A stretch of 64,000 nucleotides of DNA, from positions 620,001-684,000 of the forward strand of contig CM114271.1 of NCBI GenBank assembly GCA_050084515.1. Reading direction: 5' to 3'. Position numbers and translations under genes: made by a program. Of the stretch, positions 1 to 64,000 are shown in pieces. A model generated the notes under the pieces. The model had not been told where the DNA came from. It was given only the letters and a program-made list of their open reading frames with translations, and searched no databases. Source of the stretch: Blasia pusilla (taxonomy: Eukaryota). The first letter of the stretch is position 1, and the number at the start of each line of letters is the position of its first letter.

Positions 1-50
1 TAGAGCTGAAGATTTCTTATTAATCAAACCCTAGCACAGAAGGAATTTAC

Positions 51-3000
51 CTTGCAACCTGATAATATCTGTCAAATCCTGAGACCATGAGCATTTGCTT
101 GAAAAGCTGTGGACTTTGAGGAAGAGCATAAAAATGTCCTACCTGCACAGACAAGAGAAACCTTTAGAAGGGATTACTCTAAGCGGCAATCAAGTTGCAC
201 ACACAATATATAGGGAAAATACGAGAAAATTCAGGTAAATAGCATGCCCACCTGACAAGTACTACTGGAAGAGGATAATTAGCTTAGTACTCAATATAGT
301 TTGCCCAGGTCATCCAGGCCTACTTGAATATGTGGTAGAACCTTGCAGAGATTCTGAGAAGCTACTTGGGTCCTTTTGACTCATGGAGGTAGTTGGATTC
401 ATCCATAACAGTGGGCTTGTTGGAGTTTCAATTTGGATCCTAGCATAGAAAGAAAAAGTTGACAGCAAACAAAGAGCTAAAAGCAAGCAATGTAGAAAAT
501 GTTGAAATTTGTTAATATCTAGTTCAGTCATGCCCTAAAATTAGTTTGTCAAATACTAACTTAGTTGGATACTAATTTAGTTAGCTGGAGATAACTTAGT
601 GTTCCTCTATCTTTTCAGGGTAACCTCGAATTAGGGCTATTCCTGAGTTAGCACTAGCCACCATCAGATATTTAGGGTATGGATCTGTTCAAGAAGATCT
701 AAGGGCCAGAAATGCTCACTCTCATGTGTATATTGTCTCTGCTTAGAGTCAGAAGGTAATTCTACACTGTGCACAGCTTTTGGTGAAGACTCCTAGGCTC
801 TTAGTGTGTCGTGCAGCACTGGCCTTGCTGCAGAGTGATTTGAATGAAGGAAGAGGAGATTGAGACTAAGTTCTGTGCTTGCTACAGCCTCACTGGAAGG
901 CAGGTCGTTTTGTCTAGTAAGCTGATGGAGATTGTTTGTGCTCAGTGATGTGAGCCGAGTGTGATCTCTGAGCTGGTGACATGTGAGGATCTGTGTTGTG
1001 AGTGCAAGGTGTGACTATGCAGAATCCTTCTTAGTATCTGTTAGATAATAAGGAGAGTCACATCACTGGTAGGGCTCTGATTTGGCAATAGAGTTAGAAA
1101 CTGATTTGCTGATTGTGTACAAGCTGAAACCATGGATGGTTTAGCTGATGCTAGTTCTGACTTTGTACAAGGAGATACTTCTGCTGGTCAATCCTTTTCA
1201 CAGAAAATACCTGCACTCTAGATGGAACCAGGTAATCTCGAGCACCTTCAGGGGTTGATCTCGTTAAAATTGGAGTTTCAATCTGGAGTACATGCCATCA
1301 TACACTGTTAGAGTGGGTGTAATATGCCTTCAGCCACCGATCAGTGGAAAAATCTCAGGACAAAGAAGAGTGGCTTACAAAAAACAATGATACTGAAAGG
1401 AACCAAAAATTCCATGCATGGGTTAAAAGTAAGATTTAGTATTGGAAGTCAATCTCATGTAGGAGTTACCTCAACAAAATCAAGGGCATCTTCCAAATAT
1501 CTTCGAATAAGTTTTATGATATTATGGCGAAGCCTCAAGTTATGATTCATCTGTGGACGCCGCAGATCCAGATGTCGGTACCTACCAACACAATCATCTA
1601 CATATCCCCCTCATGCATCTTTCCACTTGCAAATCACCAAAAACATAATTGAAAAATAAGAGTTCAAGAAAGTCCCATTGAATGTCTAAGAAAGTGATAA
1701 TTGGTGGAATGGAAAAATATGAGGAAAAGTTTGAGATAATGTTAAGCACATTGAACCTCCCTGTACAAGCTAGTCACCTCAATATAGCTGTGTGATGCCA
1801 ACGGACAGTGCAAGACCAAGAGGCATATGGATGTTAAAGGTTGGAGTGGAGTATCTCACCTTAGGCGAACCTCTTCAGTTGTTGCAATTTTTGCATCATC
1901 AGCTGCAGTGATAGGAAATGGTAGAGCCACCCGAACAGGATTGAGCAACTTGATATTTTCAGCTAGTACCTGCCAGAATGATCCCAGTGTGATAGTAGTG
2001 TCTGAGTTTAGCAGCACACTAGGATCTCAACAGTATAATCAAGTTTATGAGAAAACCACTCAACACTCATCAATTGCCATGAGAGGGAAGTGGGTAGACT
2101 TTAGACTCCACATAAGGAAAAGAAGGACTACCTTTAGCCGAATTGATTTTGTTCAAAGGGGAGATTTTACCTCTATGGTTCCTGTGGCCATTTTCTCATT
2201 GATGACTTCCTTTGGTCGACATCTAATTGTTCCTTCGATGGCCACTACATACTCCATGCGAACCCTCTCTGCAGCTGCATGTGCCTCCGTGAAGTTTGCT
2301 GGATCTGTTGCTACCTATTGAATTCCACACAATGTGCTGCAGCCTCAGTATTGTTGGAAATATCATATAATTACACTTGGGACCCAGGAGCTGCATTCAA
2401 CCTTGCAGGCTATAATGGCCATGGCCCTGCACTAAAGATCAATAGAATGCACACAAGAATGTCTCACGTAATAATCTCACAACACTCTCTAGGCCACTTT
2501 GAGGTGCCCCATTCGAATGTGCTCGACAAACCTCTCTAATCTTTGGTATCCATGAGCTACTCCATAGACTATACCTTTCCGCCACTCCCGTAAGAAATCA
2601 ATCAGTGAACATAAAATGAATACAATATTACGGACTCATCATATTCCACACAGATAGATTCATCCTACTTCCAGTGGCTTCGGAACACATTTTCCACCCC
2701 AACCATGAGGTACTAGGTCCCTCCCAAACCCGATCCTCATCCCAGACACGATTCCACAAAAAGTTATCCACTCCGCAAGAAAAATTGAGCAGCTTTCTCC
2801 ACCTTCTCCCGAACCCTACCTAAACCCTGGAGCACATAGAGGACAGGACCAAAGAAGCTCGATATCCAGGGCTGTTCGTGAACGATGCCGGTATCCCGCG
2901 TTTTCGAAACGCATATCAGAGGGCGGAATTCACCCCATTCATGAATATTAACCGACTCCCGAACCCTGATCCTCATTCGGAAACAGATTACCCGCTCCGC

Positions 3001-3495
3001 ATGAAAAATTGCGCTGCTCTTTCCCACGTTCTCCTGAACCCTACCTAAACCCAGAACCGCATAAAGGAGAAGGGCACAGAAGCTCAAAGTCGAGAGGTTA
3101 ACCTGAACGATACCGGTGTGGTCGCGGAGATTGACGAAAGTCACCTTCCCGTGGCGCCTTTGGGATGCTACCCACCCACATATGCGAACCCGCTCTCCTT
3201 CATTCGCTTCCGTGAGGGTGCCACAGGAGTGAGTACGGTTCACCCATTCCAGGCGCTCGGCGAGAGGAAGCGCATTGGAAGAAGCCTGAGGTTTGGCAGG
3301 AGGTAAAGACACGCAGTTCAACACCGGCAATCTCTGCAAATGGCTTCCCTTACCGCCTCTGGAGTTGTATCTTCTCTCTCTGCCACTCCAATTACCTCTC
3401 TTCAACAGCCGCTGCAATGCATTTTGGCTACTGCACAGCATTACCACCGGTGCTGCACGCAATTGCACCCACGGCACGACCCACCTTGTGGCCAT
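51..3495 (-). CDS. aspS: Aspartate-tRNA ligase, chloroplast/mitochondrial (bacterial type); first six exons, gene continues off the left edge
   Basis: Exons with GT-AG borders: 3495-3103 (transit peptide, then RTHSCGTL...[26 protein letters not shown]), 2314-2171 ([25 protein letters not shown]), 1969-1860 (LPFPI...EEVRLR), 1581-1470 ([11 protein letters not shown]...DFVE), 1282-1211 ([24 protein letters not shown]), 142-51 ([28 protein letters not shown]). Phases join in frame. Confidence 0.96.
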
Positions 3496-4139
3496 CGCGA
3501 AACCCAGATCTCCAAACGCCTCTGTCGATCACAGTGCAATCCTAATAACTCCCCCGATGCGCATTCTGCCTACCTCCACTCACTCACTCACTGCCACAGT
3601 AGCACTTAACGCCCCTCCTCCAATCCCGCCACACTCAATTCGTTACACCTGCGAAACTGAAGACGATCTACTCCTACTCCTCCTGCACTATTCGCCACAA
3701 GGCTCAATTCGTTACAGATGAGAAACGGAAGATCAACCACTCCTCCTCTCCTCTTCGACGCGACGCTCAATTTCCTCCAATCGCGCCACAATCAATCCGC
3801 TTCAGATGAGTCGCGCGAGATGATCCACTCTTCCTCTTCTCTCTACTTCGCTTCGACACGGCACTCCATTTTTCGCGCTGACCTTTCTACTGCTGTCTGC
3901 TCTTCTTCTCTCTTACGCGCAACGACAGCGGTCAGAGGAGCGAAGGTACAGCTATGGCGGTGGGATTCGGTCCCGCAGGCGATGATCCGTAGCTCTTTCT
4001 TCTTCCGCTCAGCCTCATCCACCTCCTATCCGCTTTCTCTCTGCTTCATTCCTTGCGCTTGTTCCATGTCACGGTCCCACCCTATCTCTCGGCGTCACTA
4101 CCTCTTAGTTTGCTCACTCTCCTTAAACTAACTGCGGAG

Positions 4140-4689
4140 GAAATTCAAAATGTTTTTTTGTATGAAATATTTTTTTTTCATGTGAAAACTCGGAATTTTT
4201 TATTTTTTTTCACATGTTAAGTAGAGAGGTGTTTGTAAATCAATAAATCATTCTCCCGTAATAATATAGATAAGGTGCTCGTATGATGCACGTGAAATAA
4301 AAAAAATGTTTGAAGAGCTAATGTATGGGTTATGAAGGGAAGAGATTAATGATATTGCACATAAATTCAAATTTTTTTCTGTCATAGCATGTGAAACATT
4401 TTCTTACTGCCTCATTGCCACGTGTCAAGCATAAAGGTGTTTGCAAATCAAGAAGACACTCTCCCATAGTAATATAGATAAAGTGCCTGTGCGATGCACG
4501 CGAAATAAAAAAGTGTTTGAAGAGCTAGTGTATGCCCCGTGAAAGGAAGAGATTAACGATGTTGCACATAAATTCAAATTTTTTCTTGCTACCCGTAGCA
4601 TGTGAAACATTTTCTTGCTGCCCACTTGCCACGTGTCAAACATAGAGGTGTTTGCAAATCAAGAAAGCGCTCTCCCATAATAATATAGA
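4140..4689 (-). mobile_element. Tandem array of about three copies (~210 bp unit) of a non-autonomous Helitron
   Basis: Units end on the + strand in ...TAATATAGA at ~4270, ~4478 and ~4689 (5'-TCTATATTA on minus). They align with the complete mini-Helitron at 28661-28826, including CTAG at ~4526. Confidence 0.7.
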
Positions 4690-6229
4690 TAAAAAATTTA
4701 TATTTTAAGATCTGTGCTAGTCGGTTGTGTGAGAGTGATTCCATCTTAAGGGGTGTTGTGGCACAAATAAAATATGTTATTTAGAAAATTAGATTATATT
4801 TTGGGTCGTAAATATTCACTTTCCTTGCCGATTTCTCTTCGCATGACCCCCACTTAATATGAGCAAAATTATTTTTGAAAAAAAATTAATGACACGTTTC
4901 AAATCGAGTAATGGTTGAAAAACTGCAACCTCATATTAGTAGGTAGATTTAACATCTCCTAAGCACCTTGTTAAGCTATTATTTTTGAACTATCATTTTT
5001 TCTCTCTATCCAAACAAAATTCATTTTATTTTATTATAGAAATGAATTTCAAAAGAGAGAACAAAATGTCAAGAAGAAGCATTCCCAAGAAGGGAAGGAG
5101 GTAAGAAGCACAAGAAGGAGATGACAACAAGCAAACCAAAAAAATTCAACAACCTATGGTATTAATAACTTGAAATGAATATGATATCAACATTAGCGGT
5201 TGGTTAAACATGAATGGATGATAAGATGAGTGACCCCAACGACTTCGGCTTGATGTATAAATGCCAATCCTTGTTTAATGTTACTAAAATTTATTGCCAA
5301 AAAGAAATAATGACAACGGAGAGGGAAGGACTAAAGGAAGGGGCGAGTTGATTATTCTCGAGGGAGTAAGCATACGCATTCAGGACAGTATCAAAAAACA
5401 CATGTAAATGCCCAAAAACTTCCACTATAAAAACAAGAAATCCATTAATCGCATGTCACACCGTATAACTAGCTCTTTAATTCTTGCTTTTGCCGAACCT
5501 TGAGTATGTGCAACTAAACACACCAAGTTATAACATGTTGGATCAACATCTATAACACTATCTATCTATTTTCATGTGTGATTCAAAAGTCTGTTTGATT
5601 TTTATCCATATTATTATTAGAGAGTGACTTCTTGATTCGCAAGCACTTATCTTCTTGACACATAGCAAGAGGGCAACGAGAAAATATTTCTCATACTATA
5701 GACAACAAGGAAATATTTTGGGGATAGCAAGATGTTTTTTGGAATTTGTATGTAATATTATTAATCTGGTTCAAACATGGGTTATACACTAGTTTTAACA
5801 TAAGAAAGTGTTATTTTATCTCCTTGATTTCTTCTATCATATATCCACCAAATTCATTCTTAGTTTCTAAAACTTTTGTATTTCTACTCTCTCAAAGAAA
5901 AAGGAGAGGATGGGTCTATTTTCTCATTTTACCCTCCTTCCCTCTCAATGGCTATCTCATTTCCCCATAAAAGGATAGGGAGGAAGATAAGATGGGCTCA
6001 TTCCCATTGTCTTTGAAATTGATAAAGAGTGATGGAGATTCCTTGAATCTTTAGAGAAGGCCCATTGATCTCTATCTCTCCATAAAGATTGAGGGATCTC
6101 CTCCAACTCTCTATCTCCCTCATAGAACTTTCTCCTTCACTCTACCACAATACTAAAGTTTGATTTCGTCCCTCTCCCAACCACTAATCACTTTCCCACC
6201 TTTGTTACTACCTCAGCCTGTGCATTGAA

Positions 6230-6790
6230 GCCATGCTCTCATGGAGCTCGGCACTTTATCCTCTCCTCTCACTCTATGTCCATACTATTCTCTCACCTCT
6301 CATGTAGCTATGCACTCAACCCTCTCCTCTCCTTCAACCTCCAAATTCAATCGTCTCCTCTACCGCAACCTATGCATTCAACACTCTCCTCTCACAATCC
6401 TCTGCTCCTCACTTAATCCCCTCCTCTCTCACTTCCTCATCCTCCACACTCAACCCTAAGCCCTCTCCCGCGTCCTCTCCTCTCTTGTAGCATGTGCCAC
6501 AATCTCTCCTCTCCTGCAACCTACATACTCAACACTCTATTCTCTTCAACCTTTGCTCCATACTCAACCCTCTCCTCTCTCGCTTCCTCCAGATTCAATC
6601 CTCTCCTCTCCTGCAACCTCCACACTCCATACTCAACCCTCCAACCTTTCACGCAAGCTCTTCTCTCCCACGACCTTCGCAACCAATAGTTGGGTCTTTA
6701 GCATCTGTACCCAACCCTCTCTTCTCCTGCAGCCTCCGGTTTCCATCTCCCATGTAGGCTACGCAATCTCCTCTCCTACATTCTACCCTA
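6230..6790. repeat. Degenerate C/T-rich tandem repeat (ctcaaccctctcctctc...gcaacctc)
   Basis: Short motif recurs many times with drift; probably internal to a transposon. Confidence 0.7.
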
Positions 6791-9161
6791 ATATCTATCG
6801 GTTACGTTCAACTTAGGGCTTTTGGCTCAAATTTTTCCCCTCCAAAAATCCCGACCCTAAACATAAGGCCTCATGTACCCAAACTTCATCCCTTAACAAT
6901 TATTTCTCCTAGACGGCCCTTGAAGCCGTTCAAACCCTAATTTTTCCATAAGAAAAAGAAAATTCCCTTTTTTGTTCATGCCAAACTCTCTTTGCTAGGA
7001 GATATTGAGAATATCATAATGTAGAGTCCTAATTTAGAGATGATGAACAGTCTTACTAGAATGGTGTCGAGGATGTTGATGTTGAAGGTTCAAGAAACGT
7101 AGGTGATATCATGTCATGGTTTGTAGGGGAGATCATGATAAATAATAATATATATTAACATTCTTTATTTGGTTTGTAATATTTTTCTCAGTATATAGAT
7201 GATGGATGGGCATGAAACTTCATCGATATATAATGGAAGTCAAGAACCACTTGGAGATATTGCAAACACACTTTATGTGCCCAGTATTGCAAGACATACA
7301 CCTACCACCATATGTCCCTGTCTCACTTATTTTTTTCTTTACATATGGACTTGGAGATTGCATTTTGTGAAAATGATATTCTCAATATTTGATTTTGTTA
7401 CATCCTCATAAACATTCAAGGTGGTATTATATCTATAGGCTTCCTATTTGAAAGGCCGTTCACAGTGAGGTGCAAAGAAGAAGACGTGCACAAGAAGTTA
7501 GAGTTGTTCCATAAAATTTTCCATCTCCCACGTATGTTCTCTTATTCATAACTATTTGATTCAAATAACCATAAGTTGTTTGGATGAGTAAATATTACTT
7601 TTATGTATCTATATCTCTTAAAATAATATGCTCAATATATTATATATTTTGGTAAATCTTCATGAACATTCAAGTTGGTATTATATCCATAGGCTACCTA
7701 CTCCATCAAACCCTCAAAATATATGAGATATTCGAAAGATCCTTCATGGTGAGGCGCAAAAAAGAAGATGGGTAGTTCCGGAAAGCTTTCCATCTCTCAA
7801 ATGTGTTCTCTTACCTCTTTGATTCAAAAACCCATAAGTTGTTTGTATGAGTAAAATATTACTAACATTTATATTTTTAGTGTATTTGATGTTGTTTTTA
7901 GGCTTTCGATACCGTCAAACTCTATTGATATTCGAGAGGTTCGAAAGGCACAATGTGGAGCGCAAAGATGTAAACCTACTCTTCGTGTTAAGACATTAGC
8001 TCTTAATAAAAAAGATCAAGGGAATACTAAAGGAAACAAAAGGCTACTGGACATTTTATCTCCACTGTAGGCCTAGATGGCAATATGCAAAATGAAGAGC
8101 CCATTCAAGATGGCATTAGGTGTTTTTGGCCAAAAGTATTATTTTTATAATTCTTAAGTTTATGTTTTGAAAATGAACCTAAATATTGGTTTTTTTCACA
8201 AGCCAATTTATGGAAATGATATTATGTGCATTCACGATGTCTCAATTCCACATGCATCTCCACGTCATCCAATATAATATGAAGGAATTGTTGTAATTGA
8301 TGTTCAAAATAATATTGCACACATAATACGTGTAAAAGATTGTGTTGCTGCAATTACGAAGGAGTAAGCACCAAATTTGCATGCGTATGCATATAGGGAG
8401 CCTCAAGATGGAATTTTTTTGAAAAATGCATGAAACCTATATTTTAAAGATAGTGACATGAAGAATCTAGGCATGTGAGGAAGTATTAGTGACACAAGTG
8501 GGGGATCATACACAAGCTGCGATACCAACTTGAATGCAGTGGCACTCGAAAGTGAGTGATGGGAGAGGGAAGGCAACGAAAGCAAGCCATGTGTGGGAGA
8601 GAGAAGCAATGGTTTGAGAGCCATAGCAGAAAGGAGGTAGGTAGAATATATTGGTGGGAGTGTGGAGGGAGAGGTGGTGGGAGAAGTGTGCAAAATTTCT
8701 TTGAGTGCTATGGAAGAAAGTCACTCCAACCCAGACCTTGCCCAAACCAAAAGAGTAGAGGGCTACGGAAGTACACAAAGCTTGAGGGAGAGCATGTTGT
8801 AAGCTTGCTACAAGAGAGAGAAAGGTCTCACATTGAAGGCCGTCGGAGAGAACCAAGGAATAATGTGGGAGGGACTATGCTAAAAATCATGCTCCACGTG
8901 CGCAAGAGGGCCAATCGAATGGCTAAGAGAGGGATTCTTGGCCACTACTCTTCGTGTTCACACATTGGCAGCATGCTCCTTGGTTGATTTGATCCCTTCC
9001 TAATTGTTAGAGCTAGGAGAGAACATTTTTTATCTGAATAGTGCTAGTATGAATTTAGGGGGTTAATGCATCTTTGATTTTAGTAGAGAAAGTGGGAGGA
9101 AGAACTCGAAGCTCTCAAAATTTTGATTCAAAAAGGATTGGGGTCAAGGGATAGGCCATGA

Positions 9162-9281
<120 letters not shown>

Positions 9282-10539
9282 TATCCATTGTTATACACAT
9301 TTTGTGGTCTTGGTTAGCAATTAGAAAAGGTGAGCATATAGAGTAGGAGTATGACTTTCAAGGACCCTCTCATAATCAACATAGGGTAGAGTCAAATAAA
9401 TAGTCAATGTAGAACGAAAATTGTAGGTAGTCAAGATAGTCACAGGTCAAACTTACCTCATCTGAGCTCTTATAAGTGCTCATGTGATATATGTGATGTT
9501 CTTCTATAGAATCATCATTTGATAATTCTAGTTCGGTTGTAGTTAAGCACTTCTTTGTCCTCTTTGCTTTGCGCAAACTTCCTTCACCCTTGGAAGGACA
9601 CAAATTAAAAATTTGTATGTATCAAAATCCATGACTTGAGCATTGAATAACTTCATATCCTCCTCATTTAGGAGGAGAATTTATAGCTAGTATCCATCAT
9701 TATCTTCAAAAGACCATGTATTATCATCAATCCTAACACATAAGTTTGAGCTACATTAGGATAACCCCACTTTGACATTCTTCAAAGCAAGATTATTGTA
9801 TGTACTTCCACCTTTGGCAGAGGCTCTAACACTTCTTTTTCTGGCTTCATCGCACTTATTTCCTCCTTATGCATGGCAAAGAGCTTTTCTTTGGGTGATT
9901 TGGCGAAAAGGTTCACGTTGATATCCTTCTCTTTGATTTCTTTGAATTGAGGATTCCCTTGAACTCCAAGAGCCTTCTTCCCTTTTCCCATTATGAACTT
10001 CCTTGCTCTAATTCAAGGGGTCATGGTCTCCTACTTATACCATGGACATGCATACTTAGCAAGCTTAGGTAACACATGGTAGGAATAGGAAGGAGTCTAG
10101 ATTACTATTTACTTTTTGCCATTCAAGCATGAATTGAGCTATATATAGGTATGTAGTTGAGGAAAAAATGCGTCATTTTGGACTGCTTTAAAAGAAGGCT
10201 GCATAAAATGATGTAGTTCAAAACCCAAAAATTAACCGGACATAAATTTTTGCTAGAAATATTTTCTTATTGAAAAAAAAAAAACTTCACATATGTACAT
10301 AAAAGCAAGAAAATAAATTTCAAGTATTTCTCATCTACCTTACTTACATGGATCAAATATTTCTTATCTACCTTTGATATTGGTATTGGTGTACTTGAGG
10401 CACTAGCCTCATTTTATATGTATATGTTATAACTCGTTAAAATTTTCCCTTATTCCTTGGTAATTTTGTCCTCATGTCTGCTTCTAGAGGTAGACTGTAT
10501 ATATGATGGATACGATCAATATATAAAAAGAAGATATGT

Positions 10540-10800
10540 GTTGAGGATTACATGCAAATGGAGGTGGAGATAGCTATGATGGTTACATGGTTGGAGATGA
10601 TTCTTCCTCCCTATTTTATAATGGGACAAAGCCATTGGCTACTCTATTTGAGGAGTTAAATACTTATTGCACGTCCAATACATTACATATGGATGTATTT
10701 TGTAGAGCACTATGTGGGTAGATTGAAGAATTTTGTCTATAACCATTCTCAAGTAGATGATAGTATGGCGGAGGGGTTATTGGTTCTAGAGGATATTCTA
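10540..10800 (+). pseudogene. CACTA/En-Spm transposase remnant (DUF4218-like region)
   Basis: LEMILPP..., then WMYFVEHYVGRLKNFVYNHSQVDDSMAEG resembles the TnpD motif WMYPxERYLxxLKxYVxNxAxPEGSIAEG; frameshifted. Confidence 0.7.
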
Positions 10801-11062
10801 GAAAAAAAAGGTTGGACGGTCATCTTCCCTTCGGAGCACAAATTTAATGAAAGATGTATGATTATGACATCGTGATTCATGAGGGCATATGGAGCATGAA
10901 TGCGCATCACAAAATATCCATTATAAGATGGTCTCATCTACTCACATTCATCTTCATGAACAACTTTTGCATGATTGGATGGTTGAGATGCTACAAAGAG
11001 AATAAAGATTCATGTATGTATGCAAGTTCATAAGCATGATTCACTTGATTCAAGTTGTACAC

Positions 11063-12326
11063 TGTCGTATAGTAAAATCAGCCAGTGTGTAAACTCCTTC
11101 CTCATTAAGTGTTAGATAGAGTTGTATTAGTATTAAATAAATTAGCTTAGGAAAAGGAAATTCCCATGTTTAAACCTCTTTATGGTGCCTCTTTTATGCG
11201 GGCCCAACTTTAGGAAAAGAGATGATTTTATAAAAGTAAAGTAGTGAGGTTGGTGCTTTAATGAAAAGCAAAAGTAGTCTTGGTTGGTGGCTAGGTTAGT
11301 TGGGGTAATTTGGAAAATATCAAGTGGGTAAAAGAGGATATTTTGGAAGAGATAAGAAGAAATCTACTTGTGTCAAAATATGATTGGCTAAGCCTTGAGA
11401 GAAAGCCATGTGGTAGAAAATAAGATTAGCTCTATTTCGTACTCTTGTGGATCCCTTGTGAGTATACAAAGAGGAGGGACCTTCAAGGGTTCATCATCTT
11501 CTATTTTACATCTTGAGTCTCTCGTGTCACTCTTGAGTGTATGGCTTTGGGATTGCTTGCTTTTCCAATGAGAGTGGATCATCCCTCTTGGGAGAGTAAC
11601 TTGACCATGGTCTATTCTTCGAGAGGTTTCTAGAGTGTGGTGTGTGTGTGGAGATGAGAGGCTTGTCACCTTAGAGGAGTTTAGTTATACTAAAATAGTG
11701 AATATTTTGGCTTGTTATTTTCCCAATGAGAGTGGATTATTCTTCTTCGGAGAATAATTCCGCCAAAGCCCATTCTTGAGGAGAGTAGATAATGTTTGTC
11801 AAGCATGGATAGGGGTGGAGCAAGAGTTGTGCTCGACTTTCCTTTCCTCAATCCATACCATGTCAAGGTACTCTTTGTAGATAGGCAGTGGTGTACTCGC
11901 TATTTAGTTTATGACTTTGGAAAGGCGTTCATGAACCAGGTCATGCAATTTCCAACTCCGGTGATTCTTCTTATCGTCACATATGGAAGGACACCGGATT
12001 GTACTTTGTATGTCCTTATATAGCGATCCATGGAAGTCAATAGGCCTGCTCAAGTAGGATTTAACACTAGTTGTGCTATCTTCCTCGTGTACAAGCGTAA
12101 AGTAGTTTATAGGGACTTTATAGTTAGGAATTTCGGGGTCCGATGTTACGAAGAAGTGATCGCCTCATCACTTCCATTTGTGATATCTATCGTGAGATAA
12201 TGAAGAGTAGACATAATAATTTTGTATTGAAAAAGGAGATCTTCTTAGAGAGTTTACCTTGCATCAACCACGTGTGCCGCAACTAGAAGGGTTGCCCTTA
12301 CTCGAAGAAAGGCTCTCGACATGACA
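11063..12326. mobile_element. 1264-bp TGTCGT...ATGACA repeat, copy 1 (solo LTR or non-autonomous element)
   Basis: Nearly identical, same length and orientation as 24667-25930. Flanks are ACAC/ACGT, so no clean TSD here. Confidence 0.85.
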
Positions 12327-15300
12327 ACGTAGTGATTCTACGTCAACAAGCCTCTAAAGGTGAGGATTTGAGGAACTACCCTCAAAGAGAAACAACGTGA
12401 AGGAGAGAGCAAGCCCAATCCATTGTTCTTCATCCATGTGGAGTATTCAGATTAGACACTTAATTTTACCAAGTGCAAAGCCAATCCATTGTTAGTGGTG
12501 AGTATGGAATATTCAAATAGACCCTCAATTTTACCAAGAAGATTATTAAGAGAGGGATAAGCCATTTGTATTTCTATCATAGGTGGAGCAATTTGTCTTT
12601 GTTGGGCATCCATATTTAAAGGGACGGAAGTTTATTGTGATATATGTTCATTACCATAAAAAAAACCTCCTAGAGATGGATATAATGAGATCTAATATAG
12701 ATTTAGAGATAGTACATGACTTGGTATTCAATCTTTTGATCAAGTCGTGTCATGATTGAAAATTTTTATTTGTTGTGCAAAATATATGTACATACTATAA
12801 AAAGTGCAAGAACATCATGATTAATCATCTCACCCTCCCATATCCCTCTTTCCTCTTGTCTATGATTAATTTTCATAACTTCCTCCATTCATGTCATGAC
12901 CCTCATAACCAAACAAACACCAAATAGGCGCCAATCCGACCATCAAAACTCTAGTGGATTCACGCTACGATGATCGCGCTTTGGAGAGGCTTTTGGGAGG
13001 GTCTTTTGGAAAAGTCCAAGAGACGAAACGTGGAACAAAGTTGTGCGTTTCATGGGTTTTTTATGGCGACCAAGAAACCTAGACCAAACGTGAACCAAGA
13101 CTTGAGATGAGTTGAGTCTTGGAAGGTTGGTTGCCAAAGAGGTGAGAACCAATTTTGGAACACGACTAGCGTTGGGGATTTTGATTGTGTTTTGGACCAT
13201 AACGTTTAGTACCAAGATGAATTTGGAACAAGTAAGAACGTGTTGGAAAGCTTATCCCAAGATGCTTCCAACGCATCAAAGATCTGAGCAAATGCATAAG
13301 TACATGCTGAGATATTGGCTGAAAACGGTTGCAAGAGCAATCGGGTTGAGGGCCAATCTGAGGGGCCCAACTGTTTGTCCCTAAAGTTAGGAGGAGGGTG
13401 GAGATCCCCATAATTACTAGTAAGGGGGAGTCTCTCCAAGGAGTCTTGGAACACAGATCCCACTTTGAGCACCAAACGACATCTCAAGGGCATGGGATGG
13501 AACGAGAGTTTGGCGTTGGAACTCGAAACCCAAACCTGATCCAAGGGAATGGACTTCGTAACCCACACTTGGATTCCAACTTGCGATTAATTTTTGTGAC
13601 TTGCAGTTAGGGACTCATTGGATGTCCGTTGGAAAATTGGAACCGCCAGGCACGAAACGATGTTTGAGATTCCTAAACTGACCAAAAAGTCTGTCCCAAG
13701 TCTTCAAAGACTTGCGTGTGTTGTAAACCGCAAAACTAGGAAGGTTGAGCTTGATGAGAGGCTGAGTCGAGAACTCGGCAAGATAGAATCCTTGATTGAT
13801 CCAGACTCGACTAACGTGAGTGCGTGTTTGGATGCAGATCAGGGTTGAGAGCGTGTACTACTGAACGCACGCTTCCGCAACAACAAAGATTAATGTTCAA
13901 GGAGAATAGGCACACGACAATTCATATGTTTTTTTGACACAAAGTTTATATAGGATACTTCCTAAAGATTAATTTGGAGTTGTTGATTGTACTCCTAAAA
14001 GGTTTGAGATTCTTCCGTATCATAGACGTATTCGCTTTGTTTGAATTCCCCCTCCTTTGTGCGAAGTCTATTGAAGACAACTTTGTCATCAAGATTGTCC
14101 CAAATTTGGGCATCATACTTCTCCGCATGACTCTTTGCACCTCTTGTATCATCGCCATGGCCACCGACACCTTCCTTCAAACCCCAATATCAATTTTGCT
14201 TTCATTAGAAGAGAGAAAATAACTTCTTAGACATCCTTAGTACTCCAAGCAATATCATTCATACCAAAACGAGGTTCCACCAAACTCTTCTTGCCCTATG
14301 AAGCATCATCCATATTGGAATGAAATATTGTTGAAAGGACTTGAGAATCGCAAAAACATGTGTTTACAGCACCAGAGAAAGCATTGAATGAATGTTGCAA
14401 GTCCTAGTTATAGACATGCAGATATGTTGCGAGTCCTCTCATACACGTAGCATATATTCATAGACTAAATATAAATTTCTTCTTGATTTTCTCCTACTAT
14501 TATTCCATCCTCATTGGAAGGCCTGAGAAAATATATCAAAATATTAATAAGAATAAATAAAACTCAAATATGAATCAAATATAAAAATTTATATATGGAT
14601 ACCTTATCAAGGGAATAGTTACAATACTCTCAGGCTGAACTTGACCATGAAGCCCTTTCCTTCTTTTTCTATATTCTCGATAGTAATTCATCTTTTTTTC
14701 TTTGAGAGCTTCCATTCTATTAGCGCAAATAGCACGCTTTCATTTTTGGGCTTCGCCACGTAGAACCTTCCGAAAGTCACGTATATCGACAGGATTCAGT
14801 GGGATTGGAAGTGTGGAACAACATATGATTGTTAAAAGCTTACGAAATTAAATGAAAAGTCGAGATTTTGTAAGGTGGGAAATTGGACATGCTAAATGAG
14901 TATCAATGTAGTAAACTTACGTTGGAGATGTTCCGGGTCGGAGTTTATCTTCAATGCGTGTTTGTTGTGCTAAGATTTCCTTGCGAAGGACACGTCTTTT
15001 TTGTTGTGCGTTCGCACGCATCAAAATTTGAAAGTCACGCAAATCCGTAGGATTTGATGGAAGAGGAAGTCAGTGCAAAAATTGGGTTTATTGCATGAGA
15101 AAAATATATTCTGGAAAAAATGGTATATAAGGCATCATCGTTGAAATTGAAATAAGGTGTTTACTTTCCTACCCTAAACAAAGGTGCTTACATCAGGGAG
15201 GTGTTCTTCAATAATTCAATATGTCTTCCCGAACTTTGTTGCGAAATTGGCACATTTGTAATAACACCGAGTGGCCGTCTCTCCATGTTTAGTGATGATC

Positions 15301-18300
15301 CGCCCACACTCACCATCTACATGACACACCGCAAAAGTATTAATTAAACTTGAGAATTGAAATAAAGTGACGAAAAGAATAAAAAGAAAAGCAAAGAGAA
15401 GAGAAGAAAAGAAAACATGAGAGAAGAGAAGGGAAATTAATAGGGGCAATTTTTCATTTCCAATTTTATTTTCTGTAAAAATTATGATTTGAATGGAAAA
15501 AATAGAGAGAAAATGAAATTTCTAAAAGAGAAAGAGGGAAAGAAAAGAATTTAGGGAAGAAGAGCAAAGGGGAAGTTTTTAATTATTTATTTTTATTTTC
15601 TATAAATGGAAAAATAGGGATGAATTTTAAGTGGGAAGAGGGAAAAATAATAATAAAAAGGTATGTGGGAACAAATCAAAAAAATTTGATGGGAAGAGGG
15701 GGAATAAATTGGGAAAAGGTAAAAAAGGGAGAAAATGATATTTTTAAAAACATTGGTAATGAAATTAATAAAACAGTCAGGTTCGATAGCCTGAACATGG
15801 CCTTAATCTAGCCCTCCCAACCCTAGGCCCGAATGTAGCCCCCGCACCCTGATGGCGCCGCCTCTGAATCGAAGGGTCAGTTTTGAACCACTCTCCCATC
15901 TGACGTCCAGGCAAAGAAGGCCGTTAGATAGTTAATCTGACGGCTCAGGGTCTGAGCCGCGAGATTGCTCCCCCCTCCCCCCTCCTCCTTCAACTCAGGG
16001 GTGTTTTTGATAGTCGAGCTCTTACGACATAGTAGATCGGATCTCGGGGGTTTTTTGACAGTTGCGCTTCGGATCCCTAGCAGTTCGGCTACTAAGTCGC
16101 TTTTGAAAGTCGAATTGTTGTTTGATAGTATAGACTTTTGGCATAGCAGATCGGGTCTCGGGTTTTTTTTTGACAATCGGGCTTCGGATCCCTAGTAGTT
16201 TGGCTACTGAGTCGCTTTTGACAGCCGGGCTCGTGTTTGATAGTAAGACTTTCGGCTTAGTAGCTCAGCTCTCAGGAATTTTTGATTTTCGAGCTCATTT
16301 TGGAAGCACTTAGGGTCTCTAGCAGCCATTTTTTCTCGATCTAGTTGTTGGTTTCTCTGGAAATCTACCTGTGCTATTTTGCATGCACATCGGGGACAAG
16401 GAGGGGCAGAATGTGTGTAGTTAGTACTTGAGTTGAGGACAAACAAATGAGAGTGTCCGATAGAGTTGAGAGTACTCAAGCTGAGTACTGAGAGAGGGGC
16501 ATGTAGATACATTCACACATTTTCTCAAAACTCTCCAAGTCGCTTTCATTTCAAAGTAAGCTTTACATGACTGTCCGAGCTACTCTACTCGTGATCGGCA
16601 AACTCACCTTCTCCCAGATCCCAAAATCAGATATGGATCTGAATATTCACTACAACTTCTTTCCCCTTTTTCCCTTTCTTTGGTGATTTCTAGGGGCACT
16701 CTGGATCTTTCCTACCTATGGTAGGCACAGCAGGAGTTACGGGGACCTTCGCTCTGATGGTGAGCTTTGCTGATCCCGATTTGGATGCGGGTCTTCAGTC
16801 GCTTCTTAGCAGAGGCACCCTCCTCAATTTGTCCCCTTTCTATGCTGGGCCTCCTTATGCAATAGGGAGGAGTCCCTTCCTCCTCTTCAACGTCTATTCC
16901 CTCTTCTTCAAGTGGCTTCGGATTGTACCCCTTGTCTGATTCCGTAGGGTGGCCTCCTACGGGCATGGAGTCTTTTATAGCATACTCGAAGACCGGAGCA
17001 TGCACGGGGGTGAGTGGCTCTCCCCAAGCAGGACCATTACGGTGCATCTTCTTCCATTTGCTCAAGCGCATAGAGTCCTCCAGAGATATTGGAGACCATT
17101 TTGTACTCTCCAATGGTTGGAGATCCGGTGACTTAACACCATAATGTTTTTTCGAGCTCGTAACCTTGGACACACTCTTTCCCTCCACATGCATCAACTT
17201 TTTTGCTATGATTCTTGTTGCCATCTTTAGGTAGTTTTGGTTCTACACCTTTGCTATTTCGGATGTTGCAGATGTCGGAAGACACTCGGGACGTGAGGAG
17301 CTTTGGAGGTGCTGGAGCGAACGTCGAATGTGGAGGAGCTCTCAAAGGGCCGTTGAAGTTGGTGCAGATCTCGAGGAGGGTTGGGGACGTCAAGGACTTA
17401 GGAGATGTTGGAGCTCATCTTGAGATCGCATTCAAGGGCCCCTTAATCAGGGCACACTGAGCCTGAATGAGACGCCTCTATTCGGGAGTACTTGTCAAAT
17501 AGAATGTTTGGATGCCCAGCTTCTGGTTAGTTGCTATGTTCATTTGCAGCTACAGAGAGCTCATTATTTTAGTACATAAAGCTCAAAGCATTTTAGACTT
17601 GAGTATAGCAGAGACATGTTTTACTCTATCCAGCAATAAATGAAGTTCAACATGTATGAATGACTCGATAGAGCTCGGTGAATGAATGAGCTCACCTCAC
17701 CTCAGTAGCCATTGTGAGCATAATGGGGAGTGTGTAATTTGTAAGAGATAATAAATAAGGTGCAAGTCGAGAAGCATTGTAAGTTTGAATTCGCAACCCT
17801 GGCACTTGCAACTTCTCGAGAAATGAGAAGCCAATCTCATCGGACGACGTTGGTCGGAAGGATCAAAACTGTCAAGGACAAAAGGATATAAATTTAAAAC
17901 GAAAAAAAACTTGTGAGAGAGGTTTTTGCAACTAAAAAGGAAACCCTAAGTCTGTTGCTCGTGCTAGGTTGGCATCAGAATTGCAAAAATCCTAGGTTAA
18001 AAAAAAACCGTTACAGGAGGCTAGGGCGGCTATGAACAAAACCCTAAAACAACTTGCTCTTGCCATACCTAAACGCAAAATACCCCGGTTCGCTTGAAGT
18101 GCCACGTGGTGCCAGGAGAGGTGTTTGCGTTACGAGAAGGGACTCTCCCATCATAGTATAGATTACTTCCGAGTCAACAAAAAAAATTACGAAGGGATAT
18201 CCTAAGCCTTTTGCAACTATGAAAACACAAAATGAGGACTGATCTAAGTTTGTTTTTATTTGGAATTGATATGCTTAAAGTATAAGCATATTAATTCCAA

Positions 18301-18947
18301 AGACCATGGATAATGTGTTGTCTTTATATGAATATGTTCTATGTTTGTTGTGATTTCTTAGGATGGACGATGAAAAACATATAGTAAAACGCAACAATTC
18401 TTTGGATAATTGATAGGTTGTGCCATACAATCACAGATTATGAGTACTATTTGATTTTCATATCAATTTGGAGATTCCAAATATTGTCTCTTGTGTCAAG
18501 TACTTGTATAATTATGTATAGAAAGGAGCATCTGTGATCTCATTTGGTATATCTAATATCACCAATATAGAAAGGGCTTATATTGTATTGATGAGAGGAC
18601 GTAGTATTGGGACCCAATATATCGTAATTTGAACTTATTTACATTCTAGATTTTTTTAAATTTTTGGTTCCCAATTTCCTACTAGACAAAACTAACCTTT
18701 TTCCCTCTCCTTATAGATATATATATTTTCCTCCGAAGCATGTTGGAGACAATTCAAGATCAGTTTGTATAAAGAGATGCAAAGTATTGTGAGATTGGCT
18801 ATGCATCTTCCCAATGCACAAATGGTGTATTATAATTATGGTGACATTCTTGAAGAGATACTAAGAAGGAATGAAAAGACAACGCTTACTAAATGGCTTG
18901 CGACTAATATTTTGGATCCTTTGGTGAGAGGATTTCTATATATAGAC

Positions 18948-19272
18948 CAAGGTCGTATGGAAATGGACAAGTCCAATCATGTCCACAGACATGCTGTTCG
19001 GGTACTCGTAGCCCGCCCTTTAGTCGGCCAAGCCCGTAGTGTAGACCCGAGTTGGCCAAGCTCACATCGATTTTTGTGGCTAATGCGTAGTTTGCACTAG
19101 GACGCGGCTAGGCCCGTAGTGCGGGTTGGGTAGCTCAGACCTGTATAAGGGCGGGCTTATGTGCGGGTTGCGAGTACTTAGGCCCGCGTGGATATGTCCG
19201 TCTTAGGGAAGGACATAAGTCTACGAACAAGGACATGTCCACAGCCACAGACTTTTTTTGTGTACAACTGTG
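18948..19272. mobile_element. hAT-type MITE (CAAGGTTGCA-like TIR family)
   Basis: Degenerate TIRs and a perfect 8-bp TSD ATATAGAC (18940-18947 / 19273-19280). Confidence 0.85.
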
Positions 19273-20194
19273 ATATAGACTTTCCTTCATTTTATTGTTG
19301 GTGGAATAAAAATGGCAATTTTTTAAACGTGGTCATAATGGTTGTGGACTACCTCTTGGTTGCTAATACCTCATATGCCCAAGTAAGAATTATGGAATTG
19401 CTGCATCTATGTATGGTGTTACGTTTAGCAACATCAAATTCTTTCCTCATATTTCTTTTATTACCATATTCAAGTAATTGGTTATATCTTTACTTTGTGT
19501 ATAAGGGAAGTAGAGTATCATTGGAAAATATTTCTTTTACACCATATTTGAGGTGAAACCTTATATGAAGATATAAGGATAATTAATGGAGTGATGAATT
19601 ACAGCTTAAAGGAAGTTGTTGTTCAATAAGGTCTTTTGGAGGATGATCAGGAACGAGGTTGCATGTGGAAAAAAATCACTGTGTGCAAGCATGTCCTTGG
19701 ACTTATGGAAGGACTTGTCAATATGGGGCCCACCTCCACCTCCCCCTTATTTCTCATCCTTCCCATTCGCCTTTGTAATCCCCACTTTCAGGTTTCTCCC
19801 ACCTCCACTCCCTCCCTCTTTATTGCCTTGCCTTGCCTTGCCTTGCGTTCCCATACTCTGCCTTCCATCATGAGCTGTACGTATGGGTCCTACCTCTTGC
19901 AATCCATGTCTATGGACATATCCTTCCTAAGGACAGTGTCGTGCGCATACACATCGCTACACAACATACATCGCTGTCTCTGAACACACACATAAATACA
20001 CACGATCCCATGCTAACTCATGGCATCCAAACAACGAGACAAGAAATACAAAAATATCTCCAATCTCGATGATAGCCACAACATTGAGCGTGGTTTGGGG
20101 TACTGCACATGGAGATGAGGGTCCTATTGTCCGAGACGAGGTTGCACCATAGCAACCACCGACATCCGCGCCGGATAGTCCTATTGTAGTCACA

Positions 20195-20772
20195 ATGGAG
20201 ACTTGGCAGCCAGATATGGGCCCTAAGTTGACAGGAGGAGAGCGGCGTCGGATACACCACTTCCTTAGGAGTTATAGGAGTTGTTTTGCATTTAGTATGC
20301 ATGATTTTGGTATGTTGAAGGGTCGAGGGATCCGCATTGAGTTATCGAGTGACACGTTGATCTTCCGACGATCCTACAGGTACAGTGACATGGAGAGGGC
20401 TCTAATTTAGAGTAGGATCCAAGACTTGGTTGGAGTAGGACTAGTGGAGATGTGGCATGGAGAGTATGCGTCTGCCATTGTCATGCCGCCAAGAAGGATG
20501 TGCATGGCAATTGGACGAATAGGCGAATGTGTGGAGATTACCAACCTATCAATCGGTAGACGAAGTCCAATAGGTATGCCATGCCCACCCCTGAGGAGAT
20601 CTTTGATGCGATTGGGCATGCAAAGGTCTTCAGTTCATTGGATTTGCGAGCGGGATACCATCAGCTGCCTATCAGATTGGAGGACAGGTAGAACACGACA
20701 TTTTGGGGCATCGATCCTCACGGGAAGGATTTTTTGTACCAATGGCGGTTCTTACCATTCGGGTTAAAGAAC
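20195..20772 (+). pseudogene. Ty3/gypsy reverse transcriptase, N-terminal fragment, inverted relative to the element
   Basis: IFRRSYRYS...LVE...YASAIVMP.KKD...RRMCGDYQPIN...YAMPTPEEIFDAIGHAKVFSSLDLRAGYHQLPI...FLPFGLKN; truncated before YxDD; stops and a frameshift. Confidence 0.92.
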
Positions 20773-21721
20773 CTCGCTCATCGGCGTTGGGCTCCACCAA
20801 CCTTTGTACCTGGTCATTCCAAACCAAGCCAGGTCCGGCCTCCTTGAATGCATAGGAAGCGAGAAAACTCACCAATATGGAAAAGCCCGCTCATGGCATG
20901 CCAATCCTGTTGACCACACTCAACGGCGGTTGATCATCGCGCCTCACTGCTTGTGATCGACGGCCCAGATCCAATATAGAATCCACCAACAAATCGGATG
21001 GACACTCCACTCTTGCATAAGCCCTGCGCAATATCTCATGTGGTATCAAGTTGATCCACCAAAGATACGGATAGTGCACTCTAGAATCTACACTCGCCGC
21101 ATCTAACAACACTGCCGGGCCAATCCATGCGCGCACCTGATGTGCACTCGTCACCACGCGGGACCTCGAATCGCCCAAAGTTGGCACATTCTCCAAAATG
21201 TGTGCCGGAGAACAAGGCTGATGCTCTTGTAAATGTCGCAAGATCTGCCTCATCTTCCAAAATAACCTGGACCGAGTGTCAGCTAACCCGCTACCTCGTC
21301 CAACACTCGATTGGCCTTGACACGGCCAACCAACAATGACCAAGTCTATGGTCCCTACCCTCTCCAAGTCCTGCGCCCCCAACAATAAAATGTCCCTCGG
21401 TAGGGAACTCTGGTAACCTTGAATGACGGGCGCAGACAACAAGTCGGGAAAACGGAGGCGTAACAGCGCCACATGGTGAAGTGAAGCGTGGCTCGCAATA
21501 TCATCAATCTCCACATATAGGTAATGTTGCACGCACACTCTAGCGTGCAAAACAACAGCGAACCCAGTGCTGATCCCTCCAAAGAGATCCAACACCTGAA
21601 TACCCTCCTCTGGGATGCACCACACAATCGGGGTGGTGTCCAAAGGGGTCATAGCAACACTCCTACCTACCTGGAGCTCCTCTGACCCATCACACTCTCT
21701 AGTGCAAGTGTCTCGCTCCAT
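20773..21721 (-). pseudogene. Retrotransposon-encoded DNMT3-like C5 cytosine methyltransferase domain
   Basis: ORF 20891-21721 has motif I VLDLFGGISTG, motif II YLYVEID, motif IV DLVIVGWPCQGQS, motif VI HILENV and a degenerate motif VIII LDAASVDSRVHYPYLWWINL. It continues after a frameshift (LVSFLASYAFKEAGPGLVW...EPNADER) to a breakpoint at 20773; the C-terminal motif X is missing. Confidence 0.92.
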
Positions 21722-21750
21722 GCGGTTTGCACATGGTCAATGGCTAAGCG

Positions 21751-22400
21751 TCAAAGCTCCTCAGTCGAGCCCCAAAGCGGCACCTCTCCTCCACGAACTA
21801 ATGCGGCTACCATGACACTCCTCTCCATAAAAATGTCAGGAATGGGAGTATTCTCTGCATGGACATTTCCCTCAATCAAATCACTAGGCCAAGTGATGAC
21901 ACTACTAAATGCTGCTAAGGTCGCCATCTCTCCTGGCCCTCGCTTGATCACTGCACTTGTGAATCGAATGGGTAATGAGCTAAGGTGCCCATCACCTGAC
22001 TGCCATCCTGGTCTGTTGGACGCTGACTCCTCCCAATAATCCAGGGAAAACACCATGGAGTTTAACACTGCTCCACCAACCAAGACGTCGTAGGACTCTA
22101 CTTCAGTCACCATGCCTTGGCTCGTACCACGGACTTATTTGGAGGATGTCCCTAGCGAATTCTCACCAAGACCTCCTGTCGGGTGATATACTGTATGGTA
22201 CTCGCTCCATCCAAGGAAGTTTGTATCCAGAATGGACAATGCTCCACATCGGCTCTTGTCAAGCCCAATCCTCTGAATGACGCTTTCCCAAACATTAGGG
22301 GTTGCGCTTCTGAATCCAACAAGACGCGCTACGGACTAAAAGCTCTACCTCCGGGACTCACCAACTAGAAGACCTCTCCTTAGTTATCCAGCAACACAAC
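21751..22400 (-). pseudogene. Retropepsin-type aspartic protease region
   Basis: RVLLDSEAQPLMLG at ~22300-22330 (DSG changed to DSE), CPFWIQTSLDG, and YDVLVGGAVL in ORF 21751-22113. Confidence 0.75.
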
Positions 22401-24411
22401 ACGAGTAGAATCCATGGCACGTTCTATTGCAGGTCTAGCGGGCATCTCTGCCATCCTAGCAGCTGTAGCCTGCCATAAATCTGACGTGGACAGCCCGAGC
22501 ATCTGCTCCAAGGGCAGGTCCATCACCTCCTTTGCAATCACCTCTAAACGTGATGCAATAACTCCAACTCCACGCTCACATAGCGTAGCCGCCAGCCGAA
22601 AAACCTCGGCGGGCGTACCTCCCAACGTCATAACATCGGAAGCAAAAAATAAAGGAGCGCGGTACACAACGGTGGCCGCCCCCAACAATGTGCTTGACAC
22701 TTGCCTCTCTTGAGCATCAGCAATAGGAGTCGTCGCACTCGCTTCTCTCATCGCCCTCTGTGCCTGCACACCAACAACATCACCAACTCTCCAAGAACTC
22801 TTATCGGGACCCATCGATGGGGTCCTCATCGCCTCGGGAAACGTGAAAGACTGAGGAAGCCTAGTATGTTTCCTGGCTTCCCCTCGTTGTGGATCCAACT
22901 CTGTGGCTGCTCCACGCGTCATAAGTGTGGCGGCCTCCATCTGGGCAACCTCGCACATCCAACCAGGATCCTCCATATCTCTTGCTGCTCCATATGATGT
23001 TGATGCCATGGATCCGGCATCGGGTAATCTCAATGCCATAGTGGCAATCTGCTCCTGTAGCTGATGTATTTGAGCAGCCATCCTAGCCTCACGCTTGGCG
23101 TCTCCCTCAACGTGTCTAGGTGGTGGGACTCTACCTCCTCCACGGGCAGCTCCACCATCCTGTGGGGCAACTCCATCTCCTCTTCCTCCAACGGGACCAC
23201 CTGATGCACGATCTCTAGCCCACCCGGACCGGCTACTCGCTCTGGTGCCCTCTCTGGCCCTTGGTCCGGACGTAACTCAGGATGTAAACTGAAACACCTG
23301 GTGCGTGTATGACCATACCTTTGACAATAGTCATACTGATAACCTCGTGGTGCAGCACAATCTCCTCCTCCGTGCTGAGCACACGTCCATGACCCTGACG
23401 AGTGCAATCACGTTGATGATGAGCTCCATCACATGACCAACAAGTAATTGTAGGCGGCTGCTACTGAGCCGCATATGAGGGCGTAGGTCTCTGTGGCACA
23501 GCCTCCCGATATCCTCCTTGAGCTCGTAGTGCCATAGTCGACCTATCTCGGAGTCCACGTTGCTGCAGAGGTGGTGCAGACAATCGTGACTGCTCTCGCC
23601 CAGAACCCATGGTGGCTACGCTGTCCTCCGCCATGTTGCGCTCAATGTTCTCGATGGTCCTAAAAACATCTCTCAACGTAGGGGAGGTGTTCATAAGAAG
23701 CAGCCCTCCCGCACTAGTGTCCGCAGGATCCGATCGAGCATCGTGTACCATGATTGGATAGCGTGAGCCTCTGTCACCCCCTGAGTGATGTTGATCAACC
23801 GGCGCAAGCGAATGTAAGCCTCACGCAAACTCTCCCCCGAGCGCCTCTGGAAGTCGTGGATGCTCCACAACTTCTCCGTCCGTACCCCTAGTAGCTCGCC
23901 CTCAACTCAACGAAGAACTCAACCACGGGGTTGAACTTGGGACGAACCCGACTAGATGGTGCAACTACTCCAGTGCGGGTGACCCCTCCTAAACATCACT
24001 AGTGGAAGAGGAAGTAGGCTCTCTTGACTCCTCCTCCTCATCTCGGAACGGCTCCTTCCATGACACATAGTATGGGTCATAGTAGAGTCGCCATGCCTCA
24101 ATCTCCTTGGCATATCTGTGGGAGAACTCATGGTAATCGTCCTTGGGCGCCCCCTCTAAATGCTGGAACATACTGTTCCATGCTGTAAACGGATTCAACT
24201 CTCTAGAGTTCCTAGCCCGCTGTGAGTCACACCAACTCCTAAACTCCGCAATGAAGTCGTGTAGTTGTATAGTGCCTACAACACCCGAAAACCTACGCGG
24301 TCCTCTACCTCGGTCATCCATCTCGTACGCCCAAGTGGTAGGACCACTCAATATGTACGGTGGATTGCTAACACACTCCTCTATATGCTCCCCCTCATCT
24401 GAAGACGACAT
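22400..24411 (-). pseudogene. Gag-like region with CCHC zinc knuckle
   Basis: Fragmented ORFs: RRFSGVVGTIQLHDFIAEFRSWCD, IHDFQRRSGESLREAYIRLRRL (~23800-23860), knuckle YDYCQRYGHTRTRCFSLHPEL (~23270-23335). Confidence 0.8.
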
Positions 24412-24666
24412 AGAAGGAGATCGAGATGGTCTCTCACGTGGAGACCCTCAAAACCACGCACCATTCCGGGTAAACCCTCCAAAGCTACTCTAAGCTCCAC
24501 TACCTCGCCTCCCAAAATCTCGAAAGGACGTCGTGATGGACCTCATGCCCCTCTCACATGATCACTCTCAATCTCGCGAGTAATCCCTCAATCACTCAAA
24601 CTAAACATGCGGCACTCAATTTACACTCTCTCATTGAGACGTGTGTTGTACGGCAACAAACAACGT

Positions 24667-25930
24667 TGTCGTATAATAAAATCAGCCAGTGTGTAAACTC
24701 CTTCCACATTAAGTGTTAGATAGAGTTGTATTAATATTAAATAAATTAGCTTAGGAAAAAGAAATTCCCATGTTTAAACCTCTTTATGGTGCCTCTTTTA
24801 TGCGGGCCCAACTTTAGGAAAAGAGATGATTTTATAAAAGTAAAGTAGTGAGGTTGGTGCTTTAATGAAAAGCAAAAGTAGTCTTGGTTGATGGCTAGGT
24901 TAGTTGGGGTAATTTGGAAAATATCAAGTGGGTAAAAGAGGATATTTTGGAAGAGATAAGAAGAAATCTACTTGTGTCAAAATATGATTGGCTAAGCCTT
25001 GAGAGAAAGCCATGTGGTAGAAGATAAGATTAGCTCTATTTCGTACTCTTGTGGATCCCTTGTGAGTATATAAAGAGGAGGGACCTTCAAGGGTTCATCA
25101 TCTTCTATTTTACATCTTGAGTCTCTCGTGTCACTCTTGAGTGTATGACTTTGGGATTGCTTGCTTTTCCAATGAGAGTGGATCATCCCTCTTGGGAGAA
25201 TAACTTGACCATGATCTATTCTTCGAGAGGTTTCTAGAGTGTGGTGTGTGTGTGGAGATGAGAGGCTTGTCACCTTAGAGGAGTTTAGTTATACTAAAAT
25301 AGTGAATATTTTGGCTTGTTATTTTCCCAATGAGAGTGGATTATTCCTCTTGGAAGAATAATTCCGCCAAAGTCCATTCTTGAAGAGAGTAGATAATGTT
25401 TGTCAAGCATGGATAGGGGTGGAGCAAGAGTTGTGCTCGACTTTCCTTTCCTCAATCCATACCATGTAAAGGTACTCTTTGTAGATAGGCACTGGTTTAC
25501 TCGCTATTTAGTTTATGACTTTGGGGAGACACTCATGAACCAGGTCATGCAATCTCCAACTCCGGTGATTCTTCCTATCGTCATATACGGAAGAACATGG
25601 GATTATACTTTATATGTCCTTATATAGCAATCCATGGAAGTCAATAGGCCTACTCAAGTAGGGTTTAACATTAGTTGAACTATCTTCCTCGTATACAAGT
25701 GTAAAGTAGTTTATAAGGATTTTATAGTTAGGAATTTCGGGGTCTGATGTTACGAAGAAGTGATCGCCTCGGCACTTCCATTTGTGATACCTGTCGTGAG
25801 AGAATGGAGAGTATACTTTATAATTTTGTATTGAAAAAGGAGAACTTCTTAGAGAGATCACCTTGCATCGACCACGTGTGCCACAACTAGTAAGGTTGTC
25901 CTTACTCGAAGAAAGGCTCTTGACATGACA
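24667..25930. mobile_element. 1264-bp TGTCGT...ATGACA repeat, copy 2, nested in the DNMT element leader
   Basis: Flanked by ACGT on both sides (24663-24666 / 25931-25934); near-identical to 11063-12326. Confidence 0.88.
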
Positions 25931-28660
25931 ACGTGATGTGGCAAATCATTGATCTGTCATCTCATCGACAAACCATCCTCAACTCTGGACATCCACACAG
26001 GTCTATGTCCCCTAAACCCATAGATCATGAATGCTCCTAGCATCAGCACGAAGCTCAATATTCAAATAACTTCCCAATATCCGGAAATCCCTCACACGTT
26101 CAGGGTAAGAGACCAGAATGGATAACCTGACAATAATATCGATGTCGCTCCTCGGCAAGTGCAAATCTCGACCCCAACTCGGTCGTAAAGACAACTCCTC
26201 CAATCAGCAAGTCGTACTCCTCTCGTACTCATGCTGCTCAAACCTCCTCGATGTGCGGTGCAGGTCCAGCGGTCCGGTGCGGCAATGGCGGCACGGAACG
26301 GCTACAAATGGCACGGCACTCAAGAATGGGATGTGGCACTCGGCGGCATACCCTCCTCAATCAGAAATTCACACGCTCTGCTCCTTAGTGAAGGAGCGGC
26401 TACGTGATCGAGACGGTGCAGCCACGAGCGGCAGGGCGCAGCAATGGGCAACGCGTTGCGGCTACGGGCGTCACGGCACGATACTCGATCGTCGTTGAGC
26501 GGCTATCAATCATAACATAGCAGCATGAAATGAAAACTCAAACACCATAACCCCAGGTCATCTGCCATCACTGGTTGATGAGGAAAGTACGATGATGGTG
26601 GCGGCAAAAACAAAGTACGTGGTGGCGCAGCAAGTCACAGAATCAACGGTCGTGGTGGAAGACCCTCCATTCCATAATGGCGGCAACGGCAACCAAAGGG
26701 TGGACAACGGACGAACGCGGCTCTGAGCAATGGGCGGCAGCGGCCGACAGTGGACGGTGGACCGTTGATAGTGACGATTGATCGTTGATGGTGACGACCG
26801 ACCGTTGACGGTGATGATTGACCGTTGACCATTGATCGTTGACTAGTGATGGTGACAATTGACCATCGACGGTGGACCATTGACGGTGACTATGACGGCG
26901 GCGACTGCCACGGCGTGGTGGCTGGTTTAGGGTTTGAACAATTTAACCCTAAAAATCGCCTAGCAATGGTAGTTTTGTAAGATTGACCATAACTTTTTGC
27001 TCGCAACTCCAAATTGCGCACCATATGTTGCACAACATGCATAGCTTCATGATCTACAACAAAATCAAAAAATATTTTGAATTGAACATTCCAGTAAAAA
27101 TTGACGAGGACTATTATAAAGCCCAATGTCTCTTTCTCCTACACAAAATTCGGCAGTGCTTCCGTGCTGATTTCTCCCAACGAAAATGTAAAACCTGTAC
27201 AAATACAAATCAACAAGCTACATGGTGCTCCTGAGAGCATCGGCATGGGGCAACCCGCCCCCATACTCAATCCCTATCAAAAGTTGGGCAGCGCTTCCGC
27301 GCGCCATTCGTCCAGACGAAAAATCGGCAAAGGAAACATTACAAGTAAGCGGCTCTTGCTCCGGTGAGCACTCCCATGAACCGCTGAACGGGGAATATGG
27401 TCCCCAACCTGGAAAACCAATGAGTGACCAGCGAGCTCCGCCATGACACTCTCTCACTCACCCATTCTCTCTTTGTAAAATAAGATCCAATCTCTCTCAC
27501 AACACCATAGTTCTCACATGTGTGCACTCTCATATGTCTCTCTCACCGTCAAACCAAACCCACTCTCCTAATGAGAGGCTTGGGTTACACACACAAGGCA
27601 AGCAAGACCATAGCTCCACCGCCTCATGCCAAGAGGTTCAACAAAGAGAGAATGAGCTCTCAAGCTCTCTCTCCTTGAGATATACCCCTCCCCTCTCCCA
27701 AGCTCTCTCCATGGTAACCTATGCTCCCAAGTCACGTCATTGGCTCTTGACCTGATGTAGGAGGTCAAAGGTCACTTACTAAAAATAGAAAGTCGATCAT
27801 ATACTCAAAATGGTAATTACCAAAAATAAAAAGTCGATCATATACTCAAAATGGTACTTATCTAAAATAGAAAGTTCTTCAATATGGCTCTAAATGAGCC
27901 GAAATGAAGGGGAAACCTGCTCTCTTAGGTTTCCAATGGCCTTAGCAGGTCATCCTCGACCTATTGAGCCTGTCCTCCACTACTCACGAAGGCGATCTAC
28001 TAGATCTCACCGACATATCCTAAAAGACGTGACAACAGACTTATCTGTTTTTGTGCAACCATGATCAAGAAATAATCTCTTACTTACAAGAAGCCCTAAA
28101 GATTCATACGTGTTGCTTTCTTCATAGGCTCTTTATTGTTATTCTAGCTTGTAACACTCTTGCTCAACCGATCTTATTATGGGAATAATATTTGGTATAT
28201 TTTACCAATGACCTATTTTACCTACGATGTGAGATAGCCTTCCATTTCCAATTTTCTATTTATCTACATTCTCATTCCTACCACGTCTCTCATACTAAAT
28301 GTTGACACTTATTTGATTTTTTGTGATAATGTCATTTTAGAGAACAAGACTTCCAAACCTACCTTTGGATTTGATTACCATAAATAGCATATTATTAGAA
28401 GTGGACTACCATCTACAACTTTACAAGATCAAGGAAAAAGATTGTCAAACTTTCCAGATTTGCCTCAACCCACTTTCCATACACACACTACTATGCCAAC
28501 ACATTTAGAAGAAATAAGGCTTCTAAACAATCAAGACAAATTGTTGGAAAGAGTTATAGTTGGAGAGTCAAAATTTAATAATGGCCATGGTGTGGTTTGG
28601 GATGCTCTACATGAGGAGATAGAAAATATTCTTTAGAATGCTCCGCCATCACCAAAATTA

Positions 28661-28826
28661 CTAGTGGGCAGCCCGTGTCATGTACGGGAAGGATTAATCA
28701 TGTTGCGCACAAAATTTTTTTCTTGCTGCCTATAGAGAGGTAAATATTTTTTTTCTGCCCGGTTGCCACATGTCAAGCAAAGAGGTGTTTGCAAATCAAG
28801 AAGGTACTCTCCAATAGTAATATAGA
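28661..28826 (-). mobile_element. Complete 166-bp non-autonomous Helitron
   Basis: On minus: 5'-TCTATATTAC..., 3' hairpin CCCGT-acatgac-ACGGG, terminal CTAG. Inserted at an A|T site with no TSD; removing it restores the helicase frame KLFFIDSLGRAGK. Confidence 0.9.
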
Positions 28827-29929
28827 TTTTTTATTGATAGCCTTGGTAGAGCTGGCAAGGCCCTTTTATATAATATTCTTCTTGGAAGTGCAAATGGTAT
28901 TGCTTTGGTTGTGGAATTTTCAGGTATAGCATCTTTTCTACTTGAAGGTGGATGTAGTACACATTCAGATTTTAGAATTCCTATTACGTTGAATGAAACT
29001 TCATGTGTAGGATATGTGTTAATAGTGCGGAGGCACATGTGATTCGAAAGGCAGTAATTACATGGGATATTGCTCATCACCATGCATGATGCATTTGAGT
29101 TTGTCAATCAAACTTTTCAAGATATTATGGTTGTCATTTTGATGAACTTAGAAAGTTTCCATTTTTTGGAAATTAAGTGTCTTTGGTGGAGATTTTTTAC
29201 AAGTCCTTCTTTTAGTTTGTCACGATGATCAACCATAAAATTTTGCTTGAGACTATCAAGAGATCAACATTTTTTGGGCTCATGTGAGGGTGACAAAACT
29301 TACAACAAACATGAGAGTTCTAAATTCAGTTGGGGAGGTGAGTCTCCATCAACAAGAATTCATTTAGAATTTACTTTCTACGAGACATAATTATTGATTC
29401 CAAGAAACAAAGATGCAAAAGAAGTCAATTGTGAAGTGATATCTTGATGCCAAGGAGAGGTAAGATTCCTATAAGAAAGTAGTAATTATTTTAGTTTGTG
29501 TAATAAAAAGAATACAACTACATGCTTGATACTATACCATTATTAAAGATATTTTATTAACTTAATGTATATGTGTGCGTGGGTATCTTTAGGAACATAC
29601 ATTCTTGAGTTATGACTAAATTTTTGATGATGGAATGAATTACATATACCATACAAAGTTTTTTAATACGTGTTTGCCATCCCATTGTCTAACCTTGAAA
29701 ATTGGTGCTCCTATCATATTTCTCATAAACACTAATGATGCTAGAGGACAAGCAAATGGTACCAAGTTGGTAATTCGAGAATTTGCTCAAACTATTAAAG
29801 ATGCTCAATTCATGATAGGGAGTCATATTGGAGATCAAATTTTTATTCCTTGGCTTCCATTGGTTGCTTGTGACTCGGGCCTATCCTTTGATTGACAGAG
29901 ATTTCAATTTCCAATACGACCTTCTTTTG

Positions 29930-30151
29930 CAAGGTTGCATGGAAACGGACAAGTCTGTCCATGGGACGGACATGCTCGGCCCGCACCTGAGCCCTCTCGG
30001 AGCCCGTTGCGTAGAGTCATAGACCCGGACTGACAAAGCTCGCGCCCGTTGCGTGGCCCGCAACAAGGCTCGTAGGGCGGACTCAAGTCCGCAGCGCCTT
30101 GCAAGGCCTTGAGCTTGCCATGCGGGCTTTAGAGTTCATCATGCAACCATA
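29930..30151. mobile_element. hAT-type MITE
   Basis: TIR CAAGGTTGCATG; perfect TSD TTCTTTTG; removing it restores the Helitron motif QFPIRPSFAMTI. Confidence 0.9.
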
Positions 30152-33007
30152 TTCTTTTGCCATGACTATTAGTAAATTTTAAGGTCAAATATTGCAAAAG
30201 GTGAGCATATACTTGCTACACGAGTCTGTTTCCTCATGGAAAACTTTACGTGGCTTTATCTAGAGTAAGTGTAAGGAGTTTGATTCATATTATGATACAA
30301 AATGATATTCAATCGAATTACGAAGGTTAGTTTATGCACAATGTTGTTCATAAAGAAATTTTGAATGAAAATATATTCACATAAAATCTATATTATTATT
30401 AGCGAACCTCCTCCCTATTCGAAAAGCATCCATCAAGTTCGAATTATTTTTTCTTCGTACCACCCTAAAATATGTCTTTTTTCGTTCTTTTGGTTATTTA
30501 TGGTTGAGGATAGCTAATGATGGAGATTTTGAAATCTACACGAGCAAAACAACACACACCTCAATAGTATTGTAATATGATCTAATGGGGCATATATTCA
30601 ATGAATATTGACACAATTTTTATTTACATATGTTTAATTTAATTTTGTAAGGGAGTTAATCAATTCTACATTTGAATCCTTAAAATGTTGCGTAGGTCAT
30701 TTGGATGGTAGTACTAGTTCAAATAGTTTGACATACCCGTGATTCCTTCGACGCATATATAATAAAATTTATTATATATAGAATGAAGATATTATTATAG
30801 TATGAAATTAGAACTTGAATTCATATAAGTCAAAAATATACCATTCATACTCATGTTAATATTGCTAGGGACTACTAATGATTGGTCATGGAAGGATTTA
30901 AATGCCCCCAAATCCATGAAAGGATGTGAACGCATATTTTTTGTGCGATGGAATGGAATCTGAGCTCACAACAGTTGAGAGGACATACTTCTGAATGAAA
31001 AGAAAGAAATAAAAAAGTGGGTGGATTCGCGATTATAATCGCGTCAAACCTGAAAAGAAGGAGAAAAAGTAACAGTCGCCCGCGTGATTGTTTGCGGCAT
31101 CACATTTATGGAGCCCCGCTCGTAGGGCGTTCGAGCCGCCAATGGTGGGCAAGAAAACATGACAGGCACTCGGAGTTGTTTGCCACACAGGGATAACGTT
31201 TACGGATTAACTTAATTTTCTAAGAGAGTCAGGGTTTAAGGTTGTTTAATTTTTCCCGTGTTTCACCTGACACGTGTATACTACATCTAGATTTTTTTTA
31301 CATGATAACGTCTAGATGTTTTTTATTCAGGGATAACGATTACTGGTTTGTTTAATCTTCTTAGGCAGGCAGCATTTATAGTTATTTAATTTTCGCAGAG
31401 ATCTAACATTTAGATTTTTTTTCCGTAGGGATAAGGTTTACTGATTTGATAAATTTTGTTAGAGAAGCAGCTGTTGTAATTATTTCATTTTCTTTTAGAG
31501 GTCGTGTTTATAGTCCTTTAACTTAATTTATGGTTGATGATTATTTCACTTTTTTAGAGAGGCAAATTCTATGGTTTCTACCCCAAATTTCCCAATAATT
31601 GACTTTGTGCGGATGGCCAACAACGCAACACATACATTCTTCTTGAACAATTCTATGTATGATTCATCAGCTAGGATTAAAATCGATAGGGGTGAATACC
31701 CATTTTCATATGTACACTTCAAAACGAGAAACCATGTTTTCCACGATTTTGCTTACCTCTTGAATAACACTTCCACCATCTCACTTGGAGTCTCACTAAT
31801 TTATTATTTGGGAACCTTTTTTTAAGCCTTCCTGTGTTAAGGGCCAAAGATACAATTAATTAAGTGCTAAAAGTGTCAATTTTCACCGCGCGGGTGAAAA
31901 TATGATATTAAAAGTTATTAAAGGAGGTTTAAAGAGGACCCCTCTTGTGCTAAACATATCATTTTCCACCCGCGCAGGACCCGGGCAGTATTTATTATTA
32001 ATGTTCAGCTTGTTAATTTTGCTAGAGATGTAACGTTTATAGAGATTTTGTTCGTAGGACCGTGTGACGGGCAGACGATGGAAGCGACAGGATGCTGAGG
32101 AGAGTTCATTCGTTCGCTCCACCGGAAAGCACAGGAGAGGAAAAGCGTCGTATGCGTGCGTGCTCCGAAGCGATGGCGGTGAGAGGACAGGACGGAGGAG
32201 GCAGAGGTAGCGGAGGGAGGAGGGCCCACAAGAAGGTTCTGGACCACTCCTTCGCTCTCGCTGCGTCCGGAGCGCGCGGCTCCGCACCGTTGGTTTCAGC
32301 CCATGTAGCAGCGCCTGGCCTCGTCTCCCTCTCTCCTCCGCCATTGGTGCGCCTGCGTATCTTCGCTATTGGTGCGGGTTCTCGCAGTATGGCCCGGCGT
32401 GAGCGCCTTCTTCCTGCTTCACTTTTTCAGCCGCGGGCGGGCTTTGCCAGAGCTCCCATTCCTGCGTCGTCGTCCTTTGGTGTTTTACTATTATAAAGCC
32501 GTGTTCGCTGTGGGGTAATCAGTGCGCGCAGCGGATTCGTTGTTGGATTTCAGGCGGGCCTCGCGCTGCGCTGCCCTTCCGAAATTTCGGAGCGTACGAT
32601 ACTCCAGCTCGGGGAACCACCGGGGCGTCGTTCCAGACGCTTTAAACATTCAAGAAGTGTGCGGGTGCTTGTGGGGCGCTCATGGGTGTTTGTGATGGTT
32701 TCTGAAACGTTTCGGTGATCGAGTGGTCGCCTCGAGCTTCGCTAATTGGTTGCTCGGCAGAGTCGTCGCTGGTTTCAATTCTACCGTGCGTTAGCTTTTC
32801 TTTATTTATTCCTTTAAATCGTTCTTCCCAAAGCCGCTGGTGTTATTCCTCCTTTTGAAGTTTCTGAAGCCATTTCTACCACCAAAATGCAACCTGTTGA
32901 GTGCGTTCCTTACGCGGGAATGGTTACCGTTGGCGCAGCACAATAATCCGTTCGTGATAGTATTTTTCTTGTATATCATTCTTCACTGGTCGGTGCCTAG
33001 CCCGAAG

Positions 33008-34980
33008 ATGTTGTTGCGCAGCAGCTCGACGCCGTTGCTGAGGTCTCTATCCAGTGGATCCCTCGCTCATTCCGAAAGCCTGCGAGAAGTAGAGTGGGAG
33101 AGTGACTCTCCAATTCACTCCCGTGTGTATAGGACAGTCTCGTTCTCCACCGCGACGATTTCTCCTGGGCCCCAGAATTTTGGTGTAGCTGACGATACTC
33201 GGTCCGTAGAGAGCGGAGACTGGGACTTTTGTGGAGATGCAGTCACTTGGCCAAGATTCAGGAGAGCTCAATCCGAAGGCGATCTGCAGAGTCTTGGCCG
33301 GGGATCAGCTCTATCTGCAGTAGCCGAGTCCTTGACTACTTCTACTAGAATGAACAAAGGATTAGATGGTTTGACTGACGCAGAGAACCTGACCAACGTG
33401 GGAAGACAATGGTGTCGTCGAATGGCGGTGAGGCGGCAATCTTCGTTAAGCGTAATTCCATCTAGCAGCGGTACAAGCCGCGGGTCCGAAGCATCGGGGA
33501 GCGATATTTTAGGATTTGGGAAATCTGAGAGATCTGAAGAAGAGGAGGAAGAAACGTTTTTCGAGGAAGTACATGTTGCAGAATCTGTCCACGGCTCCAT
33601 CGACCTTTGGCAAAGGGCGCGCGATGCTTGTCCAACTACCAAGCATCGTGGAGACTCCCTTGAAAAAAGCATGGAAGGAGGGCTTGCACTGGACGGTTTG
33701 GATTCGGAGTTTCGATTGGTGTCGGATGCCGCGCAAGGTGTGACTGCGAGTGGCAAAGACTCTCAAGCCAAGAATTTTGCTTCCGTTTCTGGCAGGGGTG
33801 ATCATGGGTTTTTCGAGGGAGCGAGCCGGGGAGAAAAGTACTCAATCATGGCGACTGGTGCGGACGGAACGATGCTAGTCTGCAACTCACGGGGAAGTAC
33901 GTCTGTGACACCATCGGATCTTGTCGGTCCAATGTTTATAGCCGGCGGATTTGGAATGGGTAGCGGTGGAGTTGGTGGTCGTAACGTTCCAAACGTTGGT
34001 ACCGGTGGAGGAGGAGGAGGCCGAGATGATTCATTGGGAATCGATGCTTATTACAAGCGAGCTTTGGAAGCGGATCCTGGGCAGCCGCTCTTGCTTCGAA
34101 ACTACGCCAGGTTTCTGCACGAGGTGGGTGTGAGAGAAAGAATGAAGGAAAGAGATTTGATTGTTTTGTCCACGGGAAGCGCATATGATTCTGAGAACTC
34201 CGTGCGTATTAAATTGCATCCGGCGGGCAGTTCACGATCAGGACAATCCAACTTCCAGGTCTCATTTTTGAAAGAGATTCATGGTATAAAGACCACTAAC
34301 CCGGACATTAGTCAAATTATAAAAGTCGTTCTCTCTCCGTGCTCGTAGGCTGAGGCCGCCCCCACTTTGCGTTCGAGGGATTAAAAGCTCCTTGCACGAG
34401 AAGATCTTCAGCTACTCCAGTAAACTATCCACCGCCGGATAGTAATCTGCACGAGTTTCTGATTTTATTGGTCGTGTGGCAGGTTAAGAAGGATAATCGC
34501 AGCGCGGAGCCGTATTATGAGAGGGCCATTTTAGCCAATCCTGGTGACGGTGAGTTGCTGGGGCTGTACGCCAAACTTATATGGGATGTTTACAAAGACG
34601 AGGAACGAGCTGGGAGCTACTTCGACCGAGCCTTGCTGGCAGCTCCCGAGAACAGGTCAGTTATCGTGTGTCTCGTTCCTGAAGCCTTGTTCAGACGTTT
34701 AGTATATGTCAGAATCTATTTCATATCGTCATCCCGGCATTTTCTCCAGACAGTCAGAAAGCGGGAATCAAATTTCATGATTGTGGACCGCGCTCTGTGC
34801 ATCAAACTTCTTAACAATTTCTGCGGCTTTGATTAATGCAGTTACGTAGTGGCCGCCTACGCTTCTTTCATGTGGTCCGCGGAGGGTGACGAAGAGACCC
34901 AGGAGCAAATCATACACACCAGTGGGCATGGTGCAAACATTGGTCAGCGCTACTTAAACAGTTCGGTTACAGCTGCCTGA
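33008..34980 (+). CDS. Tetratricopeptide-repeat protein, plant MLLRSSSTP family, about 475 aa
   Basis: Exons 33008-34123, 34483-34655 and 34842-34980 with GT-AG borders in phase. N-terminus MLLRSSSTP, RRAQSEGDL motif, Gly-rich linker, TPR helices YYKRALEADPGQPLLLRNYARFLHE / YYERAILANPGDGELLGLYAKLIW / YVVAAYASFMW. Confidence 0.92.
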
Positions 34981-37058
34981 GTGTTGTTTCGAAGGCGCCG
35001 ACGTAGACAGATTACCGTACTGCTGCATGAGTCTGGTGTCGAAGACGTCGACGTACACAGACCTCCGATTCGCCGTATATATCCTCGCACGGCATGCTCT
35101 TTCGTGACCTTGGTGGGTCTGCCAGTGCGGGCAATCCATGCCACATCGAGCGTCGAGACGCGTTTATTCGCAGGAGCCACTGTGGATGAGATTATCCTGG
35201 TACATAGAAAATAAGGCATCTATTCAGCCTTGACTTTCGAAGAGTGTGGATTGCGTCTTGGTCTAAGGACAAGAATGTGCCCATTGCACACTCTAGTCAT
35301 CGATTCTTACATGATATTTTACCTAGCCTTCTCCCATGCCCGGCTTTCCTATGTGAGGTTGCCAATAGGATGTTTTGAAGTTAGAACCGTTTACTTATAG
35401 ATTCGGACCTCTTGTAGATATGCACTTTTTGACGATCGCTGTAAGATGCTTGAGAAAGATGGGAAAGCTAAGGACGTCGGAAGGCGTTCCACGGTGGAAC
35501 CTTGATTTTCGTATCGAGCGTGGCCCTCCGGAGAGGGTATCCTCTTGACTGTTTTCTGGTTTTTTTGGGGTGAGGAAGAAAAATAAGCTACCGGCAATTC
35601 GCGAGTCGCTGAAAAGCCTGAACCAAATTAAAGATGTGTGCTCTTCTTTTGAAAATCTCCATGCAATGCCTTCTGAATTATGATTCATGATTCGTGTCCC
35701 CGTGTCTAGCGCCGGAGATTCATGTCCGGTGGCTAGTCCGCGATGCGTTCTCTCTGGAAGGAAATAGGTCGACAGTGTTGGGATTGATGTGATCTGGAGC
35801 TCATTCGGAAAGGAGTCAGGCGTGAGACCTCAGGGGAAACCTGTGCGAGTGGTTGTGCGATCTGCGTGTGACTGTTCACGAGCAGCAGCGAATCGTGGAC
35901 TAGTAGACTAAAGTGCGATCAGCAAAGCTAGGGCCAGCCACTCTCCTCCGTTCGTGCGGATAAAACGAATGCGTCCCGATTCGCATTGGTTCATGCGTCT
36001 ATCTTCGGAGCAGCCAAAACACTGGACTCTGGAGCCGTGCATTTACGCCAATCGTGGATGTCAGACACCAAATTTGGCACATCTACCATCCGTCCATCCC
36101 CACCAATGAGCCTCCGACTAATGCGACGGTGAAGCCGTGCACGCGTGGACGGGCACAGACGGTAAATTGACCAAATCCAATCAACGCAGGTAATACTCCC
36201 ATGGTAAGCAGGCCATGCGCAGCGAGAGTAACTGCTACTGAGATCGAGACAAAACTAAAGTGTGCGAATCATTCCGTCAGCTCCTAAATGGGCGAGGTGG
36301 ACCGCGCGCATAGGTCCTGCGGACTATTCTCGATCAAGACACAGATTCAAATGTGGGAATGGTGTCGTCGGCGGTCGGCCCACAACGAATGAATGTCAGC
36401 GCGAAAAGTCCGGTCCACGTGAAATGAGCCAAACGCGCAGCCTCCATTCGGGACGATCAATCAACGAGAGGAAATGCCATCTCCTGCGCGAAGAAGTGTG
36501 AAGTGTGGATCTGGACTCGGGGAGATGTCGCCGAACCTCACAGACGCGGCCCGGGATGCTATCTATCGCCTGCAGTGATATCTATGTATAAGAGTGGGGA
36601 TGGACGAAAGTTGTTCACGAAGGGAATGGTCTGAAAAGAATGACATCTCCAAGGTTTGCAAGAGGTCATGCTCCAACAACTTCAACTGAAACCGGCTGTG
36701 TTTCTAGAACTCGTGTGTGTCCGTTGCAACGGGCTCGAGCAGAGATGTGATCCATGCGCTCTCTCCACATTTGATCCATAACAACTGAGTCCCACGTTTT
36801 CCAGCTTCCCGTCATCATGAATTCACCTCGGTCGCCCGTCCGGAGAATCGGCAGTACGCGGACTCTAACGAATCGGATCTCCCGTCAGTCGATACGTGTA
36901 GCGAAGCCACCTCCCACCCGCGCAGTACTTGAACAAGGCGCGCTCATGAACAACGGGCCTTGCGACTCGATCCGCGCTTGATCGGCCCCCATTTCGTGTC
37001 GCAGTCAGACTCCACCGCATCGCCGAGTACTCGTTGCACATTCTCACGATCGTTCGCG

Positions 37059-39445
37059 ATGTCCAGAGATGCGCTGCTTCTCCTCTTCTTCGTGGGACTC
37101 TCCGTGTGCCAGGTAGCCACGGTGGCCGGCAAACCGTATCCGCCTCCGCCCATGTTCCCCAAGGCCGGTACGTCGCTGACCCATTGCGCTCTCTCCTCCT
37201 TGGGTTACAGTGATTTTTCCGCTCTCTGAACTTGGTCCAGTCGCAACACCGTGAGAGAGAGAGGCAGATGCATGGATCACGGCTTCAATCGTTGACGGAG
37301 GCGAATTTCAAACTTGGTTTAGTGACTCACGAAACCATTTTCGGACCGATAATGTTTATTAACTTCGTTGAAGAGCTTGATTTTGTTAGTGCATAGCCCG
37401 TGAGAAGGATTAATGATGCCCTAAACATTTTATCATGCCCTCCCATAATGATATAGATGGGCACTCTGATAACGTAATTCCATTGAGAAGGAGGCCTGGT
37501 TAACCCTAGTAGGGAATATTAAAAAAAAAAATTTAAAATAAAATTTATTACCTTCCCGTCCCCTCCTCTCTACCCTTTCCGCCGTCTCCCTTTCTCATGA
37601 GTCCCATCTCATCACCTAAACTCTCTCCTCCCTTAAATAAAAGCGTCAAACCCTCGGGGACAGGTATATCCATGTATCGATCGATGTATATGTGTATGCA
37701 TACAGATAGAAACATATTAATACGATATCCATTGCCATATATATATGCATAGCATGTACGTTATACATCGCCATATATGTAGAGCATGTACGGGATCGAT
37801 TGCCATGTATGGATGGATGTGTGTTATATTATGTAAGGGATGGGTGGCAAAACTGATAGGGGATTGAAGGTTGTTGGCCGCGGCTTCTGCCACCTGTCGC
37901 AGGGTCGGTGAAGAACGCATGGCCGGAACTGCAGTTCCAAACCCTGGGCGCGGTGAAGACGAAGTTGCGGGCAGCGGGCGTGTCGGCCCTGTACGTCCTG
38001 GCCCCCGGAGCGGATCCCAATCCCAACGGCGTAGCCGTTGCCAATGGTACACTGCAGGATGTGTGGGTGTACGCGACTGGGCTGTCGGATTCCGACACGG
38101 TCTACGAAACTCCCAAGCGCGGCTTGTGGCATCACAATCGTACGTATACACTCGCCGATCTCCGCCCCATTTCACATTTTTGAGTTCTCGACTCTCTGAA
38201 TCCTCCCATCTTGCAGATCAGAAGTGACTACCAGTCTGTACATAATTTGCAAACGCGGAGCTTCTTGGCAGTAGGGATCTCCACAGCTGCACCGCTCGTC
38301 GTTTTGACCTCCACAAGTCGTAAGCAAATAGCAGACGAATAGCAGATTGAATGAGTGATATATGGGTATACATATGTTTTTAGTCCTAGAGAAGTGTACA
38401 CACATCTTCCACGATCTCAACCGCACCTTCACATTCATTCAAGTTTCAAGTTTCTCTTTGGGTTCTACGAAAGGCATTTGTTCTTTCAGTTCAGGTTCGG
38501 AAATTTTCTTCCAATGCCTAATTGGGGAGTACAATCAGGCTGCGTGAACACGGAAGCGTTATCGTCTACATGAATTCAGCTGGTACAACACCGATTGGCT
38601 AAGCCAAACATGAGGTCTCATCGTGAGGCGGTCCGGAGAGTACTAAAGGGATCACTCGGATTGTCCTCATGGAACTCATGAACTTGAATCATGAGCGCAC
38701 GAGATCTCAAATTAAGCACTCCATTCAAAAGCCCTAGCCTCGAAACTCCAAACTCCCACACTCAACAACAGTTCAGCCGCGTCTGCGTCGTCGGAGTTCC
38801 ATCATTAGGGGATCGTCTTGATGTTAAAGTGGCACAGATGTTTTCAAGGAGCCAGAGAGCGAGGGGAGCGACTCGATCTTCCGGTGACAGTCCATGGAAC
38901 ATTTACTGACGCTGGCTTTGCAAACTTCGGGGGATCATGAACTTCTCGAACACACGCCAAATGTTGTAACACTGTAAACTCGGGGATCATTTCTTGAACC
39001 CGTACCAAATGCTGTGGCTATGCACACTTTGGGGGATCATTGAAATTTGCGACACACAGCAAATTTCATGGCGTTGCAAACTTTGGGTGATGATTTCCTG
39101 AACACATACCAAACGTTAAGAATTCCAAGGCCTTGCGTCACTGCAGAGCAGTCCCTGAAGGATTGGGCTCCAGCTGCAGGTCTATGGCCACACAGCAAAG
39201 AAGCAACTGATTCACAGCCGCCATGGTGCGTTGATCTGGTGCGTGCAGGTTTGTCTCCGGGTTGGCCCGAGCTCGTCGGAGTGAGCTATCTGGACGCCAT
39301 CGCCCAGATAACAAACGATTACTTGGGAGTCACGGTAATTTATGGACCTGAAGGTCAACCACGCCTTTCCGATCTCCGTCTCGATCGCGTGTACCTGGAC
39401 ATCACCCCCTCCGGCAATGTCGCCAGCGCTCCCTTCGTCGGCTGA
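37059..39445 (+). CDS. Secreted protein with potato inhibitor I (I13 serine protease inhibitor) domain(s)
   Basis: Exon 37059-37167 is a signal peptide (MSRDALLLLFFVGLSVCQVATVAG). Exon 37903-38139 encodes KNAWPEL...VWVY...VYETPKRG. Exon 39147-39445 encodes WPELVG...SDLRLDRVYL...VASAPFVG. All phase-1 junctions join in frame (214 aa); an alternative acceptor lies at 38216. Confidence 0.75.
38920..39115. repeat. About four degenerate ~50-bp tandem units (aactt.gggga.cat...gaacaca.accaaatg)
   Basis: Seen directly, upstream of the last inhibitor exon. Confidence 0.7.
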
Positions 39446-39979
39446 TGTCAAAAGTGGCTCTGCCGTCGACGGTCTCCGCGGTGCAAGTGCTCACGGGTAC
39501 GTCAGTTGACGAGCAGTTCAATAACTTCAGTCACAGAGTGGCAGCCCAATTCACTGCAGATCTTTAACTCGTTATTGAGCTTTACTTCTAAAGATGCTTC
39601 TTCAGAACTAGTTTGTGTGCCATAGAATTTCATCCGCCCCAGTGGGATCCGTCGCCACGCTCCGCTTGAACTTTCCCGACTCAACTCTCAACTGCTAATG
39701 GTAAGAGCGCCTGATTGGGATGTGAAACTCGTAGGTTTGCAGGAGGAAACTGCTGCCGCGAATGGATCCATCTGCAGTTGATTCCACCCTATAATCTTGC
39801 GCAGGAAGGATCTACGTCTCACTCAAATAATATTACGTTGAGATAGATAGAGTTGGCCGGAACGTTTCAGATCCGGGTCGCGGACATCCTGTCACCTAGC
39901 GACAACGCTGAGCTCTTGATTGTCTGCGGCTGCTGATTGTTTTTGCCCTTGTTTTACAGATTTTTTAACAAGTTCCATA

Positions 39980-40560
39980 TCTTCAGCTGCGACTTTTCAG
40001 ATCGCTTGTCGGGTGGTCTCGAGCTGGAGCAAAATAAACTCAACTTTCAGATCGTGTCTGGACATGTCCGCGGCTGGAGCAAAATGAACTTGCCGGATTG
40101 TGTCTTTCGGAGCAGTCTTGAGCCAGAGCAAAATAAATTATCAGCTTGTGTCCTTTAAGAACAGTCTTGAGCTAGAGCACAACTACCTTGTCAGCTTGTG
40201 TCTTTCAGATCAGTCTTGAGCTAGAGCACAACAAAGTTGTCAGCTTGTGTCTTTCAGATCAGTCTAGAGCTAGAGCACAACGAACTTATCAGCTTGCGTC
40301 TTTCAGAGCAGTCTTCAGCAAGATTAAAATAAACTCTGACCTTGTGTCTTTCAGAGCCAAATAAACTTATCAGATTGTATGAGCTACCCTCAGCTGGAGA
40401 AAATAAATAAAAAAAGAATTCGACTTGTGACTCTAGCACTCTTGAGCTGGAAGAAATCAAACATTTCAGATTGTATCTGGAGCTGTCCTCAGCTTGAGCA
40501 AAATAAACTTTTCACATTGTGACTTGAGCAGTTTTCAACTGGAGCATTCTCGAGCTGAAT
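39980..40560. repeat. Minisatellite with ~49-bp unit (cagcttgtgtctttcagatcagtcttgagctagagcacaac...), about 10-12 degenerate units
   Basis: Central units near-identical, outer units diverged, no unique spacers. Confidence 0.85.
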
Positions 40561-42078
40561 CAGATCGTGGCTTCAGCAATCCCAAGCTGGATCAATCAAG
40601 AATCTCGCAAAATTCATGACCATCATTCAAGGGAGATAGATCCCACTCCTCGACTCTCGAAAGCCAGGATTCGGAACCATCCCTATTCTCCACTTCCAAG
40701 GCTTCCTCCAAAAGGAACACTTAATAATAGCGTTTTGAAATTCTCTATGTAAGTCAAGGATACCTCCCCCCCAAACCCTTCACCGTCCGATCAGAATCCA
40801 ACAGAATAACGCATGCAACGCATCCCAAGCGCAGCCCTGCGTACTGAGATTCGCTACCACCTAACACCATACGTATATACTATTCATTCGAATATGACTT
40901 CTCAGCACGCGCCTTAGTTCACTTAATTCGACGACGAAGGTAATTAATTATGATTACTTATGAGCAAAAGTTGTGAGTTTAATTAATTTAATTATTATGG
41001 AACCTCTCGATCTCTATTTTCCACGTGGCAAATGGGGAAATTAAAAAAGTTTGAATATGTGTGTACACTTCTTATACACTGATAAAAACTCTTCAAACTA
41101 TTGCGCGAACATTATATTAATATTATTGGATGGGTTTGAAGAAACTCTTGAGAAAAAGGAAATTGAATTACGGAGAGCCAATAAAAAAAGTATTACCAGT
41201 GCATAACTAGTACTATCTTAAAAGCAAAAGCTCTGCCATAGCCTCCCAATGAATTTTTAAATTTTCTTTCATTTTTCTTAAATGAAATAAAATTTTCAAT
41301 AGAAAAATCTGTAAGTAATAAAAACTTTCTAAGAAATAATAAAAAAATTTAAAAGAAATTTTCTAAGATATCATGAATCATTTTTATTTTATTTTTAAAT
41401 TTTTAAAAAAGTAAAAATTAAAAATTAAAAAGTAAATTTTGGAAATGAAATAACATATTATTTTTTTAAATTGAGAAAAGAATAACTTGAAATTTTCTTA
41501 TTCTTAATAATGATGAAAATAATCTTTAAGCTTTCATCGTGAAGGATTTCAAAAGAATATTTTGAAAAAAATATGGGATCAAAATGAACGAAATTATTTA
41601 TTTATTTATTTGAGAGATAGGGATTGAAAAAAATTCTTGATAATTTATTTTTAAATTAAAATTAAACTTAATTAGAAAAAATAAAATGATATATTTCATG
41701 ATTATTCATAATTTTAAACACAAATTTATCTTTACTATTTACTCATCAACTCTATGATTTCAAATTTTTCACGTGTCTATAATATAACACTCCATGATAT
41801 ATATTCCCCATTTGTGAAGTATTTTCATTTTTATTTGTCCAATTGAGTTCATCGGATAGGCAAAAAGTTATCAGTAGCCATTACCCCCAATCCACCTTAT
41901 GAAATTGAATGAGATCATTTGAAAAAAAAACCAGTGGAGCAGCTCCTCACAGATGTGAATTATTAAATACTTGTGACGCGTGGTGCATGAGTTCAATTCT
42001 TATAAGAGTTTAAATACCTTCTAAAATTGTTATAAATTTTTTTGAATGATTCTATTAATTTAGGGATGGAGCTATTTT

Positions 42079-42777
42079 CAAGATTGCACGGAAATTGACA
42101 AGTCCGTACATGGGATGGACATGTCCATGCAGATGCCGAGCCCGCACCTGAGTCCACACGAAGCCCGCCGTGTAGACCCGGTGTGATGGATAAGGTTGCA
42201 TGTGGACAAAGTCCGTATCCGTGGACATGTCCATGTCCGTGGACTTATGTGCGTCCTATGGAAGGACTTGTCCGTATGGGCCCCATCTTTCCCTTCTTTC
42301 TCATTCCCCTTACTTGCCTTCGTGTTCCATACTCCTCCATTTCTTCCTCCCTCCACCTCCACCTCCACTCCCTCCTCCCTCATTGCTCCTCTCATCCTTG
42401 CCTTGCCTTCCATCATGGACTAAAAGTGTGGATCCCACCTCTTGGAACCCATGTCCGTGGACATGTCCAGGCTTGCCCGTCCTAAGGAAGGACTTGTCCA
42501 TTTTTGTGCAACAATGGTGATGGAGCCCTTACCCGTTGCATGGCCCACCATGACCTACAACAGGCCCGTAGGGTGGGCTCAGTCCCTCGCAAGGCCCGCC
42601 CAATTGGGGCCAAGTCTGCCCTGTAGGCCTCGTTGGGAGCCTATCGCGGACTCTGTCAGCCTGGGTCTATGCGGCGGGTTCAAGTGCGGGCCGCAGGTAC
42701 CCGGGCCCGTACGAACATGTCCGTCCATGGAACAGACGTAAATCCGCAGACACAGACTTTGCATGTGTGCAACCTTA
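42079..42777. mobile_element. hAT-type MITE containing a nested MITE of the same TIR family (42191-42516)
   Basis: Outer TSD GCTATTTT / GCCATTTT; inner TSD GTGATGGA is perfect. Confidence 0.88.
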
Positions 42778-44616
42778 GCCATTTTATTAGTTGAGACTTG
42801 GAGAGGATCATATGTCAAGAGGAGAGGTGTTTGAAAATAAGAAGGCTCCCTCCAATAATTATATAGATGGAAATGAAAATACCATCAATTTCTTAAAAAT
42901 TATATTTATAAAGTCTAAAAATAGATTTCTAAACAAGTAATTTTGGAAACGTGCATCTTAAAATCTAAAATTGGGTTTGGCTCAACGGGTTTAATCTTGG
43001 GTGGAGAAACGGCATAATTATGTTAGACCATCTCCTAACATGTAGATAAATGTGGGCTTTCAGGTAATATTGATTTGTGTACTCAGTTGTAAATAAAACT
43101 TAAATGGATCCATTTGGATGCAAAAACTTAAACAAGAAGTGATAGTGGTGAATTTTAGGTCATTTTTCAAGAGCTAGGAGGCCAAACTTGAATCCATACT
43201 CTCCTTTTTTTGTGTGATGCAAATTTATAATTAGCGTGAGTGGTAGTGAGTGCTTCTAATGGACCAATACGCACAAAATTGCAATTAATTATGGCCCTTA
43301 CAAGCACTCGATGTTATGTTTTCTCTTTCACTTGAGGCACAACGGACTTTGATCCCAATTGAAGGTGCAATATTCTAAATCATGTGTGAATGGAAGCGCT
43401 TTGGAATTCCATGTGATGAGTGAAACTTCACAGTAGAAATCCAAATTTCTCAAAAATCTAATGAATGTGAATAGAGATTTTAAATTTTAAGAAAAATTGT
43501 AATTGTTGTACTTTTTGGGGAAAATTTCCCAATTCTAATATTGTAGCATTTCATAAAATTTTGTAATTTTTATGGAAGTTAGTAATCATTTTTAAGCTAG
43601 CTAAACTTGATACAATTGAGCACTTGCAAAACATTTTAGAATAGTCCATAATAAATTAAAAGATCTTCTTCTTCATTTTTAGGAATTTATTGTAAAGATA
43701 ATGAATCACTAAAAATCAAAAATTGAGGAAGAGAAGGATCCAAGGACTTTTTATCACCAAATCGATCATAAAGCTCATTTTGGAATTGTTTGCTATCCAC
43801 AAAAATTGCATATATATTCCAACATCACTTGTCAACATGTTATCTTTTTCATATACACACACCAATTCCAATATTTTATATACCCACTTTTCAACTATTA
43901 AGCCAAACTCAAACAGATTTTTGAGACCACAAACAATACAATTTAAACGTATACCAAAACACAACGTTTCATGGATACTTGTGAGTTCAAAAATTTTTGG
44001 AGACACCAAAGTTAATGTGTGTCGTTAATATACTTAGAATGTAACTCCTAATAACAAGTTATATGAAATATACCATATACCGTACTAATTTACATGTTCC
44101 ACGGGGAGGAGAAAAGTTTCAAGCTCCTTCTCTTGGGATTCGCAAGCATATGGGTTTGGCAAAATTGTGGGAGCCCAAATATAGAAGTAAAGGAATTGAT
44201 CCAACATAGATCATTTGTTGGTTATGGAACTTATCACATCATAGTTAGTCGATAGTTAGAGTTCTATCATGTTCACATCGCTCGCAACAATGTAGGGTGT
44301 TAGTAGGATATTTGAATACAAATATCCTACTATAAATATCCTAGAAATAGCTACAAATTTGAATTGATTGGTCAAGTAAAGTTAGTCATAGCTTCGTTAC
44401 ATCCAAGGTTTGGCAAAAAACCTTAGGCAAAATTTGTAATTTTCTAGAAAAAAAATTTAGCCGCAGACTAGAGTCAATAGAAACCAAAGGTACCTTGGCT
44501 ATATTCTAGGCACCAAATTTGTGCCAAAAATGGCACCATAGGTTTGCTAATTGGGCATCAAAGGTACGGCGGTGCCCTAGGAATGGCCCGTTGGGTGTCA
44601 AAGGTACACTAGAAAT

Positions 44617-45162
44617 GAAGGTTGCATGAAAAAAAACTTGTCCGTCCATGGGACAAACATGCCTAGACAAGCTCAGACATTCTCTGCATGGGTTCTTTTC
44701 ATACCTCCGTTGCCCATGCAGACTCAAGATGTGGGAATAGGTACGGGTTTGGATTAAGGGAATTGGGCACGGATCGAATGAGTGTGCACGCTGTGAGCGC
44801 GCGCACTTGGCCGGTAGGGCCCCACACAAGAAGGCCCAAGGCCCGCCTTGCACGGGTCATCTGCCAACTTCATTGCTCACATGGCCAACTTCACTCTTGA
44901 ATTTACGCGTACGTAATATCAAGCTATTGAAGATCGTAGCTGCAATGAGCCTTACGTGGGCTTGCCGTGGGCCTTGCACAAGCTTAGGACAAGCCAGGGA
45001 AGGGCTCATAGCCCACATAACCAATCGATCCCTAATCGCCTCCCCTAATCTGAGCCTATACCCATGCCCACGGGGGCTACTAGGGTACCAAAGAACCCCG
45101 ATGGGAGACTTGTGGGACATCTCCGTCCCATGGACGGATAAGACTATTTCCATGCAACCATG
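44617..45162. mobile_element. hAT-type MITE, same TIR family
   Basis: AAGGTTGCATG...CATGCAACCATG with subterminal GTCCGTCCATGGGAC; no TSD recognised. Confidence 0.7.
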
Positions 45163-45463
45163 ACGCCATGGTGGAGAGATTATTTTGGATTTAAATGTTC
45201 TTATTTGATTGGTATATGGTTATAATGAAATCATTCGAGAAATCTACTATCAAACTTGGTGCTTGAATTCGAGTTCTTCACATACAAACTTCTTATCTTG
45301 ATTCTGCCCTACCTTGTGATTCTTGTTGCAGCCAACTAGATTAAAATCATGTTCAAAATCCTTTGGAAGAGGATGATTATCATCCTTAGATCACCATCTT
45401 GTAAGTAATTATTAAACTCAATTTCCCTTCACCCTCATTTATTGGCAACATTGGTTTCAAGTA

Positions 45464-46548
45464 TATAGTGCGCGTACACATCACTAGTCATATCTACATA
45501 ACACACAACACTCATCTTTCCAACACACAGGTAGATCCACATATAAATGAAATACATTCATGCATGTGCACCAAGACCACACAATAAAATTGAAGTGAAA
45601 ATGGCTCACATGGCCAACTTCACTCTTGAATTTACACGTGATATCAAACCATATATATCCACCCTCCGCTGTGAGGGAATCCGACTCTAGCATCCTAGTT
45701 CCTACCAAACACTAAGCAAGAGAGGTATTCCAATGGCTCAACATGAGAAAGATGGATTGCGGAAGCCCTCTCTTCCTCTCTTATACCCTTGGGAAGAGGC
45801 AAAAGATCTTCCCCCAAAAATAGCCCTCCAAATTGTAACTTGAGTGCACAAGTTATCGGGTGACCCTTGACTCAATCAATGGGTCACTTTGTTAAAAATT
45901 GTTAAGAGGGAAATTTTCATAAAAAATGATCCCCATGCAATGGACTTGTTGCCAATCTCATCCAACACGTCAGGACAAAGTTACGCCCAAAAATCCTACT
46001 CACCCTCTATTTTGTCAATAAAGTAGAACTCTATCCGCTACATAAGATGCAAGGTTGCACACGGACAAAGTCTGTGTCCACGAAAATGTCCATGTCTGTT
46101 GACTTATGTTCGTCCTAGGGATGGACATGTCCTCGAGGGCTCAAGTACTCGCGGCCCGCACTCTAGCCCACCGTGAGCCCCCCGCGTAGACCTAGGCTCA
46201 TCAAGCGTGCACCCGTATTGTGGCCCGCGTGCAACATGAATTAGGCTATTAGCATGTGGTAGGCTTGCATGGCGGGTTGGGTCCTAATTGGAAGGGCTCA
46301 AGCCTGTATAGGGCCTTAAAACCCTAAACCCTAAGCCCGCCCAACGGAAGCCCTACCTACCCCGTGGGGTCTTGTTGCGGGCTCGTATAGGTTGCACGTG
46401 GGCCACAAATGGGTGTTGGCTCAGCCAACCTGGGTCTACACGACGGGCTTAGCAACAAGCTCAAATACGGGCCGTGGATATCCGATCGGCATGTCCGTCC
46501 CATAGACAATTTTTTTCCGTTTTCGTGCAACCTTGCTAAAATAGGACA
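45464..46548 (-). mobile_element. Short non-coding derivative of the DNMT retroelement family (~590 bp plus a nested MITE at 46050-46535)
   Basis: Left end TATAGTGCGC matches TGTCGTGCGC; right end AAGATG[MITE]GGACA matches AAGATGTGACA; perfect 4-bp TSD AGTA. Confidence 0.75.
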
Positions 46549-47820
46549 AGTACTTCTTCTTCAAGTAGGTTTATTTGTCAAACAAGCCACTCCTCTTCTA
46601 AATATTTTGTTCTGTACTTCTCATGAGGTACAATGATGCTTTTGTATAAATTATTGTTGGCGTCTCAATATAACTAAGATATGAAAATTGTTATGGGCAT
46701 ATACATCGCTAGTCACGTCTACGCAACTTGCAACATTGATCTTCCCAACACGTAGATAAATCCACACATAAATGAAATATACTCATACATATATACCAAG
46801 ATTACGTTATTCCCCCCCCCCCCCCTAATTGGCAGTTGGGTCCTCCTAATGCCTCATACTAGCCATCACATCTACCTGGCATGATCTACTATCCTATACA
46901 CATCTAGCATCATCAATGCTCTCATACCCGCAATATCTTCCAATACATGCTTGCCCTGGATTCCATTTCATCTATCTCTACCTCGAGATATATTTCATCT
47001 TGCAACATTGCAACTAACCTCCGTGTTGATCCTTACGAAGAGATCTAACACTCTCACATCTTCCTTTGGATGTTGCCTCACAATAGGTGTGGTATCCAAG
47101 AATATGAAGTCTCCACTCCAAGAGCATGACCATCACCTCATCTATTACAAGAAAAAAAGCATGACTCCATGTCTACCTCATTGGCCCTCATGAGCTCGTC
47201 TACACTTCTCTACAAGTCAACGCTTGTAACCACTGATGATGACGAGGTCTCATTACCATCGGAAGAGAAACCCATCTTGGCATGTCTCTCCACAGGACTA
47301 TCCTCTATTGGGACGTCCTCTCCATGAGTGCTCCTCTCCAACAACTCCCTCACCAACTACTCAGTCCCCATGAATACTCCCAATTTGGTTATGGTATCAC
47401 CTCGTAGACCACCACTACATCCTCCAAATCGCAAAAGTACGTAAATGGTCATCCATCTATCACCTGGTCGCCATCCTAGCCGATAAGCAACCATTCCATT
47501 CCAAAATTGAGGATTAAACCAACGGGGTATAATACTGTAATCCCTACCAACGTATCATACAACTTTGTTGGTATTGTTATTGTAGGAGAGCATACCATCA
47601 CACTATCTGATGCATGCTTCAAGTCTCACAACTAGCTCTTGCAAGTCATGTATTGTGTGGACAACCCATCCTCAATAAAGGTCTGTATCTAAAAGGGACA
47701 AGGCTCAATGTTGCCTTCCCATAATCCCAACCCCAAACACGTCATCTTCCCTACGAGCTTCCCTACTATAAGGGGTTTCATTCCCAAGTCAAGTCAGACG
47801 CCTTACGGATGATACACTCT

Positions 47821-48991
47821 TGTCGTGCGCAAACACATCGCTACACAGTCCATATTTTTGGTCATATCCACACTATACAACATTGATCTTCCCAATATAG
47901 AGATACATCCACTCATATACAAAAATGAACTCATGCATGTACATTAAGATCACACAAGGTACCCCGAAGTTGGCAATTAGGTCTCCCTAACTCCTTAGTA
48001 TATATCACACATATCTGACATGACCTACTATCCTATACACATCTAGGATATAACCATCATCCCATAGAGATTGCACCAAGAGGGAAGGTCAAATACGATA
48101 TATGCCATTCTCTAGAACAACTATCACACATCAACATGGTACATGGCTGCACCTATTGTAGGTCCACACAACATACATCTCAAGCCCATAGGCACCACTG
48201 CCAAGCTTGGATCCACTATCCCATCCATATTTGGAAGATGACAAGGCACATAGTTGCATGCATGATCCTTCCGAACCATACTATCTTGTCCTTCCAACAC
48301 GAGGACTCCGGTCAGTAACACCTTGCGAACACGCAAAAGCATGCACCCTACAATGACATATAGGGTCGTGGGTGTTGAAGATCTTTCTTCTCTAAAATTT
48401 GAGTACAAATAGCTCACATAGCGAAATCCAAATCTATATTGGCATATTGAGCCACATCCACCCTCCTCTATGAGGAAGTCCAGACACTAGCACACGCAAA
48501 AGCATGTGCCATATAATTACATCTAGGGTCGTGGGTGCTAAGGATCTTTCTTATGTAAAATCTCAATAAAAATGGCTCACATGGTGAGAGCTACTCTTGA
48601 ATATATATTGGCGTATTGAGCCACATCAACCCTCCTCTATGAGAGAGTTTGGATACTAGCACCCAAGTTCCTTCTACACACAAAGCAAGAGAGGTGCTCC
48701 TAAGGCTCAACGTAAGAAATATGGCTTGAGAAAGCCATATCTCCCTCCCTTATAGCCTTCAATGATAACGTGCATGCACAAGTTACCAGGTGACCCTTCA
48801 CTCAATCAACAAGTTACTTGTCTGAAAAAGACCAATATACAAAATTGCTCAAAAAAAACTTTTCCAACGCAATGGACCTGCCATCAACCTCATTTCAACA
48901 CTTGAGGATGAAGTTACACCCAAACAACCCGCTGATCCTCTATGTTGTCAATATGGTAGAACTCTATTTGTTGGCTTACTAAGATGTGACA
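47821..48991 (-). mobile_element. 1.17-kb internally deleted derivative retaining the polyprotein tail and PHD finger, nested in the protease of copy 2
   Basis: Termini TGTCGTGCGC and AAGATGTGACA. The host protease sequence is contiguous across it, with 4 extra nt that may be a decayed TSD. Confidence 0.75.
48033..48345 (-). pseudogene. Polyprotein C-terminus (probable integrase tail) with PHD finger
   Basis: LRVRKVLLTGVLVLEGQD...DHACNYVPCHLPNMDG..DP...CMLCG...(frameshift)TMLMCDSCSREWHISYLTFPLGAISMG*WLYPRCV-stop, a decayed C4HC3 pattern. Confidence 0.78.
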
Positions 48992-51900
48992 CCATACATA
49001 GGGTACAAACCAAGCGGAACACCTTGCTTTGGTTTTTCAACAACACCACATCTAGTGTCACCTTGGCTCACTCTATCAAGTCAAGTTAGCATATCTACCA
49101 ACTTTGCCAATGAAACCTACCATGATTGAGTGGAGACATCCCGAGCACCTACTCTGAGGGCATGTCCACCACCTTCTCAATGACTACCTCCGAACACAAA
49201 GTATTAACCTCTCCATGCTCACACAATGTGACAGCCAATTGGAACACCTCTGCTCATTCAACTCCCAATGTTGCCAAGTCCAACCATATAGGAAAACAAT
49301 GGAGCCTAACTCACCCTAATGGCCATCTCTGATAAAGTAGTTGATACTAACTCCACCTGAGCTGACATAGAAGTCGCCTCTCCAACTCTTTGTGACGTGG
49401 ACACACTTGTTACACTTGTGGGTACCGTTGGTCATCTAGCTAAGCACCATCATTAATGGTGTATGTCATGCCTCCAACAATGTAAAAGACAATGGAACCC
49501 TATCCTATTTCCCATTTCTCCCCTTGTGTGGGTCTATCTCAATCCCAACTCTCTATGTCTTGGTCACTCCCATAGCACCTCAAGTCACCACAACAATAGC
49601 CTCTACATGAGCCGCACTATAGATAAATCTCAAACTAGCGTAATCCTCCTCCCTTGTATCTTCATACGACGTAGAGGTTGGAGCTAAATTAGCTACTCTT
49701 GGCTTTGTGTCAATCATTGTTTGGGTCATTTTCATGTCAAAAATCCTCATCTCCAATTCATTGATACAAGCGAGGACCGCTATGTAGAGTGCACCATCAC
49801 CGTCATCTCCTGTGATTGATGGTGGAACTCCACCATCACGGTTATCAGCTCCTCACCCTCCACCAACTCTCTCATCCTTAGGCCCTCAACCTACCTCTAG
49901 ACGTATCTCTTGGCAAAGATTAAAACACCTATCCCTATTATGATCATATTGGTAACAACAATCAAACTCAAGCTATAGTGTGGCCATTCTATATGGCTCT
50001 TGAACAATGAGAGGCGTCCTCAATCCTCTACCATGATGTGGGCAATCCCTTTGCCTATGGGATCCACCGCACATCCAACAAGCCAAAATTGATCCTTGCT
50101 AGCCAATGTATGTCGACACAAGTTGTTGTCTCATGTGCTCACAATACCGGCCCTGCTCTGGGGGCACACCGGCCTACTCTCGTGGCATTGGTGCACGTTG
50201 GGGCACTCATGCATCCATTGAATCTTATGGGAATCCTGCTCCTCACTCATTTTGAGTTCAATCTACTAAGACAATTGAATAACCCCTTCAATATGGGATT
50301 CAAGCTTCAATATACATGTGAGGCAAAATTCCATCCAAAACTCTCCTTCACACCTCTCAATCTAGAACCTTGTACCAATACTAAATTGCATCTACCTTAG
50401 TCACTCCATGATGGCAATGATCAATCACTGTTTGCATCAAACGCCTCCTATAGACTCTCACCTAATCTCAATTGAAACTCCCATAGACTATTCAGCTTGT
50501 TAGTTTGCACGCCTTGGTAGCTCCTCCCCAACTCTCGGAGTAACTCCACCATAGGACTGAAACTAGGCAACCCTCTACCACCTTAGGTCTTTATCATCTC
50601 ACAACCATTACTTTTGTTATCTCCATCTAGTCCTTGGGCTAATGATGTGGATCTAACTGCTCTCACTACCCCATCATATGTCTCATAACTGCTAGTGGAC
50701 ACATATCTTGGAGCCTAATACACCTTCCAAGCATCAATCTCTAGTGCGTGGAAAGACCAAACTCACAATAATCATCTATTGAAAATCCCTCTAAATGCTA
50801 GAATAAACCCTTTCACACCATGAAAGGATTGAAGGGCATAGGAAATTGTATATCCTAGAAATCACACCTTATGTCAAAGTCTTGGATGAAGTCATCAAGA
50901 TTAAGGGTGCCTACTGCATTCGAGAAATGACGCATGCCCCTGTGGCTGATATTGTCCATCTCTCCCCACGTAATAATGTCTCTGTCTGCGATCTTATCAC
51001 TAGATCCTCTATCTCGTGATGATGATCCAAACACGAATGATAGTCGAGCTGGTTCCTCACTTGAAATCCCTCAATAGCTTACTTTGGCCCGTTCCTTGTA
51101 ATACCACTATCACTGCTCAAACCATATACCCTGTTCTTCTTAACCTTGGAAGAACATCGTGATTGCAACCCTACCTCACATGCATACTCACACACCCAAG
51201 CATTTGGACTTACTTAGAGTCTTCCGCATCTTTACTAGCTCACCTATGTCAATGCTAGTCCCATGATGACACATAATTGTCCTCATGCGCACTCAATCAC
51301 TTGAGCCCACACCGAGCCTCTCGTACTAACTCACCTAAACTATCAACAACCTTGGATTATACACACGACCCCCACTAGGACAACAACCCTATACCCACAA
51401 ACACGCTACATACACAAAGAGTCTACACTCAACACCATCGCTACACCCATCTAGAACTAGCTCTATCCAATACCCAACACCTCCAATGACACAAGATAAG
51501 TGTGGGAAAGGGACTTGAATGGATAATCTGAACATGCACGCAATCACTCTATCGCCTAATCAATATTGAGTCTTCCATGTGGTGCAGTAACCTTTTTGGC
51601 ACGACAATCTCATCGAACCTTTTGTGAACCGATGCGGACTACCCGTCGGTATTGGTGCATGTGTATTTATCTCTAGCCCTCCGTTGCAAACTCTCGGCGT
51701 GAATAACCCATCTCAATACTAGCAAGTCAAAATTATGTCAACGATTTGCAATGAGGGGCAAATCTCGCCACAAATCGCAATATGCACTTGGAAACACCAA
51801 GTCGTAAAAATCATGGAGAAACCTCTCCAATCAACTGCCTATCCTCTTGGAGGTTAGGTGGTCAATCCTATTATGTTGGATTTCTTGACCACGTAGCTAC

Positions 51901-54900
51901 AATATCATGTCTCATTCCATTGTCATGACCATATGGATTATGTTGTAAAGTATAGTGTGCTAGTAGAGGCCATACCTTATGTAGGGCCGTAGTGTCTAGG
52001 TAGAGATGCAATTTCATACATAGGGTTGGGGGTTACTCAGTTGAGGGTGACTTTCCCAGTAGGGCCCGCTCTTAGGTTGGAGGATATAGTGTGGAGTGCA
52101 CTCAAAGAACAGTTAGTTCTTTGAGTTGAGCATGTTGCGTTGGGAGTTAGCCTTGGTAGTGAGTAGAGCTCTTGGTTATGATGGTTCCCGCAAGCTTCGA
52201 CCTAGATTCTTCCATCAGGGAGTGGGTTTGGCTTGATTGTATGTGATTCTATACGTGTTTTATGACAGTAGGTCTTTCACGGATTTCACTCAAAGAATTG
52301 GAGTAGATCAATGGTAGCTTCGATCGTGGATCAGTAGGATCTGGTTAGGGCTGATTGTGTACTCATCCATGGATATTCGTGGCTTGTGGCCTATGTTGGA
52401 GGTGGAAATATGATGCATGGTTGGTTGGGAAAGAAGCGCCATTTTGAGAGCTTTTCAACGCCCTTTAGATCGCCATATTTTGTCAAGGGAGTTGGAAGTT
52501 ATCAAGGATTGAAGATTCTGGTTCGTGTTCGACGGTTTTCTGATATGGAGAGCTTGGAGTGCGAAAGCTCTGTTGAAGTTCATCCAGATCAGGTGAGAGG
52601 TTCCTATTGCTATGTGTATTGTGATCTCATGTGAAGCTATCTTCTTGAGTGTGTGGAGTGTTGCGGATTTCTGTGTGCATGAATCTGGGCGGAAGCGCTG
52701 TCGGATTTGCGATTCTGGAGGTGTATGGATAGCAAGTTTGTCTGATGTTTAGCTCGGAGTACACATCTCAATTGTAGCTGATTTTTTGTGGAGAGATAGC
52801 TATGGTGGTCAATTGAATTCAAGTTGAAATAGATTCAATTTTGGTCTAGGATTTGTGAAGTACTTGTTGATCAAAATTTTGTGGACTAGCTCAAGGTCTG
52901 GCTATGGTGGACAGCAGATCGGAGGGGCTGGTTGGTTGGTGACTCGTTCGTTGTTGGAGACGCCTATCCCATTGGGGGCGCCTTGGTTGGGCCTCTCTCC
53001 ATAGCGAAGCATGGCGAACGAGGCATGTCTCGAGCATTTTGAGGCTTCGAGGCAACTCGTGGTAGCTCGGGACGAGTGGGCGTGAGAAGCGGAGGAAGGA
53101 GCAAGGAGCAAGCAAGCAAGCTTGCTTGCTTGGGCATAAGGCAGTTTTTGCAAGAATTGTGAGTTGAGTGTTGCATAACTAGTCACCCATCTTTGGGCTA
53201 TTCTGCCTGGAAGACACTTAACTGCTAAGTTCTTAACTATGCCAATGTAGACACTAGTGTAGCTCATTTGGTGCTGTTCGGAGATGTGCTAGGCGCTTTA
53301 TGCATCTTGGGTTTTTGGTTGATGGACCTCTAGCGCATAGTACGGTGTAGCCTCTCCATGCAGGTGATATTTTTAGGTGTTGCAAGCCCGACTAGCACGT
53401 CATCGACCCGTGGCGGAGTAGCTATTGCATTAGAATTTTGTGGTGGGTTCTGGCGATTCAGGGAGCGCCACGTTTGGTGGATTGTGTTACCTTGATTTCT
53501 ATTTGCGATTGAAGGGTTGTTGTTGGACTTCCTATGTTTGGATCCCCTCCATCGTTGCTTCTTGCTTGCGCGCCCATTATTAGGGTTGACGCTGATTTCC
53601 AAAGTAGTTTTACTCATGTGTGCTACCGGTAGTGAGGTTGGAGTGATGACCAATAGACCGTGGGAGGCTTCTTGTGGTGATGACATGTTAGGTTGCCTAC
53701 ACCCATAGCTAGTAGAGCTAGAATAGTACGGCGACATCGACGTCACTTGGTTACTTTGTGGTTGTGATTTGGTGGTGGTGCGGCATCGGCGTTGGTCATC
53801 ACATAACTGTCTGGTGGTCTGGTTGGGGACCGTGGTGTAGATAGTGGTGGTTTTACATGGAGTGGATTAAGGTATCGGCTACGTTTTCCACTTCCGAAAA
53901 GGTGGCGACGGAAGTCAAAGAATCAACAAACGTCGTGGAAGACCCTCCACTTCGTAATGGCGGCAATGGCAACCAAAGGGTGGACAACGGACGGTGGGCC
54001 ATTGACGGTAACGATTGACCGTTGATGGTGACGGTGACCGTTGACCATTGACCAATGATGGTGATGGTTGACCATTGACGGTGACTATGACGGTGGCGGC
54101 TGGTTTAGGGTTTGAACAATTTAACCCTAAAAATTACCTAACAATGGAAGTTTTGCAAGATTGACCATAACTTTTTGCTCGCAACTCCAAATTATACATT
54201 GTTTGTTGCATAGCATGCACAACTTCACAATCTACGATAATGTTTAAAAATATTTAGAATCAAACATTCCAATAAGAATTGATGGGGATTGTTGTAAAGC
54301 CCAATGTCTCTTTCTCCTACACAAAATTTGGCAGCGCTTCCGTCCTGATTTCTCCCAAAAAAATGTAAAACCTATAAAAATACAAATCAACAAGCTACAT
54401 GGTGCTCCTGAGAGCACCAGCATGGGGCAATCCGCCCCCATAATCAATCCCTATACAAAATTGGGCAGCGCTCCCGCGCGCCACTCTTCCACACAAAAAA
54501 TCGGCAAATGGAAACAACAATCAAAGCAGCCCTTGCTCTGATGAGCACTCCCATGAGCCTCTGAATGGGGAACACGGTCCCCAACCTGCAAAAACAGCGA
54601 GTGACCAGCGAGCTCCCCCATAAAGCTCTCTCACTCTCTCATTCTCTCTTTGTAAAGTAAGATCCAATCTCTCTCTACACCATCTCACACCATAGCTCTC
54701 AAAGGTGTGCACTCTCTCTCATGTCAAACCAAACCCACCCTTCTAATGGGAGGATTGGGTTACACTCATAAGGCAAGGGACCATAGCTCCGCCGCCTTAT
54801 GCCAAGAGATTCAACAAAGAGAGAATGAGCTCTCAAGCTCTCTCTCTCTCTCCTTGAGATATACTCCTTCCCTCTCCCAAGCTCTCTCCATGGTAACCTA

Positions 54901-55168
54901 TGCTCCCAAGTCACCTCCTTGACTCTTGACCTGATGTAGGAGGTCAAGGTCCACTTACAAAAAATATAAATTTGATCACATACTCAAAATGGTACTTACC
55001 TAAAATAGTAAGTTCCTCAATATGGCTCCAAATGAGCCGAAACGAAAGGGAAACCTGCTCTCTTTCAAGTTTTCCGGGGCCTCAGCAGGTCATCTTCAAC
55101 CTACTGAGCCTGTCCTCCACTACTCACAAAAGCTCTCTACTAGATCTCACCGATCTATCCCTAGAGAC

Positions 55169-55170
<2 letters not shown>

Positions 55171-55230
<60 letters not shown>

Positions 55231-55338
55231 GTGAGTGAGTGAGTGAGTGAGTGAGTGAGTGAGTGAGTGAGTGAGTGAGTGAGTGAGTGAGTGAGTGAGT
55301 GAGTGAGTGAGTGAGTGAGTGAGTGTGAATGAATGAAT
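55171..55338. repeat. Compound microsatellite (GA)n(GTGA)n(GAAT)n
   Basis: Seen directly; abuts the LINE 3' end. Confidence 0.97.
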
Positions 55339-57421
55339 AGATTTATTGTCCACGGGGATCCCATAGGGCTATGGGACTTAGTTTTGAGACTTAACAACAA
55401 TTTTGAAGAGAAAGAGCAAGCACCAACAAGGGCCTAAGGGGTCCTCTGAGCCAAGTGAGTGTCTTTGGTCTTCACACAACTATGCAAGAATTTAGCAATC
55501 TTAATTTGATTCTGCTAGCCATGAATGCGAGGACCTTGGGAGCCCGATGATCAAAGAGATCCGGGAAGTCAAGCCTAATGTAATTGTGAAAGGTGCAGTC
55601 AAAGAGGTAGTGATGTTCATCATCAATGAGCCCCAAGTTGCAAAATCTACATAATCTATCCTCCCTTTTCTTCTGTGAGAATTTTCCTTTCTCAATCTCA
55701 AGGTCAGTAGAGCCACATCTGAATCTCGCTAATGTATGACGTAACTTAGTGGGAATGGGGGCAGTGATGTAAGAGGCTTGCTGCATGGATCTGCAACTGT
55801 TCATGAGGGTGTGGTAGCGCCTCATTCTTTCACCATTTTTGTGAGATGAATTCCCCTTGCTTTCCCACAGACGCTGATGTCGGCCCCGATTGATGGCAAT
55901 GTAATTGATGTGTAATTGTTCAGCAAGGTCCTGGTGGGTGGCCGTAGGCAGGTCGCCGATGGATATTCCCCATTTCATGAGCCACTTCGTGCAGTCATAG
56001 TACCAATTTTTAGCCCCAAGAATGGCACTACGTTTTGAAACCACATAGGCCGTGGAGGATAGACGATTGGGATAGTCCTCGCAGACATCCTCGAGGTGTT
56101 GGAGAAATGTGATCAAATTTTTAACAACATGGATCTCCATTGATACCTCCCCAAACTCAGCCCATAGAATGTCATGGGGAGTGGTTTTCTTAATGCCTAG
56201 ACTCTAATGTATGAAGAGTTTCTGGGCAACCTCAAGGCCCTGGGGCCAAGCCTTGGGGCTAGGGCCCCACACCTTAGATGCATAGAGTGTGGCTGGGATC
56301 ACCAGAGCTTTGAAGAGATGGAGTTTTGTGAAATATGCTAGAGTTCCATTCTTCTGCAATTGGATTGTAGCGGGTGTAGACCCCTCAAGCTTGCATTGAT
56401 CTTGTTGCGACTCCCATTGGTTCTCCATTGGTTGTTGGGTTTGAGTTGCACCTCAAGTATATGTACTAACCCACAATCTTAATGGTCTCCCTTCTCAGTC
56501 CCTGGCTGAAGGTGAAAGTGTGTGACCGCTGTGCCGTAGGGAGCTGTGATCCACAGATGATTATCTTCATTTTCAGCAAGTTGACTTCCATGCCCGATTT
56601 GTTGCATAAGCTTGATAGTGCATTCAGGTAAAGTTGGAGCCCATGTGCCGTTCTAGACATCATAACTATATCATGTGCGTACAACAGCAGGGGGATGAGG
56701 CAATGTGCTAGCTCTGGCGGATCTCCATTCACTCCAAAGAGCACCTCTTCAAGTTCATCAATGTAGAGCCCAAAAAATGTAGGTGAGAGGGGGCATCCTT
56801 GTTTGACTCCGGTGTTGGAAGATAAAGTTTCAGATCTGCCCCTCTTAGTGGCAATTTGTGCAAACACCTGAGCATATAAGACCTTGATTGTTGTAAGTTA
56901 TTGTGGTGGGACACCCAACTCTTCAAGTCGTTTCCAAAGAAGTGGCCTTGGGACTGTGTCAAATGCCCTCTTGAAGTCTACAAAACAGCAGAACAATTTA
57001 CCCAACTTGTGACCAATTCTCAACTTGAAAGTTTCTTCAATCCGTGCTCTGAGTGTGAGAAGGTCATCCAAGGTGCTATGTGAGTGTCAAAAACTTGCTT
57101 GTCCTCTGGCACGCACCTTCTTTTCTTCAACCCAGTCGCTGATTTTCCTTTCCAGCAGTAGCTCGTACAACTTGGCCATGAGGGAGCTCACCATGATTGT
57201 CCTGTAGTTGGATGGTACATTGGGTCTCCAGCCTTGAAGAGTGGGTAGATCGTATTCATTTGCCATTATGGTGGGAAGCCTTGTTGAGCTGTAGTATTGA
57301 ACATTCTGGTAAGGGTTGGGCCAATTGCCTCACTACGAATTTGAACATCTGAGCCTGGCACCCTAGGACATCCTCCAGTTTGTTATGTAGCCTTTTGAGG
57401 CATGATGTGACATCTTCAATG
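55227..57421 (-). mobile_element. 5'-truncated non-LTR retrotransposon (RTEX/RTE-like LINE)
   Basis: RT motifs NYRTIMVSS, FVDFKRAFDTV, GVKQGCPLSPTFFGLYIDEL, LLYAHDIV. C-terminal LARFRCGS.DLEIEKG...RLCRFC...DDEHHYLFDC zinc finger. AATAAA followed by a (TTCA)/(CTCA)n tail. Frameshifted. Confidence 0.9.
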
Positions 57422-58237
57422 GAGAGAGAGAGAGAGAGAGAGAGGGAGGGAGGGAGGGAGGACATTATGATACTCAAACCCTTCTTCAAGTTCTAAAACC
57501 GCCAAGTCAAAATGTAAGATCCATTATATAGTCTTCCACAAAAGATGGTACGTTCCCATTTGAAGAAGGATTAAAAGTTTATAAGAGTGGAATAGAGAGA
57601 TCCCAATGGTCAAACCACCTTTGAAAACTAGCCAATATTTCTATCCCAAAACTAAATTTTAAACTAAAAAATTAAGCCCCAAAATGGTTTTTTTTTAAAT
57701 ATGCAACCCCGACATGGGACTTTCTCCCATATAATCGAGTCCCGATAAATGCATGATAGTAATTTGACACGCCCTATTTTGTGGACGTAAAACTTTTAAG
57801 GTCCCGCCCGGACATCTGTCCGTCATCCTCTGCACAACTCGGCAACCGGATACAAAGGTCACTCATACTGTGCAGACAAACTAGTAAGAAAGGGTTGGAC
57901 AGCACTTCCGGTCTTCCGGTCGGCCACCGCGCTGCCCGAGGGCAGTCCGTCCGTCTCCGTCCGCCCACCGCGTGCGCCGGAAACGCACACGTATGTACGA
58001 CGTAAATGGGCGCGGCTCCTGTAATACAGAGTAAAGCGCTGAAGGAGCAACCATAGCTGCAAGAGCTTTGCAGAAGGCGGACTCTGTGCAGCGTGTTTAG
58101 AATGGTCTCAAATCGCAGGCAAGGGGGAGTCGCGTGAGCCATTCCTTGGCGATGTCGATTGCGATGTGCTTGTGAGCGCCTGCTAATCATTTCAGCGCGC
58201 GAAGTAGGAGCAGTTAGGGGGGAATTGGAGGTCGGTG

Positions 58238-60748
58238 ATGGCTATGGCATCAGCAGGATTGACGGTGCCTTTCACGGGGGTTTTGTCCGGGTTTTCGTTG
58301 CAATCGGGACTGCCGGGCTCGGTTTTCTGCCAGAAGTTGTGTTGTCTGCGTCGGAATGTCAAGGCGCCGCTTGTAATTGAAGCGGGCGGAAGGAATGGAG
58401 GTAGTCGAGTGTCCACGGCGAAGCAGACGAGAGTGAAGATGTCGGGAGACAGGACCGCGAAGGCTGGAGCCGTTGCCAGCGTTCAACAACGTGCCCCTAA
58501 GGTACACAGCGCAATTGTGTTTTTATTCTCGGTTTTTGAGGCAGTTCGGGATTCTGGTCTTGCTCTATGTCGTCGTGCACATCTGGCAGGGTGTGGAGAA
58601 AGAATTCTCATTCGAATGTAGCGTATCGTAGAAGGACGGCTACAGAGTGTGACGCGACAGATTTGCGTCATCGAATTTTGCTGCTTTTGATTAGACTGAC
58701 CGACATTCAAACAGAGACTTATTTTTTCTTTATTTGTCGTCTTTTTCACGGTGAAATGCAGAGGACGAAACAAGAAGAAGAGGATGAGGAGGATGCATTA
58801 GCTGAAGCAGCACTGGAAGCTCTGTTTGCGCAATTGGAGAAGGATTTGGAAGAAGGAGGAATGTCAGAAGATGATGACGATAATGAAGATTTTACTGCGG
58901 AGGAGGTTCTGGCTCTTGAGGGTGAATTACAAGCAGTCCTTATGGGATTAGATGATTATGAAGGGACCGCCATAGATGTGGAAACAGAGGAGTTAGATGG
59001 AAGAGCCACTGCGAGTGACCAAAACATTGTGGCAGTTGAACGAGAGGATGAGGTGGGTCCTTTCGATGAGGAGGAGGAAGAGGAACAGAGAGTGGTGAGC
59101 TTGGAAACTTGGCAGCTAAAGAAGCTGGCCGCTGCTGCCTCCCTCGGACGGCGTCGCGTAAATGTAAGATTCTTAGTCGATGCGGGAATGGTTGAAGACA
59201 CAGCATTGGGCGTTATTACGATAAGCTTTGGCCAATATCGCCTGACAGTTGAAATGTTCCTAATTATAACGTTCAGCTTCTCTCAAGTCTTATCATCACC
59301 AAGTTAGGGTCGCCACCTTAGAAAGCCACAACTACCGAAGATGATTTTTTTAAACTTTCTGTGTCTTTTCCAATGTGTGATTCAATGATTCCTGACACCA
59401 AGAGAAGGCTAATTCAATTGACCAATCTAATAGCAGTTTTCAGTATGGCCGTCAGAACAAATTTCTGAAATAGGGCCAGTACCTGTAATAATGTTTTTCT
59501 AAACCCTTTTTTTCATAGACTCCATCCGCCTAAGTGAGATATTGGATTCATAGTCGGATCGATACTCCTCCTTGGTTACCAGATGGACTTTTTGAGGCTA
59601 TTTGTTTCTTTTGTTTTGTAGAGACGTTGAAACAGTGGCAACGTAACTCAGAAACTTCAGAATGAAAGTGGATTGCCGTTCTCAGTTATGATATGTTGGT
59701 TGCCAGATAAAAGCTCTAGCTGCGGAGGTTGGTCTGGACAGGGGTGATGTTCTTGCTTGGTTGAAGAACCCACCTCCTGAGCTTCTCATGCTAGGTGCAA
59801 CCATGTCTGAAGATGATAACCTGGATGCAGCCAAAGTAGCTCTCTCAACAGAAGCTACATCAAATTCTTCAAATAGCTCAACCTCATCCAAGGAGACAGA
59901 TGCAGAAATCTCAGGCTTTGGAACATGGTACAACCAGAAGCGTTTGCGAAAGGAACATGTTGCAACTTTTGAGCGCGTTTTCCGTCGCACCAAACGACCT
60001 ACTGTAAGCAGTGAACTGTTATCTTTATTGTCTCTCGTCTTTCTCTCTCTTGTCTTTCTCTGAAATAATGAGAATAATAAAAGTCATAGGTGCACATATT
60101 TCAGGCTACTTCATAAGAGGTTTAAGTGTCTGATATGATGCAAGTGTAATCACAGAATCTGTTGTAAGGGTATCCTACCTTTCAGCTTTTGTCCAAGCTG
60201 TGACGAGGAAGGCATCACCAAAATAGCAAGAGTCTTTTGTGCTACTGTTTTGTACTTCCTTCCACCTCTTGTTCAGTGGTGAACAAGTCGGTTTTGCCAT
60301 TTCTAGATCCCATCAGTTCTAGTTGACAATGGGTTACTTTGTCTATATCACAAGTTCTAACCTTTTATCAATGCCTGATGTACGTTTTGTGGTTATTGCA
60401 CTTGATTCTATCTTGGTGTCTCCTTTTTGTAACCAGCACTGAGGAAAAAATCAATTTGTGCGGCTTCCAGAAGCAGAAACTCAGCTTTTTGCCAGTGCTT
60501 GTTACTATTTTGGCTTTACAAGTTGTTTCTGGACTGTGATCCAGACAGAAATAATTGACATCATTGAGAGAGGCAGATTGCTTGTGCTAGGAATGGAACT
60601 GACTCTGGATGGGTGGGATGCTTTGCAGAATTCTATGATCCAGAACTTGGTAGAGCTCACACATGTTCCACGGAAGCGGATTGTGGAGTGGTTTGATCAG
60701 AAGAGGCAGGAAGTTGAACCTTCTCGCACTTTTGAGCCATTGAGATGA
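58238..60748 (+). CDS. OCP3: OVEREXPRESSOR OF CATIONIC PEROXIDASE 3-like homeodomain protein, about 360 aa, with probable plastid transit peptide
   Basis: Exons 58238-58501, 58762-59163, 59707-60003 and 60629-60748, all phase 0 with GT-AG borders. Motifs ALEALFAQLEKDL, acidic tract, WQLKKLA..LGRRRVNIKALAAEVGLDR..VL.WLKNPPP.LLM, KRLRK....TFERVFRRTKRPTNSMI..LV..T.VPRKRIVEWFDQKR. Confidence 0.9.
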
Positions 60749-61559
60749 CAAAGGAAGTAAGGACTACTAGAAAATTGTTGGAAGTATATTGTTTCCAAGA
60801 GGGTTTTACTTGTTAATCCCCAACCAGAGCACTGACTCTCATTGACCTTCTAATATTGAGCATGTTGCGACCAGAGCTTCCTAATCATGGACTCTGTGCT
60901 CTAAATAGTTGGAAAGAGATGGATTCTCACCAAACAGTGAAGTGTTACCATAGGCTTACCAGACAGTGGATCAGCAAAACTTCTTTTCATGACATTCTCA
61001 AGAAAGCCTTCACATTAGTTAAAATAGCATTAGTTACAAAGTTGCATTAGTGAATGAACTGATGTTGTTGTAGTATCCAATGGCCAAATCTTCAGAGGAA
61101 GAGATTGGCCTAATAGCCAGGCAATGATAGAAACCCTTTCTGCTTTGCAACAAACCATGTAGGTAGGTGACAATCAGTTTTGTAGTTTGAGGTGTATGGA
61201 TGTGGGTTATTGTATATTATGAAGAAGAGAAGAAATAAGGAAATCAAAGTGACATGATTGAGGAAGCATAGGATTGCTTGATTGAAAGAAATTGAAGGTG
61301 GGTTTGTCTAACATGAGGGAATAAGGTTGTCATAAAGAAGCATAATTCATCTCCATGCACAGTTTGAACTCAACTTTTCAAATTTCAATTGGTCTTATCT
61401 CTTTTCATTTTATGTCATGAGAACATCATACCTTTAATTTTGTGTCATGTGCAGGCTTATTAGTTCATAAGGGTTTTCAAATACCTCCCAAATAGGTTTT
61501 TCTTGTAACTTATTGAAATGCTTGCACTACATCAAAGTGGGGTCAAAAGGCATAACTAA

Positions 61560-64000
61560 ATGTGGGTAATTGTATCTTAGAGTCCAACTTCTATTCCTTT
61601 GTGCTAGCCCGCGAGGATTTCTCAAACTCGAGTTTTGTTGATGGAAGATTAGGGCTGAATGCTGAGTATTCATTTGGATGAGCATTCCATAGGTGAGCGA
61701 GTGGAGTTGTTAGACACTAATCGGTTCCAAGTGCTTCTAGATGCATTTTATCTACCTAGGAGAGCTTGGTTAGTAAGACCTAACCATCCAAATTGGAGTG
61801 CATTAGCTTGTCCTCAAGGTACAGCTTGAATTGTTCTTTTTCCCATGTCTGAAACATGATTAAATTACGGAATATGGCTATCCTCATATATAAAACTCTA
61901 GTATTTAGAGAGAGACAGAATCCCTCGTGAAAGGTACTAATGAGGTTTTTCGAGGGAATCCCATTTCCTGAAACATCCATCTTGGGTCGTTGCTTGTGGT
62001 TCTTAACTCAAACATTCTTCACATCTTGTGAACCTACGATTGATTAGGTAATCCCCAAGACAACTTGGAGGAGTCTCATGGCAAATTCTGCCCATCATGA
62101 CTTCCCTAAATTCACCTTGATATTTTTTTCCCATATTTTGCAATTCTCATGACTAATGCCAATCTTGTCTCTAGCCATATTGTGTCCAACCGTTGTCTTA
62201 TTGACCCTCATCTTTCAAAGTCTATCTCAACTACATCTAAGGTTCGTTGTCCATTCTAGTCTTAGGATTAGCTAGTCTAGGATTTGTGACTACTCTCATG
62301 GTATCTCGGCCATCTCGACTATTTCTAATGTCATGACTCTCATTACCAGACATGCACCAACATGAAAAAGTAGAATTCTTGTGGATTCACACAAGAACAT
62401 AAATATGTCAATTCCAATGCATCAAAGATGCAAGTGAACACAAAGCAAAAGTCCTACATCAAGCCTAGACCTAACCTAGGAATGATGGTTTGGGTTGAGC
62501 GCCACAAGGAGTCCCCCAAGATAAATTCTTCACATAATAGCATTAGTCTTCTCAGTATAGATATTCCTAATCTCCTTTATCTATTCATAATCAACTGGTA
62601 GATGACCAAGAGGTCAGTTGAAGTGACATAACATTCCCCCAAAGAGATTTTTAGTTCAACTCTCCCCTTAGACAGTCTGAGGCGGTCTCAACCCCAAGGT
62701 AGTGACATCCGCTACCTAGGGCATGGATGATCCATATTTGAGAGAGTATGCCTTGTGTGCCTTTAAAAAAGTATATGACTTGACTATCTCTCGAGTCCAA
62801 AATTCAAGGAAATTTTCTAACCCTTCATTGAAAAAACAAATTTCCTCCATTGAAATCCCAAACATAAATGTTTGGAATGTGTATGTGAAGGTGTCTGTTA
62901 GATGTGATGTCAATATCACGTGTCTAGGAGTCGCATGTGCAAAGTAGGCTTCGCGTGGCCTAGAAATCAAATTCTTAATTCAATTCTCTTGAATCTATGC
63001 TCATCCAATATAGTTTCGACTTCAAATTCTTCTTGGTCCTCAACTATGCCTTCTCCAAGATGGATCTTGATTGACCCCAAGTGTGTTTAGTTCACTCACA
63101 TGGAAAGCATCATGAACTCTCCTCATTTACAACAGAAACCTTCACTAGTATGATGTATCCTTAGCTCTTTCATTTACTTTGAAGAGTTCGGCATACCTTG
63201 GCATCATCTTACCAGAAAAACTTAAAGGTATCTTGTGGGGCGTTAGTCTTAGTTAGACACGATCCATAACTTCAAAGCTCACATCTCGCCTATGAACATC
63301 AGCTTGTCACTCATAGCGACATCGATCGTGCACGTTCTAATTGAGGACCTTGAAGCCTGTGTATAGTCCTACAACCACTTTGCCAAGAAGTCTTCCACGG
63401 CTTGCATAGTAATCCTCACTTAAGATATTCTTCGTTCTTCTAACCATGTTGGATTCTTTGGATTGAACCCAATCACCCAAAAAATATTTGGATCCTATCG
63501 TCAAATATATGAAGTTATTATACTTGAACTCTACGATGGAAAAGTGAGTTCCCTAATCCATTTGATCTATTGAAACATAATTTGTAGATAATCCTCGCAC
63601 GCTAAGTTTGCACATTTCGCTTGAACCACTGGCATGTTTGTGGAGATCTCCGGACATGTCTATTTCCGTGCAACCTTGGACTGAGGGTTTAGGGTTTATG
63701 GCATTATGTTCAAATGCATGGTTACCCAAACGTAGGAGCAAATCCGCTCCCAACATCTAAAACTTGGAGACAAATTTGGTATCTTGGTCGAAAACTAACT
63801 CACTTGGTAAGCCCCAATATCTAAGACATCCTTAAAGAAAATATGAGCCATTTCCAATACCTTAAACCGTGTTTCGAGTTGGAAGAAAAATACCCATCTT
63901 ATAAAATTGATCTATCACCATCATGATTGAATTCAATCCCTTTGTCTCACAAAAAAAGACAATGAAATCCATAGCAAAACTTTTATATGGTTCACGAGAA
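61560..64000 (-). mobile_element. Chromovirus (Ty3/gypsy) remnant: integrase core, GPY/F-like region, chromodomain and probable 3' LTR
   Basis: FAMDFI...NSIMMVIDQFYKM (~63890-63985), DQDTKFVSKF (~63760-63790), KMMPRYAELFK (~63180-63210), EEFEVETILD (~63000-63035), and a polypurine GGGGG tract before TGT at ~62625-62640. The left boundary is approximate. Confidence 0.75.

Follow-up and report, generated by a model that had tools for sequence, protein, structure and literature searches.

Cytosine methylation is the main weapon of the host against transposons, and a transposon that carries a de novo methyltransferase of its own is for that reason a paradox. The precedent for a Gypsy-Dnmt3 element in a streptophyte alga is KnitGypsy-Dnmt3 of Klebsormidium nitens (de Mendoza et al. 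2018, PMC5890265). In the passages of that paper that deal with these elements, the material is one alga and dinoflagellates only, K. nitens is the only host named among green plants, and the function of the retrotransposon DNMT "remains unclear". The Klebsormidium domain gave no methylation in yeast, the only published test, which the authors regarded as inconclusive; the SymbioDIRS-Dnmt3 domains of dinoflagellates methylate CG de novo (PMC5890265).

Here we analyse a window, i.e. a stretch of 64,000 nucleotides from the liverwort Blasia pusilla. Positions 19937-28034 very probably represent a pseudogenised, rearranged Ty3/gypsy-type insertion of a family whose Gag-Pol has a DNMT3-type domain between protease (PR) and reverse transcriptase (RT). 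Judged by the published text, KnitGypsy-Dnmt3 and this family have several features in common: an intronless, non-permuted Dnmt3-type domain inside a Gypsy Pol polyprotein, purifying selection on that domain, a streptophyte host, and terminal repeats in the order A-coding-B-A-B, "the same as that of a DIRS retrotransposon" (PMC5890265). The hosts differ: the family described here resides in a liverwort and has relatives in Marchantia, Calypogeia, Sphagnum and Closterium; among the hits obtained, none was recognised as a K. nitens sequence. SymbioDIRS-Dnmt3 also has a Dnmt3-type domain in Pol and A-coding-B-A-B repeats, but it is a DIRS element with a tyrosine recombinase, as opposed to the DDE integrase, aspartic protease and 4-bp target duplications of our family (PMC5890265). 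A third group consists of gypsy polyproteins of the order RT-RH-DNMT-INT-PHD, such as the "pol" protein KAF8056149.1 of Scenedesmus sp. PABB004, BDL97_09G086500 of Sphagnum fallax and many metagenome proteins. These share with the family the kind of DNMT (32-38% identity) as well as the post-integrase region and PHD finger (38-50% identity to family loci), but their DNMT lies between RNase H and integrase rather than between protease and RT, and their DNMT domains form a separate group of 83 rows (support 96 in FastTree, 69 in the IQ-TREE subset). Gypsy-Dnmt3 is a kind already known from a green alga, and it is found here in liverworts and mosses too; literature searches found no report of Gypsy-Dnmt3 elements in land plants.

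Termini, repeats and gag-protease region of the window copy

The element at 19937-28034 (copy 1, minus strand) was delimited by collinear tblastn and by its termini. In element orientation it reads 5'-TGTCACG...GCGCACGACA-3', and the termini TGTCACG...CGCACGACA are of the TG..CA type and agree with those of related loci: the 5' end is similar to their TGTCATG, and the 3' end agrees with the B ends TCGCACGACA of L069, L074, L063 and L024. The tetranucleotide ACAG, read directly from the sequence, stands on both sides (19933-19936 and 28035-28038), so that copy 1 has the TG..CA ends and the short, 4-bp target-site duplication of Ty3/gypsy elements, and the first-pass annotation was right to draw one duplication-bounded element here. 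Exact 4-bp duplications also flank the related loci L074 (CATA) and L063 (AAGG), and three out of four bases agree in L069. A 10-nt word, GACATATCCT (19917-19926 and 28012-28021), was rejected as the duplication because its right copy falls within the element.

The two identical long terminal repeats of a Ty3/gypsy element are not present, and no LTR pair or other direct repeat pair flanks copy 1. The family has instead split repeats of the form A...B-A-B (seen in 4 out of 12 loci examined, L069, L074, L063 and L024), of which the window copy itself retains only A...B. Repeat A, at the 5' end, spans 487 bp (27548-28034, minus strand; placed by junction reads, depth and the 5' end), and repeat B, at the 3' end, spans 128 bp (19937-20064, minus strand; placed by junction reads, run-off reads and the match to other B ends). 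The A-B junction seen in other copies occurs in ten DNA reads of run X15, which pass straight from 20064 to 27548. The B-A junction occurs in X4 contigs, where 28034-28036 is linked to 19937-19939 by 1-4 intervening letters. Both junctions are therefore present in reads of the window's own species. Depth is 31.6+36 in bin 27438-27731 as opposed to 0.02-6.5 per strand inside copy 1, and 545 reads of run X15 run off before 19937. Repeat B also matches 47821-47847 over 27 nt. Between repeat A and gag lies a leader (24448-27547, minus strand) which contains a nested, unrelated 1268-bp repeat (24667-25934, 95% identical to 11063-12330), and whose part 26621-27547 continues a block, 26621-28032, that is 77% identical to 53901-55172 in a second copy (copy 2).

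The coding remnant is collinear with the Marchantia protein Mp_4g09160 (P0234) in tblastn, from 24306 down to 20774. The gag region (23273-24306, minus strand) consists of five pieces that together match residues 9-354 of P0234, spread over three frames and interrupted by 2 stops; it has an intact CCHC knuckle of the form CX2CX4HX4C, CWSCDGAHHQRDC, at 23404-23442 on the minus strand, and a second, degenerate knuckle at 23294-23329. It is followed by a linker and aspartic protease region (21712-23090, minus strand) that matches residues 395-842 at 41-49% identity with 5 stops; its active site reads LLDSEAQ (22302-22322) where the Marchantia relative has LLDSGAQ, i.e. DSG has become DSE. Gag, knuckle and protease were identified via the collinear alignment to Marchantia proteins, and none of the Pfam families for gag, zinc knuckle or protease was called on the window ORFs. 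The zf-CCHC family matches the relatives P0036, P0162 and P0293, not a window ORF, and protease scores are weak in the relatives too (e.g. P0036 Asp_protease_2, E 2.8e-4, below the cut-off). The annotated succession of gag with a CCHC knuckle, protease and C5 methyltransferase on one strand agrees with these alignments, as all three lie on the minus strand in the Marchantia order.

The methyltransferase domain, its affinity and its role

The DNMT3-type C5 methyltransferase domain of copy 1 (20774-21652, minus strand, motifs I to IX) comprises 293 codons in one frame with a single stop at 20891-20893, and is 57% identical to residues 864-1156 of P0234. The minus-strand ORF 20891-21736 matches PF00145 (E 3.6e-10, 40.2 bits against a curated cut-off of 22), which settles a check the first-pass annotation had proposed. 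By reading of the sequence we located motif I (LDLFGGISTG, 21563-21592), motif II (YLYVEID, 21503-21523), motif IV (GWPCQGQS, 21308-21331), motif VI (ILENVP, 21182-21199) and motif VIII (21047-21085), all on the minus strand. Motifs I to IX follow one another in canonical, non-permuted order from 21592 down to 20816, as had been claimed, and the motif X region, LGQAMD in the relatives, has been displaced by an inversion. The catalytic residues are partly lost: PCQ and ENV survive, whereas the SRAHRPRLWW of motif VIII in the family consensus has become SRVHYPYLWW, i.e. both arginines are gone (HRPR to HYPY), and together with the in-frame stop this means that the domain is not intact. The family consensus retains motifs I, IV (PCQ), VI (ENV), VIII (RxR), IX and X along with the SAM-binding FGG.

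Judged by PDB profile and Foldseek ranking, the domain of the window appears to be nearer to DNMT3 than to DNMT1, CMT, DRM, DNMT2 or bacterial enzymes. The family profile ranks DNMT3A/B/C first (E about 2e-12), plant DRM2 is the second-best family (E 6e-7 to 6e-5), bacterial enzymes follow with E values of 3e-4 and above, and neither DNMT1 nor CMT was found in PDB at E<=1. With a predicted structure, Foldseek matches listed to rank 49 are all DNMT3A/B (E 2.8e-6 to 5e-5), the underlying model being mediocre (mean pLDDT 59.5, TM 0.3-0.4). Animal DNMT3A and DNMT3B are thus the best matches in sequence and fold; motif order and wording agree, and family SRAHRPRLWWTNL aligns to the DNMT3A stretch AHRARYFWGNL. 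The identity is only about 20-25%, however, and the family domain is without the PWWP or ADD of these enzymes and is embedded in a retroelement polyprotein ending in a PHD finger. DRM motifs are circularly permuted whereas those of the family are not, and the alignment is confined to the half with motifs I-V (profile positions 38-164). The annotated preference for DNMT3 over DRM is in line with both the ranking and the motif order. Derivation from a host DNMT3 is suggested by the PDB ranking only, since the trees hold no host DNMT3, DRM, MET1 or CMT sequences.

In the FastTree phylogeny a clade of 38 rows with support 100 contains the DNMT of the window together with every one of the 17 rows from Marchantia, Calypogeia and Sphagnum, and in the IQ-TREE analysis of a 66-row subset the DNMT of the window falls in an 18-row clade (SH-aLRT 100). 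The DNMT domain of the family has evolved under purifying selection: across 65 loci the median pairwise dN/dS is 0.58, with values of at least 1 in 18 out of 2059 pairs, which are not independent of one another. Shallow pairs lie near 0.6, and pairs with dS >1 have a median of 0.18 (n=126). The corresponding median for RT-RH is 0.37.

As to what the domain might do, we propose that in intact members it would be translated together with Pol and would methylate the new cDNA of the element or the DNA around the insertion, and that the C-terminal PHD finger may read chromatin. The domain could instead owe its retention to a role distinct from DNA methylation, namely RNA methylation, a structural or dimerisation function in Pol, or a DNMT3L-like binding of host DNMT3 partners; the inactivity of the Klebsormidium domain in yeast and the dN/dS of the DNMT, higher than that of RT-RH, would fit such a role, and RNA methylation is raised for LINE-borne DNMTs in the discussion of the 2018 paper (PMC5890265). 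We consider this unlikely, as the catalytic PCQ, ENV and RxR and the SAM-binding FGG are all present in the family consensus. DNMT3L-type inactive paralogs generally lack these catalytic and SAM-binding motifs. De novo CG methylation by the SymbioDIRS-Dnmt3 domains likewise speaks for DNA methylation (PMC5890265).

Inversion and decay of the window copy

Downstream of the DNMT, the segment 20086-20772 lies inverted, on the plus strand. Alignment with the Marchantia protein P0236 shows it to be made up of a C-terminal remnant of the DNMT (20086-20206) and the start of RT, some 190 codons in length (20204-20772): residues 696-846 align on the plus strand at 48-63% and residues 691-720 align to 20189-20278, and ERGLGYCT (20086-20109) stands in place of the ERAMGF of the relatives, a weak match with a score of 25-26. 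At the joint, the RT reading ...FGLKN ends at 20772 and the minus-strand reading ...EPNADER ends at 20774. The inverted piece is about 690 bp long. A deletion has removed the remainder of RT together with RNase H and integrase, so that of the order PR-RT-RH-INT, which is seen in relatives (P0036, loci), copy 1 retains protease and an inverted RT start. The gypsy RT fragment noted in the first pass does adjoin the DNMT, but it lies on the opposite strand and not in line with it.

It might be argued that the inversion is an assembly artefact and that DNMT and RT are in line in the true locus. The junction has a low read depth (3.7+4.6 in bin 20676-20969), a sample of about 1/100 of run X15 was used, and among the contig pieces listed none spans it. 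On the other hand, among the rows listed there is no alternative joint or loose end at 20773 and the depth is continuous, and we regard an artefact as quite improbable. Even with RT in line, copy 1 would still be without most of RT, RNase H and integrase and would still have its 8 stops.

In the gag-PR-DNMT region these 8 stops are in frame, and the frame changes at least 7 times; the region falls into 8 separate tblastn pieces against P0234 and is covered by 0 to 0.25 RNA reads per bin. Copy 1 is a dead fossil that encodes nothing functional and does nothing now; given the stops, the DSE and the lost motif VIII arginines, the notion that this particular element "encodes its own" methyltransferase had to be dropped. 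A complete member of the family begins with repeat A, followed by gag and its two CCHC knuckles, by PR, DNMT, RT, RNase H and integrase, then by the PHD finger and polypurine tract, and last by B-A-B. Copy 1 very probably inserted through integrase, as its 4-bp duplication and TG..CA ends suggest. Its function was then lost through point decay, the inversion of 20086-20772, a deletion extending from the remainder of RT to the inner B-A repeats, and the insertion of the unrelated repeat.

The family in other copies and other hosts

Within the family, in liverworts and mosses as well as in the alga Closterium, the DNMT domain is a standard component found in multiple copies. In the relative P0036 a single ORF of 2188 aa runs from zf-CCHC through protease, DNA_methylase, RVT_1 and RNase H to rve. 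The 28 long homologs include 15 from Marchantia polymorpha, 2 from Calypogeia and 2 from Sphagnum; the 15 annotated Marchantia proteins, which are gene models and may skip stops via predicted introns, are collinear with copy 1, as are Calypogeia, Sphagnum and Closterium proteins. The DNMT precedes RT and RH in Marchantia P0236 and P0241, and Closterium proteins have the same domain order. In metagenome loci, all of which are decayed (80 out of 80; longest ORF over the DNMT 467 aa), PR lies upstream of the DNMT (41 out of 43 loci), RT lies just downstream on the same strand (39 out of 41 loci with enough flank), followed by RH and INT, and a PHD finger comes after integrase in L074 (PF00628, E 9e-9). 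A Dnmt3-type domain inside the Pol or Gag-Pol frame, the hallmark of Gypsy-Dnmt3, is thus found in many copies (copy 2, P0036, Marchantia, metagenome loci). The first-pass annotation had placed the DNMT in Gag-Pol between PR and RT, in the order gag-PR-DNMT-RT-RH-INT-PHD, and had offered to withdraw this if the domain proved single-copy, nested within host DNMT3 genes and missing from other members, or if it was unmatched by PF00145; the relatives bear the order out, and the domain is multi-copy, common to family members and matched.

Copy 2 (47010-55175, minus strand) is an older, 3'-truncated copy of the same family, recognised by tblastx against copy 1 and by tblastn with Marchantia and Calypogeia proteins. 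On the minus strand it retains the 5' region already mentioned (53901-55172), gag (49451-50941), PR (47249-47865) and DNMT motif I (47010-47099), and its PR-to-DNMT spacing of 496 nt, compared with 484 nt in copy 1, marks the same junction. That copy 1 merely holds a host DNMT3 gene or pseudogene fragment lying by capture or chance beside gypsy debris, for which one could cite the RT on the opposite strand, the missing LTR pair and a region full of nested repeats, is refuted and has next to no probability left, since the PR-to-DNMT junction recurs in copy 2, the 15 Marchantia proteins and those 41 metagenome loci, the whole order stands in the one ORF of P0036, and what follows the DNMT in relatives is precisely the piece of RT that is inverted here.

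The PR-DNMT-RT form is thus present in Closterium (Zygnematophyceae), in liverworts (the window genome, Marchantia polymorpha, Calypogeia) and in mosses (Sphagnum), and the form with the DNMT between RNase H and integrase in chlorophytes and mosses. On balance, the chances seem even that Gypsy-Dnmt3 is no Klebsormidium oddity but an ancient lineage of streptophyte retroelements that made the transition to land, with the RNase H-DNMT-integrase form as a sister form in which the DNMT moved, a part of this reading that we hold with equal reserve. The occurrence in liverworts and mosses, including the model Marchantia polymorpha, extends the age and range of Gypsy-Dnmt3, and the two positions within Pol lend themselves to comparing the ways in which such domains are gained or relocated. 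The role of a retrotransposon-borne DNMT thereby becomes testable in a genetically tractable land plant, where transformation, methylomes and mutants are at hand for questions such as cDNA self-methylation, target-site marking and self-restraint. At 90% identity, 18 member sequences cluster around a 1278-aa gag-PR-DNMT model in Marchantia, which hints at young, possibly still active copies.

Two further features of the window deserve mention. Inside copy 2 lies a 3'-terminal fragment of a related element (47821-48480, minus strand), with the post-integrase region, PHD finger and repeat-B end, that is 30-42% identical in tblastn to the C-termini of P0009, P0252 and P0037. A TPR host gene of the window is closest to Marchantia paleacea (49%), then to M. 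polymorpha (47%), and the land-plant lineage named in the first pass is indeed that of a liverwort host.

Domain composition and relatives of the element

In the family to which copy 1 (19937-28034, minus strand) belongs, Gag-Pol includes a DNMT domain that is conserved and has been under selection. The minus-strand ORF at 20891-21736 (281 aa) matches the Pfam family DNA_methylase (PF00145) with an E-value of 3.6e-10 and 40.2 bits, above the curated cut-off of 22, which bears out the methyltransferase assignment made in the first-pass annotation. Motifs I (LDLFGGISTG, 21563-21592), II (YLYVEID, 21503-21523), IV (GWPCQGQS, 21308-21331), VI (ILENVP, 21182-21199) and VIII (SRVHYPYLWWINL, 21047-21085) are all on the minus strand and in canonical order, and one reading frame carries the whole domain (21652 down to 20774) if a single stop at 20891-20893 is read through. 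Motif VIII reads HYPY as opposed to the family consensus HRPR, i.e. both arginines are gone. Upstream of the DNMT and on the same strand are gag, with one intact CX2CX4HX4C knuckle (CWSCDGAHHQRDC, 23404-23442) and a second, degenerate one, and a protease (PR) region whose active site is LLDSEAQ, as compared to LLDSGAQ in the Marchantia relative. Pfam gave no family on the gag or protease ORFs of copy 1, and these two identities are based on the collinear alignment to relatives.

Among known structures, DNMT3A/B ranked first in a single-sequence search of the PDB (E 2.6e-5). A profile built from 16 family sequences retrieved DNMT3A/B/C at about 2e-12, the DRM enzymes of tobacco and Arabidopsis at 6e-7 to 6e-5, HaeIII/HhaI at 3e-4 to 1e-3 and DNMT2 no better than 2e-3; neither DNMT1 nor chromomethylases appeared at E<=1 in this profile search. 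The predicted structure lends weak support, since the AlphaFold model of the domain has a mean pLDDT of only 59.5 (core 66-89, ends disordered) and the Foldseek matches listed, every one a DNMT3A/B entry as far as rank 49, have TM values of only 0.3-0.4. The ESM Atlas gave generic PF00145 clusters only, some of them viral.

Among 1.84 billion representative proteins searched, 1151 matched at E<=1e-3 (385 at E<=1e-10), and 255 that were retrieved were classed by domain order: about 65 have the order RT-RH-DNMT-INT-(PHD), about 29 the order (CCHC)-PR-DNMT-RT-(RH-INT), and 158 show the DNMT alone. The order gag-PR-DNMT-RT-RH-INT, expected from the first reading of copy 1, is found in the relative P0036, where zf-CCHC, protease (below cut-off), DNA_methylase, RVT_1, RNase H and integrase follow in sequence within one ORF of 2188 aa; the PHD finger expected after the integrase is found in the metagenome locus L074, whose post-integrase region matches the Pfam PHD finger at E 9e-9. 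The nearest relatives (55-63% identity) are annotated bryophyte proteins, with Marchantia polymorpha contributing 15 of the 28 long matches and Calypogeia fissa and Sphagnum species also represented. In the Marchantia proteins P0236 and P0241 the DNMT is ahead of RT and RH. Deeper members of the PR-DNMT-RT form come from Closterium, and the RT-RH-DNMT form includes 'pol' proteins of Scenedesmus and one Sphagnum fallax protein.

The PR-DNMT-RT arrangement is also seen in metagenome loci, of which 80 with a DNMT domain were retrieved. A same-strand RT lies within 2.5 kb 3' of the DNMT in 39 of the 41 loci with enough downstream sequence (the exceptions are L033 and L035), PR lies within 600 nt upstream in 41 of 43 (exceptions L049 and L079), and the post-integrase region is present in 34 loci. 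Every one of the 80 copies is decayed, with no ORF across the DNMT longer than 467 aa. The DNMT segment is thus not single-copy, as it recurs in copy 2 (47010-55175), in bryophyte proteins and in the metagenome loci. Carriage of a gene fragment by a Helitron or Pack-type element was dropped as an explanation because collinear polyprotein relatives were found, and the capture of a host DNMT3 by copy 1 was dropped on the same ground.

Across the otherwise alike gypsy polyproteins the DNMT occupies two positions, the interval between PR and RT or that between RNase H and INT. Either the domain was captured once and later relocated, or it was captured twice. A PHD finger ends both polyprotein forms, and one protein, P0020, has an extra Tudor domain.

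Phylogeny, selection and possible function

A FastTree phylogeny was built from 156 DNMT domains, the comparison with DNMT3, DRM, DNMT1 and CMT being taken from the PDB ranking. The clade of copy 1 numbers 38 rows (support 100). Each of the 17 rows from Marchantia, Calypogeia and Sphagnum is in it, and no RT-RH-DNMT form is; the RT-RH-DNMT forms make up an 83-row group (support 96), on whose side one row labelled PR-DNMT, P0033, is also placed. In an IQ-TREE analysis of 66 chosen rows, copy 1 is in an 18-row clade with an SH-aLRT of 100, and the 25 RT-RH-DNMT rows stand together on one side of a branch with a support of only 69.

Pairwise dN/dS values (Nei-Gojobori, stop codons skipped) were calculated for 65 loci; a stop-free DNMT domain is present in 4 loci only. 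With 21 pairs left out at dS <= 0.05, the remaining 2059 of 2080 DNMT pairs have a median of 0.58 (IQR 0.48-0.67; 18 pairs at 1 or above), a figure to be read with the pairs being non-independent and the ratio raised by terminal decay. The median is 0.18 for the 126 pairs with dS above 1, and 0.37 for RT-RH (23 loci, 225 pairs used, 22 pairs saturated). These values fit purifying selection on the DNMT during the active time of the family, weaker than that on RT.

In intact members the DNMT would be made within Pol, and we speculate that it might methylate new cDNA or the DNA adjacent to the insertion; the C-terminal PHD finger might read histone tails and may steer integration or methylation (both possibilities build on the discussion in PMC5890265). 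A methylation test of the Klebsormidium domain in yeast was negative yet inconclusive (PMC5890265). DNMT3-bearing Gypsy elements are on record for Klebsormidium nitens (PMC5890265), and "streptophyte Gypsy-DNMT3" is used as a label in later papers (PMC12344493; preprint 10.64898/2026.05.21.726589). A literature search that covered few subscription journals, without supplements, turned up no such element described from liverworts, mosses or Closterium, and no description of the two alternative DNMT positions. Since the Klebsormidium precedent is published and a land-plant report was not found, the element is of a known kind, and the extension of the Gypsy-DNMT3 lineage onto land may be so far unreported.

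Inversion, decay and the split terminal repeats of copy 1

Copy 1 itself has no function. Its gag-PR-DNMT part aligns with the Marchantia protein Mp_4g09160 (P0234) in 8 pieces that use each of the three frames, and 8 in-frame stops interrupt it. The RT fragment, noted as adjacent to the DNMT, is on the plus strand. The minus-strand DNMT domain ends with ...EPNADER at 20774, and the plus-strand RT ends with ...PFGLKN at 20772, one base off. The plus-strand segment 20086-20772 consists of a DNMT tail remnant and the first ~190 RT codons. The tail match is weak (ERGLGYCT vs ERAMGF of relatives, followed by VTMETWQPDMG..., which aligns with residues 691-720 of P0236), and the RT start has 48-63% identity to P0236. 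This is exactly what follows ADER in the relatives, so 20086-20772 is an in-place inversion. No alternative joint was present among the read rows listed, at a site where depth is low. A deletion has removed all that once stretched from mid-RT to the inner B-A repeats.

The leader of copy 1 also contains an unrelated 1268-bp repeat (24667-25934) that is 95% identical to 11063-12330 and is without a long ORF. RNA reads of run X19 cover 24792-25085 of this repeat at a depth of 8.7, with many molecules beginning at 25005; because of fixed differences they probably come from another copy of the repeat.

In element orientation, copy 1 starts with TGTCACG at 28034 and finishes with GCGCACGACA at 19937, and ACAG is found on either side (19933-19936 and 28035-28038). 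A repeat finder and blastn (word sizes 9 and 7) found no LTR pair, a consequence of a split-repeat architecture combined with the internal deletion. In four metagenome loci (L069, L074, L063 and L024) a ~330-bp repeat A precedes gag, and the integrase/PHD region is followed by a polypurine run, a ~115-bp repeat B, ~4 nt, A and B, with element ends TGTCATGACC...CGCACGACA. Their 4-bp duplications match perfectly in L074 (CATA) and L063 (AAGG), and in 3 of 4 bases in L069. This A...B-A-B layout was seen in 4 of the 12 loci examined; L059 has a single pair only, and seven have none. The polypurine run, AGGGGGG, immediately precedes the first B, and the spacer between the first B and the second A is GCTA, GCTG or ATTG.

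Reads from Blasia pusilla show the same repeat plan as the related loci. Ten DNA reads (X15) link 20064 to 27548, an A-B junction that therefore defines A as 27548-28034 and B as 19937-20064, and assembled contigs (X4) link 28034-28036 to 19937-19939 with 1-4 letters between, a B-A junction. Read depth at the copy 1 termini is tens-fold higher than in the interior, and 545 X15 reads leave the sequence ahead of 19937. Repeat A of copy 1 contains three tandem 41-nt units (27767-27889). A-coding-B-A-B is also the arrangement given for KnitGypsy-Dnmt3 of Klebsormidium nitens (PMC5890265, Fig. 4 legend). In the four metagenome loci the split repeats resemble a two-repeat circle junction that was opened at another point, which is odd for an element with a DDE integrase.

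Copy 2 and its surroundings

Copy 2 (47010-55175) is older and lies on the same strand as copy 1. It holds the 5' region, gag, CCHC, PR and the DNMT motif I stretch (LDTTPIVRQHPKEDVRVLDLF...); its 5' region is 77% identical to that of copy 1 over 1.4 kb, and the PR-to-DNMT spacing is 496 nt as compared to 484 nt in copy 1. A 3'-terminal fragment of a related element (47821-48480) sits in the protease region of copy 2; it comprises the post-integrase region, a PHD finger (about 48039-48137) and the end of a repeat B. The match between 19937-19963 and 47821-47847 was rejected as the left end of copy 2, as it is the repeat-B end of this fragment.

Directly next to the 5' end of copy 2 (55175-55430) there is a long (GA)n run and, after it, a CTCA/CTCT-type microsatellite. 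Minus-strand ORFs at 55472-56897 resemble, by appearance, the reverse transcriptase of a non-LTR (LINE-type) element together with the C-terminal region of that protein. Other repeat families are common to the 3' flanks of both copies (19704-19923/42257-42468 and 19027-19268/46054-46453). The host is a liverwort that is related to Marchantia but lies outside that genus, as judged from a plus-strand host gene at 33008-34836 with TPR repeats of the TmcB/TmcC kind, whose part 33008-34348 has its best matches in Marchantia paleacea (49%) and M. polymorpha (47%), followed by Riccia (31-36%).

Follow-up and report, generated by a model that had tools for sequence, protein, structure and literature searches.

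The window (a 64 000-nucleotide stretch of Blasia pusilla contig CM114271.1) contains four related units on the minus strand, with two different ends joined only by a TGTC/GACA inverted repeat, as the earlier note had described. They are derivatives only; whole copies lie elsewhere in the genome. In whole copies, repeat A (~515 bp) begins TGTCAC and repeat B (~128 bp) ends CACGACA. The features of unit 1 are as follows.

19937-28034, minus strand: unit 1, a rearranged A-internal-B
19933-19936 (left, plus strand) and 28035-28038 (right): TSD ACAG of unit 1, 4 bp
19937-20064, minus strand: repeat B of unit 1, 128 bp, ends CACGACA; 93% to B of a whole copy
20070-20772, plus strand: inverted fragment of the element's own RT (reference positions 6891 to ~6155)
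20773-21736, minus strand: Dnmt3-like C5 cytosine methyltransferase domain (PF00145, E = 3.6e-10), frame broken downstream
21737-24666, minus strand: remnants of gag, with Cys/His knuckle-like motifs, and of the protease region; collinear at 84% with a whole copy, named by position and motifs only
24667-25930, minus strand: nested unit of another family, foreign to the element, 1264 bp, TGTCATG...TACGACA, TSD ACGT
27463-27476, minus strand: PBS, directly after A1, complementary to 27641-27654 (14 nt, exact)
27477-28034, minus strand: repeat A1, starts TGTCAC, contains the TATA and the self-primer
27641-27654, minus strand: self-primer and predicted 5′ end of the transcript, ~30 nt downstream of the TATA at ~27684

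Repeat B of unit 1 abuts the inverted RT fragment instead of a PPT; PPT and integrase are both absent from this unit, and B does not occur in its 5′ leader, as previously noted. The idea that the 1264-bp nested unit is a sister family's solo A-B was unsupported (0 matches to the junction pattern). The remaining units occupy 45464-55172.

45464-46548, minus strand: unit 2, solo A-B, A|B joint at ~45585, TSD AGTA
46049-46536, no strand assigned: MITE in unit 2, 12-nt perfect TIR, a few bases inside the A end
46689-55172, minus strand: unit 4, mosaic deletion derivative of two subfamilies
55172-54654, 54653-54638 and on to 53901, minus strand: A, PBS and leader of unit 4
~53900-51616 and 51615-49005, minus strand: other repeats, then gag-like region of unit 4, followed by nested unit 3
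47821-48991, minus strand: unit 3, short and non-autonomous, A-PBS-(integrase/PHD tail)-PPT-B from a sister subfamily, nested in unit 4
47818-47001, minus strand: PR region of unit 4, followed by the integrase stop, the G-run PPT (~46826-46812) and B

The ends of unit 2 are TATAGTGCGCGT... and ...AAAATAGGACA. Unit 3 has no intact TSD (flanks ATGG/AGAG), the duplication being decayed or absent, and its flanks overlap by 4 nt when placed on an intact element. One end of unit 4 reads TGTTATGGGC...; at the other, which lacks a TSD, the TG end has been lost in a (GA)n/(TC)n microsatellite into which the unit merges. The four units, previously treated as one structure, thus differ: unit 2 is a solo A-B, unit 1 is rearranged and units 3 and 4 are deletion derivatives. 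The end motifs quoted earlier as common to all four are intact in units 1 and 3 but altered in units 2 and 4, and the 4-bp TSDs stand for units 1 and 2 but not for units 3 and 4. In units 3 and 4 the polyprotein stop does lie ~205-212 nt short of the 3′ end.

Whole copies, outside the window, have the order A–gag/PR/Dnmt3-like/RT/RH/integrase/PHD–B–NN–A–B (repeats A1, B1, A2 and B2). Of 20 copies tried, A1 was reached in 13, and an exact 4-bp TSD surrounds the entire A1..B2 unit in 11 of these; one exception has no TSD and the other matches at 3/4 positions. Genome-wide, 951 exact B-NN-A junctions were found, many more than expected by chance (reversed control, 0), and 28/30 PPT-B loci (27 by script, one by eye) run on into NN-A. 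The earlier statement that there are no direct repeats holds in the window but not for the family, in which the direct repeats are split, with a second B after A at 27/30 junction loci. The 5′ repeat is always without B in intact copies, so two complete identical flanking LTRs of the form TGTCAC...CACGACA are not found, although the unit at 45464-46548 is indeed the solo A-B that such LTRs would have made an ordinary solo LTR. The unusual replication scheme that had been proposed for an element without two full flanking LTRs is borne out by A-internal-B-NN-A-B. Midway through the 3′ repeat sequence the two integration ends meet head to tail, as GACA-RY-TGTC; the NN spacer is 2 nt and is not a TSD. 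The TG..CA ends and 4-bp TSD fit the TG..CA ends and 4-6 bp TSDs of Ty3/Gypsy elements. Solo A-B units with TG..CA ends account for six of 30 A|B loci (4-bp TSD exact in three and 3/4 in three). A1 is closest to its own A2 in six of seven whole copies, and B1 to its own B2 in just two of seven, the latter over 110 nt and with little power. A candidate unpermuted B-NN-A-internal copy (L081) has a partial B only and is uninformative. The genome holds approximately a thousand or more copies (order of magnitude). No NCGN bias was seen among 19 TSDs of the split-repeat family; a different nested family shows such a bias, and NCGN is the target preference of the Phygy clade (REXdb).

Pfam models detected RVT_1, RT_RNaseH, RT_RNaseH_2, Integrase_H2C2 and rve, with the Gypsy-type Pol order PR-RT-RH-IN; rve agrees with the gag/PR/RT retroelement with a DDE integrase proposed before. 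The best solved-structure match of the RT is Ty3 (E = 2.7e-52). Pfam models for gag and protease gave no match in the family, and these regions are therefore named by position and motifs. A Dnmt3-type C5 methyltransferase (PF00145) lies inside Pol, and a PHD finger rather than a chromodomain is found at the C-terminus, after the integrase. With a profile from six copies, DNMT3A was the best, weak, match of the methyltransferase among solved structures (E = 6.9e-05); one degraded copy alone gave no match to solved structures, so that the profile was required. The methyltransferase is also detected in relative P0010 (E = 1.7e-07). It had gone unremarked in the first reading of the window. None of 45 ORFs (at least 75 amino acids, from one whole copy) matched a tyrosine recombinase family, in a search whose sensitivity is lowered by broken frames.

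Repeat A runs up to a self-priming site of the Tf1 type, whose complement is the likely start of the transcript (predicted from sequence). The first bases after A1 pair exactly with a site 28-32 nt after the TATA, over 16 nt in four of seven whole copies of the subfamily of unit 1, and a 14-nt exact complement of different sequence is present in 3/3 copies. Two of three relatives have the complement at 14/14 and 13/14 (control maximum 12/14). The match is shorter or missing in three of seven copies of one subfamily and in one of three relatives. A G-run stands just before B1 in 28/30 junction loci, and identity between B1 and B2 begins at its edge. Exact A|PBS joints numbered 811 and exact PPT-B1 joints 1276; a PBS after A1 and a PPT before B1 accord with Ty3/Gypsy elements, and both sites, for which the earlier note had proposed a search, are thus present in the family. 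In both subfamilies, as well as in relatives, the edges of the repeats fall at the PBS and PPT. The A|B joint varies, with the primer-side letters kept: among the first 100 of 1053 joints, counted by eye, 71 were flush, 23 had an added A, three AC, and one each AG, G and T. Some joints carry a remnant of the PPT (L045, L048), read-through of the PBS (L046) or internal DNA in inverted orientation (unit 1, L187, L048).

Since A ends at the self-priming site and B begins right after the PPT, the LTR of reverse transcription is B-NN-A. Consequently, the integrase site GACA-RY-TGTC falls inside the LTR, and the physical ends of the cDNA would not be the integration sites. DDE-integrase retroelements are generally taken to insert through physical cDNA ends. 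Here, because the primer sites and the integration ends differ in position, integrase or reverse transcriptase must act in a way not described for LTR elements. Judged from their sequence organization, the inserted copies are a circular permutation of the two-LTR cDNA, which suggests that integrase cuts an internal site rather than the DNA ends.

RNA was examined in same-species raw reads from one study (85-95% alike, family-wide), with strand called on the assumption of a usual stranded library. One-strand reads cover integrase-PPT-B1-NN-A2 at ~90-400×, dropping to 13-17× at the A2 end and B2, a ~7- to 9-fold loss of depth at the end of A2. Six reads over three runs cross the A|B joint. Neither transcript starts nor poly(A) sites could be placed from these reads.

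The window units are probably decayed derivatives of a high-copy Ty3/Gypsy-type element that inserts A-internal-B-NN-A-B by way of a reverse-transcription LTR B-NN-A and internal cutting. The RNA would begin in A1 and terminate near the end of A2, and self-primed reverse transcription, as in Tf1, would yield an ordinary two-LTR cDNA with LTR B-NN-A. In the left LTR the DDE integrase would then make a cut staggered by 2 nt within the internal palindrome, and insertion of both new ends would give the 4-bp TSD. The leftover cDNA ends (the end of A and the start of B) would be joined as A2|B2, in a pre-insertion circle, by post-insertion host repair or by an RT jump. Solo A-B and A-internal-B forms may arise by A1×A2 or B1×B2 recombination or by cutting at both sites, or B may be joined to an incomplete right end, as in window unit 1. 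The left site might be chosen, as a best guess, by being the first to become stably double-stranded. Its preference is an added assumption, forced by the one-way polarity of the family (570 copies versus 0 mirror forms). A free 2-LTR circle cut at either site predicts mirror copies and is therefore wrong; three mirror-pattern matches are ordinary copies with a flank beginning NNTGTCA by chance. The 570:0 polarity excludes the circle model in this simplest form and opens the question to direct test.

An unlikely alternative is copying of the PAT/Ngaro type combined with a conventional integrase, in which the RNA reaches from A1 to B2, both ends are finished on the internal B1-NN-A2 as template, the cDNA ends at the integration sites, and integrase trims two bases with the A|B joint inherited. 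The repeat order is identical to that described for PAT/Ngaro in the available text of PMC4157794 and PMC3783388, the one-way polarity follows without an extra assumption, and a few RNA reads do run across the A|B joint. However, the match of the repeat edges to PBS and PPT, the primer-side leftovers and foreign fragments at the A|B joint, and the fall in RNA depth at the A2 end argue against it. An LTR-less replicating form A-internal-B with two different termini, as in the earlier note, beside whose end short A-B insertions mimic A-B-A-B, is very improbable and largely refuted. The 3′ A-B is missing from window units 1, 3 and 4, and four of six metagenomic loci with both ends are A-internal-B with an exact TSD, but short-read assemblies may collapse B-A-B to B; moreover, nearly all PPT-B loci in the genome extend into NN-A, a single TSD spans A1..B2 with none in the spacer, A1 is usually nearest its own A2, and the transcript of such a form would have no 3′ R copy for strand transfer. 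An ordinary element with LTR A-B and B secondarily missing from the 5′ LTR, as solo A-B units with 4-bp TSDs such as unit 2 might suggest, is refuted by the primer-site positions, the PBS directly following A and the PPT preceding B1, not A2, and in none of 30 A|B loci is A-B followed by internal sequence.

By its RT, the family falls with elements of Marchantia, Calypogeia and Klebsormidium, and relatives occur in liverworts, mosses and charophytes. In a quick RT tree (no bootstrap, midpoint-rooted, no DIRS/PAT RT reference, P0068 of 120 dropped for a short alignment), a clade of 33 rows (SH-aLRT 100) includes the split-repeat family and two Klebsormidium proteins, and chromodomain and Tf2-named rows form a separate clade. 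The junction motif is kept in 20/49 metagenomic loci, some of them duplicates, and an exact 4-bp TSD spans A1..B2 in 3/3 whole metagenomic relatives. We lean towards a broader reading, namely a streptophyte-wide clade of self-priming, PHD-bearing Gypsy elements whose integrase attachment sites have moved inside the LTR. In them, integration would always proceed by cleavage of one palindromic junction, the left one, with the ends joined afterwards, perhaps while the plus strand is still incomplete. If true, virus-like retroelements would have a third route of integration, the disputed cutting of LTR-LTR junctions by integrase would have a natural example in which it is obligatory, and the clade might serve as a model for the origin of DIRS-type split repeats from ordinary LTRs.

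The split-repeat layout with Gypsy domains has been noted once before, unexplained, in the algal KnitGypsy-Dnmt3 of Klebsormidium nitens, where a DIRS-type repeat arrangement is given in the legend to Fig. 4 (de Mendoza et al., 2018; PMC5890265). By that description, the two share Gypsy domains, a Dnmt3-type methyltransferase in Pol and A-coding-B-A-B repeats; the portion of the text available gives no TSD, PBS, PPT, junction or mechanism. The two Klebsormidium proteins in our clade may correspond to the published element. The present family differs in its land-plant host, its approximately a thousand or more copies and its C-terminal PHD finger, and with it a retrotransposon carrying Dnmt3 is found in high copy number in a land plant. 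PAT/TOC/Kangaroo and Ngaro share the split direct repeats A1-coding-B1-A2-B2 but have a tyrosine recombinase and no integrase in the available sections of PMC4157794 and PMC3783388, whereas the split-repeat family combines TG..CA ends and a 4-bp TSD with a DDE integrase and Gypsy-type RT/RNase H, and no recombinase was found in it. Tf1/sushi and Tcn1 chromoviruses likewise have a PBS complementary to their own transcript 5′ end, not to a tRNA, but with ordinary LTRs and chromodomains (PMC7175516 and PMC6317226, in part), in contrast to the PHD finger and separate RT clade found here. A Troyka-like lineage, suggested earlier, shares the general gag-PR-RT-RH-IN order only: as defined in the accessible part of Kojima (2025; PMC12440569), Troyka has ordinary LTR pairs, CG..CG ends and 3-bp TSDs and is confined to animals, and it is ruled out by the TG..CA ends and 4-bp TSD. 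Retroviral integrases, in the excerpts consulted, cut palindromic LTR-LTR junctions internally (Delelis 2005, PMC1180852; Delelis 2007, PMC1905944). The common element is an internal palindrome from two abutting LTR ends; theirs is ligated after reverse transcription, whereas here it is encoded within the LTR and RNA-borne and would be the obligatory substrate. Primer-site mapping, polarity and mechanism were not described in the literature searched, which took in neither Repbase nor subscription journals nor the main supplement of PMC5890265, and the papers listed for 'split LTR' and 'permuted LTR' had 0 occurrences of either term. Standard LTR finders, and surveys that require two LTRs, a TSD and TG..CA, as the REXdb survey did, would miss or mis-bound the family.

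The NN dinucleotide was considered as a possible signature of the mechanism. In the first 100 junctions, counted by eye, it was AC in 36, GT in 29, GC in 25, AT in six and other in four, with AT rarer than predicted under independence (chi-square 15.8), and it switches 12 times on a tree of 33 copies. CHG sites near NN are mutated in 9-41% across copies, versus ~4% per copy between paired repeats. Because these neighbouring sites are heavily mutated, the variation of NN may stem from decay of GC.

Only derivatives of the Gypsy-type retrotransposon lie in the window. Its whole form, A1-internal-B1-NN-A2-B2 (A, the TGTCAC end; B, the CACGACA end; NN, a 2-nt spacer), predominates in the genome, as follows from counts of three classes of loci: PPT-B (PPT, the G-run before B1), A|B (the A2-to-B2 boundary) and A|PBS (PBS, the primer-binding site after A1). 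The units in the window are

19937-28034, minus strand: unit 1, A-gag-PR-DNMT (DNMT, the Dnmt3-like methyltransferase region), followed by a segment of its own RT in inverted orientation, fused to the start of B; TSD ACAG
45464-46548, minus strand: unit 2, solo A-B; close to one end, a few bases in, sits a MITE (12-nt TIR); TSD AGTA
47821-48991, minus strand: unit 3, a deletion derivative nested in unit 4, without an intact TSD
46689-55172, minus strand: unit 4, a deletion derivative and mosaic of two subfamilies, its TG end lost in a microsatellite

The two unlike ends described in the earlier note are present in all four, with TGTC/GACA as the sole link between them, and both TSDs are real. 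The end motifs that it assigned to every unit are intact only in units 1 and 3. Within unit 4, 51616-53900 consists of other genomic repeats (~90% matches at unrelated loci), and the GC skew is reversed at 52001-54000. Two copies, unit 4 (tract from 55173 onward) and locus L082, have a (TC)n tract immediately before their start, as read on the element strand. A LINE-like ORF remnant (55472-56203, minus strand; zf-RVT below cut-off, E = 0.079) adjoins the microsatellite next to unit 4.

The genome (390 Mb, 26 contigs) was searched with the two ends, giving 5606 and 2749 first-look candidates. In ten copies fetched with 20 kb, a second A lies close to the 3' terminus and is flanked by B on either side. 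The exact B-NN-A pattern had 951 matches and its reversed control none. Among the first 30 junction loci examined, a second B followed A in 27 and a G-run lay immediately 5' of the first B in 28. Twenty junction loci were extended 10 kb upstream and A1 was reached in 13; around these whole units the TSD was an exact 4 bp in 11, matched at three of four positions in one and was absent in one. Whole copies measure 7.6-11.5 kb. A1 and its own A2 share 90-99% identity (mean between copies 92.6%), and the best match of A1 was its own A2 in six of seven copies; applied to 110 nt of B, this comparison returned the own partner in only 2/7.

NN-A came next in 28 of 30 PPT-B loci (27 called by script, plus L149 by eye); the other two ran into flank. 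B-NN preceded 21 of 30 A|B loci, six were solo A-B (TSD exact in three, 3/4 in three) and three could not be assigned; NN-A directly after A|B was found in 0/30. Flank adjoined the start of 24 of the 26 A|PBS loci resolved, and B preceded the other two. The split-repeat architecture A-internal-B-NN-A-B is well supported. Separately, L009-L010, L025 and L076/L134 are tandem forms, PPT-B-NN-A-PBS-internal, in which units follow one another head to tail through the 2-nt junction. Of the first 100 junctions, 96 have a purine-pyrimidine NN, and the pair switches among AC, GT and GC, even in closely related copies.

The standard LTR extends from PPT to PBS. Here B starts at the edge of the G-run and A ends at the PBS, so by the standard scheme the reverse-transcription LTR would be B-NN-A, with the integration ends, GACA-RY-TGTC, inside it. 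The A2|B2 boundary would then be the joint of the two cDNA ends, and it does look like one. When the first 100 of 1053 A|B matches (pattern permitting up to two extra letters) were inspected by eye, 71 were flush; the remaining 29 carried an additional letter or two, in most cases letters that start the PBS or end the PPT. Elsewhere the joint retains part of the PPT, reads through into the PBS or contains inverted internal DNA (L045, L046, L048, L187 and unit 1). Five loci (L075, L094, L099, L048 and L187) are patchworks of their own inverted and shuffled pieces, with the breaks often falling at the end of A or the start of B, and may record repair that accompanied insertion. The sequence directly following A1 is exactly the reverse complement of a stretch in A that lies 28-32 nt past the TATA box: in one subfamily (n = 7) the match was 16 nt in four copies, 10 nt in one and absent in two, and in the other a different 14 nt matched in 3/3. 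The same self-priming arrangement is described for Tf1 in the part of PMC7175516 consulted.

PPT-B-NN-A had 570 exact matches in the genome and the mirror form, A-B-NN-A, three, each an ordinary copy with a chance flank. The best reading, which we consider probable, is internal cleavage at GACA-RY-TGTC by the integrase. Palindromic LTR-LTR junctions can be cleaved by retroviral integrases (PMC1905944 and PMC1180852). The left junction would be the favoured cut site, perhaps through being the first double-stranded, and the inverted fragments joined to B would fit insertion of unfinished cDNA. A copying scheme like that of PAT/Ngaro would account directly for the one-way polarity, but it gives no account of the repeat edges coinciding with PBS and PPT, and we regard it as unlikely. 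Cutting of a free two-LTR circle at one or the other of its junctions would have produced both forms, and that model is rejected.

Natural ORFs encode RVT_1, RT_RNaseH, Integrase_H2C2 and rve, with a PHD finger at the C terminus; recombinase families had no match among 45 ORFs of one whole copy. PAT/Ngaro elements have this repeat order too but depend on a tyrosine recombinase (parts of PMC4157794 and PMC3783388). The closest solved RT structure is that of Ty3, and the methyltransferase (PF00145) is nearest to DNMT3A, with a weak match. The nearest named relatives are in Calypogeia (74%), Marchantia (63-69%, with PF00145) and then Klebsormidium (46%). In a quick RT tree (121 rows, no bootstrap, no DIRS reference) these relatives fall in a 33-row clade (SH-aLRT 100) separate from chromodomain elements. 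Their identity points to a bryophyte-like host.

Troyka, suggested in the earlier note for comparison, does not fit as the identity of the element, going by the portion of PMC12440569 consulted. In KnitGypsy-Dnmt3, Gypsy domains are reported to occur together with repeats of the DIRS type (de Mendoza et al., 2018, Fig. 4c legend; PMC5890265); the text and three supplements examined contain no TSD, primer sites or mechanism for it. The element is a new land-plant representative of an architecture noted once before. Searches of an open-literature library gave no account of the internal-cleavage mechanism.

In three RNA-seq runs from one study, strongly one-strand reads, sense if the library is of the usual stranded type, covered integrase-PPT-B1-NN-A2 at ~90-400x. 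Depth drops to 13-17x in the last bin (A2 end, B2 start), with no such drop at the opposite edge. They derive from the family as a whole, most being 85-95% alike, and six span the A|B joint. The profile counts as supporting evidence only.

A metagenome scan gave 80 loci of relatives. The junction motif occurred in 20 of 49 with enough DNA past pol, 16 of these having a second B; several are duplicates from co-assemblies. All three whole copies had a 4-bp TSD, and two had a self-primer pair above the control maximum. Many other loci stop at B (exact TSD in 4/6 with both ends). In a related family (L227-L270) most loci show B and then flank, unlike the B. pusilla genome; A-internal-B may be commoner in these relatives, or B-A-B may have been collapsed by short-read assembly.

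Other repeats were also noted. A family of fixed length (~1270 bp; 24667-25930 and 11063-12326; 2751 candidates) ends TGTCRTG...TACGACA, similar to the integration motif of the Gypsy element, and has no long ORF. NCGN occupies the preceding four bases in 9/11 copies, and 4/11 have an exact 4-bp TSD. An NCGN target preference is reported for Phygy, and the unit may be a solo LTR of a Phygy-like family. MITEs of one family, built of nested inverted repeats (TIR GCAAGGTTGCAC), lie at 46049-46536 and about 42190-42780, with a related piece at 19704-19923; what looks by eye like a degraded 8-bp duplication flanking the first of them would fit a hAT derivative. Probable host gene exons, ORFs whose motifs suggest an aspartyl-tRNA synthetase and a TPR protein, lie at 2764-3528 (minus strand) and 32795-34836 (plus strand), respectively.

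Follow-up and report, generated by a model that had tools for sequence, protein, structure and literature searches.

A relic integrase-PHD module in Blasia pusilla DNA and a Ty3/gypsy clade in which PHD finger and DNMT3-like domain occur together

We found that the minus strand of a 64,000-nucleotide window of Blasia pusilla DNA (the whole stretch analyzed; positions 620,001 to 684,000 of contig CM114271.1) encodes, at 48486-48036, the C-terminal tail of an integrase followed by a PHD finger. The module is a fossil that cannot work, having acquired a frameshift and a stop and lost two zinc ligands. The best explanation, which we consider probable, is that it represents the 3' end of a dead Ty3/gypsy pol gene from a green-plant clade with both a DNA methyltransferase (DNMT) and a PHD finger, and that in active members the finger would tether integrase to histone H3 unmethylated at lysine 4 (H3K4me0). 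The window copy is a pointer to this family, and it is the lineage that is worth study.

RESULTS

A decayed PHD finger follows an integrase tail

A sequence-only reading of the window had placed a decayed PHD finger at 48033-48345, at the end of a polyprotein and behind an integrase tail. The strings it quoted were found on the minus strand, where this interval covers the stop codon, the whole finger and about 55 codons of the tail. The tail relic (48181-48486), which in relatives forms a predicted SH3/Tudor-like beta-barrel, was recognized by homology (E 5e-23) and from the structural model of the relative P0033. It is overlapped by a tandem duplication (48329-48662) of two units of approximately 165 bp that are 79.5% identical, and unit 1 repeats the reading '...PTTLDV..LLRV'. 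The finger relic, of the C4HC3 type, occupies 48036-48180 and was identified by a subthreshold match to PF00628, by alignment and by tblastn with P0030-P0035 (42-50% identity). It opens with 'RCMLCGPT' at 48180-48157 and continues, past a +1 frame change, with 'VQPCTMLMCDSCSREWHISYLTFPLGAISMG*WLYPRCV' at 48152-48036. Read by frame, the first minus-strand frame gives '...LTGVLVLEGQDSMVRKDHACNYVPCHLPNMDGIVDPSLAVVPMGLRCMLCGPTIGAAMY' down to about 48140, and the second, past the shift, gives 'MLMCDSCSREWHISYLTFPLGAISMG*WLYPRCV' and then the stop. This TAG codon (48033-48035) ends the Pol frame three codons past the last PHD cysteine; the five aligned relatives stop 3-6 residues past the same cysteine.

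The finger is damaged by one +1 frameshift near 48140 and by one in-frame TGA at a position that is Arg in all aligned relatives. Alignment with five intact relatives placed it in the C4HC3 register and showed that six of the eight zinc ligands are kept (C1, C2, C3, C4, H5 and C8), with Tyr at C6 and C7. Lacking the full set of eight, the window copy is a relic and not an intact finger, as the sequence-only reading had it. We built a read-through peptide, P0036, in which the frames were joined by reference to the relatives and X was placed at the frameshift and the TGA. The anticipated PF00628 match on such a corrected peptide was obtained over the whole model (positions 1-47; 18.0 bits, E 0.003), but it fell below the gathering score of 24, as did the 39-residue PHD piece alone (18.8 bits). 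Intact relatives score 32-50 bits; the low score of the window finger is due to its frameshift, its TGA and its two lost ligands.

When whole frames of the 44-58 kb region were scanned against Pfam, stops being written as X, the sole match was a LINE reverse transcriptase (RT); both the PHD finger and a DNMT remnant described below were missed, because long frames dilute weak domains. The integrase domains rve and H2C2 were not found in 44-58 kb, either upstream of the window tail in its frame or elsewhere. No integrase core, RT or long terminal repeat (LTR) was found beside the window finger. "Polyprotein end" is for this reason a correct description of the ancestor and not of the remaining copy.

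Homology identifies the module

The 120-residue open reading frame at 48127-48486 on the minus strand was compared with 5.8 billion proteins and matched six longer ones, five of them with E values of 5.3e-23 to 5.8e-19 and 48-62% identity. Pfam analysis of these five best matches revealed a PHD finger in all five and rve as well in two (P0032 and P0034). Where the source of these nearest rve and PHD proteins is named, it is a liverwort (Calypogeia fissa) or a moss (Sphagnum fallax). Mapped back onto the window, the matched proteins cover 48483-48145 and 48137-48024, and tblastn of relatives gave 44-62% identity through tail and finger. In P0026, whose rve core lies at residues 1319-1412, residues 1515-1667 align to 48462-48039 (E 8e-18); this places the finger behind an integrase tail, as had been proposed. 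Positions 48375-48039 are aligned by up to 55 of 80 related loci at 66-71% nucleotide identity. The window copy is thus homologous over the whole finger to bona fide PHD proteins. Judged on this homology, tail and finger are not a chance pattern, and the identity of the module is settled.

An LTR-bounded copy encodes a DNMT3-like domain

The window also contains a second copy, copy A, at 11063-25934 on the minus strand, bounded by LTRs of 1268 bp (11063-12330 and 24667-25934) that are 95% identical. Copy A consists of gag, two CCHC knuckles, a protease and a DNMT open frame, and is without integrase and PHD finger. Its DNMT3-like domain spans 20774-21736 (open frame 20894-21736; PF00145, E 3.6e-10) and keeps motifs I (LFGGIS), IV (WPCQG, with PCQ) and VI (LENV, with ENV). 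All 29 of its PDB matches are DNMT3A, DNMT3B or DNMT3C (E about 3e-5). By these motifs and its nearest solved relatives, the frame is predicted to be a DNMT3-type cytosine methyltransferase. Its longer relatives are proteins of Marchantia, Calypogeia and Sphagnum (48-63% identity).

We also noted an RT fragment of the element itself at 20198-20772, inverted on the plus strand and abutting the DNMT end. The fragment matches residues 696-846 of P0008 and residues 1151-1275 of P0017 at 48-87% identity, and past it no further RT, RNase H (RH) or integrase (INT) was found in copy A. This arrangement suggests an inversion with deletion, or a template switch, within an element whose two LTRs remain 95% identical. 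A regular-expression search of 10-27 kb for RT, protease and zinc-knuckle motifs returned none; it was too narrow, the RT fragment having been found by tblastn.

Three partial copies surround the PHD finger

On the minus strand around the finger, three partial copies, B1, B2 and B3, lie head to tail. B1 begins with gag and a pre-protease part (48968-50992), with two CCHC knuckles near 50098-49889; this gag is homologous to that of DNMT-bearing Marchantia-type polyproteins. There follow a segment of about 300 bp (a', 48663-48967), the duplicated integrase tail, the finger, the stop and a 3' untranslated region of about 185 bp (47848-48032). Segment a' recurs at 45585-46034 and nowhere else in the window, and no protein or coding homology to it was found in the 80 loci. 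The end point of the 3' region recurs at 46712 and 45474, so that B1, B2 and B3 share one 3' stopping point.

B2 begins at once after the end of B1, with protease and post-protease sequence (47249-47865; protease at 47865-47494), in which 'LDLGMKPL' corresponds to LDSGAQPL. It retains a remnant of DNMT motif I ('VLDLFVRINT', 47010-47099) and, about 85 bp past it, a second copy of roughly the last 10 codons of the finger together with the stop and 3' region (46712-46926). The recurrence of the PHD end beside a DNMT remnant had been noted in the sequence-only reading, and it holds: 48066-47861 and 46926-46712 are 68.7% identical over 217 bp, and both PHD ends read P-R-C-V-stop-D-S-R-S-C-Q. The junction of DNMT remnant and PHD end in B2 is consistent with an internal deletion of approximately 4 kb. 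B3 (45474-46034) comprises segment a' and the end of the 3' region, with tail, finger and stop deleted. No LTRs were found for B1-B3, and no direct repeats flank 45.4-51 kb that could be LTRs or target site duplications.

The block 48967-47848 has flanks roughly collinear with copy A, and the coding stretch 'TGQVY.P.RVL' occurs in both. The block may be an insertion into one gag-PR-DNMT copy (PR, protease), or the end of a separate, internally deleted copy lying before a 5'-truncated one. Two separate copies, B1 and B2, are favored because about 15 bp of the upstream flank of the block in B1 are also present in B3.

The observed/expected ratio of CpG is 0.39 in copy B, 0.54-0.56 in related loci and 0.71 in copy A, and the low value of copy B fits an old, methylated relic. 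The sense strand of the window at 46-52 kb has a GC skew of +0.23 to +0.28 (G rich and C poor), as have two related loci, L064 and L028. The excess of G over C was considered as a signature of decay and rejected, since it is a family trait that L064 and L028 also show.

A dispersed repeat family ('...HKSTDMD...TDF.VQP') is interleaved with the partial Gypsy copies in several orientations, at 42100-42800, 44500-45200, 46050-46600 and 19100-19950. One member directly precedes B3, and in copy A another lies behind a motif that resembles a 3' end, at about 19950. Elsewhere in the window, a LINE-type (non-LTR) reverse transcriptase is encoded on the minus strand at 56513-57212 (RVT_1, E 1.5e-21), with a 243-residue open frame downstream (55475-56203). 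A 1.2-kb dispersed repeat pair (26817-28032 and 54001-55172) is 84-86% identical, and two similar short-period microsatellite arrays (55163-55325 and 9160-9276) translate as THSL/SL repeats. A 254-residue open frame at 2767-3528 on the minus strand encodes an OB-fold 'tRNA_anti-codon' domain (PF01336; E 5.8e-8, 33 bits) and is probably a host-gene exon.

PHD finger and DNMT-like domain are inherited together

In order to place the window copies, metagenome contigs were scanned with P0030. This single scan gave 413 confirmed relatives, which marks the clade as abundant in bryophyte-like DNA; 80 loci were kept, and the window PHD peptide matches all 80. In seven full-length loci (L006, L016, L021, L028, L036, L043 and L064), gag-PR-DNMT is followed by RT-RH and then by INT-PHD, all on one strand. 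Among loci with at least 4.5 kb of upstream sequence, 22 of 30 have a DNMT on the same strand, 1.5-5 kb upstream and 51-59% identical to the window DNMT frame. It was not at the expected distance in the other eight (L007, L008, L012, L014, L033, L042, L057 and L073); in L008 the DNMT lies closer because RT-RH is deleted, and the upstream DNA of L012 is cut off within RT. Pfam analysis of the open pieces of L064 returned RVT_1, RNase H, H2C2, rve, PHD (34 bits) and DNMT (18 bits), and that of L059 returned DNMT (36 bits) and rve. An rve domain lies upstream of tail and finger in P0032, P0034, P0026 and L064. The LTRs of related loci are approximately 340 bp long and start about 280 bp past the stop.

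A protein search with the tail and finger of P0026 listed 114 proteins, whose named sources include Haematococcus, Pleodorina, Volvox, Tetrabaena, Chlamydomonas eustigma, Chromochloris and Cymbomonas. A DNMT-like region was detected by phmmer in 84 of these 114 with the DNMT part of P0026 and in 78 with the window DNMT frame; precomputed Pfam annotation lists PF00145 for 23. Of the 30 proteins without a DNMT-like region, twelve are cellular proteins with a PHD finger, for the most part KDM5/JMJ demethylases. When 78 DNMT relatives were aligned, the catalytic Cys column was kept in at least 66 and the 'EN' of motif VI in at least 70. Motif IV of most algal-type members in this alignment reads W-E-C-Q-D, with Glu and not the canonical Pro before the catalytic Cys; W-P-C-Q-D occurs in 19 and W-C-W-H-D in three, including the Pleodorina protein P0035.

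In the bryophyte type (P0008, P0013 and L006-L064) the homologous DNMT domain follows PR and precedes RT; in the algal type (P0026 and P0035) it follows RNase H and precedes integrase. By Pfam, P0008 and P0013 from bryophytes read DNMT-RT-RH, and the more distant P0026 reads RT-RH-DNMT-INT-PHD (P0024, P0025 and P0028 do so in part). The INT-PHD end is common to both types, so the differing position of the DNMT implies either a relocation of this domain inside the polyprotein or two captures of it. With a DNMT in 84 of the 114 proteins and 22 of the 30 loci, the PHD finger and the DNMT-like domain are co-inherited across the clade. The proposal that PHD and DNMT belong to one lineage is borne out by these counts, and the seven full-length loci show INT-PHD and DNMT in the same copies.

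Directly downstream of the first element in L036, we observed a second and more divergent RH-INT-PHD copy (11074-12954) that is 46% identical to P0032; that source therefore harbors two or more sublineages with a PHD finger. All eight zinc ligands are kept in 44 of the 63 related loci that cover every ligand column. Pairwise dN/dS among 15 stop-free copies of tail and finger was about 0.75-0.79, with no sign of constraint, a value that is uninformative on constraint because copies decay neutrally after insertion and that is expected of dead copies.

The finger resembles readers of the unmodified H3 tail

The nearest solved sequences to the finger are CHD4 PHD1/2, PHD1 of KDM5B and KDM5A, KMT2D, DPF2/3, PHF21A (BHC80), UHRF1 and AIRE, and the nearest cellular PHD fingers are of the KDM5/JMJ type. 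BHC80, KDM5 PHD1, CHD4 PHD2 and AIRE are readers of unmethylated H3K4. The model of P0033 (mean pLDDT 74) shows a small beta-barrel (strands at 90-140, pLDDT about 88-91) and then the PHD finger (80-90). The top Foldseek matches of the model were the Tudor-PHD cassettes of PHF1, MTF2 and UHRF1/2 (E 8e-7 to 7e-4, with a TM score of only about 0.2), followed by single PHD fingers at an rmsd of 1.0-1.8 A. The modelled finger superposes on the BHC80 PHD with an rmsd of 1.1 A over 49 columns (41% identity) and also on the PHD fingers of ORC1b, BAZ2A and UHRF1, whose entry titles name unmodified H3 peptides.

Further inspection of 25 relatives revealed that an L-x-C-D strand and a P-x-G-x-W stretch are invariant or nearly so; in solved complexes these hold the H3 N terminus. 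Readers of H3K4me3 carry a cage residue two positions before the His, and the finger has no Trp there. The first loop, 'GSKGGATH', is without an acidic residue at the position where some H3K4me0 readers contact Lys4, so the specificity may differ. From sequence and modelled fold, the PHD most resembles readers of the unmodified H3 tail, such as BHC80, KDM5 PHD1, CHD4 and BAZ2A.

DISCUSSION

From the observed identity and homology of the module, the domain order of its relatives and the co-occurrence with DNMT, we propose that 48486-48033 on the minus strand was the 3' terminus of a pol gene from a Ty3/gypsy LTR retrotransposon, in which a beta-barrel integrase tail was followed by a PHD finger closing the polyprotein. 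The clade is a green-plant one, with liverworts and mosses as its nearest named relatives and chlorophyte algae as more distant ones. Intact members of the bryophyte type have the order gag-PR-DNMT3-like-RT-RH-INT-PHD, and those of the algal type RT-RH-DNMT-INT-PHD. The finger of active elements would tether integrase or the intasome to nucleosomes via the N-terminal tail of H3 unmethylated at K4, and new copies would land away from active promoters, much as with the integrase chromodomain of chromoviruses. A chromodomain is also listed in only 2 of about 100 transposon-like entries of the P0026 tail and PHD search. H3K4me0 tethering is favored by the C-terminal position on the integrase, the nearest PHD structures, the invariant strands and the missing Trp. 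The histone mark, a guess from likeness to solved PHD fingers, and the targeting role are inferred, as would be any coupling of chromatin reading with methylation.

The finger might instead, or in addition, work with the element's own DNMT3-like enzyme, reading H3K4me0 and directing or licensing methylation of new copies in the manner of an ADD domain. We regard this as doubtful. The DNMT is DNMT3-like in all 29 PDB matches, the two domains are co-inherited in 84 of 114 proteins, the finger is of the unmodified-H3-tail type, and the algal order DNMT-INT-PHD has no known domain between DNMT and integrase-PHD. In the bryophyte type, however, RT, RH and INT intervene, and putative protease cleavage would probably part the two domains; many members also carry Glu and not Pro before the catalytic Cys of an enzyme whose activity is predicted from sequence. 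That the finger serves another step of the life cycle, such as host-protein binding, nuclear import or reading of another histone mark, appears unlikely. In its favor, PHD fingers have partners of many kinds, the acidic residue with which some H3K4me0 readers contact Lys4 is missing from the loop, and published accounts of green-algal transposon PHDs leave their role open in the sections available (PMC9940879, PMC8557442). Yet the near invariance of L-x-C-D and P-x-G-x-W in 25 relatives and the location of the finger at the integrase C terminus argue against such a role, and for integrase tethering.

We also weighed whether PHD-bearing and DNMT-bearing elements are separate families whose fragments with similar 3' ends happen to lie side by side. 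B1 has a PHD finger and no DNMT, LTR-bounded copy A has a DNMT and no PHD finger, 30 of 114 module proteins have no DNMT-like region (12 of these being cellular), and 8 of 30 loci have no DNMT at the expected distance. Against this, seven full-length loci carry both domains in order on one strand, the gag of B1 is that of DNMT-bearing Marchantia-type proteins, and among the eight loci L008 has a closer DNMT and L012 is cut off upstream. Separate families are therefore largely refuted and highly improbable.

A bolder version of the one-lineage account, which we put forward only tentatively and hold to be rather unlikely, is that the chlorophyte-to-bryophyte Ty3/gypsy clade carries a writer-reader pair of a DNMT3-like enzyme and an H3K4me0-type PHD finger, mirroring animal DNMT3 with its ADD domain, and that its elements would seek out chromatin unmethylated at H3K4 and methylate their own new copies. 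The algal form DNMT-INT-PHD may be one mature protein. An opinion article states, in the portion available, that land plants "such as tracheophytes" lack transposon-encoded DNA methylases (PMC6338049); a writer-reader pair, if real, would contrary to that statement put transposon-encoded cytosine methylases in land plants. Chromatin tools on transposons reveal how mobile DNA negotiates host silencing, and because genetics and chromatin maps are available for Marchantia and other bryophytes like it, the benefit of writer and reader to a transposon becomes testable.

Green-algal transposon PHDs, a charophyte Gypsy-DNMT3 element and chromodomain targeting were each already known. The present data add that, throughout a broad clade of the green lineage, a PHD finger fused to integrase and a DNMT3-like domain accompany each other (84 of 114 proteins). 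In freely accessible articles and preprints, no account was found of DNMT and PHD in one Gypsy element, or of such an element in bryophytes or other land plants.

REM1, reportedly described by Perez-Alegre in 2005, is said to be a PHD-bearing transposon of Chlamydomonas. According to the accessible text of two studies, the PHD finger is a common accessory domain in Chlamydomonas transposons, and Gypsy-7a_cRei has one (PMC9940879, PMC8557442). Like the elements described here, REM1 and Gypsy-7a_cRei are placed in the green lineage, with a PHD finger accessory to Gypsy Gag-Pol that is proposed to limit harmful insertions. By description, they differ in that no DNMT is reported in the accessible text and that a figure legend puts the PHD before INT (PMC9940879). 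Fusions of PHD fingers and of chromodomains to transposons are surveyed in a preprint available in part (bioRxiv 10.1101/2021.11.30.470311).

For the DNMT, the closest described system is KnitGypsy-Dnmt3 of Klebsormidium nitens, in which a Gypsy element carries DNMT3 (de Mendoza et al. 2018, PMC5890265). As far as the available text describes it, it too is a Gypsy LTR retrotransposon of the streptophyte lineage with a DNMT3-type methyltransferase inside Pol, but it has DIRS-like repeats, whereas the relatives described here are found in land plants and their LTRs, of 340 bp, are ordinary ones; the two are compared by description (PMC5890265). Neither "PHD" nor "Marchantia" occurs in the accessible text of that article or in three of its supplements (PMC5890265). 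EpiLTRs are LTR retrotransposons with DAM, DNMT and chromodomain, as outlined in the accessible part of a preprint (bioRxiv 10.64898/2026.05.21.726589). They likewise combine a DNA methyltransferase with a chromatin-reader domain, in their case DAM and a DNMT sister to DNMT4 with a chromodomain, in contrast to the DNMT3-like domain and PHD finger found here (bioRxiv 10.64898/2026.05.21.726589).

Among cellular proteins, the H3K4me0 PHD fingers of BHC80/PHF21A, KDM5A/B (PHD1), CHD4 (PHD2), BAZ2A and AIRE resemble the relatives' finger in sequence and modelled fold, and the ADD domain of DNMT3 offers a parallel in that the relatives' PHD is also encoded together with a DNMT3-type enzyme. The relatives' finger differs from both in being a transposon domain fused to integrase, with no acidic Lys4-contact residue in its first loop and with predicted binding. 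Among transposons, the closest parallel for the proposed role is that of the chromoviruses MAGGY and Tf1, in which a chromodomain at the integrase C terminus steers insertion (Gao et al. 2008, as related in citing papers). Both fuse a histone reader to the C terminus of a Ty3/gypsy integrase past its beta-barrel, presumably for the choice of insertion sites; here, unlike in chromoviruses, the reader is a PHD finger and not a chromodomain, it likely recognizes unmodified H3 rather than H3K9me, and the lineage adds a DNMT.
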